DNA of 64,000 nucleotides from contig OZ241826.1 of NCBI GenBank assembly GCA_965202585.1, positions 70,432,001 to 70,496,000 on the forward strand, given 5' to 3'. A program made the translations under genes and the position numbers. This DNA comes from Thalia democratica (Eukaryota). The notes under the pieces are model-generated. The model saw only the letters and a program-made list of their open reading frames with translations, did no database searches and was not told where the DNA came from. Positions 1 to 64,000 of this stretch are shown here, in pieces (within the stretch, counting starts at the first letter, position 1; each line of letters opens with the position of its first letter).

Positions 1-84
1 TATGTACTGTAATAAGTTGTAAAAAATGACTTAACAAACTTTTTTTTCAACTTCTGCGCTCCTACAAACAACAACCGATTGCAG

Positions 85-1764
85 CTCGAGTGCCTTGGCA
101 ACGACGGCAAGTACTGCCTCGACTACGCCCTGCCCCAAACCGACCCGTTGAGCGGCCAGTTGAGCGTCTACCCGTGCCACGGACAGGGCGGCAACCAGGT
201 ACCAGCTTTTGTGCACATTTTGATTACATATTTTTATTTTGCATGTACTGTGACGTCACAACGAGCAGCTGAAGAACGAGGCCTTCCTGCACTGCCTCAT
301 GTGGCCGTCGTACGCGAAGAGAAAGGAGAATAAGAGGCTGATGCTGCACTCTTGCGCCGGACAGTGGCGGCCCTACGAGGTTGAGGGGTGGTCATCATGA
401 GAGCAATTCGTTCATTCATTTAATTTGTAGACCTTTAATTTGTAGTTAGAAAATAGGGAATGGCATTTTGGTTTAATTTTAGTGGTGGCGGTTACATTAA
501 GTAGCTTATAATAAGTAGCTTACTTGGATTTAACTTTAACATAATTAATTATATTTCTATGTACTTGTGAGACGCATGAGCGTAAATAGGTTGATTGATG
601 AATTTAAGTTGTATGTAAAATTATGTTTTTATTAAACGATGTTGAAGTGTTTTCATTAAGTTTACCTTTTTGATATGTTTTATTTTCCTAACTTAGTATT
701 CACTTAGAAAAAAATCTGCAACTGTGGTTTTTTCAACTGCCACCTTCATATTCAAATAATAACAACAGTTTATATACTCAGAATAAAAATAATTTTTGAA
801 TCAAAGGAGCAGTCAAGAACATAAAATTAATAATATGAAGTCAAATTCTAAACTAATATAGAAAATATATTTAAGAAATAGTACTATTATTAATCTATGC
901 AGAAATTTAAAGCCATACTTTTATAGTAAGCATTTTTTTAAATTCCTGACTGACTAGTTTAAACCTCATCAATCTTTTTTAATAATCAAATTGTATTTTT
1001 ATCCTAATCAGTTGTAATATTCAAGTTATTTTCAGCTTTAAATACATTAGTTTGACCAATGTTACTCAGTTTACCAGTTGTTTTACTTGAAACTATTTTC
1101 AGTTTTTTGAATACTCGTCCCGGAACGAACTGAGATTCAATTCGGAAAAAGAAATGTGCGTGATTACGTCATATGACGACATACTCAGCATGGTTGATTG
1201 CGTAAGCGATGACGAATCACCTTCTAACATGCACCAGTGGATACACAATCAGGTTGACATATATTGTTTGCTATATCCATAAAGGAATTATTTGGAGGCA
1301 GTCTGACTTTTTTAGTTGAGATTTGACAGTTTTGAAAATTGTAATTTACAGGTAATGAAACTGGTTTAAAAACTGAAAAGTTTGAAAATGTAGAATTTCT
1401 ATTTGATTAAGCATTGAAAATGTTTATATAATAAACGAAAGATCTTTGTATCTCTTGTTTTTTGTTTTTTGTAAAAGAATTGAGACAGTTTTTTCATATG
1501 GTTTTTTAAACCAGTTTCATTACCTGTTTGTTATATTCGACACTTTCTTTTTTTATTTGAAGTAAACAATGTATTTGGTCATGATGTTCATTTTGAAGAG
1601 AATTTAGCAGTAACAAAAAAGTTTCATTGTATTTACAGTACAACCAGATGAAAAACGCGGCGACGGGAAAGTGCCTGATGGGTGACGCCAACCCCGAACT
1701 TACCCTCGTCATGGCAACCTGCGACCCTAGCGACAAAAGACAACAGTGGAAGTGGTACACGTGA
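85..1764 (+). CDS. GALNT: 3' end (last three coding exons: 85-198, 1103-1252, 1639-1764) of a polypeptide N-acetylgalactosaminyltransferase, ricin B lectin domain, GALNT4/12-like
   Basis: GT-AG exons, all phase 0, join to LECLGNDGKYCLDYALPQTDPLSGQLSVYPCHGQGGNQ|FFEYSSRNELRFNSEKEMC...HQWIHNQ|YNQMKNAATGKCLM...TCDPSDKRQQWKWYT*. The CLD...CHGxGGNQ-FFEY motif and QxW repeats are typical of the GALNT lectin domain. The 5' part lies outside the window. Confidence 0.9.
266..400 (+). other. Coding-like intronic island resembling a duplicated ricin-subdomain terminal exon (alternative last exon or pseudo-exon)
   Basis: GC3-rich frame (Q)LKNEAFLHCLMWPSYAKRKENKRLMLHSCAGQWRPYEVEGWSS* follows tandem AG acceptors (GAGCAG, 263-268). 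It aligns by eye with the true last exon (QMKNAATGKCLM...LVMATC...QQW). Confidence 0.5.
1348..1527. repeat. Perfect 25-bp inverted repeat in the last GALNT intron (small MITE or splicing hairpin)
   Basis: acaggtaatgaaactggtttaaaaa (1348-1372) is the exact reverse complement of tttttaaaccagtttcattacctgt (1503-1527); spacer 130 nt. Confidence 0.8.
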
Positions 1765-3115
1765 TAGTGACGTAATAATACTGAGTGACGCAAGCTAGTA
1801 GTATTTTGTATTCATAGCATATTTCTTGGATTGTAATAAGTTTTAGAGTCTAAATACTTATCTTGATAAGAAAAAATTCACTGAATTTATTTAATATAGT
1901 ACACTTAGTAAATGAAGACATTACTGTTATTTTATTATTTATATTTATATAGCGTTGTATATATTTTAATATTTACGTCTATTACTAATATTTTATAATT
2001 TAATTTCTTTTATGAAGGCTGAAAGTACTTATTCTCTTATTCTTCAATTTAATTTGATTTTTTATCTAATATTTTTCTCGAGAAGCCTCATACTTTGCCA
2101 ATATTAGGTGTAGTCTGTAGTGGTTGTTATCTTTAAAACAGCATTTTTTTTGTTAACTTTACAATAACTTTAACAGTTAACTTTTCATATTGTTAAGAAT
2201 TTTAATATTTTATTTTCATCCAGAAGTAAAGAAGTAAGTAAAAATAAAAACTAACTATAAATAAAAGTTAAGTATGATATTTAAACACTTTTTAAAATTA
2301 GATGGTTTTGTTTTGCACAACTCGTTGTAATAGTTTGCTTTATTAATCCATTCCTACCTTTTTATGTATAATTTGTTATTTTCTCAATTTCGTTTTTTAG
2401 TCAACATAAAATATTCATTCTCATACGTTTACGAATTCTAATTTTTTTGTAAATTTTATTTTTATACTTACATATAAATTTCTATTTAATATAGCCTCTA
2501 TTTAAATAAGCTCTTTACATTTCAGTGAATTAAGCAATCTTTTTTAGTTAAGATAAATAATATATACTTACGTATATTTGTTAACTGTTTTATATTTTTA
2601 AGCATTTAAATTTTTTTAACGCTTTGCAGTTGACATTAAAATTTAAGTTTTTCTTTTCATATAAACTTTAAAGCTATAAACATTATCAAATAGTTATCAT
2701 TTTATAAGTTCTTAGTTTTAACTTCTAGTAACTGCTTTATTACTAGACGTTTTTTTTATTTTCTCATATCAACATTTAATTTTGTTATGCATCATTTTTA
2801 TCATATTCTTCAACATTCGTACTCTGAAATATTTTAAAAATAAAACACCGTGACTTAAAAATGTTTAATACACATTTTTGGTATAGTTAAATTTTCGACT
2901 TACACAACACTATTGAAATTTAAATTGCAAAATTTTATAGTTTAAAGCTCATTATTTCTATTACACTTAATTCTTTTTTTAGTTATTTAATAAACTAAGT
3001 TTTTTATAGCGATTACCTTAGCTATAAAAAAAAAACAATATTTGTTTTAATACACGACTTGAAATACACAGCATAAATTAACGTTGATTTACCTAAGAGT
3101 CTAAAAAAATTAGTC

Positions 3116-3460
3116 TATTTAAGATCTTGATCATATACATTGCTACGTTTTTTACTAATTTTTAAAATATATTTTATTAGTTTTATATAAGTTTTTTTTA
3201 AGAACTATGTTTTAGTTCATAACAAAACGTTTTTATGTATTCTAGAGTTATTTTTATATGAATAAAAATGCTTAAGTTGTTGAAAATCAGTCATTTAAGA
3301 TCTTGATCGTATATATTATATTAATTTTAGAAAATATATTTTATTAGTTTAATTCAAATATTGAAAAATGACGACTTTGTTCATAACAAAAAGTTTTTAT
3401 GAGTTCTAAGAGTTATTTTTATATGAAAACATATATAATCGTTGTTGAAAATCAATCAGC
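3116..3460. repeat. Diverged tandem duplication, unit about 176 bp, two copies
   Basis: Blocks aagatcttgatc, aaaatatattttattagtttt, gttcataacaaaa and gttgttgaaaatca recur in the same order (3121 vs 3297). Confidence 0.8.
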
Positions 3461-4199
3461 AATATTATTATTTTGTTAAATGTAAGCTGGTTATAGTAAT
3501 GATTTAATTTTAATTAATCTTATTGTCTTTTAAGTTAAACAAACAAAAAAAATTCAATCATTCAAGTCCGTTTCTATAATTATTTATTAGGTAAGAAAAG
3601 TATGTATATGTACGTTTGAAATTATATTTCAGACTAGCTTTTTTATTTTTTCTAAAAATTGAGTTTTTTTTCAAAAATAACAAACAAATAAATATATCTA
3701 TTTATATATTAAAATATATTTCCTTTTGTTACTTTAATAAATTTTAAAAATATTCAAGTTAAATAATATATAAAATTGAAACAAGTATATTCTTGTATCT
3801 AATATTCTTGTATGTATTTAAAAGTATTTCAAATTATGTTGATTTTAATTTAGGGTATTTAAATTTTTTAACCGAGAATTTGTTTATGATAAGTAATTGA
3901 AAGTGTTACTTAGAACCACTAATATTATCATTTTAAGTATAAGACGGGCATACACAACCAAGCACTAATTAGTTTTACCGCAAACACTTTAAAATATTTA
4001 GTCATGATGTAGGACACTTGTGCAAAATCTTATTTTGCCTTGTGTCCAAATTTTTATAGTTTAAAGGAATTAATGTTTTTCACTTGATATTATATTTTTT
4101 TCCTTAAAAAAGAAAACATTGAATAAATATAGTAAAACTGTTTTCAAAAAAAAAACTATTTTTCACAAACAAAATAAGTGCTAGTTAAAATGATTGTTG

Positions 4200-5310
4200 T
4201 CTTTGATTTCTTGATTAAACTGGAAATTGCTGTTCATGGGTGTGGCTAAGGGAAAATGAGAGATCAAGTGATCTACAGTCCAAAGTCCAGGAAAATGAGA
4301 GAATCAAATGAGAGATCGCGTGATTTATGGAAAATTCTAGAAAAAGAATTCAAAATCTATAAATACGCCCGATCAGAGCATGAAGCAGGCAATCCACCAC
4401 GAAACAAGCAAGAAGCGACACTCTGCTCCGCAAAAGAAATAACATCGTCAATCTTCAAGCAAGAAGATTTCAACAACCATCTAATCGAAGAAGCCCACGC
4501 ATTCTGTGGCATCGAGAATTTCAGTACTGGTAGTACTCTTTCATCAAACACTCTAAGTTGGACTCAACGATCGAGTCACAGCGTTCAATCAAGTTAAAGT
4601 ATACATTCATCTCAGCAAGTAAACCCACACAGACTGGGCGCCAACCTTAGCTACACTTCAACGAACAAGTTGTTTTCATACTGTTTGACTCTATCGTATT
4701 GTTTATATATTCATATTATCATATATACTCACTATTGTATTTGCATTGTAATATTTAAATATATTTATATCACCGCATTTATTCACTATTGTATTTGTAT
4801 TGTAATAATTATACATATTGATATCATCGTGCTTATTTATTATCGTATTTTATCGCCGCTCTGCTTACGGAAAGGAAAGGAAACAGACCACGCTACGTCT
4901 AGCCAGATTCTGCAAACGAGACGGACCAACGTCGAGTGCCAGAAGCTGAGCGAACGGAGACCAGTGACACGCCAAAGGGGGAATCCGGAGCGCGTTTCCT
5001 TCTATTTGTTAACATTAAGTGTCTAAACTTATTGTGAGCTGTCATTGCGTATTTGTACATAATAAACCAACATTATTTAGTTTCATTATATTTAGTCAAA
5101 TAATTATATAATTATGTCCTTAAAACCCTTAAAAAAGGCATTAGTCCTGAAGGTACCCAGAACTCGGTCCAGAACCGAGATAAGTTGTTCCGAGACTACT
5201 GCTAACCTGGAATCCGATGAGATTGTTGAGACTGAAACCGAGGAAATTGCGAAGGAAACCAGTGAGGCTCCTAGTCTGGGTAACAATAATGATCGCAACA
5301 TCTAATTTCT
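4200..5310. mobile_element. Possible LTR/retroelement remnant (unresolved)
   Basis: GC-elevated block with short internal direct repeats (atgagaga x3; cactattgtatttg x2), purine tracts, AATAAA at 5061 and short ORFs with no recognisable homology. No LTR pair, TSD or TGG-PBS found. Confidence 0.3.
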
Positions 5311-6441
5311 GATTTAACACTTTATATAGAAAAAATATAAAAACAATCAGTTCACAAATTTGCTAAAACGTCATTTTATTAATTGTTTAAAATACAGTAT
5401 TTTAGGTAATAAAGTTCGAAAAACTAAGTCAAAATTTGTAAGGTTGCAAAATTTATGCTACAGGTACATAAACCTAATTAAGAATACCATAAAACTCTAC
5501 AAAACTTGTCAAATCAATTTTGATTTCGAAAATTTAATTTCTGGTATATCATTTATCAACAATACGATTAAGAAAACTATAAAACATCAAATATGTTATT
5601 TTTTACCACTTAAATATTAGCAATGTCGTGTAGTCACCAAATATTTTCTGTTTTTCTCTAATCAACTGTATGATTACAGTTAGGATTTAGATTTATTATA
5701 ATCTTTGGTGCTTAATTTTTTTTTGACCCATATTAATTAATATTCTTAATTTTTCACGGTAATTAAAACGCTATAATTAGCTTTTTTCATTGTACTTGTA
5801 GCAAAGCATTTAGATAAAAGGCAAAAGTTAATTTTTTAGTATTGTATGTGTTTGAAGGTGTAGGGTCTCTATTTTTTGCAATTATTCACATAACTTCTTT
5901 AGTCAAAAGTTGTATGATATAAGAAAAATATAAATAACCAAATATAATAACGGAAATCTATCGTAGGTTTTAATTTAACTTTCAAACTCCTTATCCATCT
6001 AAAAAACTTTTATACTGGAAACTTGGTTACTGAAATACAGATATTTCTTTTTAACTGATAATTTTGTTTAGCTTTGAGAATAATTTTAAACTAAAATATA
6101 TTTCAACTGACTTAAAAAAAAAAGGTTATACATATTTTTTAATTTTGAATTGCATAAAGGTTTATAAAGTTTTAGGATTTTTTTTTCAAGTTACCAACAA
6201 CAATCTTCACAACTTAAACTAAAACAATCCACATCTCTTAGAAACTGTACTTATTTTTTAATATGCGTGCCTGTTAAGCTGTGGCAGAACAATCGGCATA
6301 TATTGTTCTAAAACAACCCGCACACACTTAAAAAACAAAAATCAAACTTTATTCAATGTTCGCTACAGTAAGCGATGTTTTATTGTTGATTTTAACTTGC
6401 GAAACCAACGCGCAAAGTGAAACCAAACCGCGTTGTGCAGT

Positions 6442-7179
6442 TTAGTGCTCACATTCGTGCTCCGAGGAGCAATCACGTTCGTTTTCTTCGACCTCCTTTC
6501 GGACTTCTTCAATGTACTTTTGCTGCTTATTCCAATTCGCCTCGTTCAACAACTTTTCAAACTCCAAATAGTACCTGGGCTTGAACAGGGGCGCATCGAC
6601 CCTTTACTGGTCAATCCAGCTTTGCTTTTTGAATGGAGCAAACCTGTAAATTCTGCCCTTCTCGTCCTTTTTGAAATTTTCTTCGTTGTCTTCGGGCCCG
6701 TCGATATTGCAGTTTTCGAAAAACGAGAAAGGATACTCTTCGAGCGTTTGTTTCAGCTGATCTTCGAGAAAGGGCTTGAGTATGGGTTCCCATTCAATAG
6801 CTTCCGAGTTGAGAACTTAGCCGATGAACACGCAGTGCCTTCTAACGTTTTCATCGGTGCTGAGGTGGCAGTACGTGATGGCTACGTCGGAGCACGCCGT
6901 CAGGTAGAGGCCTCTGCCGAACCGCCCTTTCTCGGAGTTTCGGAAGCCCTCCCGCGAAATTCCAGCCGTGCTTTCCACGGTGGATCCATGCAGCAGCACC
7001 AGATTGCCTTTGTGATCCACCCTGTGGTTGAATCGCGGCCGGTTTTCGACCACCCGGTGCGCGGCAACGTTTTTTAAGAGGAACATCGAGCCGAAGTCTC
7101 CGATGATGGTCGCCTTCAGAAGCTGGCGCGGAAATTCGAACTTATTTGATGATGGCTCGATTGGCGACAGCGAGTACAT
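6442..7179 (-). pseudogene. Intronless stand-alone PARP-like (ADP-ribosyltransferase) catalytic-domain gene with two in-frame TAA stops
   Basis: A 246-codon frame runs from ATG 7179 to TAA 6442 without frameshift: ...LVLLHGSTVESTAGISREGFRNSEKGRFGRGLYLTACSDVAITYC...CVFIG*VLNS...SWIDQ*RVDAP...ECEH*. The HG(S/T), GxGxY and A..Y motifs are PARP signatures. Internal TAA at 6817-6819 and 6604-6606. AATAAA follows on the minus strand (6379-6384, 6348-6353). Confidence 0.8.
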
Positions 7180-8115
7180 TGGTTCATTTTTACTTAAGCG
7201 TGAAATTTTTGAAAACTAGAACTTTTTAGTAAGCTAGTGTCTTAAGCGTTTACTTCAGATGCTGGTAGCAATCTCTTTCAGTATGTACCGAAAAAAAAAT
7301 TTCAAAGTAATAAATTAACTAAATTTTATTTAGTTTGTAAATAAGTAAATGCAAATTAATTATTGTAACTTATGTTACGATCAAAAATTGTAGTTTTAAA
7401 TAATTATTATGTAAAAAAGTGTAAATTGAAAAGTACAACAAAGCTTACTCTGAATAATTTCTTTGTTTTCCTAACCACCCAGTAGCACTTTGTATAGTTT
7501 TCCTGAGCAAGACTTTATTTACCGCAGTTACGGTTTTCTTTATTACTTTATACATTTTGTTTATGTGAAAGATAACTAACAAGAAAACTATTATTTTTCA
7601 TTTTCCTTAAAACAAAAAATAAGTAGAACCACGTGGCTCTGAAAAAATTTAATGGTTTGCTTTAAATCATCGAAGGTTCATGCAAAGAATACGAAACTAG
7701 TTTGTAGTTATTTAATATTTCTTAGTAGTTCGTATTTATAGAACTGCAAACTTGTTTAAGCATTGAATATTTTGTTTACAGTTTTAAAGCATAAAAAGTT
7801 TTTAAACAAAAGCATCGAAATAGATATATTTAACCAACTAAGTACAAAAGTTGTTATTTTAATCAAAGTGTAGTCTCTAAGTAACTTTAACATAATTTAT
7901 ATTGAATGGATCTCAAACATTTAAATAAACTTTCACAATAATATAAACTGATTACTTTCAATGGTTTAAGTTGTAATGTTTTTGTTTGTTAACACAAACC
8001 AGTTTGAAAAAAACATTATCATTGCAAATAAACTTTATTTTATAGTTTAATGTAGACTACAGTTTCCGAAAGACATTTTCATAATGACCCATTTTGCGTA
8101 AATCTAAAAATGTTT

Positions 8116-10254
8116 GGCAATATTTATTAGGGGTAGGTTTCAGAATCGCTCAGCGACACTTTTGTACGTGTCGTCACTTTAGGACAGAGTGACACTTTAG
8201 CACTAAGGGACATATAGAATGGTTTAATTTATAGTTTGTATTTTACTTTGTTTATTGAACATTGGCAGTAAGTTTTATCTTTTCTATTTAAAAACTAAAT
8301 AATCAAAATATTTTTTTAAATTTTTATAGGAAAATTATTTATTGAATTGTATAAGTCTACTTTTATCTTTGTAGAAAAAAATTAAGTTTACATTTTAATA
8401 ACTTTTAGTACAATTTGATCACAAAGTTTTAATTCATGCTTAAACAGTTTTAAAGCTTGTCCACTTTTAATTTAACACTTTGCATAGTTAGATTTTAGAC
8501 TTTTAACACTATAGCAGGGGCGTGTCTACTCTTTTTTTACTAGGGTTGCACAATTTTTTGTTATTGTAACCTGCCACCTAGGTACTCAATTCTTAGCTAC
8601 GCACTGCCGGTTGGGTACGCACCTTTTTAGCCGAAAAACGATGTGTTCATTTTTTTTTCTACTTGGAAGTCAAAATTCAAACCTAAATGTTAATAGTACA
8701 AAAGTATTACTAATTTTTAAATAATTATTAAAACAAAAAACTAAAACTAGAAAACCATGAAAAAAGTTATGAAGCTACAGATTGTATATCAAATCAAAAT
8801 AATTAAAACTGTAATAAACCTTTAAAAAAAATCATTATCTAAAAGTTTAAGATATACTTGGGTGTTTTAATCAAAATTTCCTTTTGATTTAATTATCTTT
8901 TTCTATAAAATTACTTGTTTTTTGTAATTAAATTAAAATAAGTTGAAATGTCACTTGAAGAAAATATTAGTTCAATTTATACAATATGTTAAAAGTATAT
9001 TTAAATGATATTAAATGTGTAGCCTGGTGGTGTAAAAGTCCTAATGATGGTTTTAAACTTTCTTGATTAAATATTTTGAAATCTATGCCCTGTGGTCAAC
9101 ACACATACAAAAAAAAACTTTAATAATATTTAAACATCATCAAATTACAATTGTATATGTCGCCTGATGGTATAGGGGCCCAATGCTGGTTTTGTAAATT
9201 CTCTAAGTTAAACATTACAAGATCTAAACCCAGTGGTTTTTAAGTTAAAAAATATCAAAGTTTCACTAAATTAATGTCGTGGTCAAGTTGTTATAATGAC
9301 CATGTCAGTTTTTTGTGAGCATAAGAATCAAAATTTAAAAAATAGTTTTATATGTGTTGACCTTGCATATTCAACTAAATTTTCAATTGCTATGTAGTTT
9401 TAGATTAAATGATTTGCTCCACAAAAATTTATTTTATACAATAAAATAAGAGCAATTAAGTATAGCAATCACATTGATCATTTTTTTAAGTAAACATGTA
9501 CTTACTAGTTTATAAACAATGCAGAATAATTATTTATTTACACTTGATAGCATTTTATAATAAATGTTTTAAGAACATTAGTAATTGGATGTGATCCAGG
9601 ATTAAAAGTGAAACTTAAGTATACTATTTTTTTGTGATATCACATTAAAATTTTAATTTTATTTCAGCTGGCTTCAACAAATGGCCAGCTAAGTATAAAA
9701 CTTTCTAGTTTTTATCTATCTATGTAATAATTTCAACATTCATTATTTAAAAATTTAGTAAATAAGCAAAACCAAATATATAAACAACGTTTTTAATAAA
9801 TTTTTTAAGCTTTTTTTTTTTCAGGGGGTACACAGGAAACAAGTAACCAGTCAAAACACGCCCATGCATTATAGTATAATTGTTGTATAAGCATAAAATA
9901 TAACCCTGTAAAAATTTGCTCTGTACTGTACTTAAGTAAAGTAGCACTATAGGGATTTTCTCTACTAAAACGACACTTTGTGCCTAAGTGTCGCTTTGTG
10001 CTAAAGTGACCATCCATTCTAAAGTGACTCTCTGTGTTAAAAAGTAACACGGTGTTAAATAACTAAAACACTCTGTGCTAAATTATATGCTAAAATAAAA
10101 GTTACTGTACGCTCGATAATGGACAGGTTTTTCGTGAACCAGGTCCTAGGACCAAACATTTTTTTGTCGTTCAATAAACAATAACTTAAGGTGTCACTCT
10201 GTGCAAAAGTGACGTGGTGTTTTTCTGACCCGTTTCAATTTATTAGGTATTGCC
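8116..10254. mobile_element. Non-autonomous DNA transposon with terminal/subterminal inverted repeats and nested insertions
   Basis: cgtcactttaggacagagtgacac (8172-8195) matches the reverse complement of 10191-10214 at 22/24. Ends read ggcaata...tattgcc. Extra gtgctaaagtgac-like copies at 9960-10080. A nested ~92-bp caggggcgt...agctacgcactg mini-element lies at 8515-8606, and a diverged ~140-bp direct repeat at 9018/9158. Confidence 0.5.
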
Positions 10255-10297
10255 CTTCACTAGCTAACTACTTGTTTGATTTTTGGTCACCTTACTA

Positions 10298-10694
10298 TAG
10301 GGTTTCCACTCTTTGAGCAAAAAATACTGTCCTGAGTGACCAAAAACTGTCCTGAACTCCGGAGTGTCTGAGGTTTTCCAAATCTTAAATTTTTTTTGAG
10401 TTAATAAAAATCAAGTTCTTCAACAAAATTGGTTGTAAAATATCAAAATATTGAACCTTAATCAAATAAATCTTGTTACAAACATATACAAAATATGTCT
10501 TGAGATTATCAAAAAAACTATAACTATTCTTAATTTTCATAAAAATAAATAAAACTATCCTGAGTCAGCCTGAGTTTAAAAATAAAATAAAAATATCCTG
10601 AGCTAACCTGAGCTGTTCTAAGTCATCTAGAGATTTTTAAAAACTTCAAACCATCCTGAGTTATCCTGAGTATTCTGAGTGTGTTGCAACACTG
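10298..10694. mobile_element. hAT-like MITE with multiple CCTGAG subterminal motifs
   Basis: Ends tagggtttccac / gttgcaacactg (8/12 inverted match). Many cctgag/cctgaa motifs inside. ttacta is duplicated on both flanks. Confidence 0.6.
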
Positions 10695-13600
10695 TTACTA
10701 GTTAGTGCCCACCGATAGCAAAACTTGTTTAGTTTGATAATCCCTGATATAGACCTTTATGGATTTTAGCTGTTAGCACTATTAAATCTTAACTTTGGTT
10801 AGAGAAGGTATTGTATATATATTTTTAAATATATTTCTTTGTGATTCAAAGACAGTGATACAACCGTTACAAGAACTAGTCTTAATTTAGTTTCAACTTT
10901 ATTTGCGTAAGTGGTCTTTTTCTTTTACTTTTTTAAACCGAAGCTTTTTCTTGATAAAGTTTTTTTTTTGACCCTACGTAACTGACGGGTAAATTAAACT
11001 ATAATACATACTTTTGTTTTTTAACTTAAATCATTAAACTAAAAAAAATTGTAACTAAATTTGTTAATTTTATTCAAAACATGTTGGAAAAGTAGTTAAA
11101 AATTCTTCTTAGTTATTTTCAACTTCAACAAGTTTAGAAAATAAGTCATAATTTAAAAAAAAAATCAAATTTAGCTGAATATACTTGAATTGAGATAAAA
11201 AATAGTTACCATTCATTTAATAAAACAAACCCTTTTTAACTTGTGTATACCTGTTTTAAAAGTGTATTCAAGTTTTATCAAGCTTCATAAAACTAAAAAA
11301 TTCTTAAAACTGACCTATACATATAATTCAACCTTTATAATATATTAAACTTAAATAGTCTTATAGAAAACATTATATAAGTAATTTAGCACCATAATTT
11401 AATTGAATATTATCTATGTCCAATTAAACTATTACAGATAAGAGTTAACTTTTTTAGGTAGTTTACTTAGTGCTTATGAAATGCTATTACTATATCATCA
11501 CCATCTACTTAAAATACATAGGTAATATACAAAACTTACTTAGATATAAAACTTTCTTACTGCAAACATCAGAAGAAGAAAAAAGAAGCCATCAAAAACA
11601 ACAGCTCTCTTTATTTCTTTTAAGCTTAACATAAAAAAAGTAGTAATAAAGTTGTTTTTTTTTGATCCTTGAAACTAAAATTTTACAATAAAACACCAGG
11701 GATAACTATTAACAGAAGGTGTAAATCACGGGTTGTAGTTGTATATAAAAAATTATTAAGTAAAAAGTTAACCTATTAAAAACAAGTAAAATTTAAGCTT
11801 TTAAGTTTTTTATCTTAAAAGGAAGTATATGTTTAAATTTTTTTTATGTACATTTAGTATACATTCATGTTTAGTGAACAGATTAAAAATATTAATAGCT
11901 ATTTGAATTAATTTTTGCATAATGAAATAATAAACACTTTGTGTTTAAGTTTAAGGTGTAAAGATTTCATTTTAAATTTCATCTACATTTAGATTTGGTA
12001 GTATTTAATACATAAATAAAAATAAAAAATAAAGTTAGTTAAACACCTTTCATCCACTGAAACTAACTAATATCTAAATATATATCTAAATGTGCTATAA
12101 ACTAAATCTAAAGCAAAAATAAAACTATCCCAAGCAAGTTACAGACACTAAGCTTAAGTATAGATGAAGAGTAAATTTATTGTAAAACTAAAATTAAAAA
12201 TTTTAACAGTACTTAAAATAAGTTACTTTGAAAATAAATTTATTTAGAAAAAATTGATAATTGCATTAAAAGAAATATATATTTAAGTTTTTTATTAAAT
12301 CTAAAGTTGATGTGAATTCATAAAGTTTTAATTTTAACTTTTAACTATACAGAAGAATTGCAAGAACTTCATAAAACAAGGATTCTGAATGTTAAATAAA
12401 CGTTTGTTTGTTTTGTTTTAAAATTTTATGCTCGAGTAATTGTATGGCAGTTTTTTATTTAACTCAGGCGGCTATTTATACAGTTTAAAAAGTTAAATTG
12501 ATCTTGAAAAAAAAAAAATCTCAAGTTTAAACTAGACATGAGCTCAAGATTAAATGAGGCTATCATGCTTTTAAACATACTGATTATTTAAGAATATTTA
12601 TTTTAAATAGACTAAACCAAACTGTAACAACATCTAAGCTAATGAGTAGTATCAATAATTTAGTTTCAATTTTTTAGATTAGGAATGATTTGTGTCTGCT
12701 GGTTGCTACATATTCATAATTACTTATCGTATTAAAAGTATACTAAGTTAAGTTATAATTAGTTTTATAGAAAGTTATATTAATGTTTAAGTGACAAAAA
12801 CATATAAACAAAACAAGTTTGAAATAATGTATTACGTTGCGAAGTCTGTTATGATAAATATAAAATTAGAGTATTAAAATAGTGCTTTTATTTAGTTTTA
12901 TATCTAAAAACTAATTAAAGTTTATCAGGCAAAAACTATAGGGTTAAAATAACATCTTCTTAATTTAAATAATTCAAGACTTTTTTATAATATTACATTA
13001 ATATCCAAAGCTCAATTTATCTAACGAGGTTAGATGTTTAATACAAAATGTTTACGTAACAAAGTTGTACTTTCAATTTTAAAATCCAGAAAACTAAAAT
13101 AACTCACAAAAGTGAATTTTATGCTTTATTTATTGTAAAAAATTAATCTGTTTTATTTTTTTTTCTATATATCGTGATACTTTATAATAAAAACTTTAAA
13201 CATTAAAAGTTATTAAATTACTTTATTGAAATAAAAAGTAAACAACGGAAAGTACTCACGAAAAAACAAAAGCATCAGCTATATCTGTATTAAACGCAAA
13301 ATCTGTTTTTTTTATCCTAAATTAATTTTAAATCTTAACCTGTTACTCCTATCCTAGCTTTTTATGTTTCAATTAATTGTATTTTATACAAAACAGTATT
13401 TTATATAAATAAAACCCTAACACAAAACGTTTCTTGTAAAGCTAAACATACAACCATGTTTCTTTTAAATTTTTGTACAGAATGGTTGAAGCAATACTTA
13501 TCAGTGTGGCGAAAAACGCGTAATATTGAACACAAAATATATTCTAAGAGGTAAAAACTAGCTTGAGAATTGGTAAAAACCCTCACTTATATGAATTTAA

Positions 13601-15581
13601 AAAAAAACAGCAAAGAGGCCTGAGGTTTACTTAATTTTTTAAACTTTTTAAGTTATTCAAAGTATACACAGATACAAACTATTTCCCTCACATGCGTTTA
13701 TTACTACCAAGGGAAGAAATTCAATTAGTAAAAATATAAAGAATAACTAGTAATGTCGATGAACGTTTTATATCTTTACCTTAGATTCTTTACATTTCGT
13801 TTTAAAGCAGGTTTACAATGATATAAAATTTTATCAAATTAGTAACTCAATATTGTAATATTAATTACAGAAGTGTTCTACACTACACTTCTCTTAACTT
13901 ACCTCCATGCACTTTAAGTTATTAATATTAGTCAGAACAACTTATTTAGAAACTATACTTCCTTTGCGTAAAACTTTTTTTAAATTCTAACCTGATAATC
14001 TTAGCTTTCTTAGTTGCAACTGATTTTACTGAGTGCTTTCAGATTATTATTTTTGTTTCCAAATATACTTCTAACTAAGGCTCATAATTTTCTCCAACTA
14101 AAAACTATTTAAAACACTAAAACAGATTATACAAAATTTTAAGTTTTGTTAAGTTCTTCAAATAAGTTTTTTGTTAGATAAAGTTATAGAAAAAATAAAA
14201 AATTCATTAAATTTGCCACTCATTGAAGCATAAAAAAGTTTAAAGTTATATTGTAGTGTGAGGTAAGTTTTAAAAGTTTTGTATAACATTGTTAATATGG
14301 TATGAAAACAAAAGAAAAAGTATAAATATAAACAGAAAGATTTCATATCCAAAAGATAAGTGTTAATTCTTTAAGGGGTATAAAACCTAGTATGATATTT
14401 AGAAAACTTAAAACAGCCTGAAGTTTGCACAACAGCTTTAAACAATTTGTTTTTTTATTGTCCTGAAAAATGTTCAAGTGGACATGAGTTGTAGTTTATT
14501 TAGCATTGTCGATGTTTTCATTTGTAAAATTTTATTTTTAATAGTTGTCTAGTATAGCTTAGAACTTAAAAAGTTATTTCTGCACACAAAAAAATTCACG
14601 CAGTTGTCAGTTTTAAATTTCTTAAAGTGTATCAAACTTTCTCTACTTAGTAGAACTCAATAACTATTTATTTGGATTTTTTAATTCAACAGATTAAACC
14701 ATGAAACATGAGTTGTTTTATTGAAAAAACTAATAAACTAGTAAGCAAGTTGACTGTATTAGTTTTACAAATTTACAAAGTAGTAATTTACCAAGTGTTT
14801 TCTAATTAAGAGTTCAAAAGTTTTTGCAACAGTTAGTTGCAAATATGAATAATTCATAGTTATTACTGAAACTTATAGTAATTGGGCTTAAATGAAGTTC
14901 CAAAGAGATTTTTTGACAAAATTTTAAAAAATACCTTTAAGTATTAAACTGATGTTTTCAAGGTGCTATATACTCCTATAAACAATAAGACTACAAACAG
15001 CTTTACTTTATACATATACTCTTTGGTGTTAATGTTAAGAAAGCAATATAACTCATTTTGTTATTAATTCCTATGCAGTGTTATAACATAGCATTTAAGT
15101 TTTTTATCTTTTGTTTATATATAAATGTAAAATATTCTAAAATCTTCTAATTTGTTGTACTAAAGGTTTTTTTATAAAGTAATTATTTTGATATACGCTG
15201 CCACGAAGGCTTTTTGTTATAGATTTGGTCCCTCAACTATAAAAATTATCTACTGCTATACTAAGCTGTCTTATTTATGAAAATAAAATCTTTAAGACCC
15301 TAGTTCTAGTAGTCTCGTTAAATAGCTTTTTTATTACTGTTTTGACTATTACACCTCTATTTTGGATAATAGTAGAAATTGAAAGCTTTAAGTTTTTATT
15401 TATTTAACGGTCAGTGAACATAAAACTTTTTTTTTCAAATTTCTGCGGAAGGGCCTAGCAACGTGCGGTCAGGTCCGAAACGTGTTTTCAGCTGGAAAAA
15501 ATAATAATATGAATACCACTCTTCCAATTCTTCCGAGAAGATTCTTGGTTTTATTTATTTAAAGTATGTGTATGTTTTGAT

Positions 15582-16194
15582 AGGTAGCTGTCAAACTTGC
15601 ACGAGGGGACGAAATTGCACGAAGACACTTTTGCACGAAGACACTTTTGCACGAGCAGACAATTTTGCAGGAAACATTTTTGCATGGAAACTTTTTTGCC
15701 GGGTTGAATATATTTTTATTTTTTTATTAACTTAAATTTTTTTTTTAATATTTAGTTTCTTTTTTTACTATCACTACTACCCCTAACCCATACCCTCGGT
15801 CGGTAACTTTTTTTTATAATGATATTTATATATTTTTTTTAACTATCGCTGTTACCTCTAACCTTTACCTTCGGTAGGTAGCTTTTTTTTTTCTTTTTTT
15901 TTAGTTATATATTTTCTTTTACTATCACTTGTTACCCCTAACCCTTACCCTCGGTCAATAATTTTTTTTTGTTTTTATTATTAATTTATACTTTAGTTGT
16001 TTTTGCTGTTTCTATATATATATTTTTTTTAACTCTCGTGCAAAACTGTAACTCGTGCAAATTTGTCTTCGTGTAATTTTGTCCCCTCGTGTAAAATTGT
16101 ATTCGTGCAAAAGTGTCTCCGTGCAATTTTTTGTCCTCGTGCAATTTAGTAATTTCGTGAAATTTTGTCTTCCTGCTGTTTTGACCCATTCTCT
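15582..16194. mobile_element. MITE with inverted arrays of TTTTGCACGA repeats and central cccctaaccc..accctcggt repeats
   Basis: The left arm has tandem ttgcacga units and the right arm has the reverse-complement tcgtgcaa units. Ends ...gtcaaa / ttttgacc. Three central taaccc-containing repeats. Confidence 0.8.
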
Positions 16195-17058
16195 GGTTTA
16201 ATAGCTACTGATTAAATTGAAATACTTAGCAGTTGTATAATAAATATTTTTTATTTCAATGAAATTTTACAAATAGAATTAGTTTACTTAAAAAATGTAT
16301 AGTAGATAAAAACTTCTAAAATCTATATTGTAAACTTCATTTGAAAATAACGATAAATGCTGTAACTTTCTCGTTTAGTTCCTCGTTTATGAACGTACTT
16401 TCTGTTGTAATTACGCACAATCGAGTCAATAAGTATGTGTTTAAAATGTACCTTCACAATTAAAAAATTGAAAATTAAAATATAACACACATAGTTTAAA
16501 ATGTTACAAAGCATATTTTTTACAATAAGTTTTTCATATACTTTTTTACTGTGCATAACTAAATTCTAAAAAAAGTATGTACAATGTATATTTTTAAAAG
16601 TAAAAGCTTTCAGTTTATACAGTACAGAAAATAGAAGTGTATATAAAAAATATTTAATGAAAGAGAAAAATTAATTAATTGCACATTTTGCTGATAAATA
16701 TTATATATGAATTAAAACTTTATACCCTTTTGAAATTGTTTAACTTTTTTACATAAAACTAATTTGTTTGGTAGCATTTTTCACAAATTAAATTGCACGA
16801 TAAAAGAAGAACTTTGGCAAACATAATTTTCTTTATGGTAGCTGCATGTAAATTTTCTGTTAAAGTAGTTTATGTCCTAAACTTTAAAAAAAAAAGGTTT
16901 ATCATACTTTAAGCGTTGACTATTTTGAAAGAAGTAAAACTTTCAAGCTTAAATCTTCTATGCATAGATTTTTGTTTGTAATAACTTTTTATTATAAAAA
17001 ATTTAAACATTATATTAAAACATTATAAATGATATTTTTAGTAAAATATTATTTAAAG

Positions 17059-17379
17059 CAAGGGGCTGTAAGCTACGGCCTGCGAGCCAGATCTGGCTCA
17101 TTAGGCATAAATTTATAACCCCTGAAGTTTTTATTTAAAAACCTACTAATGCAAACAACCACAGACTGGCTTCAAAGTTCTTTCAAAATTATTTAGACTT
17201 AATAGCACTAATGATCAATTATTTTTAGCATTGCATTTATACGTCTTACAAAAGCTAATATCACGAATTTCAAAACTATTACGCGGGCCACGAAGTATCT
17301 TTTCTTGCTGACTCCTACCCACAGAAGTCTTTTTTTTAATAAATCCCTCTTTTAACTATTAAAAGGCTGCTGAGCCTTT
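17059..17379 (+). mobile_element. hAT-family MITE (copy 1)
   Basis: Starts caaggggctgtaagctacggcctgcgagcc (hAT-type cggcccgcgggcc motif). 8-bp TSD atttaaag / attttaag (7/8). Same family as 25063-25361. Confidence 0.75.
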
Positions 17380-18779
17380 ATTTTAAGATGATAAAATACT
17401 TTGTTTATCTAAAAGGTTATAAAAATCATTAAAATTAATTAAATATCTATAACTAATTGTTATTAATACTTGCGGTGAAGCTATTATTAATAAAAAACAA
17501 ATTACATACATGTTTGTTTTTATATTTCTCTCGTCTTAAAATAGCGTTTTTTTATATTATAATACACGTTTCATTAAGTAAGTAAACTATGTTGTTTGTT
17601 TTTAAAACAGAAGTGTCTTAAAAGATTTTGTCTACACTGTTTAACCAGAGCGTATTTTAGTTCAAAAAGCAACATTTATGATTATAAGAAAATATTCAGT
17701 TAATATTTATGTGTGTTTAAATTACAATAAAAATCTACCTAACAAAACACATTAGATTTCAAGTTTGTTCTTTCAGTTGTAAATAGCTACTAGGGTTCTT
17801 ATGTACCGTTTTTTTACATAAGCTTCAGTACTTTTACTGTTGCTTTAAAAAAAATTGACCTGCTTGGTCAGGAGAAGTTTATAAATACTGAATACTTTTA
17901 AAAAGTTATTTACAATTAGATTACTAACTTAAGTTGAATCTGTCTACATCAACACCAGCTACTCATAAAGTTCTAATAAAACTATTATTAGCTATGTTGT
18001 GCTCATAATGATATTTTTTGGTAAGAACTATGTTTTAACTTATGATTACAGTTTTGCTTTGACTTCAATAATTTTATTTTAATATAATTTTTTAATAAAG
18101 CCTTTTACAGAATCCTTATATAAGTATGACAACAAACTTTAAAGCCTTTTATTTAAAAGAAGGAAATCTGGTGAAAGGTGCTTCATAGAAGGAAGATGAA
18201 AATTTATTTGAAAAAAACTTGAACAATTTAAAAGTCAAGAAAGTCAAAGTTAGTTTGTTACAATTTTGTGCAGTTTATTAAATCCCACAAAAAATACAAA
18301 CATCAGTTTCTATTATCTACAAAATTAAAATTAATCAAACTTAACCCTAAAGCTTATATTTTAAAAGTATTTATTACAAGTATCAATACTACAAACATAT
18401 TTCAATGGTTCAATATGTGTAGGAATTTAGTTTTTTTTAACTCAAGAGCAAATAAATTGTAATCTTATCTTTATTTAAAGAACAGTTTACTAGTAATTAT
18501 AAGGATTTAATATAGCAAAGTCTCCAAATTTTTACTTACTAAGTTTCTTGAGTTTCAAAATACAAATTAATTACTTATTAACCAAACCAAACTAATTTTT
18601 GCTAAATATATTCTTTTAAACCATAAAACCACTAAAGCACATAGTTATAAATTATCACAAAACTGCTTAATTTAAATTTCGACTTTAAATTTTTGTTTAA
18701 CCAATGGTAGTTCTAACTTTTTTTAACTCTTACTTATGATTTTAGTTTATATATATGATCAAGTAAGATTATCAGTCCT

Positions 18780-20480
18780 AGTGAGTGCACAGGTTTCCTT
18801 GTTGACTGTTATTCATGAAAATGACTCAACAAGAATCTAATTACAACATGCTACACATGGTTTTGAAAAAGAATTTCAAGTTTTTAAAACTTGAAAACAA
18901 AATCCAAGTATGATTTAAATAACGAAAAACAACCAAAAACTAATGAATATCCTTATGTTGATAATATAAGTATTGACACCGTTGATAAAGTTGAACCTCC
19001 AGCAATAAACAACTCTTCTATACGTCAAACAGGTAGAAAATCTGTTAAGCTGTCATTATCATTATTTATCGGTTTTTAACCATGAAAACGATTTGCCAAA
19101 TAAAAAATTAGATAAAACTCCTGAAACACAAAACAAGATTGAGCAAAAGTGTGATTCGATTCTAAACAAAAGATATGTTAGAATGAATTTTGCTGCTGAT
19201 CCTTAATTCTTATTTCAAAATATAACATCTTAAGTAAAAATGAGTGCGTATATGGTAATAATAAAAGTTCTTAGACATGGGAAAACTGTTTTTACTAAAG
19301 AAAAGTTGCTAATTCCTAGATATTGTTTTTTTAGATGATGAAAAATTGAATTTAAATTCTAAAAACGAAATCATAACTGCTTAATATCATAACTGATTGG
19401 TTCAAAATTCTTAATCGTGTTCAGATCATTGAAAAAAAAAGATACAAAATAATAGATTGATCAAAAAGATGGGTTAAGTTGATTAGTGTTCTAATGATAA
19501 TTGTATTGAAAAATAGTATATCAAAAAGTATGGAGGTGAAGTTGGTTCACGAAAATTTAACAGTATGACAAAACTGCTGACAAAGCAGTTGGCACTAAAA
19601 CAAGAGAAGAATTAGTAAAAATAAATACGTGTTGCGCTAAGCTTTAAAACTTTGACAAGAAAGTTGCAAAAATTTTGAATAAAAAGTAGACAAACAAGTT
19701 TTACTTCCTGAAACTTTCGCGAAATCAAGCAAAGAAGAAAGCGAAACGATTAAAAAAGATAATGAACCAAGAAGGAATCTTTGAAACCATATGTTGATAC
19801 AAGTGGTGTTAAAAAAGAAATACGAGTTATAAAAACTGCAGAAAAAAAATCTTAGTATGATATTGGTAATCAAAAACAAACAAAATTAGTAAGAAACCCT
19901 ATGTTGAGACTAACAGTGCTGAGAAAATTGGCGCAACTTTAACGTCAAAAAGAGATTCAAAATTTGAACGCGAAACAGCTATAAAAACTATTAAACAGTA
20001 ACAATGTGATAAATTGCTTGTTGATCGTGGAAATAATTAGCCAAATGCAAAATCAGATTGAAATTCTACAACTCAAGTCCGAGTGAGCAAAGATGTGACC
20101 CGATCAAAAAATCTGTTAGAATGAAATTTACAACAGAGCCTCAAATTTATTCAACATACAATCTGGAATGTACAAATGAGTGCTTAGATGATAACTATAC
20201 AAATAATTTTACTGAAGATAAAAATGTTATACCTCCAGAACAGTGCTACCTTCTAAACACCGTTTGCAAAATCAATCAAACCATCAACCCTAAAAAAATT
20301 TATGCTGATCCAGCAAATATGCTTATTACCGAAGTATCGAAGAAAACCAAATCGAGTGCTGAAAATTATCAAATTTTAAGAAATTCAAATGCTTTGAAGC
20401 ATAACGACTACAGTTCTTTTTTTAACTAAATATGAAGATGGTGAGAAAATAATAGGTCATACTCCAGAACCTGGTTCAAA
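18780..20480 (+). pseudogene. Heavily decayed coding-like segment (K/E/S/T/N-rich, possible PHD-like fragment)
   Basis: Runs of plausible plus-strand codons broken by stops and frameshifts, including ORFs 18891-19079 and 20058-20429 and the fragment CSNDNCIEK*Y near 19490. No clear family. Confidence 0.3.
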
Positions 20481-23228
20481 ATAAACCAAGTTGTTAACTA
20501 AATTTTGTGTTGTTTTTTGACAAATTTTTTGTTACGATTTTGCTGACTAATTAATTTTGTTGTTTTTCTATCTGGGTAACAAAAAAACCCACAAAATCAA
20601 AGTTGAGTTGTTTTAAATAAGTATTATTATGATTATCTACGTTTTAAAATATAAAGTTTATTGGGACTAAACATAACTTTCATAGTTAACTTTTATTAGA
20701 AAAACTGTTACAACTTGTAAACAATAAAAAACCGTAATGTTCTTAGATAAGGTAATTTTTACTTCTAATGATTTTATATTAATTGTGGAGTTGGAAAACT
20801 TATGTGTAATTAAATACAATATTATAAGTCCATTACTTAAATAGTCCTTAAATTTATATCATTAAGCGTCGATTTATTTTTTGTGTACTTAAAATGTTTG
20901 TTAATTGAAAGTTTTTCCATTAAAACATTATATAAGTTGTTAAATAAGTTAATTCTGAATTTGTAACACGTGCAAAGTTCAAATTGAATGTTGCACATTA
21001 AACATAGCTATAAAAATATTGAAGTAAGATACAATTTACCATCCTTTCCAGAAATGTAAGAAAGATCGTTTTAAAATTTAAGCTAATTGAATTTTGTGTT
21101 TAATTTACTAAAAATATCTAAACAAAGCACATAACTTGTTTAATAAAAAAATATAATAAACATTTTAATTGATAAGAAAGTTTAAAGTTGTAGATTTTAT
21201 TGAAAGAATAATTCAGTAATAAAGTTTATTAGCATAAAAGTTTGAATGAGTTTGTATTTTTATCATCAGTGTAATTACTAATATGAATGAAATTTTATGA
21301 AGCATAACAACTACAAGAAAATATATAGATACAACTGTTTTAAACCTAAGAGCTTGATTTTTTTTTCTCACTTAAAAAATACCTAAAATTAATTGTTAAT
21401 TCAAAAATATAAAACAGACGTTTGTTTTATTTTAGTTTATACGATGACTTTTGTCCAAATAACTTTTGAAGTAAGATGATATTGTCTTCAAGCTTACTTG
21501 TTTTATATTTTAGTAGAATACTAAATGAAATTTTTTCTTTTCCTTATGTTTTAATGCGTTCTGATATGCTGAGGATACCAAATACCGCTTTGTGATTGAT
21601 TGAAGCTCTCACACAATTATATTTATACAGTAAAAGTCCAACTGACAAGCAATATTTTTTATTTTAATCAATAAGAAAGTTTTAAGTTGTTTACCGATTT
21701 TACTTTAAAGGTAATTTAGCAATAAAGTTTATTAGTATGAAAGTTTAATCATTTTGTGATACATTAGTGATTTATTCATCAGGTTCATTTAAAGTTTGTT
21801 GTCTTAGTGCTAAACTTTCTAGGAATTTGAAAGATGTACTTAAACTGACACTAATCAATTTAAACAAAATTGACATTAAATATTAAAGAAGTTTTATATT
21901 ATTACTATTGCCGTAGTTCTATATTTAAAGTTAATTAAAAAAAAATTACGTAAATGTTAAATTTTTCAAAGTAAGATTGCAATATTTAGTAGTTTAATTT
22001 AGTTAATCATTTAAAAAGTCATTTTTCATAGAAAAAAACTTCTACTTCTTAATTAAAAAAACATTTCAATTTTACAACCAGCAAAAAAATTGCTATGAAC
22101 TAATTTTCTTATCATTATTTTAAAATTTATTACAGTAAAACTTAAAAATTTGAAGTTTAATTTAAGTTTTAGTTTTAATTTTATGAACTCAAATATACAC
22201 AAAACGACAAAATTTATTATACAAATTTTAAATATATAACACATTTGTCTTACTTTTATTCTATCTCAAAAATTTTTATACAATAACTAAATTTTAAACT
22301 AAGTTTTTTTAGTTAAAACAAGTTAATTTCAGTTTTTAATAAAAGAAAAATAATCATAAACTAAAGCGTATTACTTTTGTTAGCTTTTAAAAAGACCTCT
22401 GATTAAAAAAAAAAGTATTAAAACCTTATAAGGCATAAAAATATTATAAAGATTATAATTTAATTAATTTTATAAAATAAAAATATATTTTTAAAAACAG
22501 TAGAAATACATAAAAATATAAAGAATACCATAAACAAATTCCTTTTGCCACCAGTCTGACAAAGTCATCAAAACTAGCTGGTGTGCACTTATCCATATTT
22601 TCGTTTATAGTTCATGGTAAGCACAAACTTATGCAACGATACTAGAGTAGAGTTCTCATTACATAAATCATCTGTTTATTATAAAAGGCTTTGAAAAAAC
22701 AAAATAGTTTTTTAAGATCAAGATGAAAAATGTTTTAAATAATCAACTATAACCAACTCATATTCAGTTTTTCTAATTAAAAAATCTTAACAAATGAATT
22801 ATTACAACATGCCTTAGTTCCAGCATTAAGGTAGCGTTCTATTTTTTGCATGTCTGTGCTCAAATGAGTCCCTACAGTTTTCTGTTCATTGGGAAGAACC
22901 TTGAAATTTCAGACTTTACAGCTGTAGAATTATAGAAGAGTTTAGAAAAGACGTACTTACACTTAAGTTAAAATAATTTAATGGTACAAATTAAGAACAG
23001 CAAATGAAAACTGATAATAAATAGAACAGTTAATTCGCACTTGTATTCTGTTCTAATTTAAATAAGATTTTTACTTAGTAGATTGAGTAATTTTTTATAG
23101 TTAACACAATTAATTATACAAGACAGCTCAAAGGTGTATAGAACAAGGGTCTAAAAACTCATTTTGTACTTTTTAAATTTACGTAGATATAACTCTTTCC
23201 TTCCATGCCATTTATACAGCTAGAAAAT

Positions 23229-23308
23229 CACACTTCAACGGAGCTATTAAAATCAATAAATTAAATATAAGTTAAATTTCTTGATTTTAATAGCTCCGTT
23301 GAAGTGTG
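23229..23308. repeat. Perfect 28-bp palindromic hairpin with 24-nt spacer
   Basis: cacacttcaacggagctattaaaatcaa (23229-23256) is the exact reverse complement of ttgattttaatagctccgttgaagtgtg (23281-23308). Confidence 0.9.
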
Positions 23309-23689
23309 TTAACCCGTTAACACACAGAAACATGTGTTAGTGTAATAAAGAAAAAACACTGCTTAATTTGTTATTATTATATATTCCAATGAACTTGTTT
23401 TGCTCGGATCTTTGTTAACAAACGCTTAAATTTATATTTTCGAGTAGTTAGAATCAAATATTAATATAAGTTTAACTTTCAATTGTTTTAAGTTCTAAAT
23501 CTTTTATGATTTTTTTTTTTATGAAAGTTTTACTGTAATGTTAGAAAATTAAAAAAAAAAAGTATTCATTAAAACTAAAATTTTTTTGCTTTAGAGCTAG
23601 TAAAAAAGTAGTTATATAAATGTAGGAACTAAAACTATATACAGTGATGTACAACTTTTTTAAGTTGAAAATTTACTTATTAGTTTAGT

Positions 23690-24240
23690 TGCTTCGATAA
23701 CCGTAAGGTTCTTCGTGCACCAGGTCCTAAGATATAATATTTTGAATGTTTTTTTTTCGTTCAGTAAACTATTATAACTATAATATACAGGCTCAATTGA
23801 ACAAGGTTAAAGGTAAACCATAAACAGTAGTACACAAGCTTTGCTAATTTCGTAATGTTCTTTGTTGTCCTTGTACAGAAGCTGTCTATTGGTCTCTCTT
23901 GTCCAAGTTGTTCTGATATTAAGATGTAGTGTGTTTGATATTAAATGAATTTGTTGTGCTGTCTATGGGTGTACGACCTATCACACTCTGATAATATTGA
24001 GTTATTCTGACTTATCAACTGTAATATTTTTTTTCGAACTTAGGGTCACTTGTGCACAAAATACACACTTAAAGAGGTTCGCATCGCGTAAAGTATGCAC
24101 CCATACAAAGTACACACCCACGTTAAGTACGCACCCGCGTTAAGCACGCATCCACGTAAAGTCCGTACTTAACGCAGATGCATACAAAACGAAGGTGCGC
24201 ACTTTATGTGGTTCAACAGGCCTTTTTAGTGCCAGCCTTT
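23690..24240. mobile_element. Fragment of a dispersed repeat family (related to 10105-10190) with a ~16-17 bp tandem array at about 24085-24215
   Basis: tcgataa..aggtt.ttcgtg.accaggtccta occurs at both ~10113 and ~23694. The unit taagtacgcacccgcg(t) is repeated about 5 times, followed by an inverted copy. Confidence 0.55.
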
Positions 24241-25062
24241 TTGCGATAGCGCCAAAATACTGCTTCATTAATACTTTTTCTTAGAAGGAATACATTATTC
24301 AAAACTTATATCGACTGGTTGAGTTTTTTTATGCGCGGGTTCATTATTTTGTTTGAAAAGTTTATGAAGATCTATACTTGCTTAAAGAACAAAAAAATTC
24401 ATATTGTATAAAAAATAAATATTATTGATAATTTAGAATGAGTGTTTGGATAGTAGAAAAGTTTTGTTTTTTATCTTATATAAATTTAAGATTATTTAGT
24501 TCTTAAAATACTAATTATAACAACAAAATAGTATCAAACTGTTAATCAGTTTGTAAAAAATATTTATCAATGTTATGCAAAAACACTACATATGAAAATA
24601 TTTTAATTGAGACTTAAATTAGCTATATTTTTTTTAAGAAAAGTCTTATAATATATTTGAATATCTTTATGTAGTCGTAACTAGATATAAAGATAAGTAT
24701 TAGTGACAAAGTTTTGTGTGGTGTAATTATTTTTAATATAGTAATTACTAATAAAAGTAGTATATAAAGGTACTATCCGATACTACTAAAAAAATTAAAA
24801 TTACGTGCTATTTCTTATAACATAGAATGAAAATTAATATGTTAATTAAATTTTCTTTTTTTAAATATAAACTCGAGAAAACTTTTGGTATGTGAATTAT
24901 TTAATTATAGTAAAAATAATTAATTAGTTTTATTAAGTAAATAAAAAGTGACAACCAATTGTTGTTTTATAAATATTCACCCATTAATACTTAGTAGACT
25001 CTTTAAAGAAAGCATATTTGCTTTGTGGTTTTGTTGGATTTATAGTTTTTATTCGTTTTAGA

Positions 25063-25361
25063 CAGGAACCGGCAGCCTTTTTAATCATTTTAGCTAATTT
25101 CGTAAGAAAAAGCTTCTTCCGCGGGCCGCAGTTATTAAAAGTAATTTTAGTTATCAATTCAAAAAATAATACTTTAAAACAAAACTGTGGTATACTAAAC
25201 ACTAGTAAGCACTAGAAAAAAGATACTATAACGTTAGAAGCCTAATTGCAAATTTTTGCAACTAAAATAATACATTTTGTTTAAAAAAAGTATTTTTAAG
25301 CTAAAATTATCATTAAGGGTCCCATATTTTTGCTTAAAGTGCCGTAGCTTGCCGAGTCCTG
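25063..25361 (-). mobile_element. hAT-family MITE (copy 2, inverted relative to 17059-17379)
   Basis: TIRs caggaaccggcagc / (rc) caggactcggcaagc, internal cgcgggccg motif, and the same agctacgg and ggcagccttttt blocks as copy 1. Confidence 0.75.
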
Positions 25362-27487
25362 ATTTGAGCATGAAAAACTGCACATGTAGATAATCTTTAA
25401 AAATTTATTACAGTATATATTTATTCAAAAATACTGAAAACTACTTTACTACAGTATCAAAGCAACTTAGTTATCAAAAAAGATCATGTCTTGTGTGTCA
25501 CTTAAAAATTATCATTAACTATCAAGTACATATTAAAATTTAGTACTTTAAGAATAAAATAAAAAAATTATTTACTAACTATATTGTTTTGTTCATAAAC
25601 GAAAATAGTTTTGAAATAAAACAAGATAATTGTTAAATAAGTAAAAGTGCTTTATATAGTTAATTTATTAGTTTATTTTAATGAGTTGTAATACGATTTT
25701 AAACTGTTAACACTTGAAAAAAAGCTTTTAATAAGTTTTATAAAGCTTAGTTTGCTTATTAAAATTAGTGTATAGTATTGCTTAAACAAAGCAAACAAAC
25801 TATACTTTTTGCCTACTGATTTTAATGTGAAGCATAAAAGCTTTAGAAGTTAAAAAGAACTAAAAATATATAAAACAAAGTTTATACTTTAAAGCTAGTT
25901 TACTTGATTTTGCAATAAAAAAAGAGGAAGTGTGCGTGAGGAGTTTCTTTATAACGTTCCATTATTTAAATTAATAAATATCGAAGATTAGACGCCTTAC
26001 TGGCTACTTAAAAAACTACTTTTTTACTTTGACACTGGTGTCACAATTCTTTTTTATATAGTCAATTTTTTACTTCGTTAAAACTCTTATGTTAGTCTAA
26101 AGAGACGAATAGAGTTTTAATAAAATACTACTGCAAGTAAATATTAGTTGATAATTAGTATGACTTTTGTTTCTCTTTTCAAAATTTCCTTATAGCTTTT
26201 TTTTAAACGTAAAGTGCATGACCAATATATTTAAATAGATTATCTTTGATGTGTAATTGTAAACCATTAAGTAAATATAATATTTGCTTATGTTTATTTA
26301 GTAACATGTTTAGTGTTATTACTTGTCAAACTTCTGCTTATTTTTGAATTTCTACTTGAATTTTATATAAATAGATGACGTAATGTCGTAACTAAGTTTC
26401 ACACTACAAAAACAATTTTTAACATTTTCCTTGTTTACTTTTTTTCTTATGTTTTTCAAACAAAAAAATACCAGCTGGCCCAAATTCCAGATTAATTATG
26501 ACAAAAGTCGTGTAAAAGCCTTTTACAGATCAAACAGCAGGAAACTAGTAATTGGGTGCTAAGCAACCGAGTTAAATTTGTCGGCAAATCACTTTCATCT
26601 TGATAATCGCCTTGTACCATTTAATATTGTCCAACTTTAACTTTACGGCCTTGAACTTTCCGACTCAAACAATATCAATATTGTGCAGCGGAAAATTAAG
26701 TATTTTTCAACTGGCAACAAGAAGTTACAAATTAAAGAATATATGGAGGCTGGTGTTTCTGAGTATAAACACGATTAGCGGCGCAAATGTGATTAATGCA
26801 CCACACATACACATGACGACGGGGCCTAAGGGTGCGTGCTCGCACAAACATTACGTGGGTGATTAAAACAAAGGTTTTCGAAGAATTGTAAAAGCTGTTT
26901 GTTATGATGAAGTGCACGAAAACAAATTGGTGTTTTATTTATAAATCGTGAAAGTTATAAATTTTTAAGTTAAAAAAAGTTTCACTCTGTATCTAACTCT
27001 TTATTTTTTTAAGGTTAAAGAAAACCGCCTTAGTAATTTATTTGATAAAATATAAAACTGCAGATTTTATTTAATTTTAAGCTATTTTTTTTAAACTAGA
27101 AAACTGAAAAACAAAGTTTACAAAGTAATATCTTTAAAACCAAAACGTTCTTTTATGTCGTCAAGTTTAACACATTCGAAATACCAATAATATTAGTTAC
27201 ACATTTGGATATCTATATACAATATAAAACACATATCATTTAATATCAAAATATTTTCCTTAGCAACAGTAAAGCTTGCGATTTTTGTTAAATATTTAGC
27301 AGGATAGAAAATATTATTTTAATGTTGCTAAAAACTTAATTTATTTCTGAATAGTTTAATGTAGGAAAACAATTAAATTAAATCCTTATTTTCTTCAAAA
27401 GTAAAAATACCAGTAAAACAAAAGTTCATAAATTGGTAAAAAAACTATTTGAAGAAAGACAACTAAAAAGTACCAAAAGTAAATATT

Positions 27488-28183
27488 ATGGATTGGCGTT
27501 TGATGCGTAAGATTGCTATTTTAATGTTAATTAACTTATGTTTTGCTCTTGCAAACTGCTCCGAAAAACTTCAAGGAAACAAGAAGCACGAAATCAAATG
27601 GGAAAAATGCACAAGCTCGAATTCCACAGAATCCAACTTGAATTGTTGCTGGGAAAAACACTGCTGCGTTCCTTACTGGATGACCGGCGACTTTGCGAAG
27701 GAGTATTCCGAGTTTCAAGACAACGTCGGCTACCAACGCTGCGAGCAAAAGTGCCACGACGACAAGAACTTTGTTGTCGAGGACGCGTGCGGCGGCGATC
27801 TGTGCTGCGTCATCACAAGGGGTCGCGATGACGTCATGAAGCGCATCGGAAAACCCGGCAGGGCGGAAAGCCTTTACACGTTTCTGATCGTCGGTTTGCT
27901 CTGCCTGGCCGCGTTTCTCTACGGGCTCGGGTTTGCGTGTGGTTACGTCATCGGCAGGCGGATGTTAATGAAAGCGGCGGGGAAGTTGAACTTGGAGCAA
28001 CCTCGGACGTACCGGCTGGCTTCCTCTTCTCTCGCGCCGGTCCAGTCCCCTCATCATCTGCAGGTTTCAAACGCCAAAAAACGACTTTCCATTTCGAAGA
28101 GGTCTTCAAAAAGCAAGCTCCAGAAGCCGCACAAATCATCGTCAAGTGTTGATCTCAGAAAAGACCAAGCAGTAGAAAGTTAA
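27488..28183 (+). CDS. Single-exon type I membrane protein with Cys-rich ectodomain, 231 aa, family unrecognised
   Basis: Uninterrupted ATG-TAA ORF with GC3-rich codons. Signal peptide (MDW...LCFALA), 11-Cys ectodomain, one hydrophobic segment (TFLIVGLLCLAAFLYGLGFACGYVIG) followed by RR, basic Ser-rich tail. AATAAA 13 nt after the stop. Confidence 0.85.
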   Translation: MDWRLMRKIAILMLINLCFALANCSEKLQGNKKHEIKWEKCTSSNSTESNLNCCWEKHCCVPYWMTGDFAKEYSEFQDNVGYQRCEQKCHDDKNFVVEDACGGDLCCVITRGRDDVMKRIGKPGRAESLYTFLIVGLLCLAAFLYGLGFACGYVIGRRMLMKAAGKLNLEQPRTYRLASSSLAPVQSPHHLQVSNAKKRLSISKRSSKSKLQKPHKSSSSVDLRKDQAVES

Positions 28184-28195
28184 GCAAGTTGTTTT

Positions 28196-28201
28196 AATAA
28201 A
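28196..28201 (+). terminator. Polyadenylation signal of the 27488-28183 gene
   Basis: AATAAA just after the stop codon, followed by T-rich sequence. Confidence 0.5.
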
Positions 28202-29568
28202 GCTCTATGCTTTCAGACGATAAAAAAAAAATCTTTGTGGTTATTTTATTAGGTTTAACTTTTATGTATAAAAATAAATTATTTTATGTTTAAACAGTGT
28301 TTAGAAATAGTTTTAAATCAAAAGAGCATAAAAAAGCGATGAGCATGTTGTCAAAATTTACCTGAGCATGACATTTTAAGTAGAAAAACAAACGTTTATT
28401 ACATTACAAAATAAATTAAACTTAATTTTAGCAATCTGGCAACCCTGCTCTTCAGCATCGTTTAGCGATTAGAGTTAAAGTTACATAAAAATCAACTCTA
28501 TATTTTTTTTTTCTTGGTTAATGTTGTTAAAATATTAATCAATTATAATACTAATAAAAGTTTGGCCAACGTAATAACGTGAACAAATATTTTTTCTTTA
28601 AAGAGGAAGTTTTACACATAGGTAAATACATCTGTAAATAAACCGTTAAACAGTACTGTACATTTATTGTAATTAAAAATCAAATTACATTAAAACATCT
28701 TGTGCAAGTAAGTTGTAACATTTTTTCAAAAATGCTAAAAAACTACAACTAATACATTATATAGAAAAAATAGAAAAATATTGATTTATTAAAAAAAAAT
28801 TAACGCAGTCTATTTATATTATTAATTTTGTTCCTAAAACGTCGCTATTTAGTTAGACTTGTTTAAGGTGATACAGCATCTTAAAATACTAAAATTGTTG
28901 CATGAAACATATTTCTATGCTTTTTTTAATGTTTGTTGTAAAGTATAGTTGAAACTGTTTTATATATTTTATGTTTGTAACTGAGTAACTGGTAGAGTAA
29001 CAAGTTTTGATACTTATTTAGAAGGTATATACAATATACGAAGTTTAGAAATACAAATAAATCTCAAAAAAATATTTCTTTAAAGTTAAAAATTGTTTAG
29101 AAAATTAAAATGTTTAAAAAACTAAAAAAACTAAGGAAACAAAAACTCCATCTATGTTAAAACTTTAGTAAGTCAGATGTTAATAACTTGTAAAGCTTGT
29201 ATAAGTATTTATTCCAATTTTGAGTATCTATTTTTATTCTTTATAAACTCTCAATCTTTCAATGAAACAAATCTTTGTTTCTATTTGTTTAATCACTTGA
29301 TTTCTAGTTCTAGTTTAACTAATAATCCTACAAAAATAGTTAATTGTTTTGTAGTGAGTTCAAACTTAATACTTTGTTGAAATGTAATTTAAGTTAATAG
29401 ATAAGTATGACAGTTTTTTAAAGATTTTCGAAAAAAAAGTTCAAAAACAAAATTAAAGAAATTTGGTTCTATACCTGAAATGTGTAAACTTTAGTTAATG
29501 TGAATTATCTAATTTATCCAATCCAGTTTAAAGCATCCAATTTATTTATATAAACCATGGAAATAAAG

Positions 29569-29735
29569 CAGGGCTTCTCAAACTAGTTTTTATAATTGCG
29601 CACTTGACAGAAAAAAGTATTAGAAAAAGTATTTTCCCCATTTTGTTAGATATCGTCCCTTCACTAGTTAATCACATTTAATTTTTCGTCTCCTTACTAT
29701 TTATTGGCGATATCGTCCAGTTTGGGGAAACCAAG
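29569..29735. mobile_element. Short hAT-type MITE
   Basis: Ends cagggcttctcaaact / agtttggggaaaccaag (CAGGGGTTCCCAAACT-like). Flanks aaataaag / gaacagag differ only by transitions. Confidence 0.6.
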
Positions 29736-32700
29736 GAACAGAGTCTTAGACAAATCTCTAAGTTAAAAATGTAATTGCAAAGAAAGCATTCTATAAGCAG
29801 GTACATCAAGTTAAAGGTAAAAAATCTAAAACAAAGATATCTATTCTTTACAAAAATTACTAAGTATTAAAAATATTTGCAAAGCAACATAAAAGTTTAT
29901 GAAAAGCTACAACATGTTATTTTCTCAGTGTGTATATGTTGTTCTTTAAGGAAGGAACACAACTTTTTTAATGTAAAACAATAGTTGCAAGTGTCACCTT
30001 TATTTTAGCTAAAGACATATGAGTTCTACAACTAATCATAGAAAGTTAAGTTTTGTATTTGTAAAACTTGTACAATTGACTTTAGTAAATGTTTAGGGTT
30101 ATTTAAAGGTTTAGGGTTAAGATAAATAAATATGCTATTTTAAATAGTTTCTTATTATTTAAAAAAATAAACTTCAATGCAATTATCATGTTCAAAAAAA
30201 AAAGTAGATTCGTAAATTCACCGAAATTATGTTTAAAAAAGTTTCTTTGAGCTTAGGTTAGTCTTATTTATAAATTAATATAACTCTTTAAATTTTTAGA
30301 TGAATGTTAAATGAATAAAAGCTAACAAACTTAGATATTACGGATCTTTATAAATAAACAAGATATAAGTTTTCAATATTAAAAAGAATTAGTTTAGTTT
30401 TTGTTCATGTAACATCACTTTTGAACCTTTTGAATTGATACAACTTTTGTTTTTCAATTAACGTTATCACAATCTTTATATGCTTATTGCAAAAAGTATT
30501 TAAAATTACTGTTAGAAAAAATATTACTAGATTATTCAGAACAAAAATTATAGTTTAATATTCTATAAATATGCATATTAATGAGTTTAAAAATAAAAAC
30601 TGAAAAATTAAGACACTAATCTTGATAAACGTAAAAATCATGTTTCGTAGAGTGAATTGTATGCAAATAAAAAATTAATAAACTTTCATTTTTAAACAAA
30701 GTATCACAAACTGATTAGACTTAAAAAGCTTTTATGAAATTGATTAAAGTAAATACAGTTGTTGTTTAATTTATCACTAGCTTGAACATAAACGAAATCA
30801 TGATCGATATATAATCTTCAAACATGATGACGAAGTTTGGTACAGTTTAAAAGATTAGTTTTAATGTAAATTCTTGTTAAAATCAAAAGGCCCTTTTGAT
30901 GATACCGACCTCACAAAAGCGCTTAATCAAGTCAACCAAGTATGTAATAAGTTATGCGGCCTGAAAGTTGCAATTTAGCGACCGGCGGCTAGTTTATGTC
31001 ATAAACCTGTTGTGTTGAACAAATTACAAACACGGTAAATTTTCCATGACAAAAAGTGTTGCAACCTAAAATACGTAATGTTTGTATTTACAAAGTAACT
31101 TTAAAAGTAATCCATCTTTTATTAAAAAATCCAGTATATACTAAACATTTAAATTTCTAAAATAGTATTTAATCAAAAAACTAGAAAAAATAGTCACGTA
31201 GACATTAAAGAACTTCAAGCATAGTTTAAGAAAGCATTTTAGTATGATATATTTCGTGTTTTTTATTAAACCAAAACCTACCATTTTGAACTAGAAATAA
31301 CCATTTCTCGTCCATTTATGATTTTAAAGTTACGTAATTAAGCAATTCTTTTCGACTCACGTAATATTTTACAAGCACAAAAGAATTTTTTTACATACAA
31401 TGTTTTACTTAAACTCGGAATTCTCTTTCTAGGATTATTTATACGAGCTATAACTCTTTTCAAGGTTTCTAGTGAAATATTATCTTAACTAGCTTATGTA
31501 TATCCTGCTTTTTATACGACCAAATTGGCTTATTCGGCAAAAAAGGGCTATACATTATTCAATTTTCCTTGTAACACAAGAAAATAAAATTTGTACACTT
31601 ATGTTTGGCTTTTACATAACTTATTTAGTTGACAAACTGTAAACATATAAAGTTTGAAGTAGTTCAAAAGCCCGCATACTTTTTATCGTAAGCTCATGAG
31701 ACGGAGAGGCTTCGGCTATAAATCAAGACCAAAGCAACTGAAGCACTGCTGCTTTGATGATGAGTAAAACGCAATAAAGCAGTTCTTTTGTTCCAAAAGT
31801 GTTTCGCACGAATCTTGACATTCATTGGCTCACGTGACCGCCTGCATGCTGTTTGTGCACCTGCGCCGAATAGATGATGCACAAAAGCATTTGATTTATC
31901 GTCGTCACATCTCAGCTATTTCAAGAGTTCGGCTCGGGTTTCAATGAGAGCCTCACGGCAATAAGTGACATCTTCAAACGCGTTTTTCGATGGTGCACAG
32001 TGAACTTAGTATTGCTTCGGCTTTCTTGGAAGAGTTGTTTTAAGGGTATTAGATGTTGCGTCAGAAACTTTTGTGTTCTCTGAACCTGCTTATTGTTTTA
32101 TAATGATTATATATGTTATTTGATCCTTTTTAGTATAAAAAAAGTCGATTTGATAATGATAAAATTTTCAAACAGTGTATAAGTAAAAATATTGCTGATC
32201 GAATTTTAACTGATTTTTTAAAACTAAAATATAAAAGTGTTTAGTTGTTTACTTAAATTTAATTGTATCTTTATTTAATGCAGTGACTAGCATTTAAAAA
32301 AAAAACTTTGCGCATAAAATATAAAGTTATAAAATATAAATTAATTTTATAAAAATTATAACTCTACCCGGAAATATTTCTTTAAAGTTAATGTATTGAA
32401 CATTTATTTACAAGTTACTTTTGTAAAGTAAAATTACTCTAAAATAGATCTTAAGTTAATTTTTATCAACTTATTACAAAATCTTATAAATTGTATTTAA
32501 CAAAATACTCAAGTCCTAAAACTAATAAACAGTTAGTTATAGTTGTATTTCTTAATAGTGTTAAGACGTTTAAGTCTAATAAGAGTTTCAAAAGTTACTT
32601 ATTAAAATCATCTCGTACTAGATTAAAATTAGCGTTTTAAGTTTTGTAAACCCTGAATAAACCTTGTAATAACAATATGCCAAAAATGGCCTTTAAGTTT

Positions 32701-33719
32701 AACAAGGCTTCTTCAAATATTATACTATTTTCCCTTGAATAATTTCATTCTCACAATATATGATTAAGCTTTTTGTTATAAACAATAGTAGTATGTACTA
32801 AGTATAATTGATACAATTAAAAAAGGTTTTAATGGCTTAATACTTTTTACAGATATTTTTGAAGTTTAAAAAATTCTCAAGATATAAGTTACAAGAAACT
32901 AACAAAAGTTTTACTTTTTAATTAAATTTTATATTGTATTTGTAGAATATAAAAACTATACTTTTTTAGTTAGACGTATTGATTACTTTTATGATTGTTG
33001 TTGTACGAAGTTTTAGTTTCAATATTTCGAGTAAGTAGTTTAATTGAATTTACTATGTTTTTATCTAAATGCTAATACGAAAAATAACTAGTGGTTTTAA
33101 AAGCTTAACACCTTGGAATTTTTGTGTTTCTTCCAAAACTTCTATTAAAAAGTTATTATACATATTACGAAATGTTTTTTGTCATTGAGTTATAGAAAAG
33201 ATCATAATTTATTTATTTTTTACTACAGCACAAATAAATGTTAAATATGCCGCACACTTCGTTTTAAACTCTTTTAATAAGCAGACTATTACATTAGATC
33301 GACAAAAACCAACCAATACCATAACGATAATAACAATCAATAGTTAGATAGAATTTAATTTACTTCATGTAAATTTTGTCTATGTTAAATGAAATAAAGT
33401 TTTGAACACATAATATACGATTTGATAATAAATTACTTTTACCCACTAACAGTATAATGAAGCTGTGATCTTTGAATACTGCAAAGAAATTAAGTTTGAT
33501 TTTTAAAAGTACTATATTTTCAAACATTATAGTTAATATGAAAAAAATGAATACAATGTTTCATCTTTAAATGAATAAATATAATTTTAAAATAAGCCAA
33601 AAGGAGAGGTAAATAATTTTATTTTTCCTAAATAATTTTCTTACATAACTTTAGGAAAATTAACAAAAGTTGCACAGCTGTGTATTTAGAACAATTAGTT
33701 CAAACAGTCTTGTTTTATT

Positions 33720-34380
33720 CAATTATAAAACGCGCTAATACCCGCAACCAAACCGACTTAGCACTTCTGAAAGCGGTTTTTGATTTCTTGTCACCGTGCC
33801 ACCTATGATTAAATGCACAGCAATAGTAGATCATCATTAAGTGCCACTTAAATAAAACTTTCACCGTTTCGTTGCCAACTCATGCTAATGCCAGCAACTT
33901 TCAATACTTGCTGCCGTGCGTTGAGAGCAGCTTGATTTAGCTCCATGCTCGCGAACAATGCAACTTAATTAACTATGTATTGTGGCCGTGCGCGCATAGC
34001 AGGGTTTATGACCCTTATCGCTTTATCATTAAAACTGAATTAGGTAATTGTGCTGTGTGGAAGACAAAAGAATTTTCTTATGCCAGAGAGCGAAATCGCA
34101 GTGTAAACTTTATAGAATTTTGATTAACGACGTGTATTAGCCTGACAACTCGGCCCGCCGCAGCTTACCTAGGTGTGCTGTTTTAATTTATACAACTTGA
34201 TGTATACGGGCGCTTTGTTATTGAAACAGAAATTAACGCTTCCGCGAGAAGTACTCTGAAATCGACTTTCTTTTTCGCATTTGCCTACTGAGTGTGACTA
34301 AATCGCAGTGCACGTGTTTGGTTGTAAACAAATTGCATGAATGCTAATACTGTTGCTTTGAGCACTTCCGCCGAAAATAC
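33720..34380. promoter_or_regulatory. Candidate enhancer (GC-elevated non-coding island)
   Basis: No ORF, no repeat structure, high complexity. Contains homeodomain-type (taagtgccactt, tttatga, taatta) and Fox-type (gtaaaca) motifs. Confidence 0.4.
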
Positions 34381-36237
34381 ATGTTTATTGTTAAATAAAT
34401 AAAAGTAATAGTATAAGTGTATGTTTATTATATTACCTACAACAAAGTAGCTTCATTTTTTTCAAGCTATTAGAAACTGTTTTTGTTTGAATAATTGTTA
34501 GACGTGTTTTATTGTACTGGCTTTCACCAAGGTAAGTTTTGCTTGTGTTAGCATGAGTAAAGTGTTCTAAATAGAAAAGATTATAAACTTGAAAAATATG
34601 ACTGAAATAGTGAATAGACAAGTTATCATATAAGGTCAACAAACACCAGGAATTTTAACAATTTCTTGTTTTTGACACTTTTAAAAACAAAATTTAATAA
34701 AAAGAAAAACAAATTACAGTTAGTAAAAAATTCTTAGAGTAATTATCTGTTTTTCGTTAAACAAACAACCTCGATTGTTTAAAACTTGCTAATTTGTATT
34801 TTTGAGCAGTTTCTTAAAAACAAGTTTGAACTAATATACTTTTAATATGTTTATAACTTTTATTAAGGTTGTTAAAAAAATCTATAAAAGTCAAGTAAGA
34901 GACACTACTACCTTTTATTGAGCATTATTTAATTGTGTTTTGGTTGCTAATTTTAAGATTTAATGTTATAGAACTATTTTTTGTTTTTATTGCGTTTATT
35001 TTAAAATATCATAGTTTAAAAGTTTGCGTTGTTTTCATTTGTAAATTGATTTAATTTTAGTGTTTTTAACCATAAAAGATTTTATTTATTGAGTTATGCA
35101 GACCTTTATTTAGTTTTAGTTACTTAACTGTAAATGTACCTGATGTAAAATTTAATTTCAAAAACAACATTAAACTTTTACCTTCATGAAGTAAGTAGGT
35201 AGAAAACAAGACAAATGAACAAGCGAATGATATATTAACCCAAGTTTGTGTTGTACACCAAACAGTAATCTTTCATTTCAATTTAAGTAAAAAAAAAGCT
35301 AAAGGCAAAAGCTGCCTTGGCACTGAAATATGCTGTGTTTGTTCCGAAATCGATTAATGAATTTTTAGTAAACTTTAATAAAACTTAGACCTCACAAGCA
35401 CACATTGATTGACGTGTTATCATTGCACCCAATGTTTCATACACACAGAAAATCACCGAGCACTTCCATTATTAATTGACCGAGGTTTTTTTGGTTGTTA
35501 CAGTTTAATGTGCGCAAAACATTTTTAGTTTTTGAACTATGCTCACGTCTAACCAGTCTTATAGTCAAGAGCAAAAGTAGTTTTAATTACCAATACTTTG
35601 ATAGTGACAGAAATGTCTAAAAAAAAATTTATGTTTTAATATTTTTAAAGACTTTCTGATAAAGTTGATACTTAACGGTAAAAGTTTATACTTTAATTAA
35701 ATTAACAAAATATATAAGGTTTTCTGTTTTGTAATCTATAGGATATAGTGATGCTACGTGCTTATGAGATTATTTGTTGAGCTAAATTTTACTAAATTAT
35801 TTTCTAAACATTTTTCTCCTAAAATAGTATGCCCTGAGGATATCAAATTGTTTTAATTTAAAAAGCAATCAAGTTTTTACTATAAATTACACTTACATTA
35901 CGTTAAACTTTAAGAGCTAATTGATATACACCTTTGTAAGTAGCGTTACTGCTTATTATTTCTAGCACGTATAAGTTGAGTCTTAACCAGGTTATTTGTC
36001 TAAGTTAATCTTAGCTACTTGAGAGATCTGTGTTAATTTGAGTTATTTTAGTTTTGTTTTAGTTTGAAGTTAAAGTGAAATTTATTTGAAATTCACTAAA
36101 AATTTGCTTTTTGTTTCGAGCTTGATGAAATTCGAATTATTCTACAACGCTGATCAAGTGTTTATTTATGCTTGAAATCGGCATTTTTGCGCAACTGTCA
36201 CTTCTCTAAACAAACCTGACAACGATACCACATTAGA

Positions 36238-36251
36238 GTTTCCATGGTAAC
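36238..36251. promoter_or_regulatory. RFX X-box motif
   Basis: GTTTCCATGGTAAC fits the GTNNCCATGGNAAC palindromic X-box consensus and sits in a GC-elevated island. Confidence 0.5.
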
Positions 36252-38029
36252 TTAGCAATCTGAAATTTCAAAGGTACAAAATAAGAAGAATAAGAATAAG
36301 TAAGAAGAAGAATGTGGGAACAAATAGCATATATAGCTTTTTTAATGGTTTTCAGTTTGGTTGTATATCAAGTTTGAGGAGATAAAAGTTGTAAATAACT
36401 TTTTCAATAAACAAATAAGTTAGTATGAAGTTAGTTGAAAGAACATATTTAACATTATAATAAAACTAAATATAGCTTAAGTGATTGTCAAAGTTATTTA
36501 TTTAGCAATAATTAGTGATAAAATACTGATACATTACTTTTTATTATTTATTTAGTAAAGATTTAACAAAAAAAGACTATGTGAAAGATTTTATATTTCA
36601 TCAAAATAAATTTTGTTAAGAAAAACAGTTTATAATTTTTTTTTCCTGAGTTTTATTAAACGCAAAACTTTGACCTCAAATAAACTCAAAACAACAACCG
36701 TGGAAAGTGTATTTAAGTCACGTCATTATCGTAATCAGAAAACCGGAAACGGACAATAGTTCGATAGGCACCCGAGCTAAGTAGGCCGGCGATTTGCTTT
36801 CATCTTTTTAATCGCGTTGGTAGGCCTTAAACTGTGTGACGTTAATATTTTTATTGCTACTTTGATCGCTCTAATCTGGACAACAATAAACACAAGAAAA
36901 TTGCTTGGGTGATGCGCTTTTGGCTAAAAATAATTATAATGTAAATTACTAGACAGATTAGTTATTTTTTAGGACATTATCAGCCTATATATTGTGAATT
37001 AAGAGGAAACAAACATTACAACTATTGCTTTTTTATGAACTATGTTTAAATTTCAAAAAATATTTTATTATATAAAAAAATATTTTTTATAAGTTTTGAT
37101 TTTAAGTTTGTTAGCATAACTGAGTTGTTTTTCACTTTTTACTAAGATTAACTTATAACTTATTTAAGTTCTATACTAAACTTTTCAAAAGACTGTTAAT
37201 GACATCATTAATATTAAATATCATTTTTATATAAATAAGTAAATTTATACAAACTTTATACTAAAATTAAATAAACTTAGAAACACATTATGTTAAAAAA
37301 TAACTTTCTTTAACTTTCAAGTTGTAGAACAATTGTATCCAAATTGTATTTATTTCTAGTTTTTGTGTTTTAATTACAATTTGTGTTACTTTTATTTGTT
37401 TAATCACTGAACTAATTGCAACACTAATTTACAAAAAGGGGCGTAAAGTATTATTAAATCTTATTTTTAAACGCAACTAAAATAAAATACTTAATAATAA
37501 GTTTGACTTGTATACAAAACTACAAATTAAAATCGATTAAAAAAAATTTGTATATAAAACAAAAGTAAATGGTGTTTTCCAAAATTTAAAAACTTAAAAA
37601 AAATTTTTTTATTAATATGCAAAAGTATTATCAATCTTTTTACCGTAGAACTTTAAATAGTTTATATTAAAATAGATCTCTTAAAAATTTAAAATCTTTG
37701 TAAATTTTTTGAATGTAGAAGTTTAGAACATAATTAGAGTAATATAGAATTAAGTAAGAAATTAAACTAAAGAAAAGTTAAATTGAAAATATAAGTTGAG
37801 TATAACTCGTTTAAGTGAAAATTATAAAAAAAAAACTTTATTTTTCGCAATAAAATGGTGTGTTTAAATTTATAATGGTCTTTCAATAAATGATCGTTTA
37901 AGTGTGAAATTAAATTAAACCCGACGTTTATATAAACTTTACTATAGAAAAATATTGAATCGAGCACGCAAAGAACTTCTAAATTTAAGCTTTCCATGGC
38001 TTAAAGCTCACAGCAAAACTCATTTAAAA

Positions 38030-39541
38030 CTTCTATTTTAACATTAAAACTAGCTTTCCAAGAAATTTCGGTTTTTTATCTTCCAAGCCCATCTACGGTG
38101 TCGCAGACATGGTGTAAAATATTTGCTCGGAACCGCGCAATTAGATTTGAGTGTGTCGTAATCGAGTTAAGAGCGCAATCAGGATGGGTGCTAAACGAAG
38201 GTCGAGAAAAACAAGATAGCAGCGTGATAGACGTTGGGAAAAGCGAATTTGATCAGTTTTTTTTTTTTTCATTGCTTTCGCAACATGGCCAACTCAGAAA
38301 TACGAAGCCCGCCCGCGGCTAAAGTCTCGCTGGCGTTTTTTGTACTAAAATGACGGCGAAAACTTGTTTAAATGAACAACAAGCTTTCTAGTTAACAATA
38401 AATAAAAATGCGAGCGCGCAAACGAGTATATTTTGATTAATCGCCGAACAATTAGTTTTGTGCCTTGAAAACAAAACAATTTGCTTCAGCTGTGTGGTGG
38501 TTTGCCTTTTCGGTATAATTGCGGTTGGGTTAGAAATTAGCAATTCTTACAGTATAAATAAAGTTTAACTAGACAGACGAACTTTCGCGATTTCATTCAG
38601 GCGCTGTCTGAAAAGCGGATTACAAATAGCACACTTGCAATAATCCATCGCGATGGCTTTATACGGCGTTATTAAAAACCGTTTTGCTGCAGCACCGCGC
38701 TACAGTTTACATTTCCACAAAACTTTTTTTACTTTCCGAGCTTTGAAGGTCAAATCTGGCTGGCAATACACGAGAAAAGCTCTCGGCGGGCTGGTAAGCG
38801 GTGGTGGCGAGACATTAAATTTCCATAAAACATGACCTAATCTATCCGCCGTCCTCAAGCGGGTATCAAACGTTGCTGACCTCTGCGAGAGAGAAGCAAA
38901 CACAGCGCACTGCAGCAGAAAGTAGCGAGTATTAAGTGGTTAATCCGAGATGAGGCAGCGCTAATCTCTTTTTCATCGAGAAGCTGTGCAGCGCGCTTGG
39001 CGGCGACGGCAAAACGGCCGCTTGGCGGCGCTGGGAAGTTCGCGAGGCAGTGCGAAAAAGAAGAGAAGCGCGAAGAAGACGGCAGCCGAGAATCGCTCGC
39101 GGAACAGACGCTCCGATGGCAAGCAGTTTGTTGAGAGCTCGACACCAGACAGATCACAGATGTCAGGCTCTGCTTTTCATAATGAAGTGCAGGCTTGATA
39201 GGTCAATGAAAAGCTTTTGATTAGCGCAGAGAGTTCAGTTGGCGACAGACAGAAAGCTGTTTTTCGCCGGAAACTAGTCGAGTGGTTGTTGATTGTCGCT
39301 TGTTAGCGTTTTGGAAATAATAGGGCAATAAGTCGCGCGCAGCCGACACAGTTTGTTATTGACCGCTATTTTGATTACGATAAGCTTTCAATTGAAAGCG
39401 CCACTCACCGTAGTGCGTATGAGTGCTTTCAACTCGTTAGCGTGACATTGAGTTTTAATCGTGTTGTTATTTTTTCCACAGAGCTTATTGTTTTTTAGAG
39501 CGTAGTAGTATAGTATTTGTGAATGCGGTAAGCGATTGGTG
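38030..39541 (+). promoter_or_regulatory. Promoter / 5' UTR region of the CILP-like gene
   Basis: About 1.3-kb CpG-rich island directly upstream of the first coding exon. Three TAATCC sites (38617 rc, 38641, 38941). Probable acceptor ttttttag at 39497-39498. The TSS cannot be determined. Confidence 0.5.
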
Positions 39542-42500
39542 ATGGTAGCCGTTTGTCGCCCCCTGCACTGCCATGCCACCCGACTCGTCCTGCTGCTGAT
39601 GCTTATGGTGGCACCTCATGTGATTTTCGCCTACAAAAGAAAGTTTACTAAGTTGAAACCAGGTTTGTTTAGGGTTGTTTAATTTTGATTTTGAGTACGA
39701 TTTGAGCAAGAGCTTATTTTTTTAGTACAACTTGCATGATTAAAAGTAAAAAGGTATTTTAGTTTTTGCTGGTTTAGTAGTACATGCTAGTTAAATAAAA
39801 ATTCAACTTTATCAGAATATTATAAAAACAACACAAATTAAAACGTATATTTATGTTATAATATCTGATCAGCAAAAAATAAGTAGTAAAACTTACGTCT
39901 GTTAACGCTTAAAATATACTTTTTACTTAAAAATTACTTGAGCATCAAATGTTACATTTTAAAAATTATAGTACTTTTTGGAAAGTACTAGTTTACATTT
40001 AAATATTATAGTTTTATTTAGCTAGCGACTTCCAAAGTCGCATTTAAGCTGCGCATTAAAAAAGAGTAAAGGGTATGTTAATATTATAAAATTACTCGTT
40101 TAATATTTTTTTTGAGTTCTGTTATAGTTTTATCTAAATTAGTTTTAAAAGGTTTTAAGTTTAAACAAACATAATGTTGAAAATAACCATTTTATATTTC
40201 TTCACTAAGTTTTTTGTGCACAGTAAAAAAAATAAAAAAAGAACTTTTAGAAGCACTCTTTTTCAAGCTGTTTTAAAGTTTATTTATTTCAATTTCATCA
40301 ATAACAGACGGGTTAATTTCTACACCAGAGGCTTTGGAGCAAGGCCCAATACTGGTTTCCCGAAGAGTTTCCAAAACGTCATCAGAAATCGTCACCGAAG
40401 CTTGGAACAAGACAACAAGTCATGGCACAAGCAACGTAAGAAATCAACCTTTGAACAGGCGAAGACTGACAAAGTCTAGGAAAAAAGTTCAAAAGTCTAG
40501 TTATGACCTTGGTCGTCAAGTGCCGCGAAATAAAATCAGGCGGAAGTATCGTCCAAAGCACGGAAGAACCAGAATACGAAGGAAGCGAAAAACATTCGCC
40601 GGGTTCAATCTGCTGTGGGTCATATCGTCGAAGATCGACAAGAGCAGCGTGGAAACGCTTTCCACGATGTCAAGAAGACATTTTCGTCACAACCGGCAAA
40701 TCATCACTTTGAACTCGAAACTGCCGCGTCTGCTTTTGAGGCACGAGAGGCCTCAGCTGGACCTCGTGCCAGTTGCGGGAAGAAGAAACAGAGATGAGAA
40801 TAAAATTAAAAGTTTGGAAAACTCCGGTAGGACTGCAAAGAGACCCCGATCGAGAAAGAAAAGCAGCAGAAGCTTTGTGGAAGTTGAAACGGTGTTCAAA
40901 GTCGATAAAGCTCCAAAAGATGGGTTGGTTAATTTTAGCTTATAAAGTGTTATATCAATTGATCAAATAGTTTAATACTTTTTTAGAATAAGGATGCTAG
41001 CTGTCATATTAACAATCAGTTACGTAATGAACTTTAACAAGTTTTTTAAAACATGACAAAGTTAAACTCTCACTTTCAGGTACTTGTTCACTGCAAGGGC
41101 AGTAGACAGCAACCTGAAGCCGGAATCTTTTAAAAACGACGAAGCAATGACGTCATCAGTGGCCTCATGGTTCGGGGTGCACTGCAGAAGCACGGAAAGA
41201 GGGTTCGCGTTGAGGCTGGAATACCGTAACCCGAGACTCAAGCGAAAGTTCACTGAGGAACTGCATAGCGAAAGCTTTGTGCTTGATCGCTGGAACAAGT
41301 TAGTTGTTGTTTGAACTTTGCAAAATTTTCAACTAAAACTTTTTTTTACCTGCTGTATTAATTAGTTCTGTATACTCTTTACTATATTTTATTGACTTTA
41401 AGTTGGAATAATCCATTTAGCTTTAAGTAGAATTTAGATGCAAACGAATTTGTACACTAAAAGATTGATTGCTTTAACAAAAAAAAAGTAAAAGAATTTA
41501 ATAAATTCTTCCAATTTGTTTCATAGAAAAAGTCATAACTTTATTATGGTCTTCATTTTGATTTATTTATTTAAGTGTTTATGGTTGAAATAAGTAACAA
41601 AGCTAAAAACCACTAAATTTTATAACCAATTTATCTTAATCAGCTGATTTAACTACGTCACGATCACCTTTACGGGAGGTCTTTTTAAACAAAATGCTTT
41701 CATTTAACTGGCATAAGCCTAATTAAAACAAACTATCAAAAAATAAATTTCAATCAACCATTTTGTAAATGTTGATGATATCGCAGACTACGCTAAATGT
41801 ATTCTGTATTTATATTGTTCAGTCAAAACATCCATGTTTGTTTAACAAGTTGCTTCAAAAGTTTTAAAAAGGCCGATATCTTTTCAAAATCATTTCAAGT
41901 GAAGTCAAAACCGCACAGTAGTTAAATACATCCTTATATTGTCATGTAATAGCCGCTAGTACAAACAGTACGGTCACTAAAACGATAGTAAAACAATTGA
42001 GCTGCATTTCTTAAAAGCTCTCAATCAACATTTTATTGGAAGCTCGTCGTTTACCATGAAATTTGTTTGCCATTTCCTATATGCATCTCAAATTTAGTTT
42101 AATGCTTTGTTTTAGTAATCGTTAAGCGGGTGTGAAAATCTATAAACTTAGTATTTAAGCATTTGTAACAAGTTTTATTGTTCCGAAAAAAAATATTCTA
42201 TAAATAGTTTAATAAAAAAACTAAATTTTTTACCGGTTTGTTTAGCTAAACATGGTAAATTTTCTTAATGTTTTTAATCCGTAATCTCATTACATTAATT
42301 ATTAAAAAACTAAAATTTATAAGTTTTGACTTAAAAACATTTATTAATGTTCGTTTTTCGTTAACGGTTAGCACAAAATCCATCAAAAGTTCTACAAAAA
42401 AACCCTTTTATGCTTTACCCGACTATGAAGTACACACAAAAAATATTTACCTCCACACAACCGAACATTAAAAGGCCAAGCGCGCACCCAATATACATAC

Positions 42501-42950
42501 TTGCCGAGTGTTTGAACGACACTAAGCAATAACTTGCTTCAAAAAAACAACAACGACGGTAAACATCAGTTGACTTCAAAGCAATTTTGCTAAACAGATT
42601 GGCGATAAGGATTAATTTCAGCGCGAAAATCATTACTTATTGGATCAACTGCACCCCAAACACGGTGCAAATAAAGTTGTCACCGGAAAACACCACAACA
42701 GGCGAGCTGAAGTATTCTTACTACACAATTTTCAAGCTGCTGCAGTCTCAGGAAAGCTCACCCGACACGGCTAATGGCCAATCAAATATGCAGGTGAAAG
42801 TTTTATTTCGCTTTATTTTTTGAATATGTCTGTGCGCGTAAAACAGTGTATTTATTCTTTGTTGTGCACAGGTATCTTTGAGAACGCTCATAATCAGCGA
42901 CGGTGGGACAAACCAAGCTCCGAAGCAGTGCACTTCTATAATGAGCCGAA
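39542..42950 (+). CDS. Exons 1-5: signal peptide, R/K-rich propeptide, TSPN/laminin-G-like domain
   Basis: MVAVCRPLHCHATRLVLLLMLMVAPHVIFA signal peptide; GFNLL...; GYLFTA; LDRWNKLAIRIN...ITYWINC (the TSPN WHxLAxxV...LYxDC pattern); LRTLII...C. Confidence 0.7.
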
Positions 42951-45900
42951 GTAACTCACTTGTTTAGTTGAATTACGTAAAAATAAAAATTATCAAACTA
43001 AAATTATGAAGCAAAGCAAACTTGCAGCTTTTACAAAAATACAAACACTAAAATAAGCACGAACAAGAAAATACGACAACAGTAACTTACAAAAATATTA
43101 AACAAATCACACCAGGGTGTCCCCACGGCAAAGTGTTCATGGGCTGCGGTCCGAGCTGCGTGGTCACGTGCGCCTCGTTGGAAAACTTCAGCTACCAATC
43201 GTGCACGAGGTCGTGCGTGCAGGGCTGCCACTGCCCCTTCGGTCAGGTCATGCACCTGGGCGCGTGCACCCCCGTGAAGAACTGCCCCTGCGTCGTCATG
43301 AAACAGACTTTTCCGGCAAACTCGAGAACGGAGATAAATAATGAACAGTGGTGAGTATTTTTTTTTGTAGACTATAAAGATGTATGTTAGCTCTTACTTA
43401 GTCTACATGTTTAACTAAATTTTAAACAAATATGTAATATTATTTATATGTGGATAATATACATTGTATAGATGTGACTGAAACTTTTTAGCTACTAGTA
43501 ACAAAAAATGCTTTACTTAGAATGTGCATGTGTTCAAAGACATTTAGTTATAAAAGCTCACGATATATAACTATTTTAACATTTTTTTCGGAACCTTTTA
43601 ATACTTGTAAACAACTTTAAAAAATAACGGTGTACAAAATACATATTTTCTATACTATGGTGAGCCAAAGTATTTTTCATAATCTCATCAAGAATAAAAC
43701 ACAATTTTAGTTGTGTTTAAAAATTAATATGTTAAAAAATTAAATTTTTGTTCAAGTATTAAAAATTATAAATTTAAGTATTTAAATTTTTATGAAAATT
43801 GTTAACTAAATGTTGAATTTTTTTTGTAGTATTTACATTACTGGTATTTACACGAATTTCATTGAAATGCAAAACTAATGAGTATAAATGACGAGAAATT
43901 TTTAGAATGGGCTAAGTTAAAAACTAAAATCAATGGCGCGTAGAAAATTCCCTATTTCGAAAACTTTATTCACGTCAGTCAACAAGTGGAGTTATCATTA
44001 ACTTGAAGTTATTTACTGTCAATTTTTCTCATCCCCGGCACAAGTCAATGTTATTCCGGTTCAAAAATTCATGTTTTGCTGCACGCACACAAGCTCACAG
44101 TTGAACTGAAAACTTTATTTTTCACCAACGGCGGCTAATCTGGTTATAATTAACTTTTTCTGCTGAGAATTTTTCGACACGATATGTTTTGCATTGTCAG
44201 CTCGCGACAGTCATAAACTGTGTTTTCAATTTAGCACGTGCCTCAATGGGAGATGGAGTTGCTTTGCAGCAGCCAGAATACGTGAGGGACCGAGAAGCCA
44301 GCGAGTTAAGCTGCGTTCGAACCTGACGCTGTCGTGCAAAGTCATCGGCAGGCCGCTGCCCACCGTTAGATGGGCAACGCCGAAAGGTGTTAAATACAAC
44401 ACAAGTAAGTGTATATTTTTATTCTGTGTATAAATTTTTTCAGTTTTGTTGCAGTTGAAGTAGTTTAAACAAAAGTTTTTAAACTGAAAAGTGGTAAACT
44501 GGTATCTTTTTCTATACTGCTAATTATTTTTCAGTAAGAACACTAGTTTAAACTTACGTGAAACTTTACAAGATAATAACTGGTTACAATTTCAAAAATT
44601 TTTAAACCGCAGCTTTAACAAACGGTGGCCGCTTATCGCTGCTTCACGTTTGGCCGGTGGAAGAAAACTCGGGTGGAAATTACACATGCGTTGCGTCACG
44701 TGGTACATGGAGCATGAGCTCCTCCGCTCGAGTCAACGTCTTCGACTCTCCCAAAATCACCTCACTTCCTCAGACCGTTTCTGCGAAAATCGGGTAGACT
44801 AAACTGCTCATTTTTTTGCATAAAAACTCACTAAACTTTGTTTTATTTTTAAAGTCTTACTTGCAGTGTAAAGAATACGTAACCAACTAAACAAAATTTA
44901 ACTTGTGTAAAACTACATTTTAATCTTTATTGATTACAGTAGTGTACTTTGAAACAAAAACTTAAAACTTTTTGAAAACATTACCAATTAGAAATTCTCA
45001 ATACACACAGAGATCCAATTGTGGTGATCGACTGCCACTTGACCGGACTTCCACCGCCCAGGGTGTCGTGGGCCAGGACCGGCGGCCAGGGGTGGCCGGA
45101 AAACACCAGCTACGACTGGGTGGCGAAAGGCGTGGCTCGGCTCAAAATAACTAACGTAAGCGAACCAAACTTTAAAAAATAAAAAAAGATATTAATTCTT
45201 TTTTTTTCAGGTCAAACAGTCGAACGCAGGGGAGTATTGGTGCTACGGGAGCAACGGCGACAACAGCACCTCCAAATCGGTCGTCCTCCTTGTCCAGGTT
45301 CCTCCTCCGAACAGCCTCGCCTTCAGCAAGGCGCCCCAGGACATCTGCGTGAGGAAGGGAAACAGCGCAGTGTTCCCGTGCAAGGTGGGAATTCTTATTT
45401 ATATTTTATGTTAAGTAAGGTGGTTAAGAGCCTGGATTTTTTTTGTGAAAAGCTGAAAGTTTTCATCTTAGTTAACATGCACGTTATTTCAGCTTAATAA
45501 CCTTTAGGTTAGATTCTTAGATTTATTTTAAGCTTATACTGAAGTAAGCATATTTTGATCGCAAGCTTGAAACTTAAAATAATAGTTAAGATAAATAAAT
45601 CATCATATACCTTTACTTATAAGACCTGTCTTGTGTTAAGGCTTTATTAAAAATCTGTTCATATTAAATTTAAAAAAGTATTAAATTTATCAAGTATAAA
45701 AATACTTTTATCATAAGTATAAGTACAGTTTTGCAGACTTAAATTGAAAATTTTAAAGTTTTTATCATGAAGCAATTAAACTTTACATTCACGTAAATTT
45801 AACTAATTTTAATGAAAATGAGCAAATTAGCAAAGAAGAATAGCGTGTTATTTTATACTTGTGATTAATTTAAAATACTATATAAATAAGCTTTGTATGA

Positions 45901-48900
45901 CTAAAAAAATTAAGACTAAACTATGAAATAAAAAACTTAATCATTTTGCGAAAATAAAATATTAAATGTTTTTACACAAATAGAACAGTTTTAACACGCA
46001 AAAAAAATGCATATAAAATAAATTATAATATTTTAATATTCAGTAACTAACTAATATAGATGTAACAAATTTACCATTCTTTGCAATAAATAACTTGGTG
46101 GAAAAGCAAAAAAAAACGATGTTTAAAAAACATTAAACCGAAAGCGCCAAATTAAGCTCGAAAACATGTTACAGTGCAAATTTTAATCAGCCAACATTAA
46201 AGTTTTCTATCGGTGAAATGTGTTCGACAAACATTAAAATCTTGTTATAGTGTGCTGTGGTCGCAGTTTCTGCTCGAAAACAAAATATGGACACATCCTT
46301 ACAATTTACTCATAAAACTTAAGAGCATTAAATAATTATTTAATCCACTGTTTAGTAAACACGCGTAAGTTTTCTCATCTAGTAACCTACGACTGAGTTA
46401 TCGTTAGATTTTAATCGAATTCCGTCACGATGGTATATATTTGCTTTAAAATTATCATACTTTTTTACCACCCTGATTAAATCAATGCCTGTTGGACTAG
46501 ACGATAAAAACTACTGGATAGGTTAATTAATCATACACCCTTATTCGCTTTGTTTTTTCAACACAATGGTGAATCTGTCAAATACGCGCTAAAATCAAGA
46601 TATCGTGCAGATAAGGTAGATAATTACCCTAGCATTTTCAGGTACCGAATATAGAAGTTTGGATACACTAAACTAAATTTTGATACCAAACAAACATATA
46701 ATTACTTAATCTTTAACTTTAATGGTTTAAGAAGTGTTTCGGAACGACTTTGTCAGATTAGAACACTTTGAGTTTACTTAAATCTAATGTCTGCATCCTA
46801 TCTACCAACACATGCTATCAAAAGTTTTAAGACGGATTTAACACAAATTTTTCAATTATTTTTTGTAAGAAAGCTGCAATTAAATAAAAGTTTTTTTTTT
46901 TTAAATATATCAAATTGAAAACTATAAATAGCTATTTTGTATTTTTTTGATAATTTTTTTTTTTCATTATTTATATGTTTAAAATTTTTTAAATTAGATA
47001 TTTTGTTTTCGAAATTGTAAAAATTATTTAATAAACACCTTTCTTTTTTCATTTGAATGTATTTTGATAAAGCTTTTTATCAAAAAATAGTCTAAAAACA
47101 ATAACTGTTGTATGCTTAACATTCATGTACATTTTAAAAATTTGAAAAATGCTGTTTGAAAGGTCAGTATAAACGTTTTCGCTTAAAGGATTAAGTTCTT
47201 TAGCAATATTCAACAAAACAGTTAGAATGAACATGTCTTATCAAACAATCAAATTTGGCATAAATCGCTGTGGTTTTAATTTTAATCATGTTTAGTTTAA
47301 CATAAAATTCACAGCTTTTGTGAAGTTTATTGCTGTATGATTTTTTATTTAACTTATTTTGTAGAATTATAAAACGAAGTTTAAATATTTGATTCAAAAA
47401 TAAAACATTTTATTTGTTTTATAGTTAAGGTTGCTCTTAATTAAAACGTGAATACTTCTATTCAAAAATAAACTAATTTTCTAGTAAATGGTGTTTGTTT
47501 TGTGAAATATAAGCTTAAGAAAAGTTGAGTGTTGAAACGACAATGAATGTCTTAATTATGTTTATGTTGTTTTTAATAATCTTTAATTATTTCAAAATTG
47601 ATATTTACTTAAGCAATACATACAACTATACCGAACTAAAAGCCTTTAGAAAGTATGTTCTTTCTATAAACATTTTATTTATTTTTGCTTTATATAAGCG
47701 GTAATTGAATTATTTATTTACAGGTAATTGGTCACAGCTTGGAAACGGTAGTCACGTGGCTGAAGGACGGCTTTCCATTGGACGTCAGCTCTCGTCAGCT
47801 TCGCAAGTACCGCTACAAACTGATCGTGCGAAAAGTGACGAGAGAAAACGCGGGAATCTACACATGCCGGGTCACGAGCGTCAACAACCAAACGATGAAC
47901 GCGCAGGGAAGGCTCATGATAAAAGGTCGGTGTTCGTGTCGTAACAACGCCGATTGCATGACAATAACAAATAAAATGTTTAAAATTAGATTACATCTGG
48001 TTTAGTTGAAGAAGGATTTTGTATAAATTGCTAACAAGTGTAAGTTTTGACTATAAGAAAAGGGTGATTAATAGAACATTAGATGTTAAAAAAAGTAATT
48101 TAAGAAAGGTTAACTTAATATAGGTAAAACTTATTTAAAAAGAAATTGTTATAAACACTTTAGTGTATCTTTTTTTAAAACAGAAAGAACTTTTTAACAA
48201 AATTTTTATGAACTTATATAAAATAAACACAAACTGCAAAATTAGAACGAATTCTATTTTTTTAATTATGTTTGTTAATATTTTGTAAGTAATAAAAACT
48301 TTGAAAAAAACAAAAACGAACGTAAAAACATGTAACTAGTAAAATAAATCTTTTGTTTCCAATACTATAGTATTTTAGTAATTTTGTTATTTGTTTTTGA
48401 TTGCTACAACGATAACCAAATTTCGAACTTTCGTATATTTCAAGCTGTCAAAAATGATGAATTGCGCTTGAAATTTATCACAGAGACTAACTCTACCCCT
48501 TTTCTACCTTTACGTAGAAAGCCACCGACTAATTTTAATTTATTTCGTTTCTATGGGTGGTCTGCTGACCGCACCATCACTCAGTAACTCGTAGCGACAA
48601 GCTAAGAACTTAACGTGCTTTTAATTTTCTACCTGGTAAACAGACAGGGCAATAAAATTAACCATAAGCTTTTATAAGTTTGTTAGTTTTTTAATACTCA
48701 GCCATTTATTTTTTCAAATAAAATTCCAAATTTTGTGTTATATCTAATTAAGTGTCATTTATAAACAAACTTTAGGTAAAATGCAAACGTGGTCTTCATG
48801 GTCGCAATGCAGTGCGACTTGTGGCGAAGGTGTCATGACCAAAAGAAGAACTTGCACCGGAATTCCACCTAATTCGAAAACTTGCCACGGAAAGTTCGAA

Positions 48901-51900
48901 ATATCTAAAAAATGCAACCAGCAAAACTGCCCAGGTGACAAGTTAAACTAAAATTTAAGATGTTAGGCGAGTAAAACTTAGGTAGTTCAAAAAAGTCTTG
49001 GGCAAAAACTTGTTAAAGAAAGCGTAAATTTTAGTGTTTTATGTTTAAAGATAAAACTATTGAAAGTTATGAATTAAAATTATTGAAATTAAATTAATTT
49101 AAAGCTAAATTTATAAAAATGGTTTAAACCTTTAAACACGGTTTATCTCATATAATTAAGAAAATATGATCTGACAAAACTTAAAAATGTTTCTTACATA
49201 AATTTACGATTTGTTTCAAAATTTTTTTTTCGAGACGGTTAGACGGACTTTAATTGTCAGAAATCATGTTTCAATATATTGCGTGAAGATATTACTTGGC
49301 TGCCGCTTATCGGCGTACTAAGTTATATTGAAAACTGCCAAAAATAGTTTTTAGCGGTGAAACTCTCAAATTTAACAGAAGTAATTTTACGGCTAGAAAA
49401 CTAAAGGAGAGTTTTAAGCACATTAACAGAAGTAACTAAATTTATAGCTAGTCTAAAAAAAGTTTTGCGCTAAATACACTAAAGTTTGTTTTTTATAAGG
49501 AGTCTGCTCAAGTTTTGGAGATTCAAACTACACAACTTTTGACGGTTTGACTTACAACTTTAAAGGAAACTGTGGATATGTGCTGGCTCAAGACGTGCCT
49601 GGAAACAATTTTAAGGTTTCTGTTGATCAAAAAATACTTATCATGTAATTTTTTCCAATTAATATATTACTAGTACTTTTATTTCGTTTTAAGTATAATA
49701 TAAGTTTTAAGTTGAGCAAATATAAAGTTTTTTTTAGTCTTTTAAACTTTACAAACTTCATGTCCCAGAAAGTAATCAACACGCGAAAATCAATTTGTTA
49801 CTCAAAGTGTGAAATTCACTGTTTGAGCTACACCCAATCAATGGACGTGAAATTTTTAACTAGCGATACAAATTAGATATGTTTGTTTAATATGCATGGA
49901 GGTGTAGCTACATGTCATTAAATTGGCTGGCCTTAATTTACTGAAAACATGTTGCATTATTAAGTTCTATTGTGTTGCAGATGGTAAACAAAATGCGTTG
50001 CGCCACACGCACAAAAAGTTAATATAAAAGATTACTCGCTTATCAATAATTTTAACTTGATGTCCTTTTAAGAACAATTTTGATTAAAAGTCAGGTCATA
50101 TGGAGGTTAAGTCATGTAGCAGTAACAAAAGAACTTTTCATTGTTACTTTAGAAGCTGTTTTTCACAGATTAGTATATACTAAATGGTTATTTCTTAACT
50201 ATTTTTAAATTACCAAAAAAGTTTTCAACATACTTTTGATAATTAAAAACATAATTCCATTTTTATCTTATCTTGGTTAGCTTCAACTTCATTTAAAAAC
50301 GACGAATCATCAGTAATACTTAACCGAATAAATTTGTTAATATTATGATAGTTAAAAGTTAAACTTCGGTACTTGCATTTTTACAACTACAATAACAGGA
50401 AATTTAGTTTTGCTCACATCCTTTTTTAATTAAGTTAATTTAGTTACTGTAATGATAATTTATTGAAACTAGAATTGTTTAAAACTCTTTTTAAACTTTA
50501 TTTATGAGTACCGTCATCAAAACATCTAACTTTGTAACATGTGCTTTTACAGACATCCAATATATAGAAACTTTTTTTTTTAATTTAATAAATGTAATAC
50601 TTGGAACAAACCAGGTTATCTTGTACAACCATGATTGCAAAGGAACGCAAGTAAGCTGCATGCAAAAAGTGAGAGTGGTTCTAGGATTTTCAACTCTTTC
50701 AGGATTCGTTGAAATAAATCGCGACGGTTTAGTAATGTTCAACAACTTTCCAATAACTCTACCTCACGTTTCGAACGAAGAACAGCTTTTCATTGACTAC
50801 GTTAGTTTACTTAGAATATAAAACTTTTTATTGTTCAAAACAATTAAAAAAAACTATTTGTAAATATAAAAATGAAAGTCTAACAGCTTAAACTAAACTA
50901 ACTGCTCAAGTATGATGTTAAAAAGTTTTAAACTTGATAACTAAAACATTGAACTATAAAAGAAATAACTTAATAAAACCTTGTTAGGTTGGTCTATATC
51001 TTACGGTGAAAGTATCAGAAGAGTTAGAAATCAGATGGGCCATTCCAAACCGTTTGTACGTGACAGTTGCCGGCAAATACTTTTCTCGCACCCAAGGACT
51101 TTGTGGAAATTTCGACAAAAATCCGTCGAACGAGTTAAAGACGCGAAGTGGTCAAGTTTTGTCCAAAGTGTTCAACTTCGGCAAAAGCTGGGAGAATTTC
51201 GAAGATGGACAGTTTACGTTAGTTGAAACCTTCGGTAAAAGCTTATATATATTTGTTGATAAGCTCTAGAAACTAAAATTTATACATTAATTTTACTTAA
51301 AGTCTACCGAATAACAGGACATTTAGCACTCGATAAAACTAAAAAGTCGACAGCCAATTGTCTTTATCAAAACGCACGACAAAAACTGTTTACCATTACA
51401 GGAGGTGCTCGGCAGCACAGCTGATATACGATGAGTGCGCGGCAAACAAGACCAGAATGAGGGAGGCAAGGGAGAGGTGCATCTACATTAAATACTCGAA
51501 GAGCTTCAGGAAGTGCCATCAGGCCGTCGACCCCGAACGCTTCATCAAAACGTGCATCAGCGACATTTGCAGCACTACATTCGAGGTTTGAGTTAATGTT
51601 TGGTTTTAAGTTGAAATTTGTGACATCTACTGCACAGCAGTGTTGCTGATCACAAACATTACATAATTTTCATTTTATAAATTACAAATGACGCCTGCTA
51701 ATTCAAAAGTTAAGCCAGGCGCTCAAAGATTACTGAGTAATTAGTAAACAATAAGATCACTTACAACATGAGATACTACTACATCACCATGTTGAAGTTG
51801 AAAAGTTTAAAGCTTTTATTTGTTTTTCAGGACACTAACATCTACTTTTGCATGGCACTTTCAGCGTACGCTGAAGAGTGTTTGAGAAAGGGAAAAGTTG

Positions 51901-54900
51901 TGGATTGGAGGAGCAACGCTATTTGTCGTTAGTTTTTGTAAAGTAGCTACTTGCGTGATTTTTAATCTACTTCCGTCTGCGTTTGCGGACGCCAAGCAAA
52001 GGTGTGAACTTGTCAGAGGGCTGAGAACAACAAAGAATTTAAATATAAAGCGCCTGCAGCCAAAGTTGCCATGGCTTCCGTTTTAAAGTTAATTTACATT
52101 ATCAAGTCTTGATTAAAGTACAGATAATTTCCCGCAAAATGGTACAAAGCTTTTCCTACTCGGCTAATGACACAACTTCTGATTTTTAAACCAAATCTAC
52201 TACGTCTTTGTTTATTTTTTCAATGACGTAATCTTTCGAAAGTTTCTATTTGAATGAGAGTATTATAACTGACGGTATCGATAGGAAGAAGCAAGTGATT
52301 GTAATAACTTTTCGAAAAACTAAGTTTATAAGTAAAAGGTTTAACAAAAAAAATATTAAAAAAATTTAATACTATTACAACTTTTAGCGTACACATGCAG
52401 CGGCGGACGCGTTTACATGGAATGCGGACCGAAATGCACCCAGTACTGTGCCAGCGAGGTGCCGGGCAGGAAAATCTGCAACGCCAACAGCAGGTGCCTG
52501 CCGGGCTGCTACTGCCCGAAAGACTTGGTTTTTCACAAGGGAAAATGCATCAGCCACAAAGAGTGCCCTTGCAGCGAAGCCGGAGAAGAGTTTGAAAGAG
52601 TTAAGCTGTCAAACCTGAACTGCAGTCGCTGGTTAGTTGGCTGCGAATTAATTTTGTCATCACAGCGTCAGATAGTCTTTAAGTTACAAGCTGAAATCTA
52701 AAAAGCTGGATTAGGCTCGAGATTGAAATTTTCAGATTAACTTGTGCTTTTTCAAGGCAGAATTCGTCAGCGTAATTTAATGATTTTTTATCTCACTTGT
52801 ATAATTACATCTTTACGTGACAGTGCTAAGATCTGATAAACAAAACGGAAACAGTGTTTTAGATTTTTAATACAACTAAGACAAATATCAAGAGCTTACC
52901 ACTTACTTCTACAAAAACAAGTTGAAGTTTAGTAATTATCAACACAGGATTTGCGTTAACGGAGGCTGGAGGTGCACTTTTGACAAGGAGCTGTGCGAAT
53001 ATCCTCCGACTGTCGTAGACGGTCCGCACACCAAGGTGAGCTGAAAAATATTATCAGTTTTTTTTCTTCTTCCGCACAACACACGCTCGACAGTGTTTCA
53101 ATTTGCAAGCGTTTACGATGAAAGTAATTTAATTTTGCAAATCACTGCCAGCGATCTGAGAATGTATCGCTACATTAAGTGTAATCGTTTTGTTTTGGTT
53201 GCAATTTCAAAGCGCGTTCAGAGAATTACATATTGGGTTGCGGAAATGTAAACTTTAATGTTTGATAGGAACATTATTAGGTGCAAGAATTCTTAATACA
53301 ATGATATCATTGTATATTGTATACTTTAACTTAGTTTAAATGTTTTGATAGTTTTTATATAAATGCAATTAATTTATACAACCAATCACAAAGTTCAAAG
53401 TCTTTAAAATAGATCATCAAAACAACAAACTTTATTTCTCACGAAATTTCCGTTGATCAGTTTAAATATGTAATTACTTAAAATGCCGACTTTTAAGTTG
53501 TATGAGCTTGTAGGCGGCGATTACAAGAGAGTAAAAAATTGCGATTAATCCCTATTTATCACTGTTCGAGCGTAAATATTCAGCCGAAGTTCAACTATTA
53601 AAGAAAAAATTAATTATTTTCACCGTTGCGAAAATACCGCAATGAATTTTCACCACAGCGTCATTGCTATTTAGTGTCGACTTTTTCTTGAATTAAACGA
53701 TTTTGAGCATTTAAAGTTGTTATTTTTTATCAATAGAAAATATTTTGAAATTTAAAATAAGCTAACAGGGTTTAAATAAATTTAAAAGTCAAACTCAATT
53801 TATTTTTTTGCAAAATTTTATAAAATCATTCCTTTTTCTATACTTACCGGAAGTTTAAAATGGTTTTACTTTGAAAAACGTGCTAACATTTTTTATAAAC
53901 TAAATAGTAGCATAATTATTTTTAACGAATTGCAACCAAAATACTAAACAAACATTTCTTAGCTTAATATTTTAAATGTACAGTACCTCTTTAAAAGTTT
54001 ACAATACAAACACAAATTATTTAATTTAAAAAAAAGTTACTTTAAAGGTGGTTCCCCTCGGTGAAGCGGTAGAGCTATGCTGTCAGGTCGTCGGGGTTCC
54101 ACGGCCACAAGTCGAGTGGTACCACAACGGGGAAAGGATCGGAACAAACGATAAAAGTGGGGAATACCCCTACAAGAGCGTGGTGGACGAGCGCGGTAGA
54201 GAGAAGGAGTGGAACTCCACGTTGAGAGTGACCAAGGTGGGGAGTGAGGACACGGGGAGCTATGTTTGCAACGCCACCAACCGGTTGGGTTCCTACTTGT
54301 CCGAGCCCGCCTACATTAAAATACTCGGTAAATTGACGTTTATCAAAGTTAAAAATTTGAACTTAGTTATATACTAAAAGTTTGCTATAATTTTTTTTTC
54401 ATTTTTTAACAATATTTGAAAAATCTTTGGAACTTTTTATAAAACTCAAAATTATGAGCAAATAAAACTAAAGTATTTTATTTCAAATACGTTTAAGAAC
54501 TGTTAATTTCTTTTGAGTAACTTTGTACTAGCAAGAACATCTAAATTAATACGTCATAAAACATCTAACAGATCATGTGACATCCACATGCGACCCAAAA
54601 CCATCACAAAATATGATTCGTTTACCGCAAAATTGTTACGTTTTCAACAGTAGCAACGAAAAAGAAACCAATGGTACATTTTATTAGAAAAATAAAATTT
54701 TTTGTTTCTTTTAAAACTTTAAGTGTACTGAGATTAAAAAAGGGCATGATAAAAGATTCGAGCTTCAAAACTAGTCCTTATTTAACTTAGTACTTGTTTA
54801 AACAGTCGAATACTTATGAACAGAATCATTGCATATTTTTTAACTGTTTTAAAAATATTTGTTTGTTTAAAATTAATTTTGAAATGAAAAATAGTTTCTC

Positions 54901-57900
54901 AAAATAAATCAAAAAAATCTTAAACTATTTTAAAATAAACATTTTTTTTTACTTTTTATTGAAATTAAACCTTTTCAGTAATTCCTAGAAACTTTTTTAT
55001 AAATATCGTATAAGGAACAATTTTAAAACTTTTTAGCAGTAAATAATACAGTAGATACGATTGTTTAATTTTTTTTACAACAGGTCTAAGAACTATAAAA
55101 TCATTAAAAAAGTTATATTAGTTAGCCTTGTTCACAATAAAAACTCAAAATAAGAAGCAAACTTTTATCGGAAGTAGTTTTAAGACATTGAATTTTTTTA
55201 AATAGCCAAGTTTTTATTTAAAAGGCGATAAATAAGTATAACTTTTTGTTTAGTTAGTTAAACTTAAGCAAGTTTAGCAACCAACTTTTGAGATCAATTT
55301 CAAACACAATAAACAAAAACATGTGTTTGAAAATTTTGCTAACAAAACTTCGAACAGAAAAGTCGAGCGTGGTGGACCTGGGCAAGTGCTGCGGCAGTCC
55401 GTGCCACCCGCACAACCAAGCGCGCCGAACCACCACGCGTCGCCATGACGACCGGCTGTTGTGCGACAAGTCCCGCTCCTGCTGCCAGCAGAGCGTGACG
55501 AGGCGGTTGAAGGTCACGTGCGAGCTGCCGCACGTCGCCGAAACGGTCGGGGTGTTCGAGCTGCTGCAGGTGCTCAAGTGCGGGTGCCTCGTGTGCGAGT
55601 CGGGACCGACCGTCGTCGAGGGGTCGATCACTTCCAATCAAAATGGTGAGGTTTTTGTAATTTGTGTGAAAATGTGTTTTTTTCAATAGTTGAAAGTATA
55701 ATAGTATCTAAGTGAGTTTTATTCATTTTCTTAAAGTCAATACTTTTTTAATAAGAAAGAAAACTTCCCTTTAATAAAATAAGTATTTAAAAGTACATGT
55801 CTAATAGAATCGTTCTTACAAATTAAAAAGTAAAAGGACGCCACCAAAAAAAAAATAGCACAACTTTTTGACCACATTTAATGAGAAAATAGTTCGAATT
55901 TACAAACAGTTCATATGGTAAGAACTTTCTTTTGATTAATCAAAAAGAGCTTTCAATTTCACATAAATATATTACAAGGTATTTTATTCCAATTTCTAGG
56001 GTCGCGCTGTCTACTTTATCAGTTTAATACGCATAAATTCATTTCGAAGTTCATACAATAAATTCCAGTGTAAACACGTTTCAAGCGTTTAGTGGAGTTT
56101 AAGCAAAGGACTTTTTATAGTAGCGATAGTAATCTGGTTAGCGGTTGGCACACAGACCACTTAATTGAACATTTATTTGTGTCGCTACAGTCGGGATGCG
56201 AATTAGGAAGGCTATAAATACACTCACTACTCTAAAGTTAAACTTTTGAAAATTATCTTGTTCTTTATAGAAAAGTATGTCAATTTTTGATTAACGGTCT
56301 TACATCAAATTATAACCAGTGTAACTGATACCCAGCGACGAAAAGACTTTAAGTGCTCATACCACGATGGTATCCTGTTACACTTATCAGAAACTTAATC
56401 TGCAACAATAAACTTTTTATTTGTTTGTGTCTAACCTTTCGCTTTATGCGAAGGCTATTCTTCATTTTTACAATAAGCCGATCGTTAGAGCTTGTGAAAT
56501 TTTAAGCCATTAGCAGAGTTTTAAAAAGCGGTTGCGAATAATTCAATCCGCACCATTAATTTTTGATACATTGTCTAATAAACTTTGCTGTTAGTTTTAA
56601 TTTTTTTCATAATTTCTGCTTATTCACACGAACAGTGAGAATTTTTTTCAGTGCAATTGTCGTTTAAATCTTCAGAACGTGCTCAGCCCATTTTCTTCTA
56701 ATCTTCACGTATGCGGGCAATTACGGCGTTTTGCCGTTTGTATTTTGATATGAAAACCAGGGCAGGTGGCAAACTTATTCATGTCTAGTAATAAGAGATT
56801 AACCTACTCCCTTTAAATCCTGAGTCGTTAAGATTTGACGACATTCATAAATATTTCCGCTTTAGTATTCCATTAAGTTGTTTGCTCTTTTGCTGTGTTT
56901 TTGAATTCCAAAGTCTTTTTATAGAAAGCTTCTCTTTAAAACAAAGTTGTTGTAACTGTAGTACTACTAAACTTTAATATTTTGAAAAAGGCGGTAAAAT
57001 AACTTTTGTAGAAAAACTTTAATGCATAATTTCTGCACATATTTCTACCTTAAAAAGTTGTTTTATATCAAAACTATAAACATTTTAAAACAAAGTTTTA
57101 AAACAAAAAACGTTTTAAAAAACTTTTCTTTAATTTTAGTAGTTTTTTATATTTTTTATTTAATGCCATACATTAAGATATAAATAAAGCTAAATATTTT
57201 ACTTTAATGGTACAACATCTTTAGATAGGGTTATTTTAAACGTTCGGAATTTAAAATGTACGGTACTAAAAACTAAGTACAAATACGACTTTTTACAAAT
57301 CAAAACAAGTTTAAAACCAAGGGTTGACTTGTAAAACTTTTTATAGCGCATTAGTCATGGTCTCAAGTCAAAACATCTCTGCAACGTTAAAATGTGTAAG
57401 TAATGCGTTTATAACTTATCGCGAAGCATGCTTGAAATGGCTAAATCGAAAACAAAAGCGGCAAAAATAACCTCAAAAAGGCCATAATAGCTCATCAAAA
57501 TTAGCTTAAGCAAGCGTTTGGATGCTGTCACTTGGTATTTTAGCACCATTGACGACAGCAGATAGATAATAATTGCACTTGTACGGGTTAACTGTGATAT
57601 GTTTAACTAATGGACGCCTCTTAAAGTTAAATTTGTTGGGTTATACAAAAATATTTTTTTCTTTTTAGTTTGTAATAGCTCAAGAAATGTGGTTGAAACT
57701 TATACGCGCTAATTTACAATTTCTGTTCTGTTCTAGTCAAATAAACTATTTGTTTGCAAACAGAGTAAACGTTAATTTTTTTTTTCTTTAGGGGAAGCCA
57801 TTAAGCAAGCCAAGCTGACCTACCGGGGCCGCACCATCGGCTACACCACCGGCACCGGGTCGTTCCGCATCAAAATTGACCATCTTCCCCCGGACACCAG

Positions 57901-60900
57901 CTGGATCAGCCTGAAGGTCGCCGACGTCATATACAAGAAGTTCACGACCACCGTGGCGAAAGTGGCCGTGGTTCCGGGTAAGTCGACCCTGCAGATGATT
58001 TACATGGACCCGGCAAGGATCACGGTCACCTTTTCCGCGTCGAAAGGGCTCAATTATATATTCAAGTTAGATTTTTATTAACTAAATTAAAGTTATGAGA
58101 TTTTAGAAGACGTTGGGAGATATTAAAAAATAAAACTAAAGATTGCCAAATTGAAGTATTATAACATCATAACAGAAATTATTTAAAAAACAGTTTATTT
58201 TAAAAGTATTAAGTATCAATTTGAAAAAATTGTTACTCGTTAACTGTTTCAAACTTAAATTAATGGTTTTTAACAAAAACAAAGCAAAAGTTTTTGGTTT
58301 AAATTTGTTAAACTTTTGTTTAAATACTATGCAAATTCTGTTGGGTTTTAGAAAGCAATAACCATGAGAAAAATACTTTTAAACATGTAAGGCGGTAAAA
58401 ATGCGTGATATTGAAAATACAAACTACGAAACCACATTTCTTTTGGTAGCTTGTTTCTCAGTGATTTCACCATGTACTTGTTGTTACTGCTTTCACTGTC
58501 TGACATGATTTACCTTCATAATAAAACAAAAAGAAAGCAATCAAAAAGCATGTTGTGAGCAGCGGTTTTCAATTAAGTACGGTGTTAAAAATCAAACAAC
58601 TTCCGTTTTTATCGACCATTACAGGTTTACTATTACAGTGTAAACATCACCACATGACAATTTTAGCAATACAAAAAGCAAATTCTTTTAGGCGAGTTTG
58701 AATTATTAAAGGTTTTTTTTAAACAATAAAATCTAATAAATTAACGAAACTAAAACAGACACTAAATAAGTATATATTTAGTAGAGTGGTTAGCAATTGA
58801 AGAGGATAAAAATAAAAACTACTCAAGTAATAAAAATCAGCAAGTTTAGTTTTATAAAAATAAACTTTTTTATAAATTATTTACGTTAGCTCATATTGCG
58901 AAACCTACGAGTATCACGTTTACCTTTTATAAACAATCATAAATTTTCATAAATGTCATAAAAATAATCTTTTAATTCGACACCAACTCCCGCCAGGCCT
59001 TCTCACGGCTATTCTCACCGAATTCGCCTCACAGTCAACCCGAACTCACTCATGCGCGACCGATCCAAGTCGGCGTACCGCGGAACGGTCACTGCCATTA
59101 TGACGTTGCTCGACAAGAGAAACGTCACCAGGAACTCAAGCAGCGAGTACAGCAGACCGATGCATTTGTCCCCGACACCCATGGCAATAAACGTGAATGG
59201 GGAAGAAAGTTTGCTGAACCCTTCAAGTAAGTTTTTGAATCAACAGTTAATATATATTTTCACATTTTTTTAACAATAACAAGATATATTAAACTGCTGA
59301 TTTCGTTTAAATTTTTTGTTTACGGTTATTTGAGCTGTCATTTTGGTAGTAATATTAAGTTTAGTTCAAAATAATTAAAAAATCTAAAACACACTTTTTA
59401 AGTGTTAAGATATCATAAATCAAAAAAAATTGTTACTTATAATCAAAGAAAATTTCTGGTTACCACTTTAATAAAATATCAAAGAGAAAAAATATTATTA
59501 TTGCTTAGCAGATGTCATATCTTTGACAGATATTTGTTTATCTCGAATATCAAATTTCTTGTTTAAACCTTCTATTTTAATCCTTTAATAAAAATATAAT
59601 ATAGACATAATAAATCAGACTGCATTACTCGTGATGGATAATTTTTTATTTTAACGTTTCTCTATTATCTTGACTCTTATACTTTTACCTTTTAAGCTTA
59701 AAAAAAAAGGTTGTTTGCTGCGAAAAAAAGCTACATTAAACTTACAATTAAAAACAAGTTCTACTATCACCTTAATTTTCAATTAAAGTATTTAGTATTA
59801 CTGTTTGAACTTTTAGAGATGGAATAGGTTACAAAATATATAACTAATTCTGATCCTAAAACAGTTTTAATTAAAATCTAATTTATTAATATATATGTAT
59901 GAAAAAACTTAACACAAAATGAGCATACTTTTCTAATAATTCAACCGAGCTCTATTACTATCGTCAAAAACATTATAAAACATATAAACTTACATTTTGC
60001 ATTTAAGCTAATAAATAAACATACTGGTATACACTAACCAACTTTCTTACAAACACAGTCGTAATCTACGCAACATTTTTCACAAATCAAAGAAAATTGC
60101 TCGACCTGATACCCAACAACACGGCTGTGTTGAGCTTGAGCGCAGGTGGAATCCAATCAGACGTGAAACTGTGGTCTCTTGAGGAGTTCACCGGTAAGTG
60201 GAGGGAAAGCAAGAAACTCCTACAAGTCGTACCGAGAGTCACAAAGAGAGGAAAAAATGTGAGTTTTTTTGTGATTCATTTAAGTGTTTGTTAAGTTTTT
60301 TGAAAAATTAGTTTATAAAAAAAATAAAAATTACATATTTTGATTAAACAAATTAAAAGTTAAAGGTTTCGTTTTAAATAATGCAGTAAATTGTTTCAAG
60401 ACAAAAATCAATCTTTTTTTAATCTTTACTAAAATTAATGTAAATAAAACATAGCAAAAACTTTAAGAAAATAAAGTTCTCAACAAGTCATAAACATCTT
60501 TAGCTTACAATATAAATATGTATGTACAAATTTCGTTTCAACAACTCAAAAATAAGTGTTACTGTCAGCTATATTTCGTAATTTTTATTTCCCAGATGCT
60601 AATTGTCACTGCAAAAATAACGAGGTTCAACGTGGGCATCGCCTTGGCAACGAGCAAAACTCCCTGCTACTTGCGAGTCAAGGTGCTCAACAACCGCAAC
60701 GAGATAATTCCCAAGGTCATGGTGACGTACAAAACGGGGGTGGCCAACTCGACCTCCCTCGCCGGGTTCCAGTCGCACACCGACCACGTCACCACCTCTC
60801 ACACCCCCATCAACGGAATGTGCATTCCCACCGGTTGCCACGAGAACGGCGTGATTTCCGCCTACCACCCGGGCGAGGACTTGAGACTCCTGAAACCCGA

Positions 60901-61684
60901 AGTTCCGCCCGAAGGCATGGGCCAGGTTGTTGAGGATTGGATAAGCACGTTCAACCTGAAAAGCTCAGAGAATTCCTCGGTGTCTTCGTACTTCCGAACC
61001 AAGCAGGAGTGCGATGAGACGAAGGCGGGGCTGATGACGTATACCTTCCGTGACGTCGTCGGCGATCAGCTGCAAGCCGTGCCGCTGATGGCAGAGATGG
61101 GCAGCTGGAACGTGAACGTGCAGAACCACGTTATAAGAACGATCGCCTCGGCCTCCCCGTCCACGGCCGACTTTGTAAAATTCTGCCACTTCAAGCTAAA
61201 ACTGAAGCTGAAACCGACCTTCTTTCGACGCAACAACGTGACGCAGCCGCTGGCCGCGCTCGAGTCGGTCACCTTCACGGACAACGACACCTTTGAAGGC
61301 GACCAGAGCAACCAGCAGATGAGCATTCTCGGGTGGCGGCACATCACCATTGACTCGCCGCGCCGTGATGACGTCATCACAGGCGACGGTTCCGTCATCC
61401 GGCTGCTCTGCGTCGACTACAAGTGCAGCAACAGCCGGGTGTACGAGCGAAAGCGGCCGTCCGTTTACGTCAAGGTGATCCACCTCCAGGACTCCAGGGA
61501 CGAACCGGATTGCGAGTTCACGCCCAGCAGTCCCGACGGGTACGGGGGAATACCCGGTCGCAAGAACGGTGGCTACATCAAGTTCAAGTCTTCGATGTAC
61601 GACGGCAGGTCGCTGCTGGAGTCGAAGCAAGCGTGCGCAGCCTCCGGAAGCAAGAACTATTCTGCCACCTTCGTTTGCAAGTAG
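39542..61684 (+). CDS. CILP-like: Large secreted mosaic ECM protein, 1993 aa: SP - basic region - TSPN/LamG - TIL - Ig x3 - TSP1 - VWD - C8 - TIL - Ig - CILP-like C-terminal half
   Basis: 25 GT-AG exons with compatible phases: 39542-39662, 40329-40923, 41080-41298, 42598-42793, 42872-42950, 43116-43350, 44235-44404, 44613-44793, 45011-45155, 45211-45384, 47724-47925, 48776-48934, 49500-49615, 50615-50800, 50988-51217, 51402-51585, 51831-51927, 52388-52631, 52948-53035, 54048-54327, 55358-55645, 57792-58065, 58997-59226, 60059-60258, 60596-61684. They sum to 5982 nt = 1993 aa plus TAG. Confidence 0.88.
43116..47925 (+). CDS. Exons 6-11: TIL plus short Cys module and three I-set Ig domains
   Basis: CPHGKVFMGCGPSCVVTCASL...CVQGCHCPFG; LTLSCKVIGRPLPTVRW...GNYTC; IDCHLTGLPPPRVSW...AGEYWC; AVFPCKVIG...VTWLKDG...NAGIYTC. 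Confidence 0.88.
48554..48562 (-). promoter_or_regulatory. Perfect GLI consensus site in intron 11
   Basis: TGGGTGGTC = GACCACCCA on the minus strand, inside a small GC island (48518-48605). Confidence 0.45.
48776..53035 (+). CDS. Exons 12-19: TSP1 repeat, then a VWD-C8-TIL assembly
   Basis: [98 protein letters not shown]...DWRSNAICP; YMECGPKC...CLPGCYCP. Confidence 0.92.
54048..61684 (+). CDS. Exons 20-25: Ig domain and CILP-type C-terminal region
   Basis: Ig (ELCCQVVGVPRPQVEWYHNG...DTGSYVCNATNRLG); DLGKC..CC...C..KCGCLVC...VEGSIT..NGEAI; GTVTAIMTLLDKRN; VKLWSLEEFTGKWRE; CYLRVKV; NGMCIPTGC; LCVDYKCS; ATFVCK*. These motifs are collinear with cartilage intermediate layer proteins as I recall them. 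Confidence 0.85.
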
Positions 61685-61934
61685 TTTGTCATGTTTATAT
61701 GCTGAAACCTGCTGGATCGGGCTTTTTTTGAGGATTTTTTTCGTGATGCGTTTTAATTTTTGTTGTTTTGAGTAATATGTTTTTGAAGGCGGATAAACAC
61801 TAAATCATGTTAGATTTTATTGTTGTGACAACTTTGAACTATTTTTAATTTAAAAAAGATTATAAGTACTATGTTTTAAATTTGTATCTTAAAATACTAC
61901 TTTTATTATTTTATACTTAAACAACTTCAAACTT

Positions 61935-61940
61935 AATAAA
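61935..61940 (+). terminator. Likely polyadenylation signal of the CILP-like gene
   Basis: First AATAAA after the stop at 61684, followed by T-rich tracts. Confidence 0.4.
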
Positions 61941-64000
61941 TAAATACAAATTATATAAATCACCTTTCTCTAAGTTTTTTAGTTGCTTCTTTATGTTTTT
62001 TACTTGTGTTTAAAAAAAAAATATTTATAACAATAAAAAATTCGATTTGAAAAACCTACATAGCTTTTAGTTTTTAATTTTATATTATTGTTAAATATAG
62101 TATTAACTTTTAATCAGCATAAAAAAAAGCTACAAAATTTTCGAAATTAATTTGTTTTTAATTACAAATCATGACATACTCAAAAAGTTTCTTACATCCT
62201 ATATATTTATTGCTATGAATGAACTTTTTTATCGAACCACAGCACCTTGTATGTAATATTTATTGCCTCTTATGATTTAGAACCTACTTCTAACTTCTTT
62301 TATTTTAAGCTAAAAGGCCATAGCTATTTTTATAAAACACTCTAGTTACACTTCTTTTATTAACCTTACATACACATAATTACAAACACAAACACTCATA
62401 GTTTTAATATTCAAAGAGTTTGTTGTACTCGTTTTGATATTGCTACACATACTACCTAGCTAATACTGCCTCCGTTTTCTTACCAGCATACATTCCAGCT
62501 AGTTGTGTTGAACTCTTGCTTGATTAAACTTGACAAGTAGTGTATTAAAGTTTTCGTGTGTGTTTTTTTTTAATTTTTTCGCAGTATTGTACTTTTGTAT
62601 TCAATAAAATTTAAAAACTGGTTAATGTTTAAAAAAATTATTGCTATTTTAATAAAGTAGATAAAACTTTATAAACGACTTTTAAAATTAAAGCTAAATA
62701 AGTATATATACATTTATATGTTATACTTATATGCTTAGATTTGTGAAAAATATAATATTGAAGTTAACTTTATAAAAAGTATTTTTCTTTACACAACTTT
62801 CTACTATCGACGTTCTTAAAAACTTTATTTTAGAAATTTAACATCTATTTTAGTTTAAGTATTTTTTATAAGGTAGCACTTACAGTATTGTATAAAAAGT
62901 TTAAAGAAACTATTTGAAATCATTATGGCGGCTACGGTTTTATATGACCACTAATTAAAAAGGTTTAATTATGTAACTTCCATTCTAAAAACATAGTTTG
63001 CATAGTTTAGAATTTTTTATATAACTTTATTTGCTTTCGCTATAAAACTTTTGACTGTTGGAATTTAAAAAACTTTGTTATAAATCTAAACAATTTTTTA
63101 TCTTGCTTTTGTCAAATACTTTACTTCAAGCATCTGAAGCTTTTGGAAACTTAAATTTTAAACATAATCTAGAGTCATTTTTAGTTAATTTGGTCCTAAA
63201 ACATATTAATAGATTTATATACGAATTATTTTTTGTACTCTCAGTTGTTTAGGTTATTTATTATAATATAATAATTGTATATTTAATTTATTTACATTTT
63301 TTTATTTTCAAAACTTAAAAGTATACTGTGTTAATTATCTACATAGGATTGTTCAAATATGTTCGAAAATACATTAAAAAAGTTAGAAATGTGTTCTATA
63401 TAATGAAACATTTTCAGCTAGAAAAGTTTAGCTTTAAGTTAGAAATTCACCATTAAAACTAAACATGTTAAAGTTATTAGTAAATGAAAACTAACAATAA
63501 TGAGTTATTTCATTTCTAACAAAAACAGTTGTAAATGGCCTTTATCTTATATAACTAAAATAACATTTTACTAAATAATAGTATATATCAAAAATTGGTA
63601 AAAGTTTAAATTATTCAGAAATTTTATATTTTAATATAAAAAACAACAGTATTGACACAAAAACTAATCTAATGAGCCAGGATTTTATTTTCTAATTGTT
63701 ATGTTCAAGTTCAATTTGAAAAATATAAAGTAAGTCTTAAACCTATTAAACAATTTAACAAATAACTATATTCATATTATTAAAATAGTATGAGAAAAAT
63801 TTGTGATATTTTTTATTTATCTTTTGTAAAACTCTGAAACTTTGAAAACAATTATCTTTTTATTTTAAAACAAACTGTTTTTCCTGTTTTAAAAATAAAA
63901 AAGTCTGCAGAAATTTAAACTTGTTAAATTTTAAAACTAAATATTTTTTTCCTATGTAGGCAAACTTACGGATAAAAATGTTTAAAAACAATATTTACAA

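What the first reader, a model, noticed from the sequence alone, without database searches (positions are those of the whole stretch)
39542..61684. 1993-aa mosaic joining a CILP C-terminal half to a gel-forming (VWD-C8-TIL) module, TSPN and four Ig domains
Seen: a phase-consistent 25-exon ORF with the domain order SP-basic-TSPN-TIL-Ig3-TSP1-VWD-C8-TIL-Ig-CILP. Established: vertebrate CILP1/2 have WxxW-TSP1-CarboxypepD_reg-Ig N-termini with no VWD, TIL or TSPN; VWD-C8-TIL is the polymerisation unit of mucins, vWF, otogelin and SCO-spondin; TSPN heads collagens and thrombospondins. I know of no described protein with this combination. Inference: a lineage-specific, exon-shuffled matrix protein that may polymerise (tunic, fibre or statolith-membrane type).
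Basis: partly seen in the sequence, partly recalled or inferred. Interest (0 to 1): 0.75.

Follow-up and report, generated by a model that had tools for sequence, protein, structure and literature searches.

The report
Tunicate matrix gene with CILP tail
A real, expressed 26-exon gene of a pelagic tunicate encodes a roughly 2,026-residue secreted matrix protein that joins a VWF/mucin-type assembly unit and a probable cystine knot to the tail of the cartilage protein CILP. It is a conserved but undescribed domain combination, and an ordinary case of exon shuffling.

Summary
Spliced RNA contigs from two independent data sets join exons 19 through 25 directly, so the VWD/TIL/Ig part and the CILP-like part are one transcript. 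The gene therefore has 26 exons and encodes 2,026 aa.

- **Confirmed by Pfam on single exons:** TIL x2, four Ig domains, TSP1, VWD, C8.
- **CILP-like tail:** the last exon has no Pfam hit. A low-confidence model of it finds all five Swiss-Prot CILP1/CILP2 entries first (E 5e-9 to 2e-8, CILP1 residues 748-1119).
- **Probable cystine knot:** the missed exon plus the next one carry 11 Cys conserved in four species, in a CTCK-like order. Fold matches are weak but nearly all are cystine-knot proteins.
- **TSPN:** no support from any tool.
- **Conservation:** exons 6-26 lie in the same order in a metagenome contig, and the VWD-C8-TIL-Ig-knot-CILP core lies in the same order in two more distant unidentified contigs.

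The scan earlier found a related mosaic (Sushi/EGF-VWD-C8-TIL-TILa with a CILP tail, s1-301154) on another piece of this genome. My verdict is a new variant of a known kind of matrix protein. Any dimer or polymer function is inferred, not shown.

The parts
39542..39662 (+). Exon 1: start codon and signal-peptide-like hydrophobic segment (residues about 10-33)
   Evidence: Gene model. It is the only hydrophobic stretch in the protein. The donor position is uncertain, since searches gave alternatives. The upstream length of X5 record 21 leaves about 80 nt of 5' UTR.
40308..40923 (+). Exon 2: Cys-free, strongly basic region (residues 41-245, net charge +37) with RX[KR]R motifs at residues 129 and 131
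   Evidence: No Pfam family. Rests on the model alone; a split version of this exon cannot be excluded.
41080..41298 (+).
   Evidence: Model only. No Pfam hit. Only weak plant-LRRNT-like noise in the Atlas and PDB sequence searches.
42622..42793 (+). Exon 4: second part of the claimed TSPN stretch
   Evidence: Model only. No Pfam hit at E<=10. No PDB relative.
42872..42950 (+). Exon 5: end of the claimed TSPN stretch
   Evidence: Model only. No Pfam hit.
43116..43350 (+). Exon 6: TIL domain 1
   Evidence: PF01826, E 4.2e-9. 43% identical to the counterpart exon in L002.
44235..44404 (+). Exon 7: cysteine motif that follows TIL (C-x-C-x-x-G-x-W-x-C), then the first half of Ig1
   Evidence: Ig_3 and I-set at E 4e-5 to 6e-5. 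Conserved in L002 and L006.
44613..44793 (+). Exon 8: second half of Ig1 and start of Ig2
   Evidence: Ig_2 and ig at E 1e-3 to 6e-3. Conserved in L002 and L006.
45011..45155 (+). Exon 9: Ig2, middle part
   Evidence: Ig_3 at E 4e-4. 62% identical in L002.
45211..45384 (+). Exon 10: end of Ig2 and start of Ig3
   Evidence: ig at E 4e-3. 63% identical in L002.
47724..47925 (+). Exon 11: Ig3
   Evidence: I-set at E 4e-7. Conserved in L002 and L006.
48776..48934 (+). Exon 12: thrombospondin type 1 repeat (WSSW, CSATCG)
   Evidence: PF00090 at E 1.9e-11. 66-67% identical in L002 and L006. Motifs.
49500..49615 (+). Exon 13: VWD, first third. It reads GDSN where an acid-labile GDPH could stand.
   Evidence: PF00094 at E 1e-11, profile positions 1-43. 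78% identical in L002.
50615..50800 (+). Exon 14: VWD, middle third
   Evidence: PF00094 at E 1.8e-3, profile positions 43-97. Splice sites read. 54% identical in L002.
50988..51217 (+). Exon 15: VWD, last third (GLCGN motif, no CGLC)
   Evidence: PF00094 at E 3.9e-11, profile positions 103-156. Conserved in L002, L006 and L014.
51402..51585 (+). Exon 16: linker and first half of C8
   Evidence: PF08742 at E 1.8e-7, profile positions 2-33.
51831..51927 (+). Exon 17: second half of C8
   Evidence: PF08742 at E 7e-7, profile positions 39-67. 71-72% identical in L002 and L014.
52388..52631 (+). Exon 18: TIL domain 2
   Evidence: PF01826 at E 5.4e-9. 62% identical in L002.
52948..53035 (+). Exon 19: cysteine motif that follows TIL 2
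   Evidence: Conserved in L002, L006 and L008. Its 3' end (53003-53032) is joined to exon 20 in the RNA contigs of X1 and X5.
54048..54327 (+). Exon 20: Ig4, a whole domain in one exon
   Evidence: Ig_3 at E 2.5e-15 and I-set at E 4.4e-15. Present in RNA contigs X1 record 1 and X5 record 21.
54572..54673 (+).
   Evidence: It is a piece of the spliced X1 contig, and its 3' end is joined to exon 22 in X5. AG..GT borders and an open frame. Conserved in L002, L006 and L008.
55358..55645 (+). Exon 22: core of the CTCK-like module, with nine Cys invariant in four species (C-x-G-x-P-C, CC, C-x-C-x-x-C)
57792..58065 (+). Exon 23: beta-sandwich domain resembling the Pfam CILP domain
   Evidence: PF23591 at E 0.03-0.07 here and E 0.005-0.023 in the counterpart exons of L002, L006 and L008. 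All are below the 27-bit cut-off. Spliced in X1 and X5.
58997..59226 (+). Exon 24: conserved stretch with no named family
   Evidence: The joint 58065->58997 (GT..AG) is seen in X1 and X5. 57% identical in L002. No Pfam hit.
60059..60258 (+). Exon 25: conserved stretch ending in a dibasic site (R-V-T-K-R | G-K-N), a candidate proprotein-convertase site
   Evidence: The RNA contigs run from 59226 into 60059-60088. The basic patch is conserved, and L002 reads R-T-K-R. P0007 runs across this exon junction.
60596..61684 (+). Exon 26: 362-aa C-terminal module like CILP1 residues 748-1119, then the stop codon
   Evidence: Foldseek against Swiss-Prot puts five CILP entries first at E 5e-9 to 1.7e-8. 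AlphaFold DB clusters. phmmer finds only eight real relatives (one of the nine hits is a bacterial repeat protein) among 1.84 billion cluster representatives. No Pfam hit.
61685..62572 (+). 3' UTR, about 888 nt; the end is approximate
   Evidence: X5 record 24 is 2,969 nt long against 2,081 nt of exons 22-26. ATTAAA signals lie at 62523 and 62544.

Best explanation
This is one complete, transcribed gene for a large secreted extracellular-matrix glycoprotein (26 exons, about 2,026 aa, 86 Cys, 24 N-x-S/T sites).

Domain order: signal peptide; strongly basic Cys-free region; an unassigned roughly 160-aa stretch; TIL; Ig x3; TSP1; VWD-C8-TIL (one VWF/mucin-type D assembly); Ig; an 11-Cys cystine-knot-like module; a CILP-type beta-sandwich; a dibasic cleavage site; and a roughly 360-aa CILP C-terminal module.

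I read it as a tunicate relative of the CILP family. It shares TSP1, Ig, a beta-sandwich and the tail with CILP, and carries a D assembly and a cystine knot inside it.

Inferred mechanism:
- The protein is secreted.
- It pairs tail-to-tail through disulfides of the cystine-knot module, as VWF and mucins do.
- The D assembly, Ig and TSP1 modules bind other matrix components, and the basic region binds polyanions.
- A proprotein convertase may cut off the CILP-like tail, at the place where (from memory) CILP1 is cut.

Shown here: the exons, their splicing into one transcript, the named domains, and conservation of the architecture. Inferred: secretion, dimerisation, cleavage and the matrix role.
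For: - **Gene model:** reproduced.
- **Splicing:** the spliced RNA contigs of X1 (a marine metatranscriptome, about 96-99% identical) and X5 join exons 19-20-21-22-23-24-25 exactly at the modelled borders.
- **Transcript length:** the two X5 contigs (4,069 and 2,969 nt) add up to the modelled mRNA, with about 80 nt of 5' UTR and about 888 nt of 3' UTR.
- **Pfam domains:**
- **Same exon order elsewhere:** L002 for exons 6-26, L006 for Ig x3 through the tail, and L008/L014 for VWD through the tail.
- **CILP tail:** all five Swiss-Prot CILP entries rank first, four orders of magnitude ahead of the next hit. PF23591 is weak in all four species.
- **Cystine knot:** 11 conserved Cys, and fold rows dominated by sclerostin, VEGF, norrin, DAN-family and VWF CK structures.
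- **Secretion features:** a hydrophobic N-terminus and no other hydrophobic segment.
- **Cleavage site:** a conserved dibasic patch, R-T-K-R in L002.
Against: - The two structure models are poor (mean pLDDT 55 each).
- TM-scores to CILP are 0.26-0.28 and identity is 12-16%.
- phmmer and a profile search found no vertebrate CILP.
- PF23591 never reaches its cut-off.
- The knot-like module lies inside the protein, not at its C-terminus as in VWF and mucins.
- There is only one D assembly, no CGLC motif and no PTS domain, so long polymers are not expected.
- The self-pairing test gave no answer.
- Exons 1-5 have no conservation or junction evidence.
- The tissue of expression is unknown.
Confidence: 0.72

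Rival explanations
1. Two neighbouring genes, a TIL/Ig/TSP1/VWD gene and a separate CILP-like gene, were merged by the reader.
For: The CILP-like exons lie behind 1-2 kb introns. The last exon alone is what public gene callers report (P0001-P0006).
Against: One RNA contig (X1 record 1, 2,085 nt) runs from about 800 nt upstream of exon 20 through exons 20-24 into exon 25. X5 contigs show the same joints. The exon order is kept in three other organisms.
Confidence: 0.02
2. The tail is not CILP kin. It is a run of generic carboxypeptidase-regulatory or prealbumin-like beta-sandwiches, and the CILP matches are fold-level coincidence.
For: No sequence search reaches vertebrate CILP. The ESM Atlas shape search gives only generic CarboxypepD_reg and SpaA sandwiches. 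The model is poor.
Against: All five CILP entries among 550,129 Swiss-Prot models rank first, over about 340 residues, and about 10^4 better than the generic sandwiches. The top three AlphaFold DB clusters include an entry named for the CILP1/2 beta-sandwich domain and proteins matched at their C-terminal part. PF23591 recurs in four species.
Confidence: 0.12
3. It is a soluble growth-factor modulator rather than a structural, self-associating matrix protein. It would bind TGF-beta or BMP-type ligands through TSP1, the knot-like module (as DAN-family antagonists do) or the single VWD-C8-TIL (as BMPER does).
For: There is a single D assembly, as in BMPER/crossveinless-2. The nearest fold rows include DAN-family antagonists, sclerostin and norrin. 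From memory, CILP1 binds TGF-beta1. There is no CGLC motif and no PTS domain.
Against: No VWC domains were found in any exon. The 11-Cys pattern with CC fits the CTCK type better than the DAN type (the comparison pattern is from memory). No functional data exist either way.
Confidence: 0.2

Closest known systems
Vertebrate CILP1 / CILP2 (cartilage intermediate layer proteins)
   Same: The C-terminal roughly 360 aa match CILP1 residues 748-1119 and CILP2 residues 732-1111 at the fold level. A weak PF23591 beta-sandwich lies upstream. TSP1 and an Ig domain precede the tail in the same order. A basic cleavage-type site lies just before the tail; the CILP1 cut near residue 725 is from memory.
   Different: There is no WxxW domain. 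A VWD-C8-TIL assembly lies between TSP1 and Ig, and a cystine-knot-like module between Ig and the sandwich. There is an extra TIL, three extra Ig domains and a basic N-terminal region. Sequence identity is only 12-16%, and sequence searches do not detect CILP.
VWF, gel-forming mucins, otogelin, SCO-spondin (VWD-C8-TIL assemblies with a C-terminal cystine knot)
   Same: It has a VWD-C8-TIL unit followed by the TIL-associated Cys motif. It has an 11-Cys module with a CTCK-like order.
   Different: It has one D assembly instead of three or four. It has no CGLC motif, no PTS or mucin domain, and no VWC or B domains. The knot-like module is internal and is followed by about 600 aa.
BMPER / crossveinless-2 (VWC x5 - VWD - C8 - TIL)
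   Same: It is a secreted protein with a single VWD-C8-TIL unit.
   Different: It has no VWC repeats. It has no GDPH autocleavage motif; the site reads GDSN.
Paralogue in the same genome (earlier finding s1-301154: Sushi/EGF array - VWD - C8 - TIL - TILa - CILP tail)
   Same: According to that note, it also has a VWD-C8-TIL unit placed upstream of a CILP-like tail.
   Different: Its N-terminal modules differ (Sushi/EGF rather than TIL/Ig/TSP1). It is too diverged for my searches of this genome with the tail or the knot exon to find it, so I did not compare the two directly.

Membership tests
CILP family | C-terminal module homologous to CILP1 residues about 725-1184 | tested here: met
   Foldseek against Swiss-Prot places CILP1 (mouse, human, pig) and CILP2 (mouse, human) at ranks 1-5. 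E is 5.3e-9 to 1.7e-8, and query residues 20-361 align to CILP1 748-1119. Caveats: model pLDDT is 55, TM is 0.26-0.28, and there is no sequence-level hit.
CILP family | Pfam PF23591 (CILP beta-sandwich domain) above its gathering score | tested here: inconclusive
   Scores are 13.6-17.3 bits against a 27-bit cut-off. The hit falls on the same profile region in the window, L002, L006 and L008. A search of the own genome with PF23591 found nothing.
CILP family | N-terminal Mucin2_WxxW domain | tested here: not met
   No exon gives a WxxW-family Pfam hit. The only W-x-x-W is the WSSW of the TSP1 repeat. Exon 1 was not scanned.
CILP family | TSP1 repeat and Ig domain upstream of the tail | tested here: met
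   TSP_1 at E 1.9e-11 and Ig4 at E 2.5e-15. They are separated here by VWD-C8-TIL.
CILP family | Cleavage of the precursor at a basic site in front of the C-terminal part | not testable with these tools
   The sequence shows R-V-T-K-R|G four residues before the last exon, and R-T-K-R in L002. Actual cleavage needs protein work.
VWF/mucin-type D assembly | VWD, C8 and TIL in that order | tested here: met
   PF00094 in three consecutive exons covers profile positions 1-156. PF08742 in two exons and PF01826 follow.
VWF / gel-forming mucins | Several D assemblies, with CGLC motifs in the propeptide assemblies | tested here: not met
   There is one VWD only, and no CGLC anywhere in the 2,026 aa.
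VWF / gel-forming mucins | C-terminal cystine knot (CTCK) | tested here: inconclusive
Gel-forming mucins | Pro/Thr/Ser-rich O-glycosylated (PTS) domain | tested here: not met
   No such region exists. The only low-complexity region is basic, at K+R 26%, S 11%, T 7% and P 5%.
TSPN / LamG-like N-terminal domain | Recognisable TSPN or laminin-G domain in exons 3-5 | tested here: inconclusive
   No Pfam family on exons 3, 4 or 5. No usable Atlas hit. No PDB relative. The domain is split over three exons and could not be submitted as one spliced sequence.
BMPER / crossveinless-2 | VWC repeats and a GDPH cleavage motif in VWD | tested here: not met
   No VWC hit in any exon. The site reads GDSN.

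The most novel reading that the evidence does not exclude
The cassette VWD-C8-TIL-Ig-cystine knot-sandwich-CILP tail may be an old chordate, or older, form of CILP. Vertebrate CILP would then have arisen from it by loss of the assembly modules. In thaliacean-type tunicates the protein would be a disulfide-linked structural component of a secreted sheet or fibre, such as the feeding net, tunic or a sensory-organ membrane. That would give the functionally obscure CILP tail its first tractable context.
Probability: 0.12. Interest if true: 0.6.

Novelty: new variant of a known kind. Interest (0 to 1): 0.4.

Why it matters
The CILP C-terminal half has no known fold family, no solved structure and no clear function. 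Here the same module sits in one transcript behind a VWF/mucin-type assembly unit and a probable dimerising cystine knot, and the arrangement is kept in several organisms. That suggests the tail works within covalently assembled matrix and offers a non-vertebrate system in which to test it. It also documents a conserved matrix-protein family with no annotated full-length member among 1.84 billion cluster representatives. Beyond that, it is a normal product of exon shuffling among extracellular modules, of which this genome has several.

Tried and rejected
- **Automatic gene model:** Both were corrected by hand using Pfam and L002.
- **Pfam on the tail:** nothing for the last exon or for its orthologues P0002, P0004, P0005 and P0006.
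- **Sequence searches with the tail:** phmmer against PDB gave only noise. phmmer against 1.84 billion representatives and a profile search against 5.8 billion proteins found no named CILP and no full-length protein. The second search is limited to proteins of about 0.55-1.75 times the query length.
- **ESM Atlas:** the feature search had no usable hit for the tail. The shape search gave only generic sandwiches.
- **Own genome:** searches with the tail, its profile, P0005, P0006, PF23591 and the knot-exon profile found only this locus. The paralogue of s1-301154 could therefore not be compared.
- **Contig look-up:** P0007 is not on record.
- **TSPN:** no support. The weak plant LRRNT-like similarity of exon 3 is taken as chance.
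- **Self-pairing of the knot exon with complex prediction:** no answer (score 0.02). This is not evidence either way.
- **Literature:** no paper links CILP with tunicates or VWD. The endostyle search gave nothing specific.
- **Not done:** the spliced 2,026-aa protein could not be submitted whole to any tool, because it has no reference. All domain tests were therefore made exon by exon.

Full report
**Observation**

The window is AT-rich (about 25% GC between genes) with GC-richer blocks between 39.5 and 61.7 kb. Stop-free segments on the + strand carry obvious extracellular-domain sequence.

A splice-aware dynamic programme trained on these segments was corrected by hand where it skipped two VWD exons or added micro-exons. 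It gives 25 GT-AG exons from 39542 to 61684, 5,979 nt, in one frame of 1,992 codons plus stop.

**One transcript, and a missed exon**

A 6-kb stretch (54040-60039) was laid against four public runs.

- X1 is a contig of a marine metatranscriptome (2,085 nt, about 96-99% identical). It consists of the pieces 54045-54326, 54571-54672, 55357-55643, 57791-58065 and 58997-59226.
- Its loose ends map exactly to 53003-53032 (the end of exon 19) and to 60059-60088 (the start of the next-to-last exon).
- X5 is a second run, from the organism that also holds the genomic DNA. Its contig of 2,969 nt has the same joints. A second X5 contig of 4,069 nt carries exon 20 at positions 3697-3978.
- The roughly 3,700 nt upstream of exon 20 match the 3,618 nt of modelled CDS plus about 80 nt of leader. 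The 2,969-nt contig leaves about 888 nt of 3' UTR, ending just after ATTAAA signals at 62523 and 62544.

The VWD/TIL/Ig part and the CILP-like part are therefore one mRNA, and the two-gene alternative fails.

With AG..GT borders at 54572-54673 it is 102 nt long, keeps the frame and adds 34 aa. Its 3' end is joined to the next exon in X5 as well. The gene has 26 exons and encodes 2,026 aa.

**Conservation**

phmmer with the last exon against 1.84 billion cluster representatives found nine proteins. Eight are ORF-sized pieces that mostly start at the same exon border. The ninth (P0008) is a bacterial repeat protein.

Their contigs show the same gene elsewhere.

- **L002** (13 kb, a metagenome contig) has exons 6-26 in the same order and with the same borders, at 30-78% amino-acid identity. 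It includes the new exon.
- **L006** has Ig x3, TSP1, VWD, C8, TIL, Ig, the Cys-rich module and the tail.
- **L008/L014** has VWD, C8, TIL, Ig, the Cys-rich module and the tail.

The organisms are not identified. In this genome the tail is single-copy at the similarity my searches can detect.

**Domains**

Pfam on single exons confirms:

| Domain | Evidence |
|---|---|
| TIL x2 | E 4.2e-9 and 5.4e-9 |
| VWD | three exons covering profile positions 1-156 |
| C8 | two exons |
| TSP1 | E 1.9e-11 |
| Ig x4 | one single-exon domain, three split across exons |

Each TIL is followed by a C-x-C-x-x-G-x-W-x-C motif.

Other features of the 2,026-aa protein:

- The N-terminus is hydrophobic, and there is no other hydrophobic segment.
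- Residues 41-245 are Cys-free and carry a net charge of +37.
- There are 86 Cys and 24 N-x-S/T sites.
- There is no CGLC, RGD or PTS region.
- The VWD reads GDSN where GDPH could stand.

The TSPN call for exons 3-5 found no support in Pfam, the Atlas or PDB sequence searches. The domain is split over three exons and could not be tested as one piece, so it remains open.

**The CILP-like tail**

The last exon has no Pfam hit. An AlphaFold model built on nine sequences is poor (pLDDT 55).

Even so, Foldseek against 550,129 Swiss-Prot models returns CILP1 (mouse, human, pig) and CILP2 (mouse, human) as ranks 1-5. E is 5e-9 to 2e-8 over about 340 residues, aligned to CILP1 748-1119. The next hits are generic pilin or prealbumin-type sandwiches at E 2e-4 or worse.

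Among AlphaFold DB clusters, the top three include an entry named for the CILP1/2 beta-sandwich domain, and entries of 1,073 and 910 aa matched in their C-terminal part.

Three exons upstream of the last exon, PF23591 (the CILP domain) hits weakly (13.6-17.3 bits, cut-off 27). It hits the same profile region in all four species.

Identity to CILP is only 12-16%, and HMMER searches do not reach it. I put the kinship at about 85%.

A dibasic site (R-V-T-K-R|G, and R-T-K-R in L002) lies four residues before the tail. By the Foldseek register this is near CILP1 residue 725, where I recall the CILP1 precursor is cut. That recollection was not checked here.

**The cysteine module**

The new exon and the following one carry 11 Cys conserved in all four species. 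Nine invariant Cys lie in exon 22 and two in exon 21. Their order is C...C...C-x-G-x-P-C...C...CC...C...C-x-C-x-x-C.

From memory, this is the count and order of the VWF/mucin C-terminal cystine knot, with small differences in spacing.

- Only exon 22 could be folded (pLDDT 55, one long hairpin).
- No Foldseek match is significant (best E 0.39).
- Nearly all of the top 50 rows are cystine-knot proteins: sclerostin, VEGF and PDGF, glycoprotein hormones, norrin, DAN-family proteins and the VWF CK domain.
- Pfam and PDB sequence searches are blank.
- A self-pairing prediction gave no answer.

I put a cystine-knot fold at about 70%.

**Interpretation**

This is a secreted mosaic matrix protein. 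It shares TSP1, Ig, a sandwich domain and the tail with CILP, and has a single VWF-type D assembly and a probable cystine knot inserted.

With one D assembly and no CGLC motif, long VWF-like polymers are not expected. A disulfide dimer through the knot is the more defensible guess. A role as a soluble ligand modulator cannot be excluded.

Literature searches found no description of this architecture. An earlier finding of this scan (s1-301154) reports a paralogous VWD-C8-TIL plus CILP-tail gene on another piece of this genome, and s1-317378 reports a further WxxW/VWD mosaic. The combination therefore recurs here and is a product of ordinary module shuffling.

**Verdict**

The gene is real and expressed, and the architecture is conserved and undescribed. 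It is a new variant of a known kind and of moderate interest.

Noticed in passing
window 6820-7215 (- strand): A GC-rich open frame of 132 aa matches the PARP catalytic domain (PF00644, E 2.5e-7). It is probably an exon of an unrelated minus-strand gene about 32 kb upstream.
   Followed up: partly
window 27467-28180 (+ strand): A 238-aa open frame (49% GC) has a hydrophobic start and many Cys, and no Pfam family. It may be a single-exon secreted protein gene between the PARP-like gene and this one.
   Followed up: partly
protein P0003 (333 aa): It is a 43-49% identical copy of the last exon, filed at NCBI as a hypothetical protein of a Planctomycetota MAG. It starts at the same exon border, so it is most likely a eukaryotic contig binned into a bacterial genome.
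   Followed up: no
window 38800-39600: A GC-rich block (49% GC over 800 nt, locally 55-60%, CpG observed/expected 1.26) lies directly upstream of the start codon in an otherwise roughly 25% GC region. It looks like a promoter or leader island.
   Followed up: no
window 41066-41311 (exon 3): There is a weak resemblance to plant-type LRR N-terminal caps. phmmer gives E 0.0015 to phytosulfokine receptor residues 26-74, and the Atlas feature hits are LRRNT_2/LRR clusters scoring 0.75-0.89. I take it as chance, but it is the only similarity found for the claimed TSPN stretch.
   Followed up: partly
window 54040-59230, run X1: The metatranscriptome contig differs from the window at 29 exon positions, 14 of them A>G and 6 T>C. 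Most likely this is population or sibling-species variation. No DNA from the same individual was available to rule out RNA editing.
   Followed up: no
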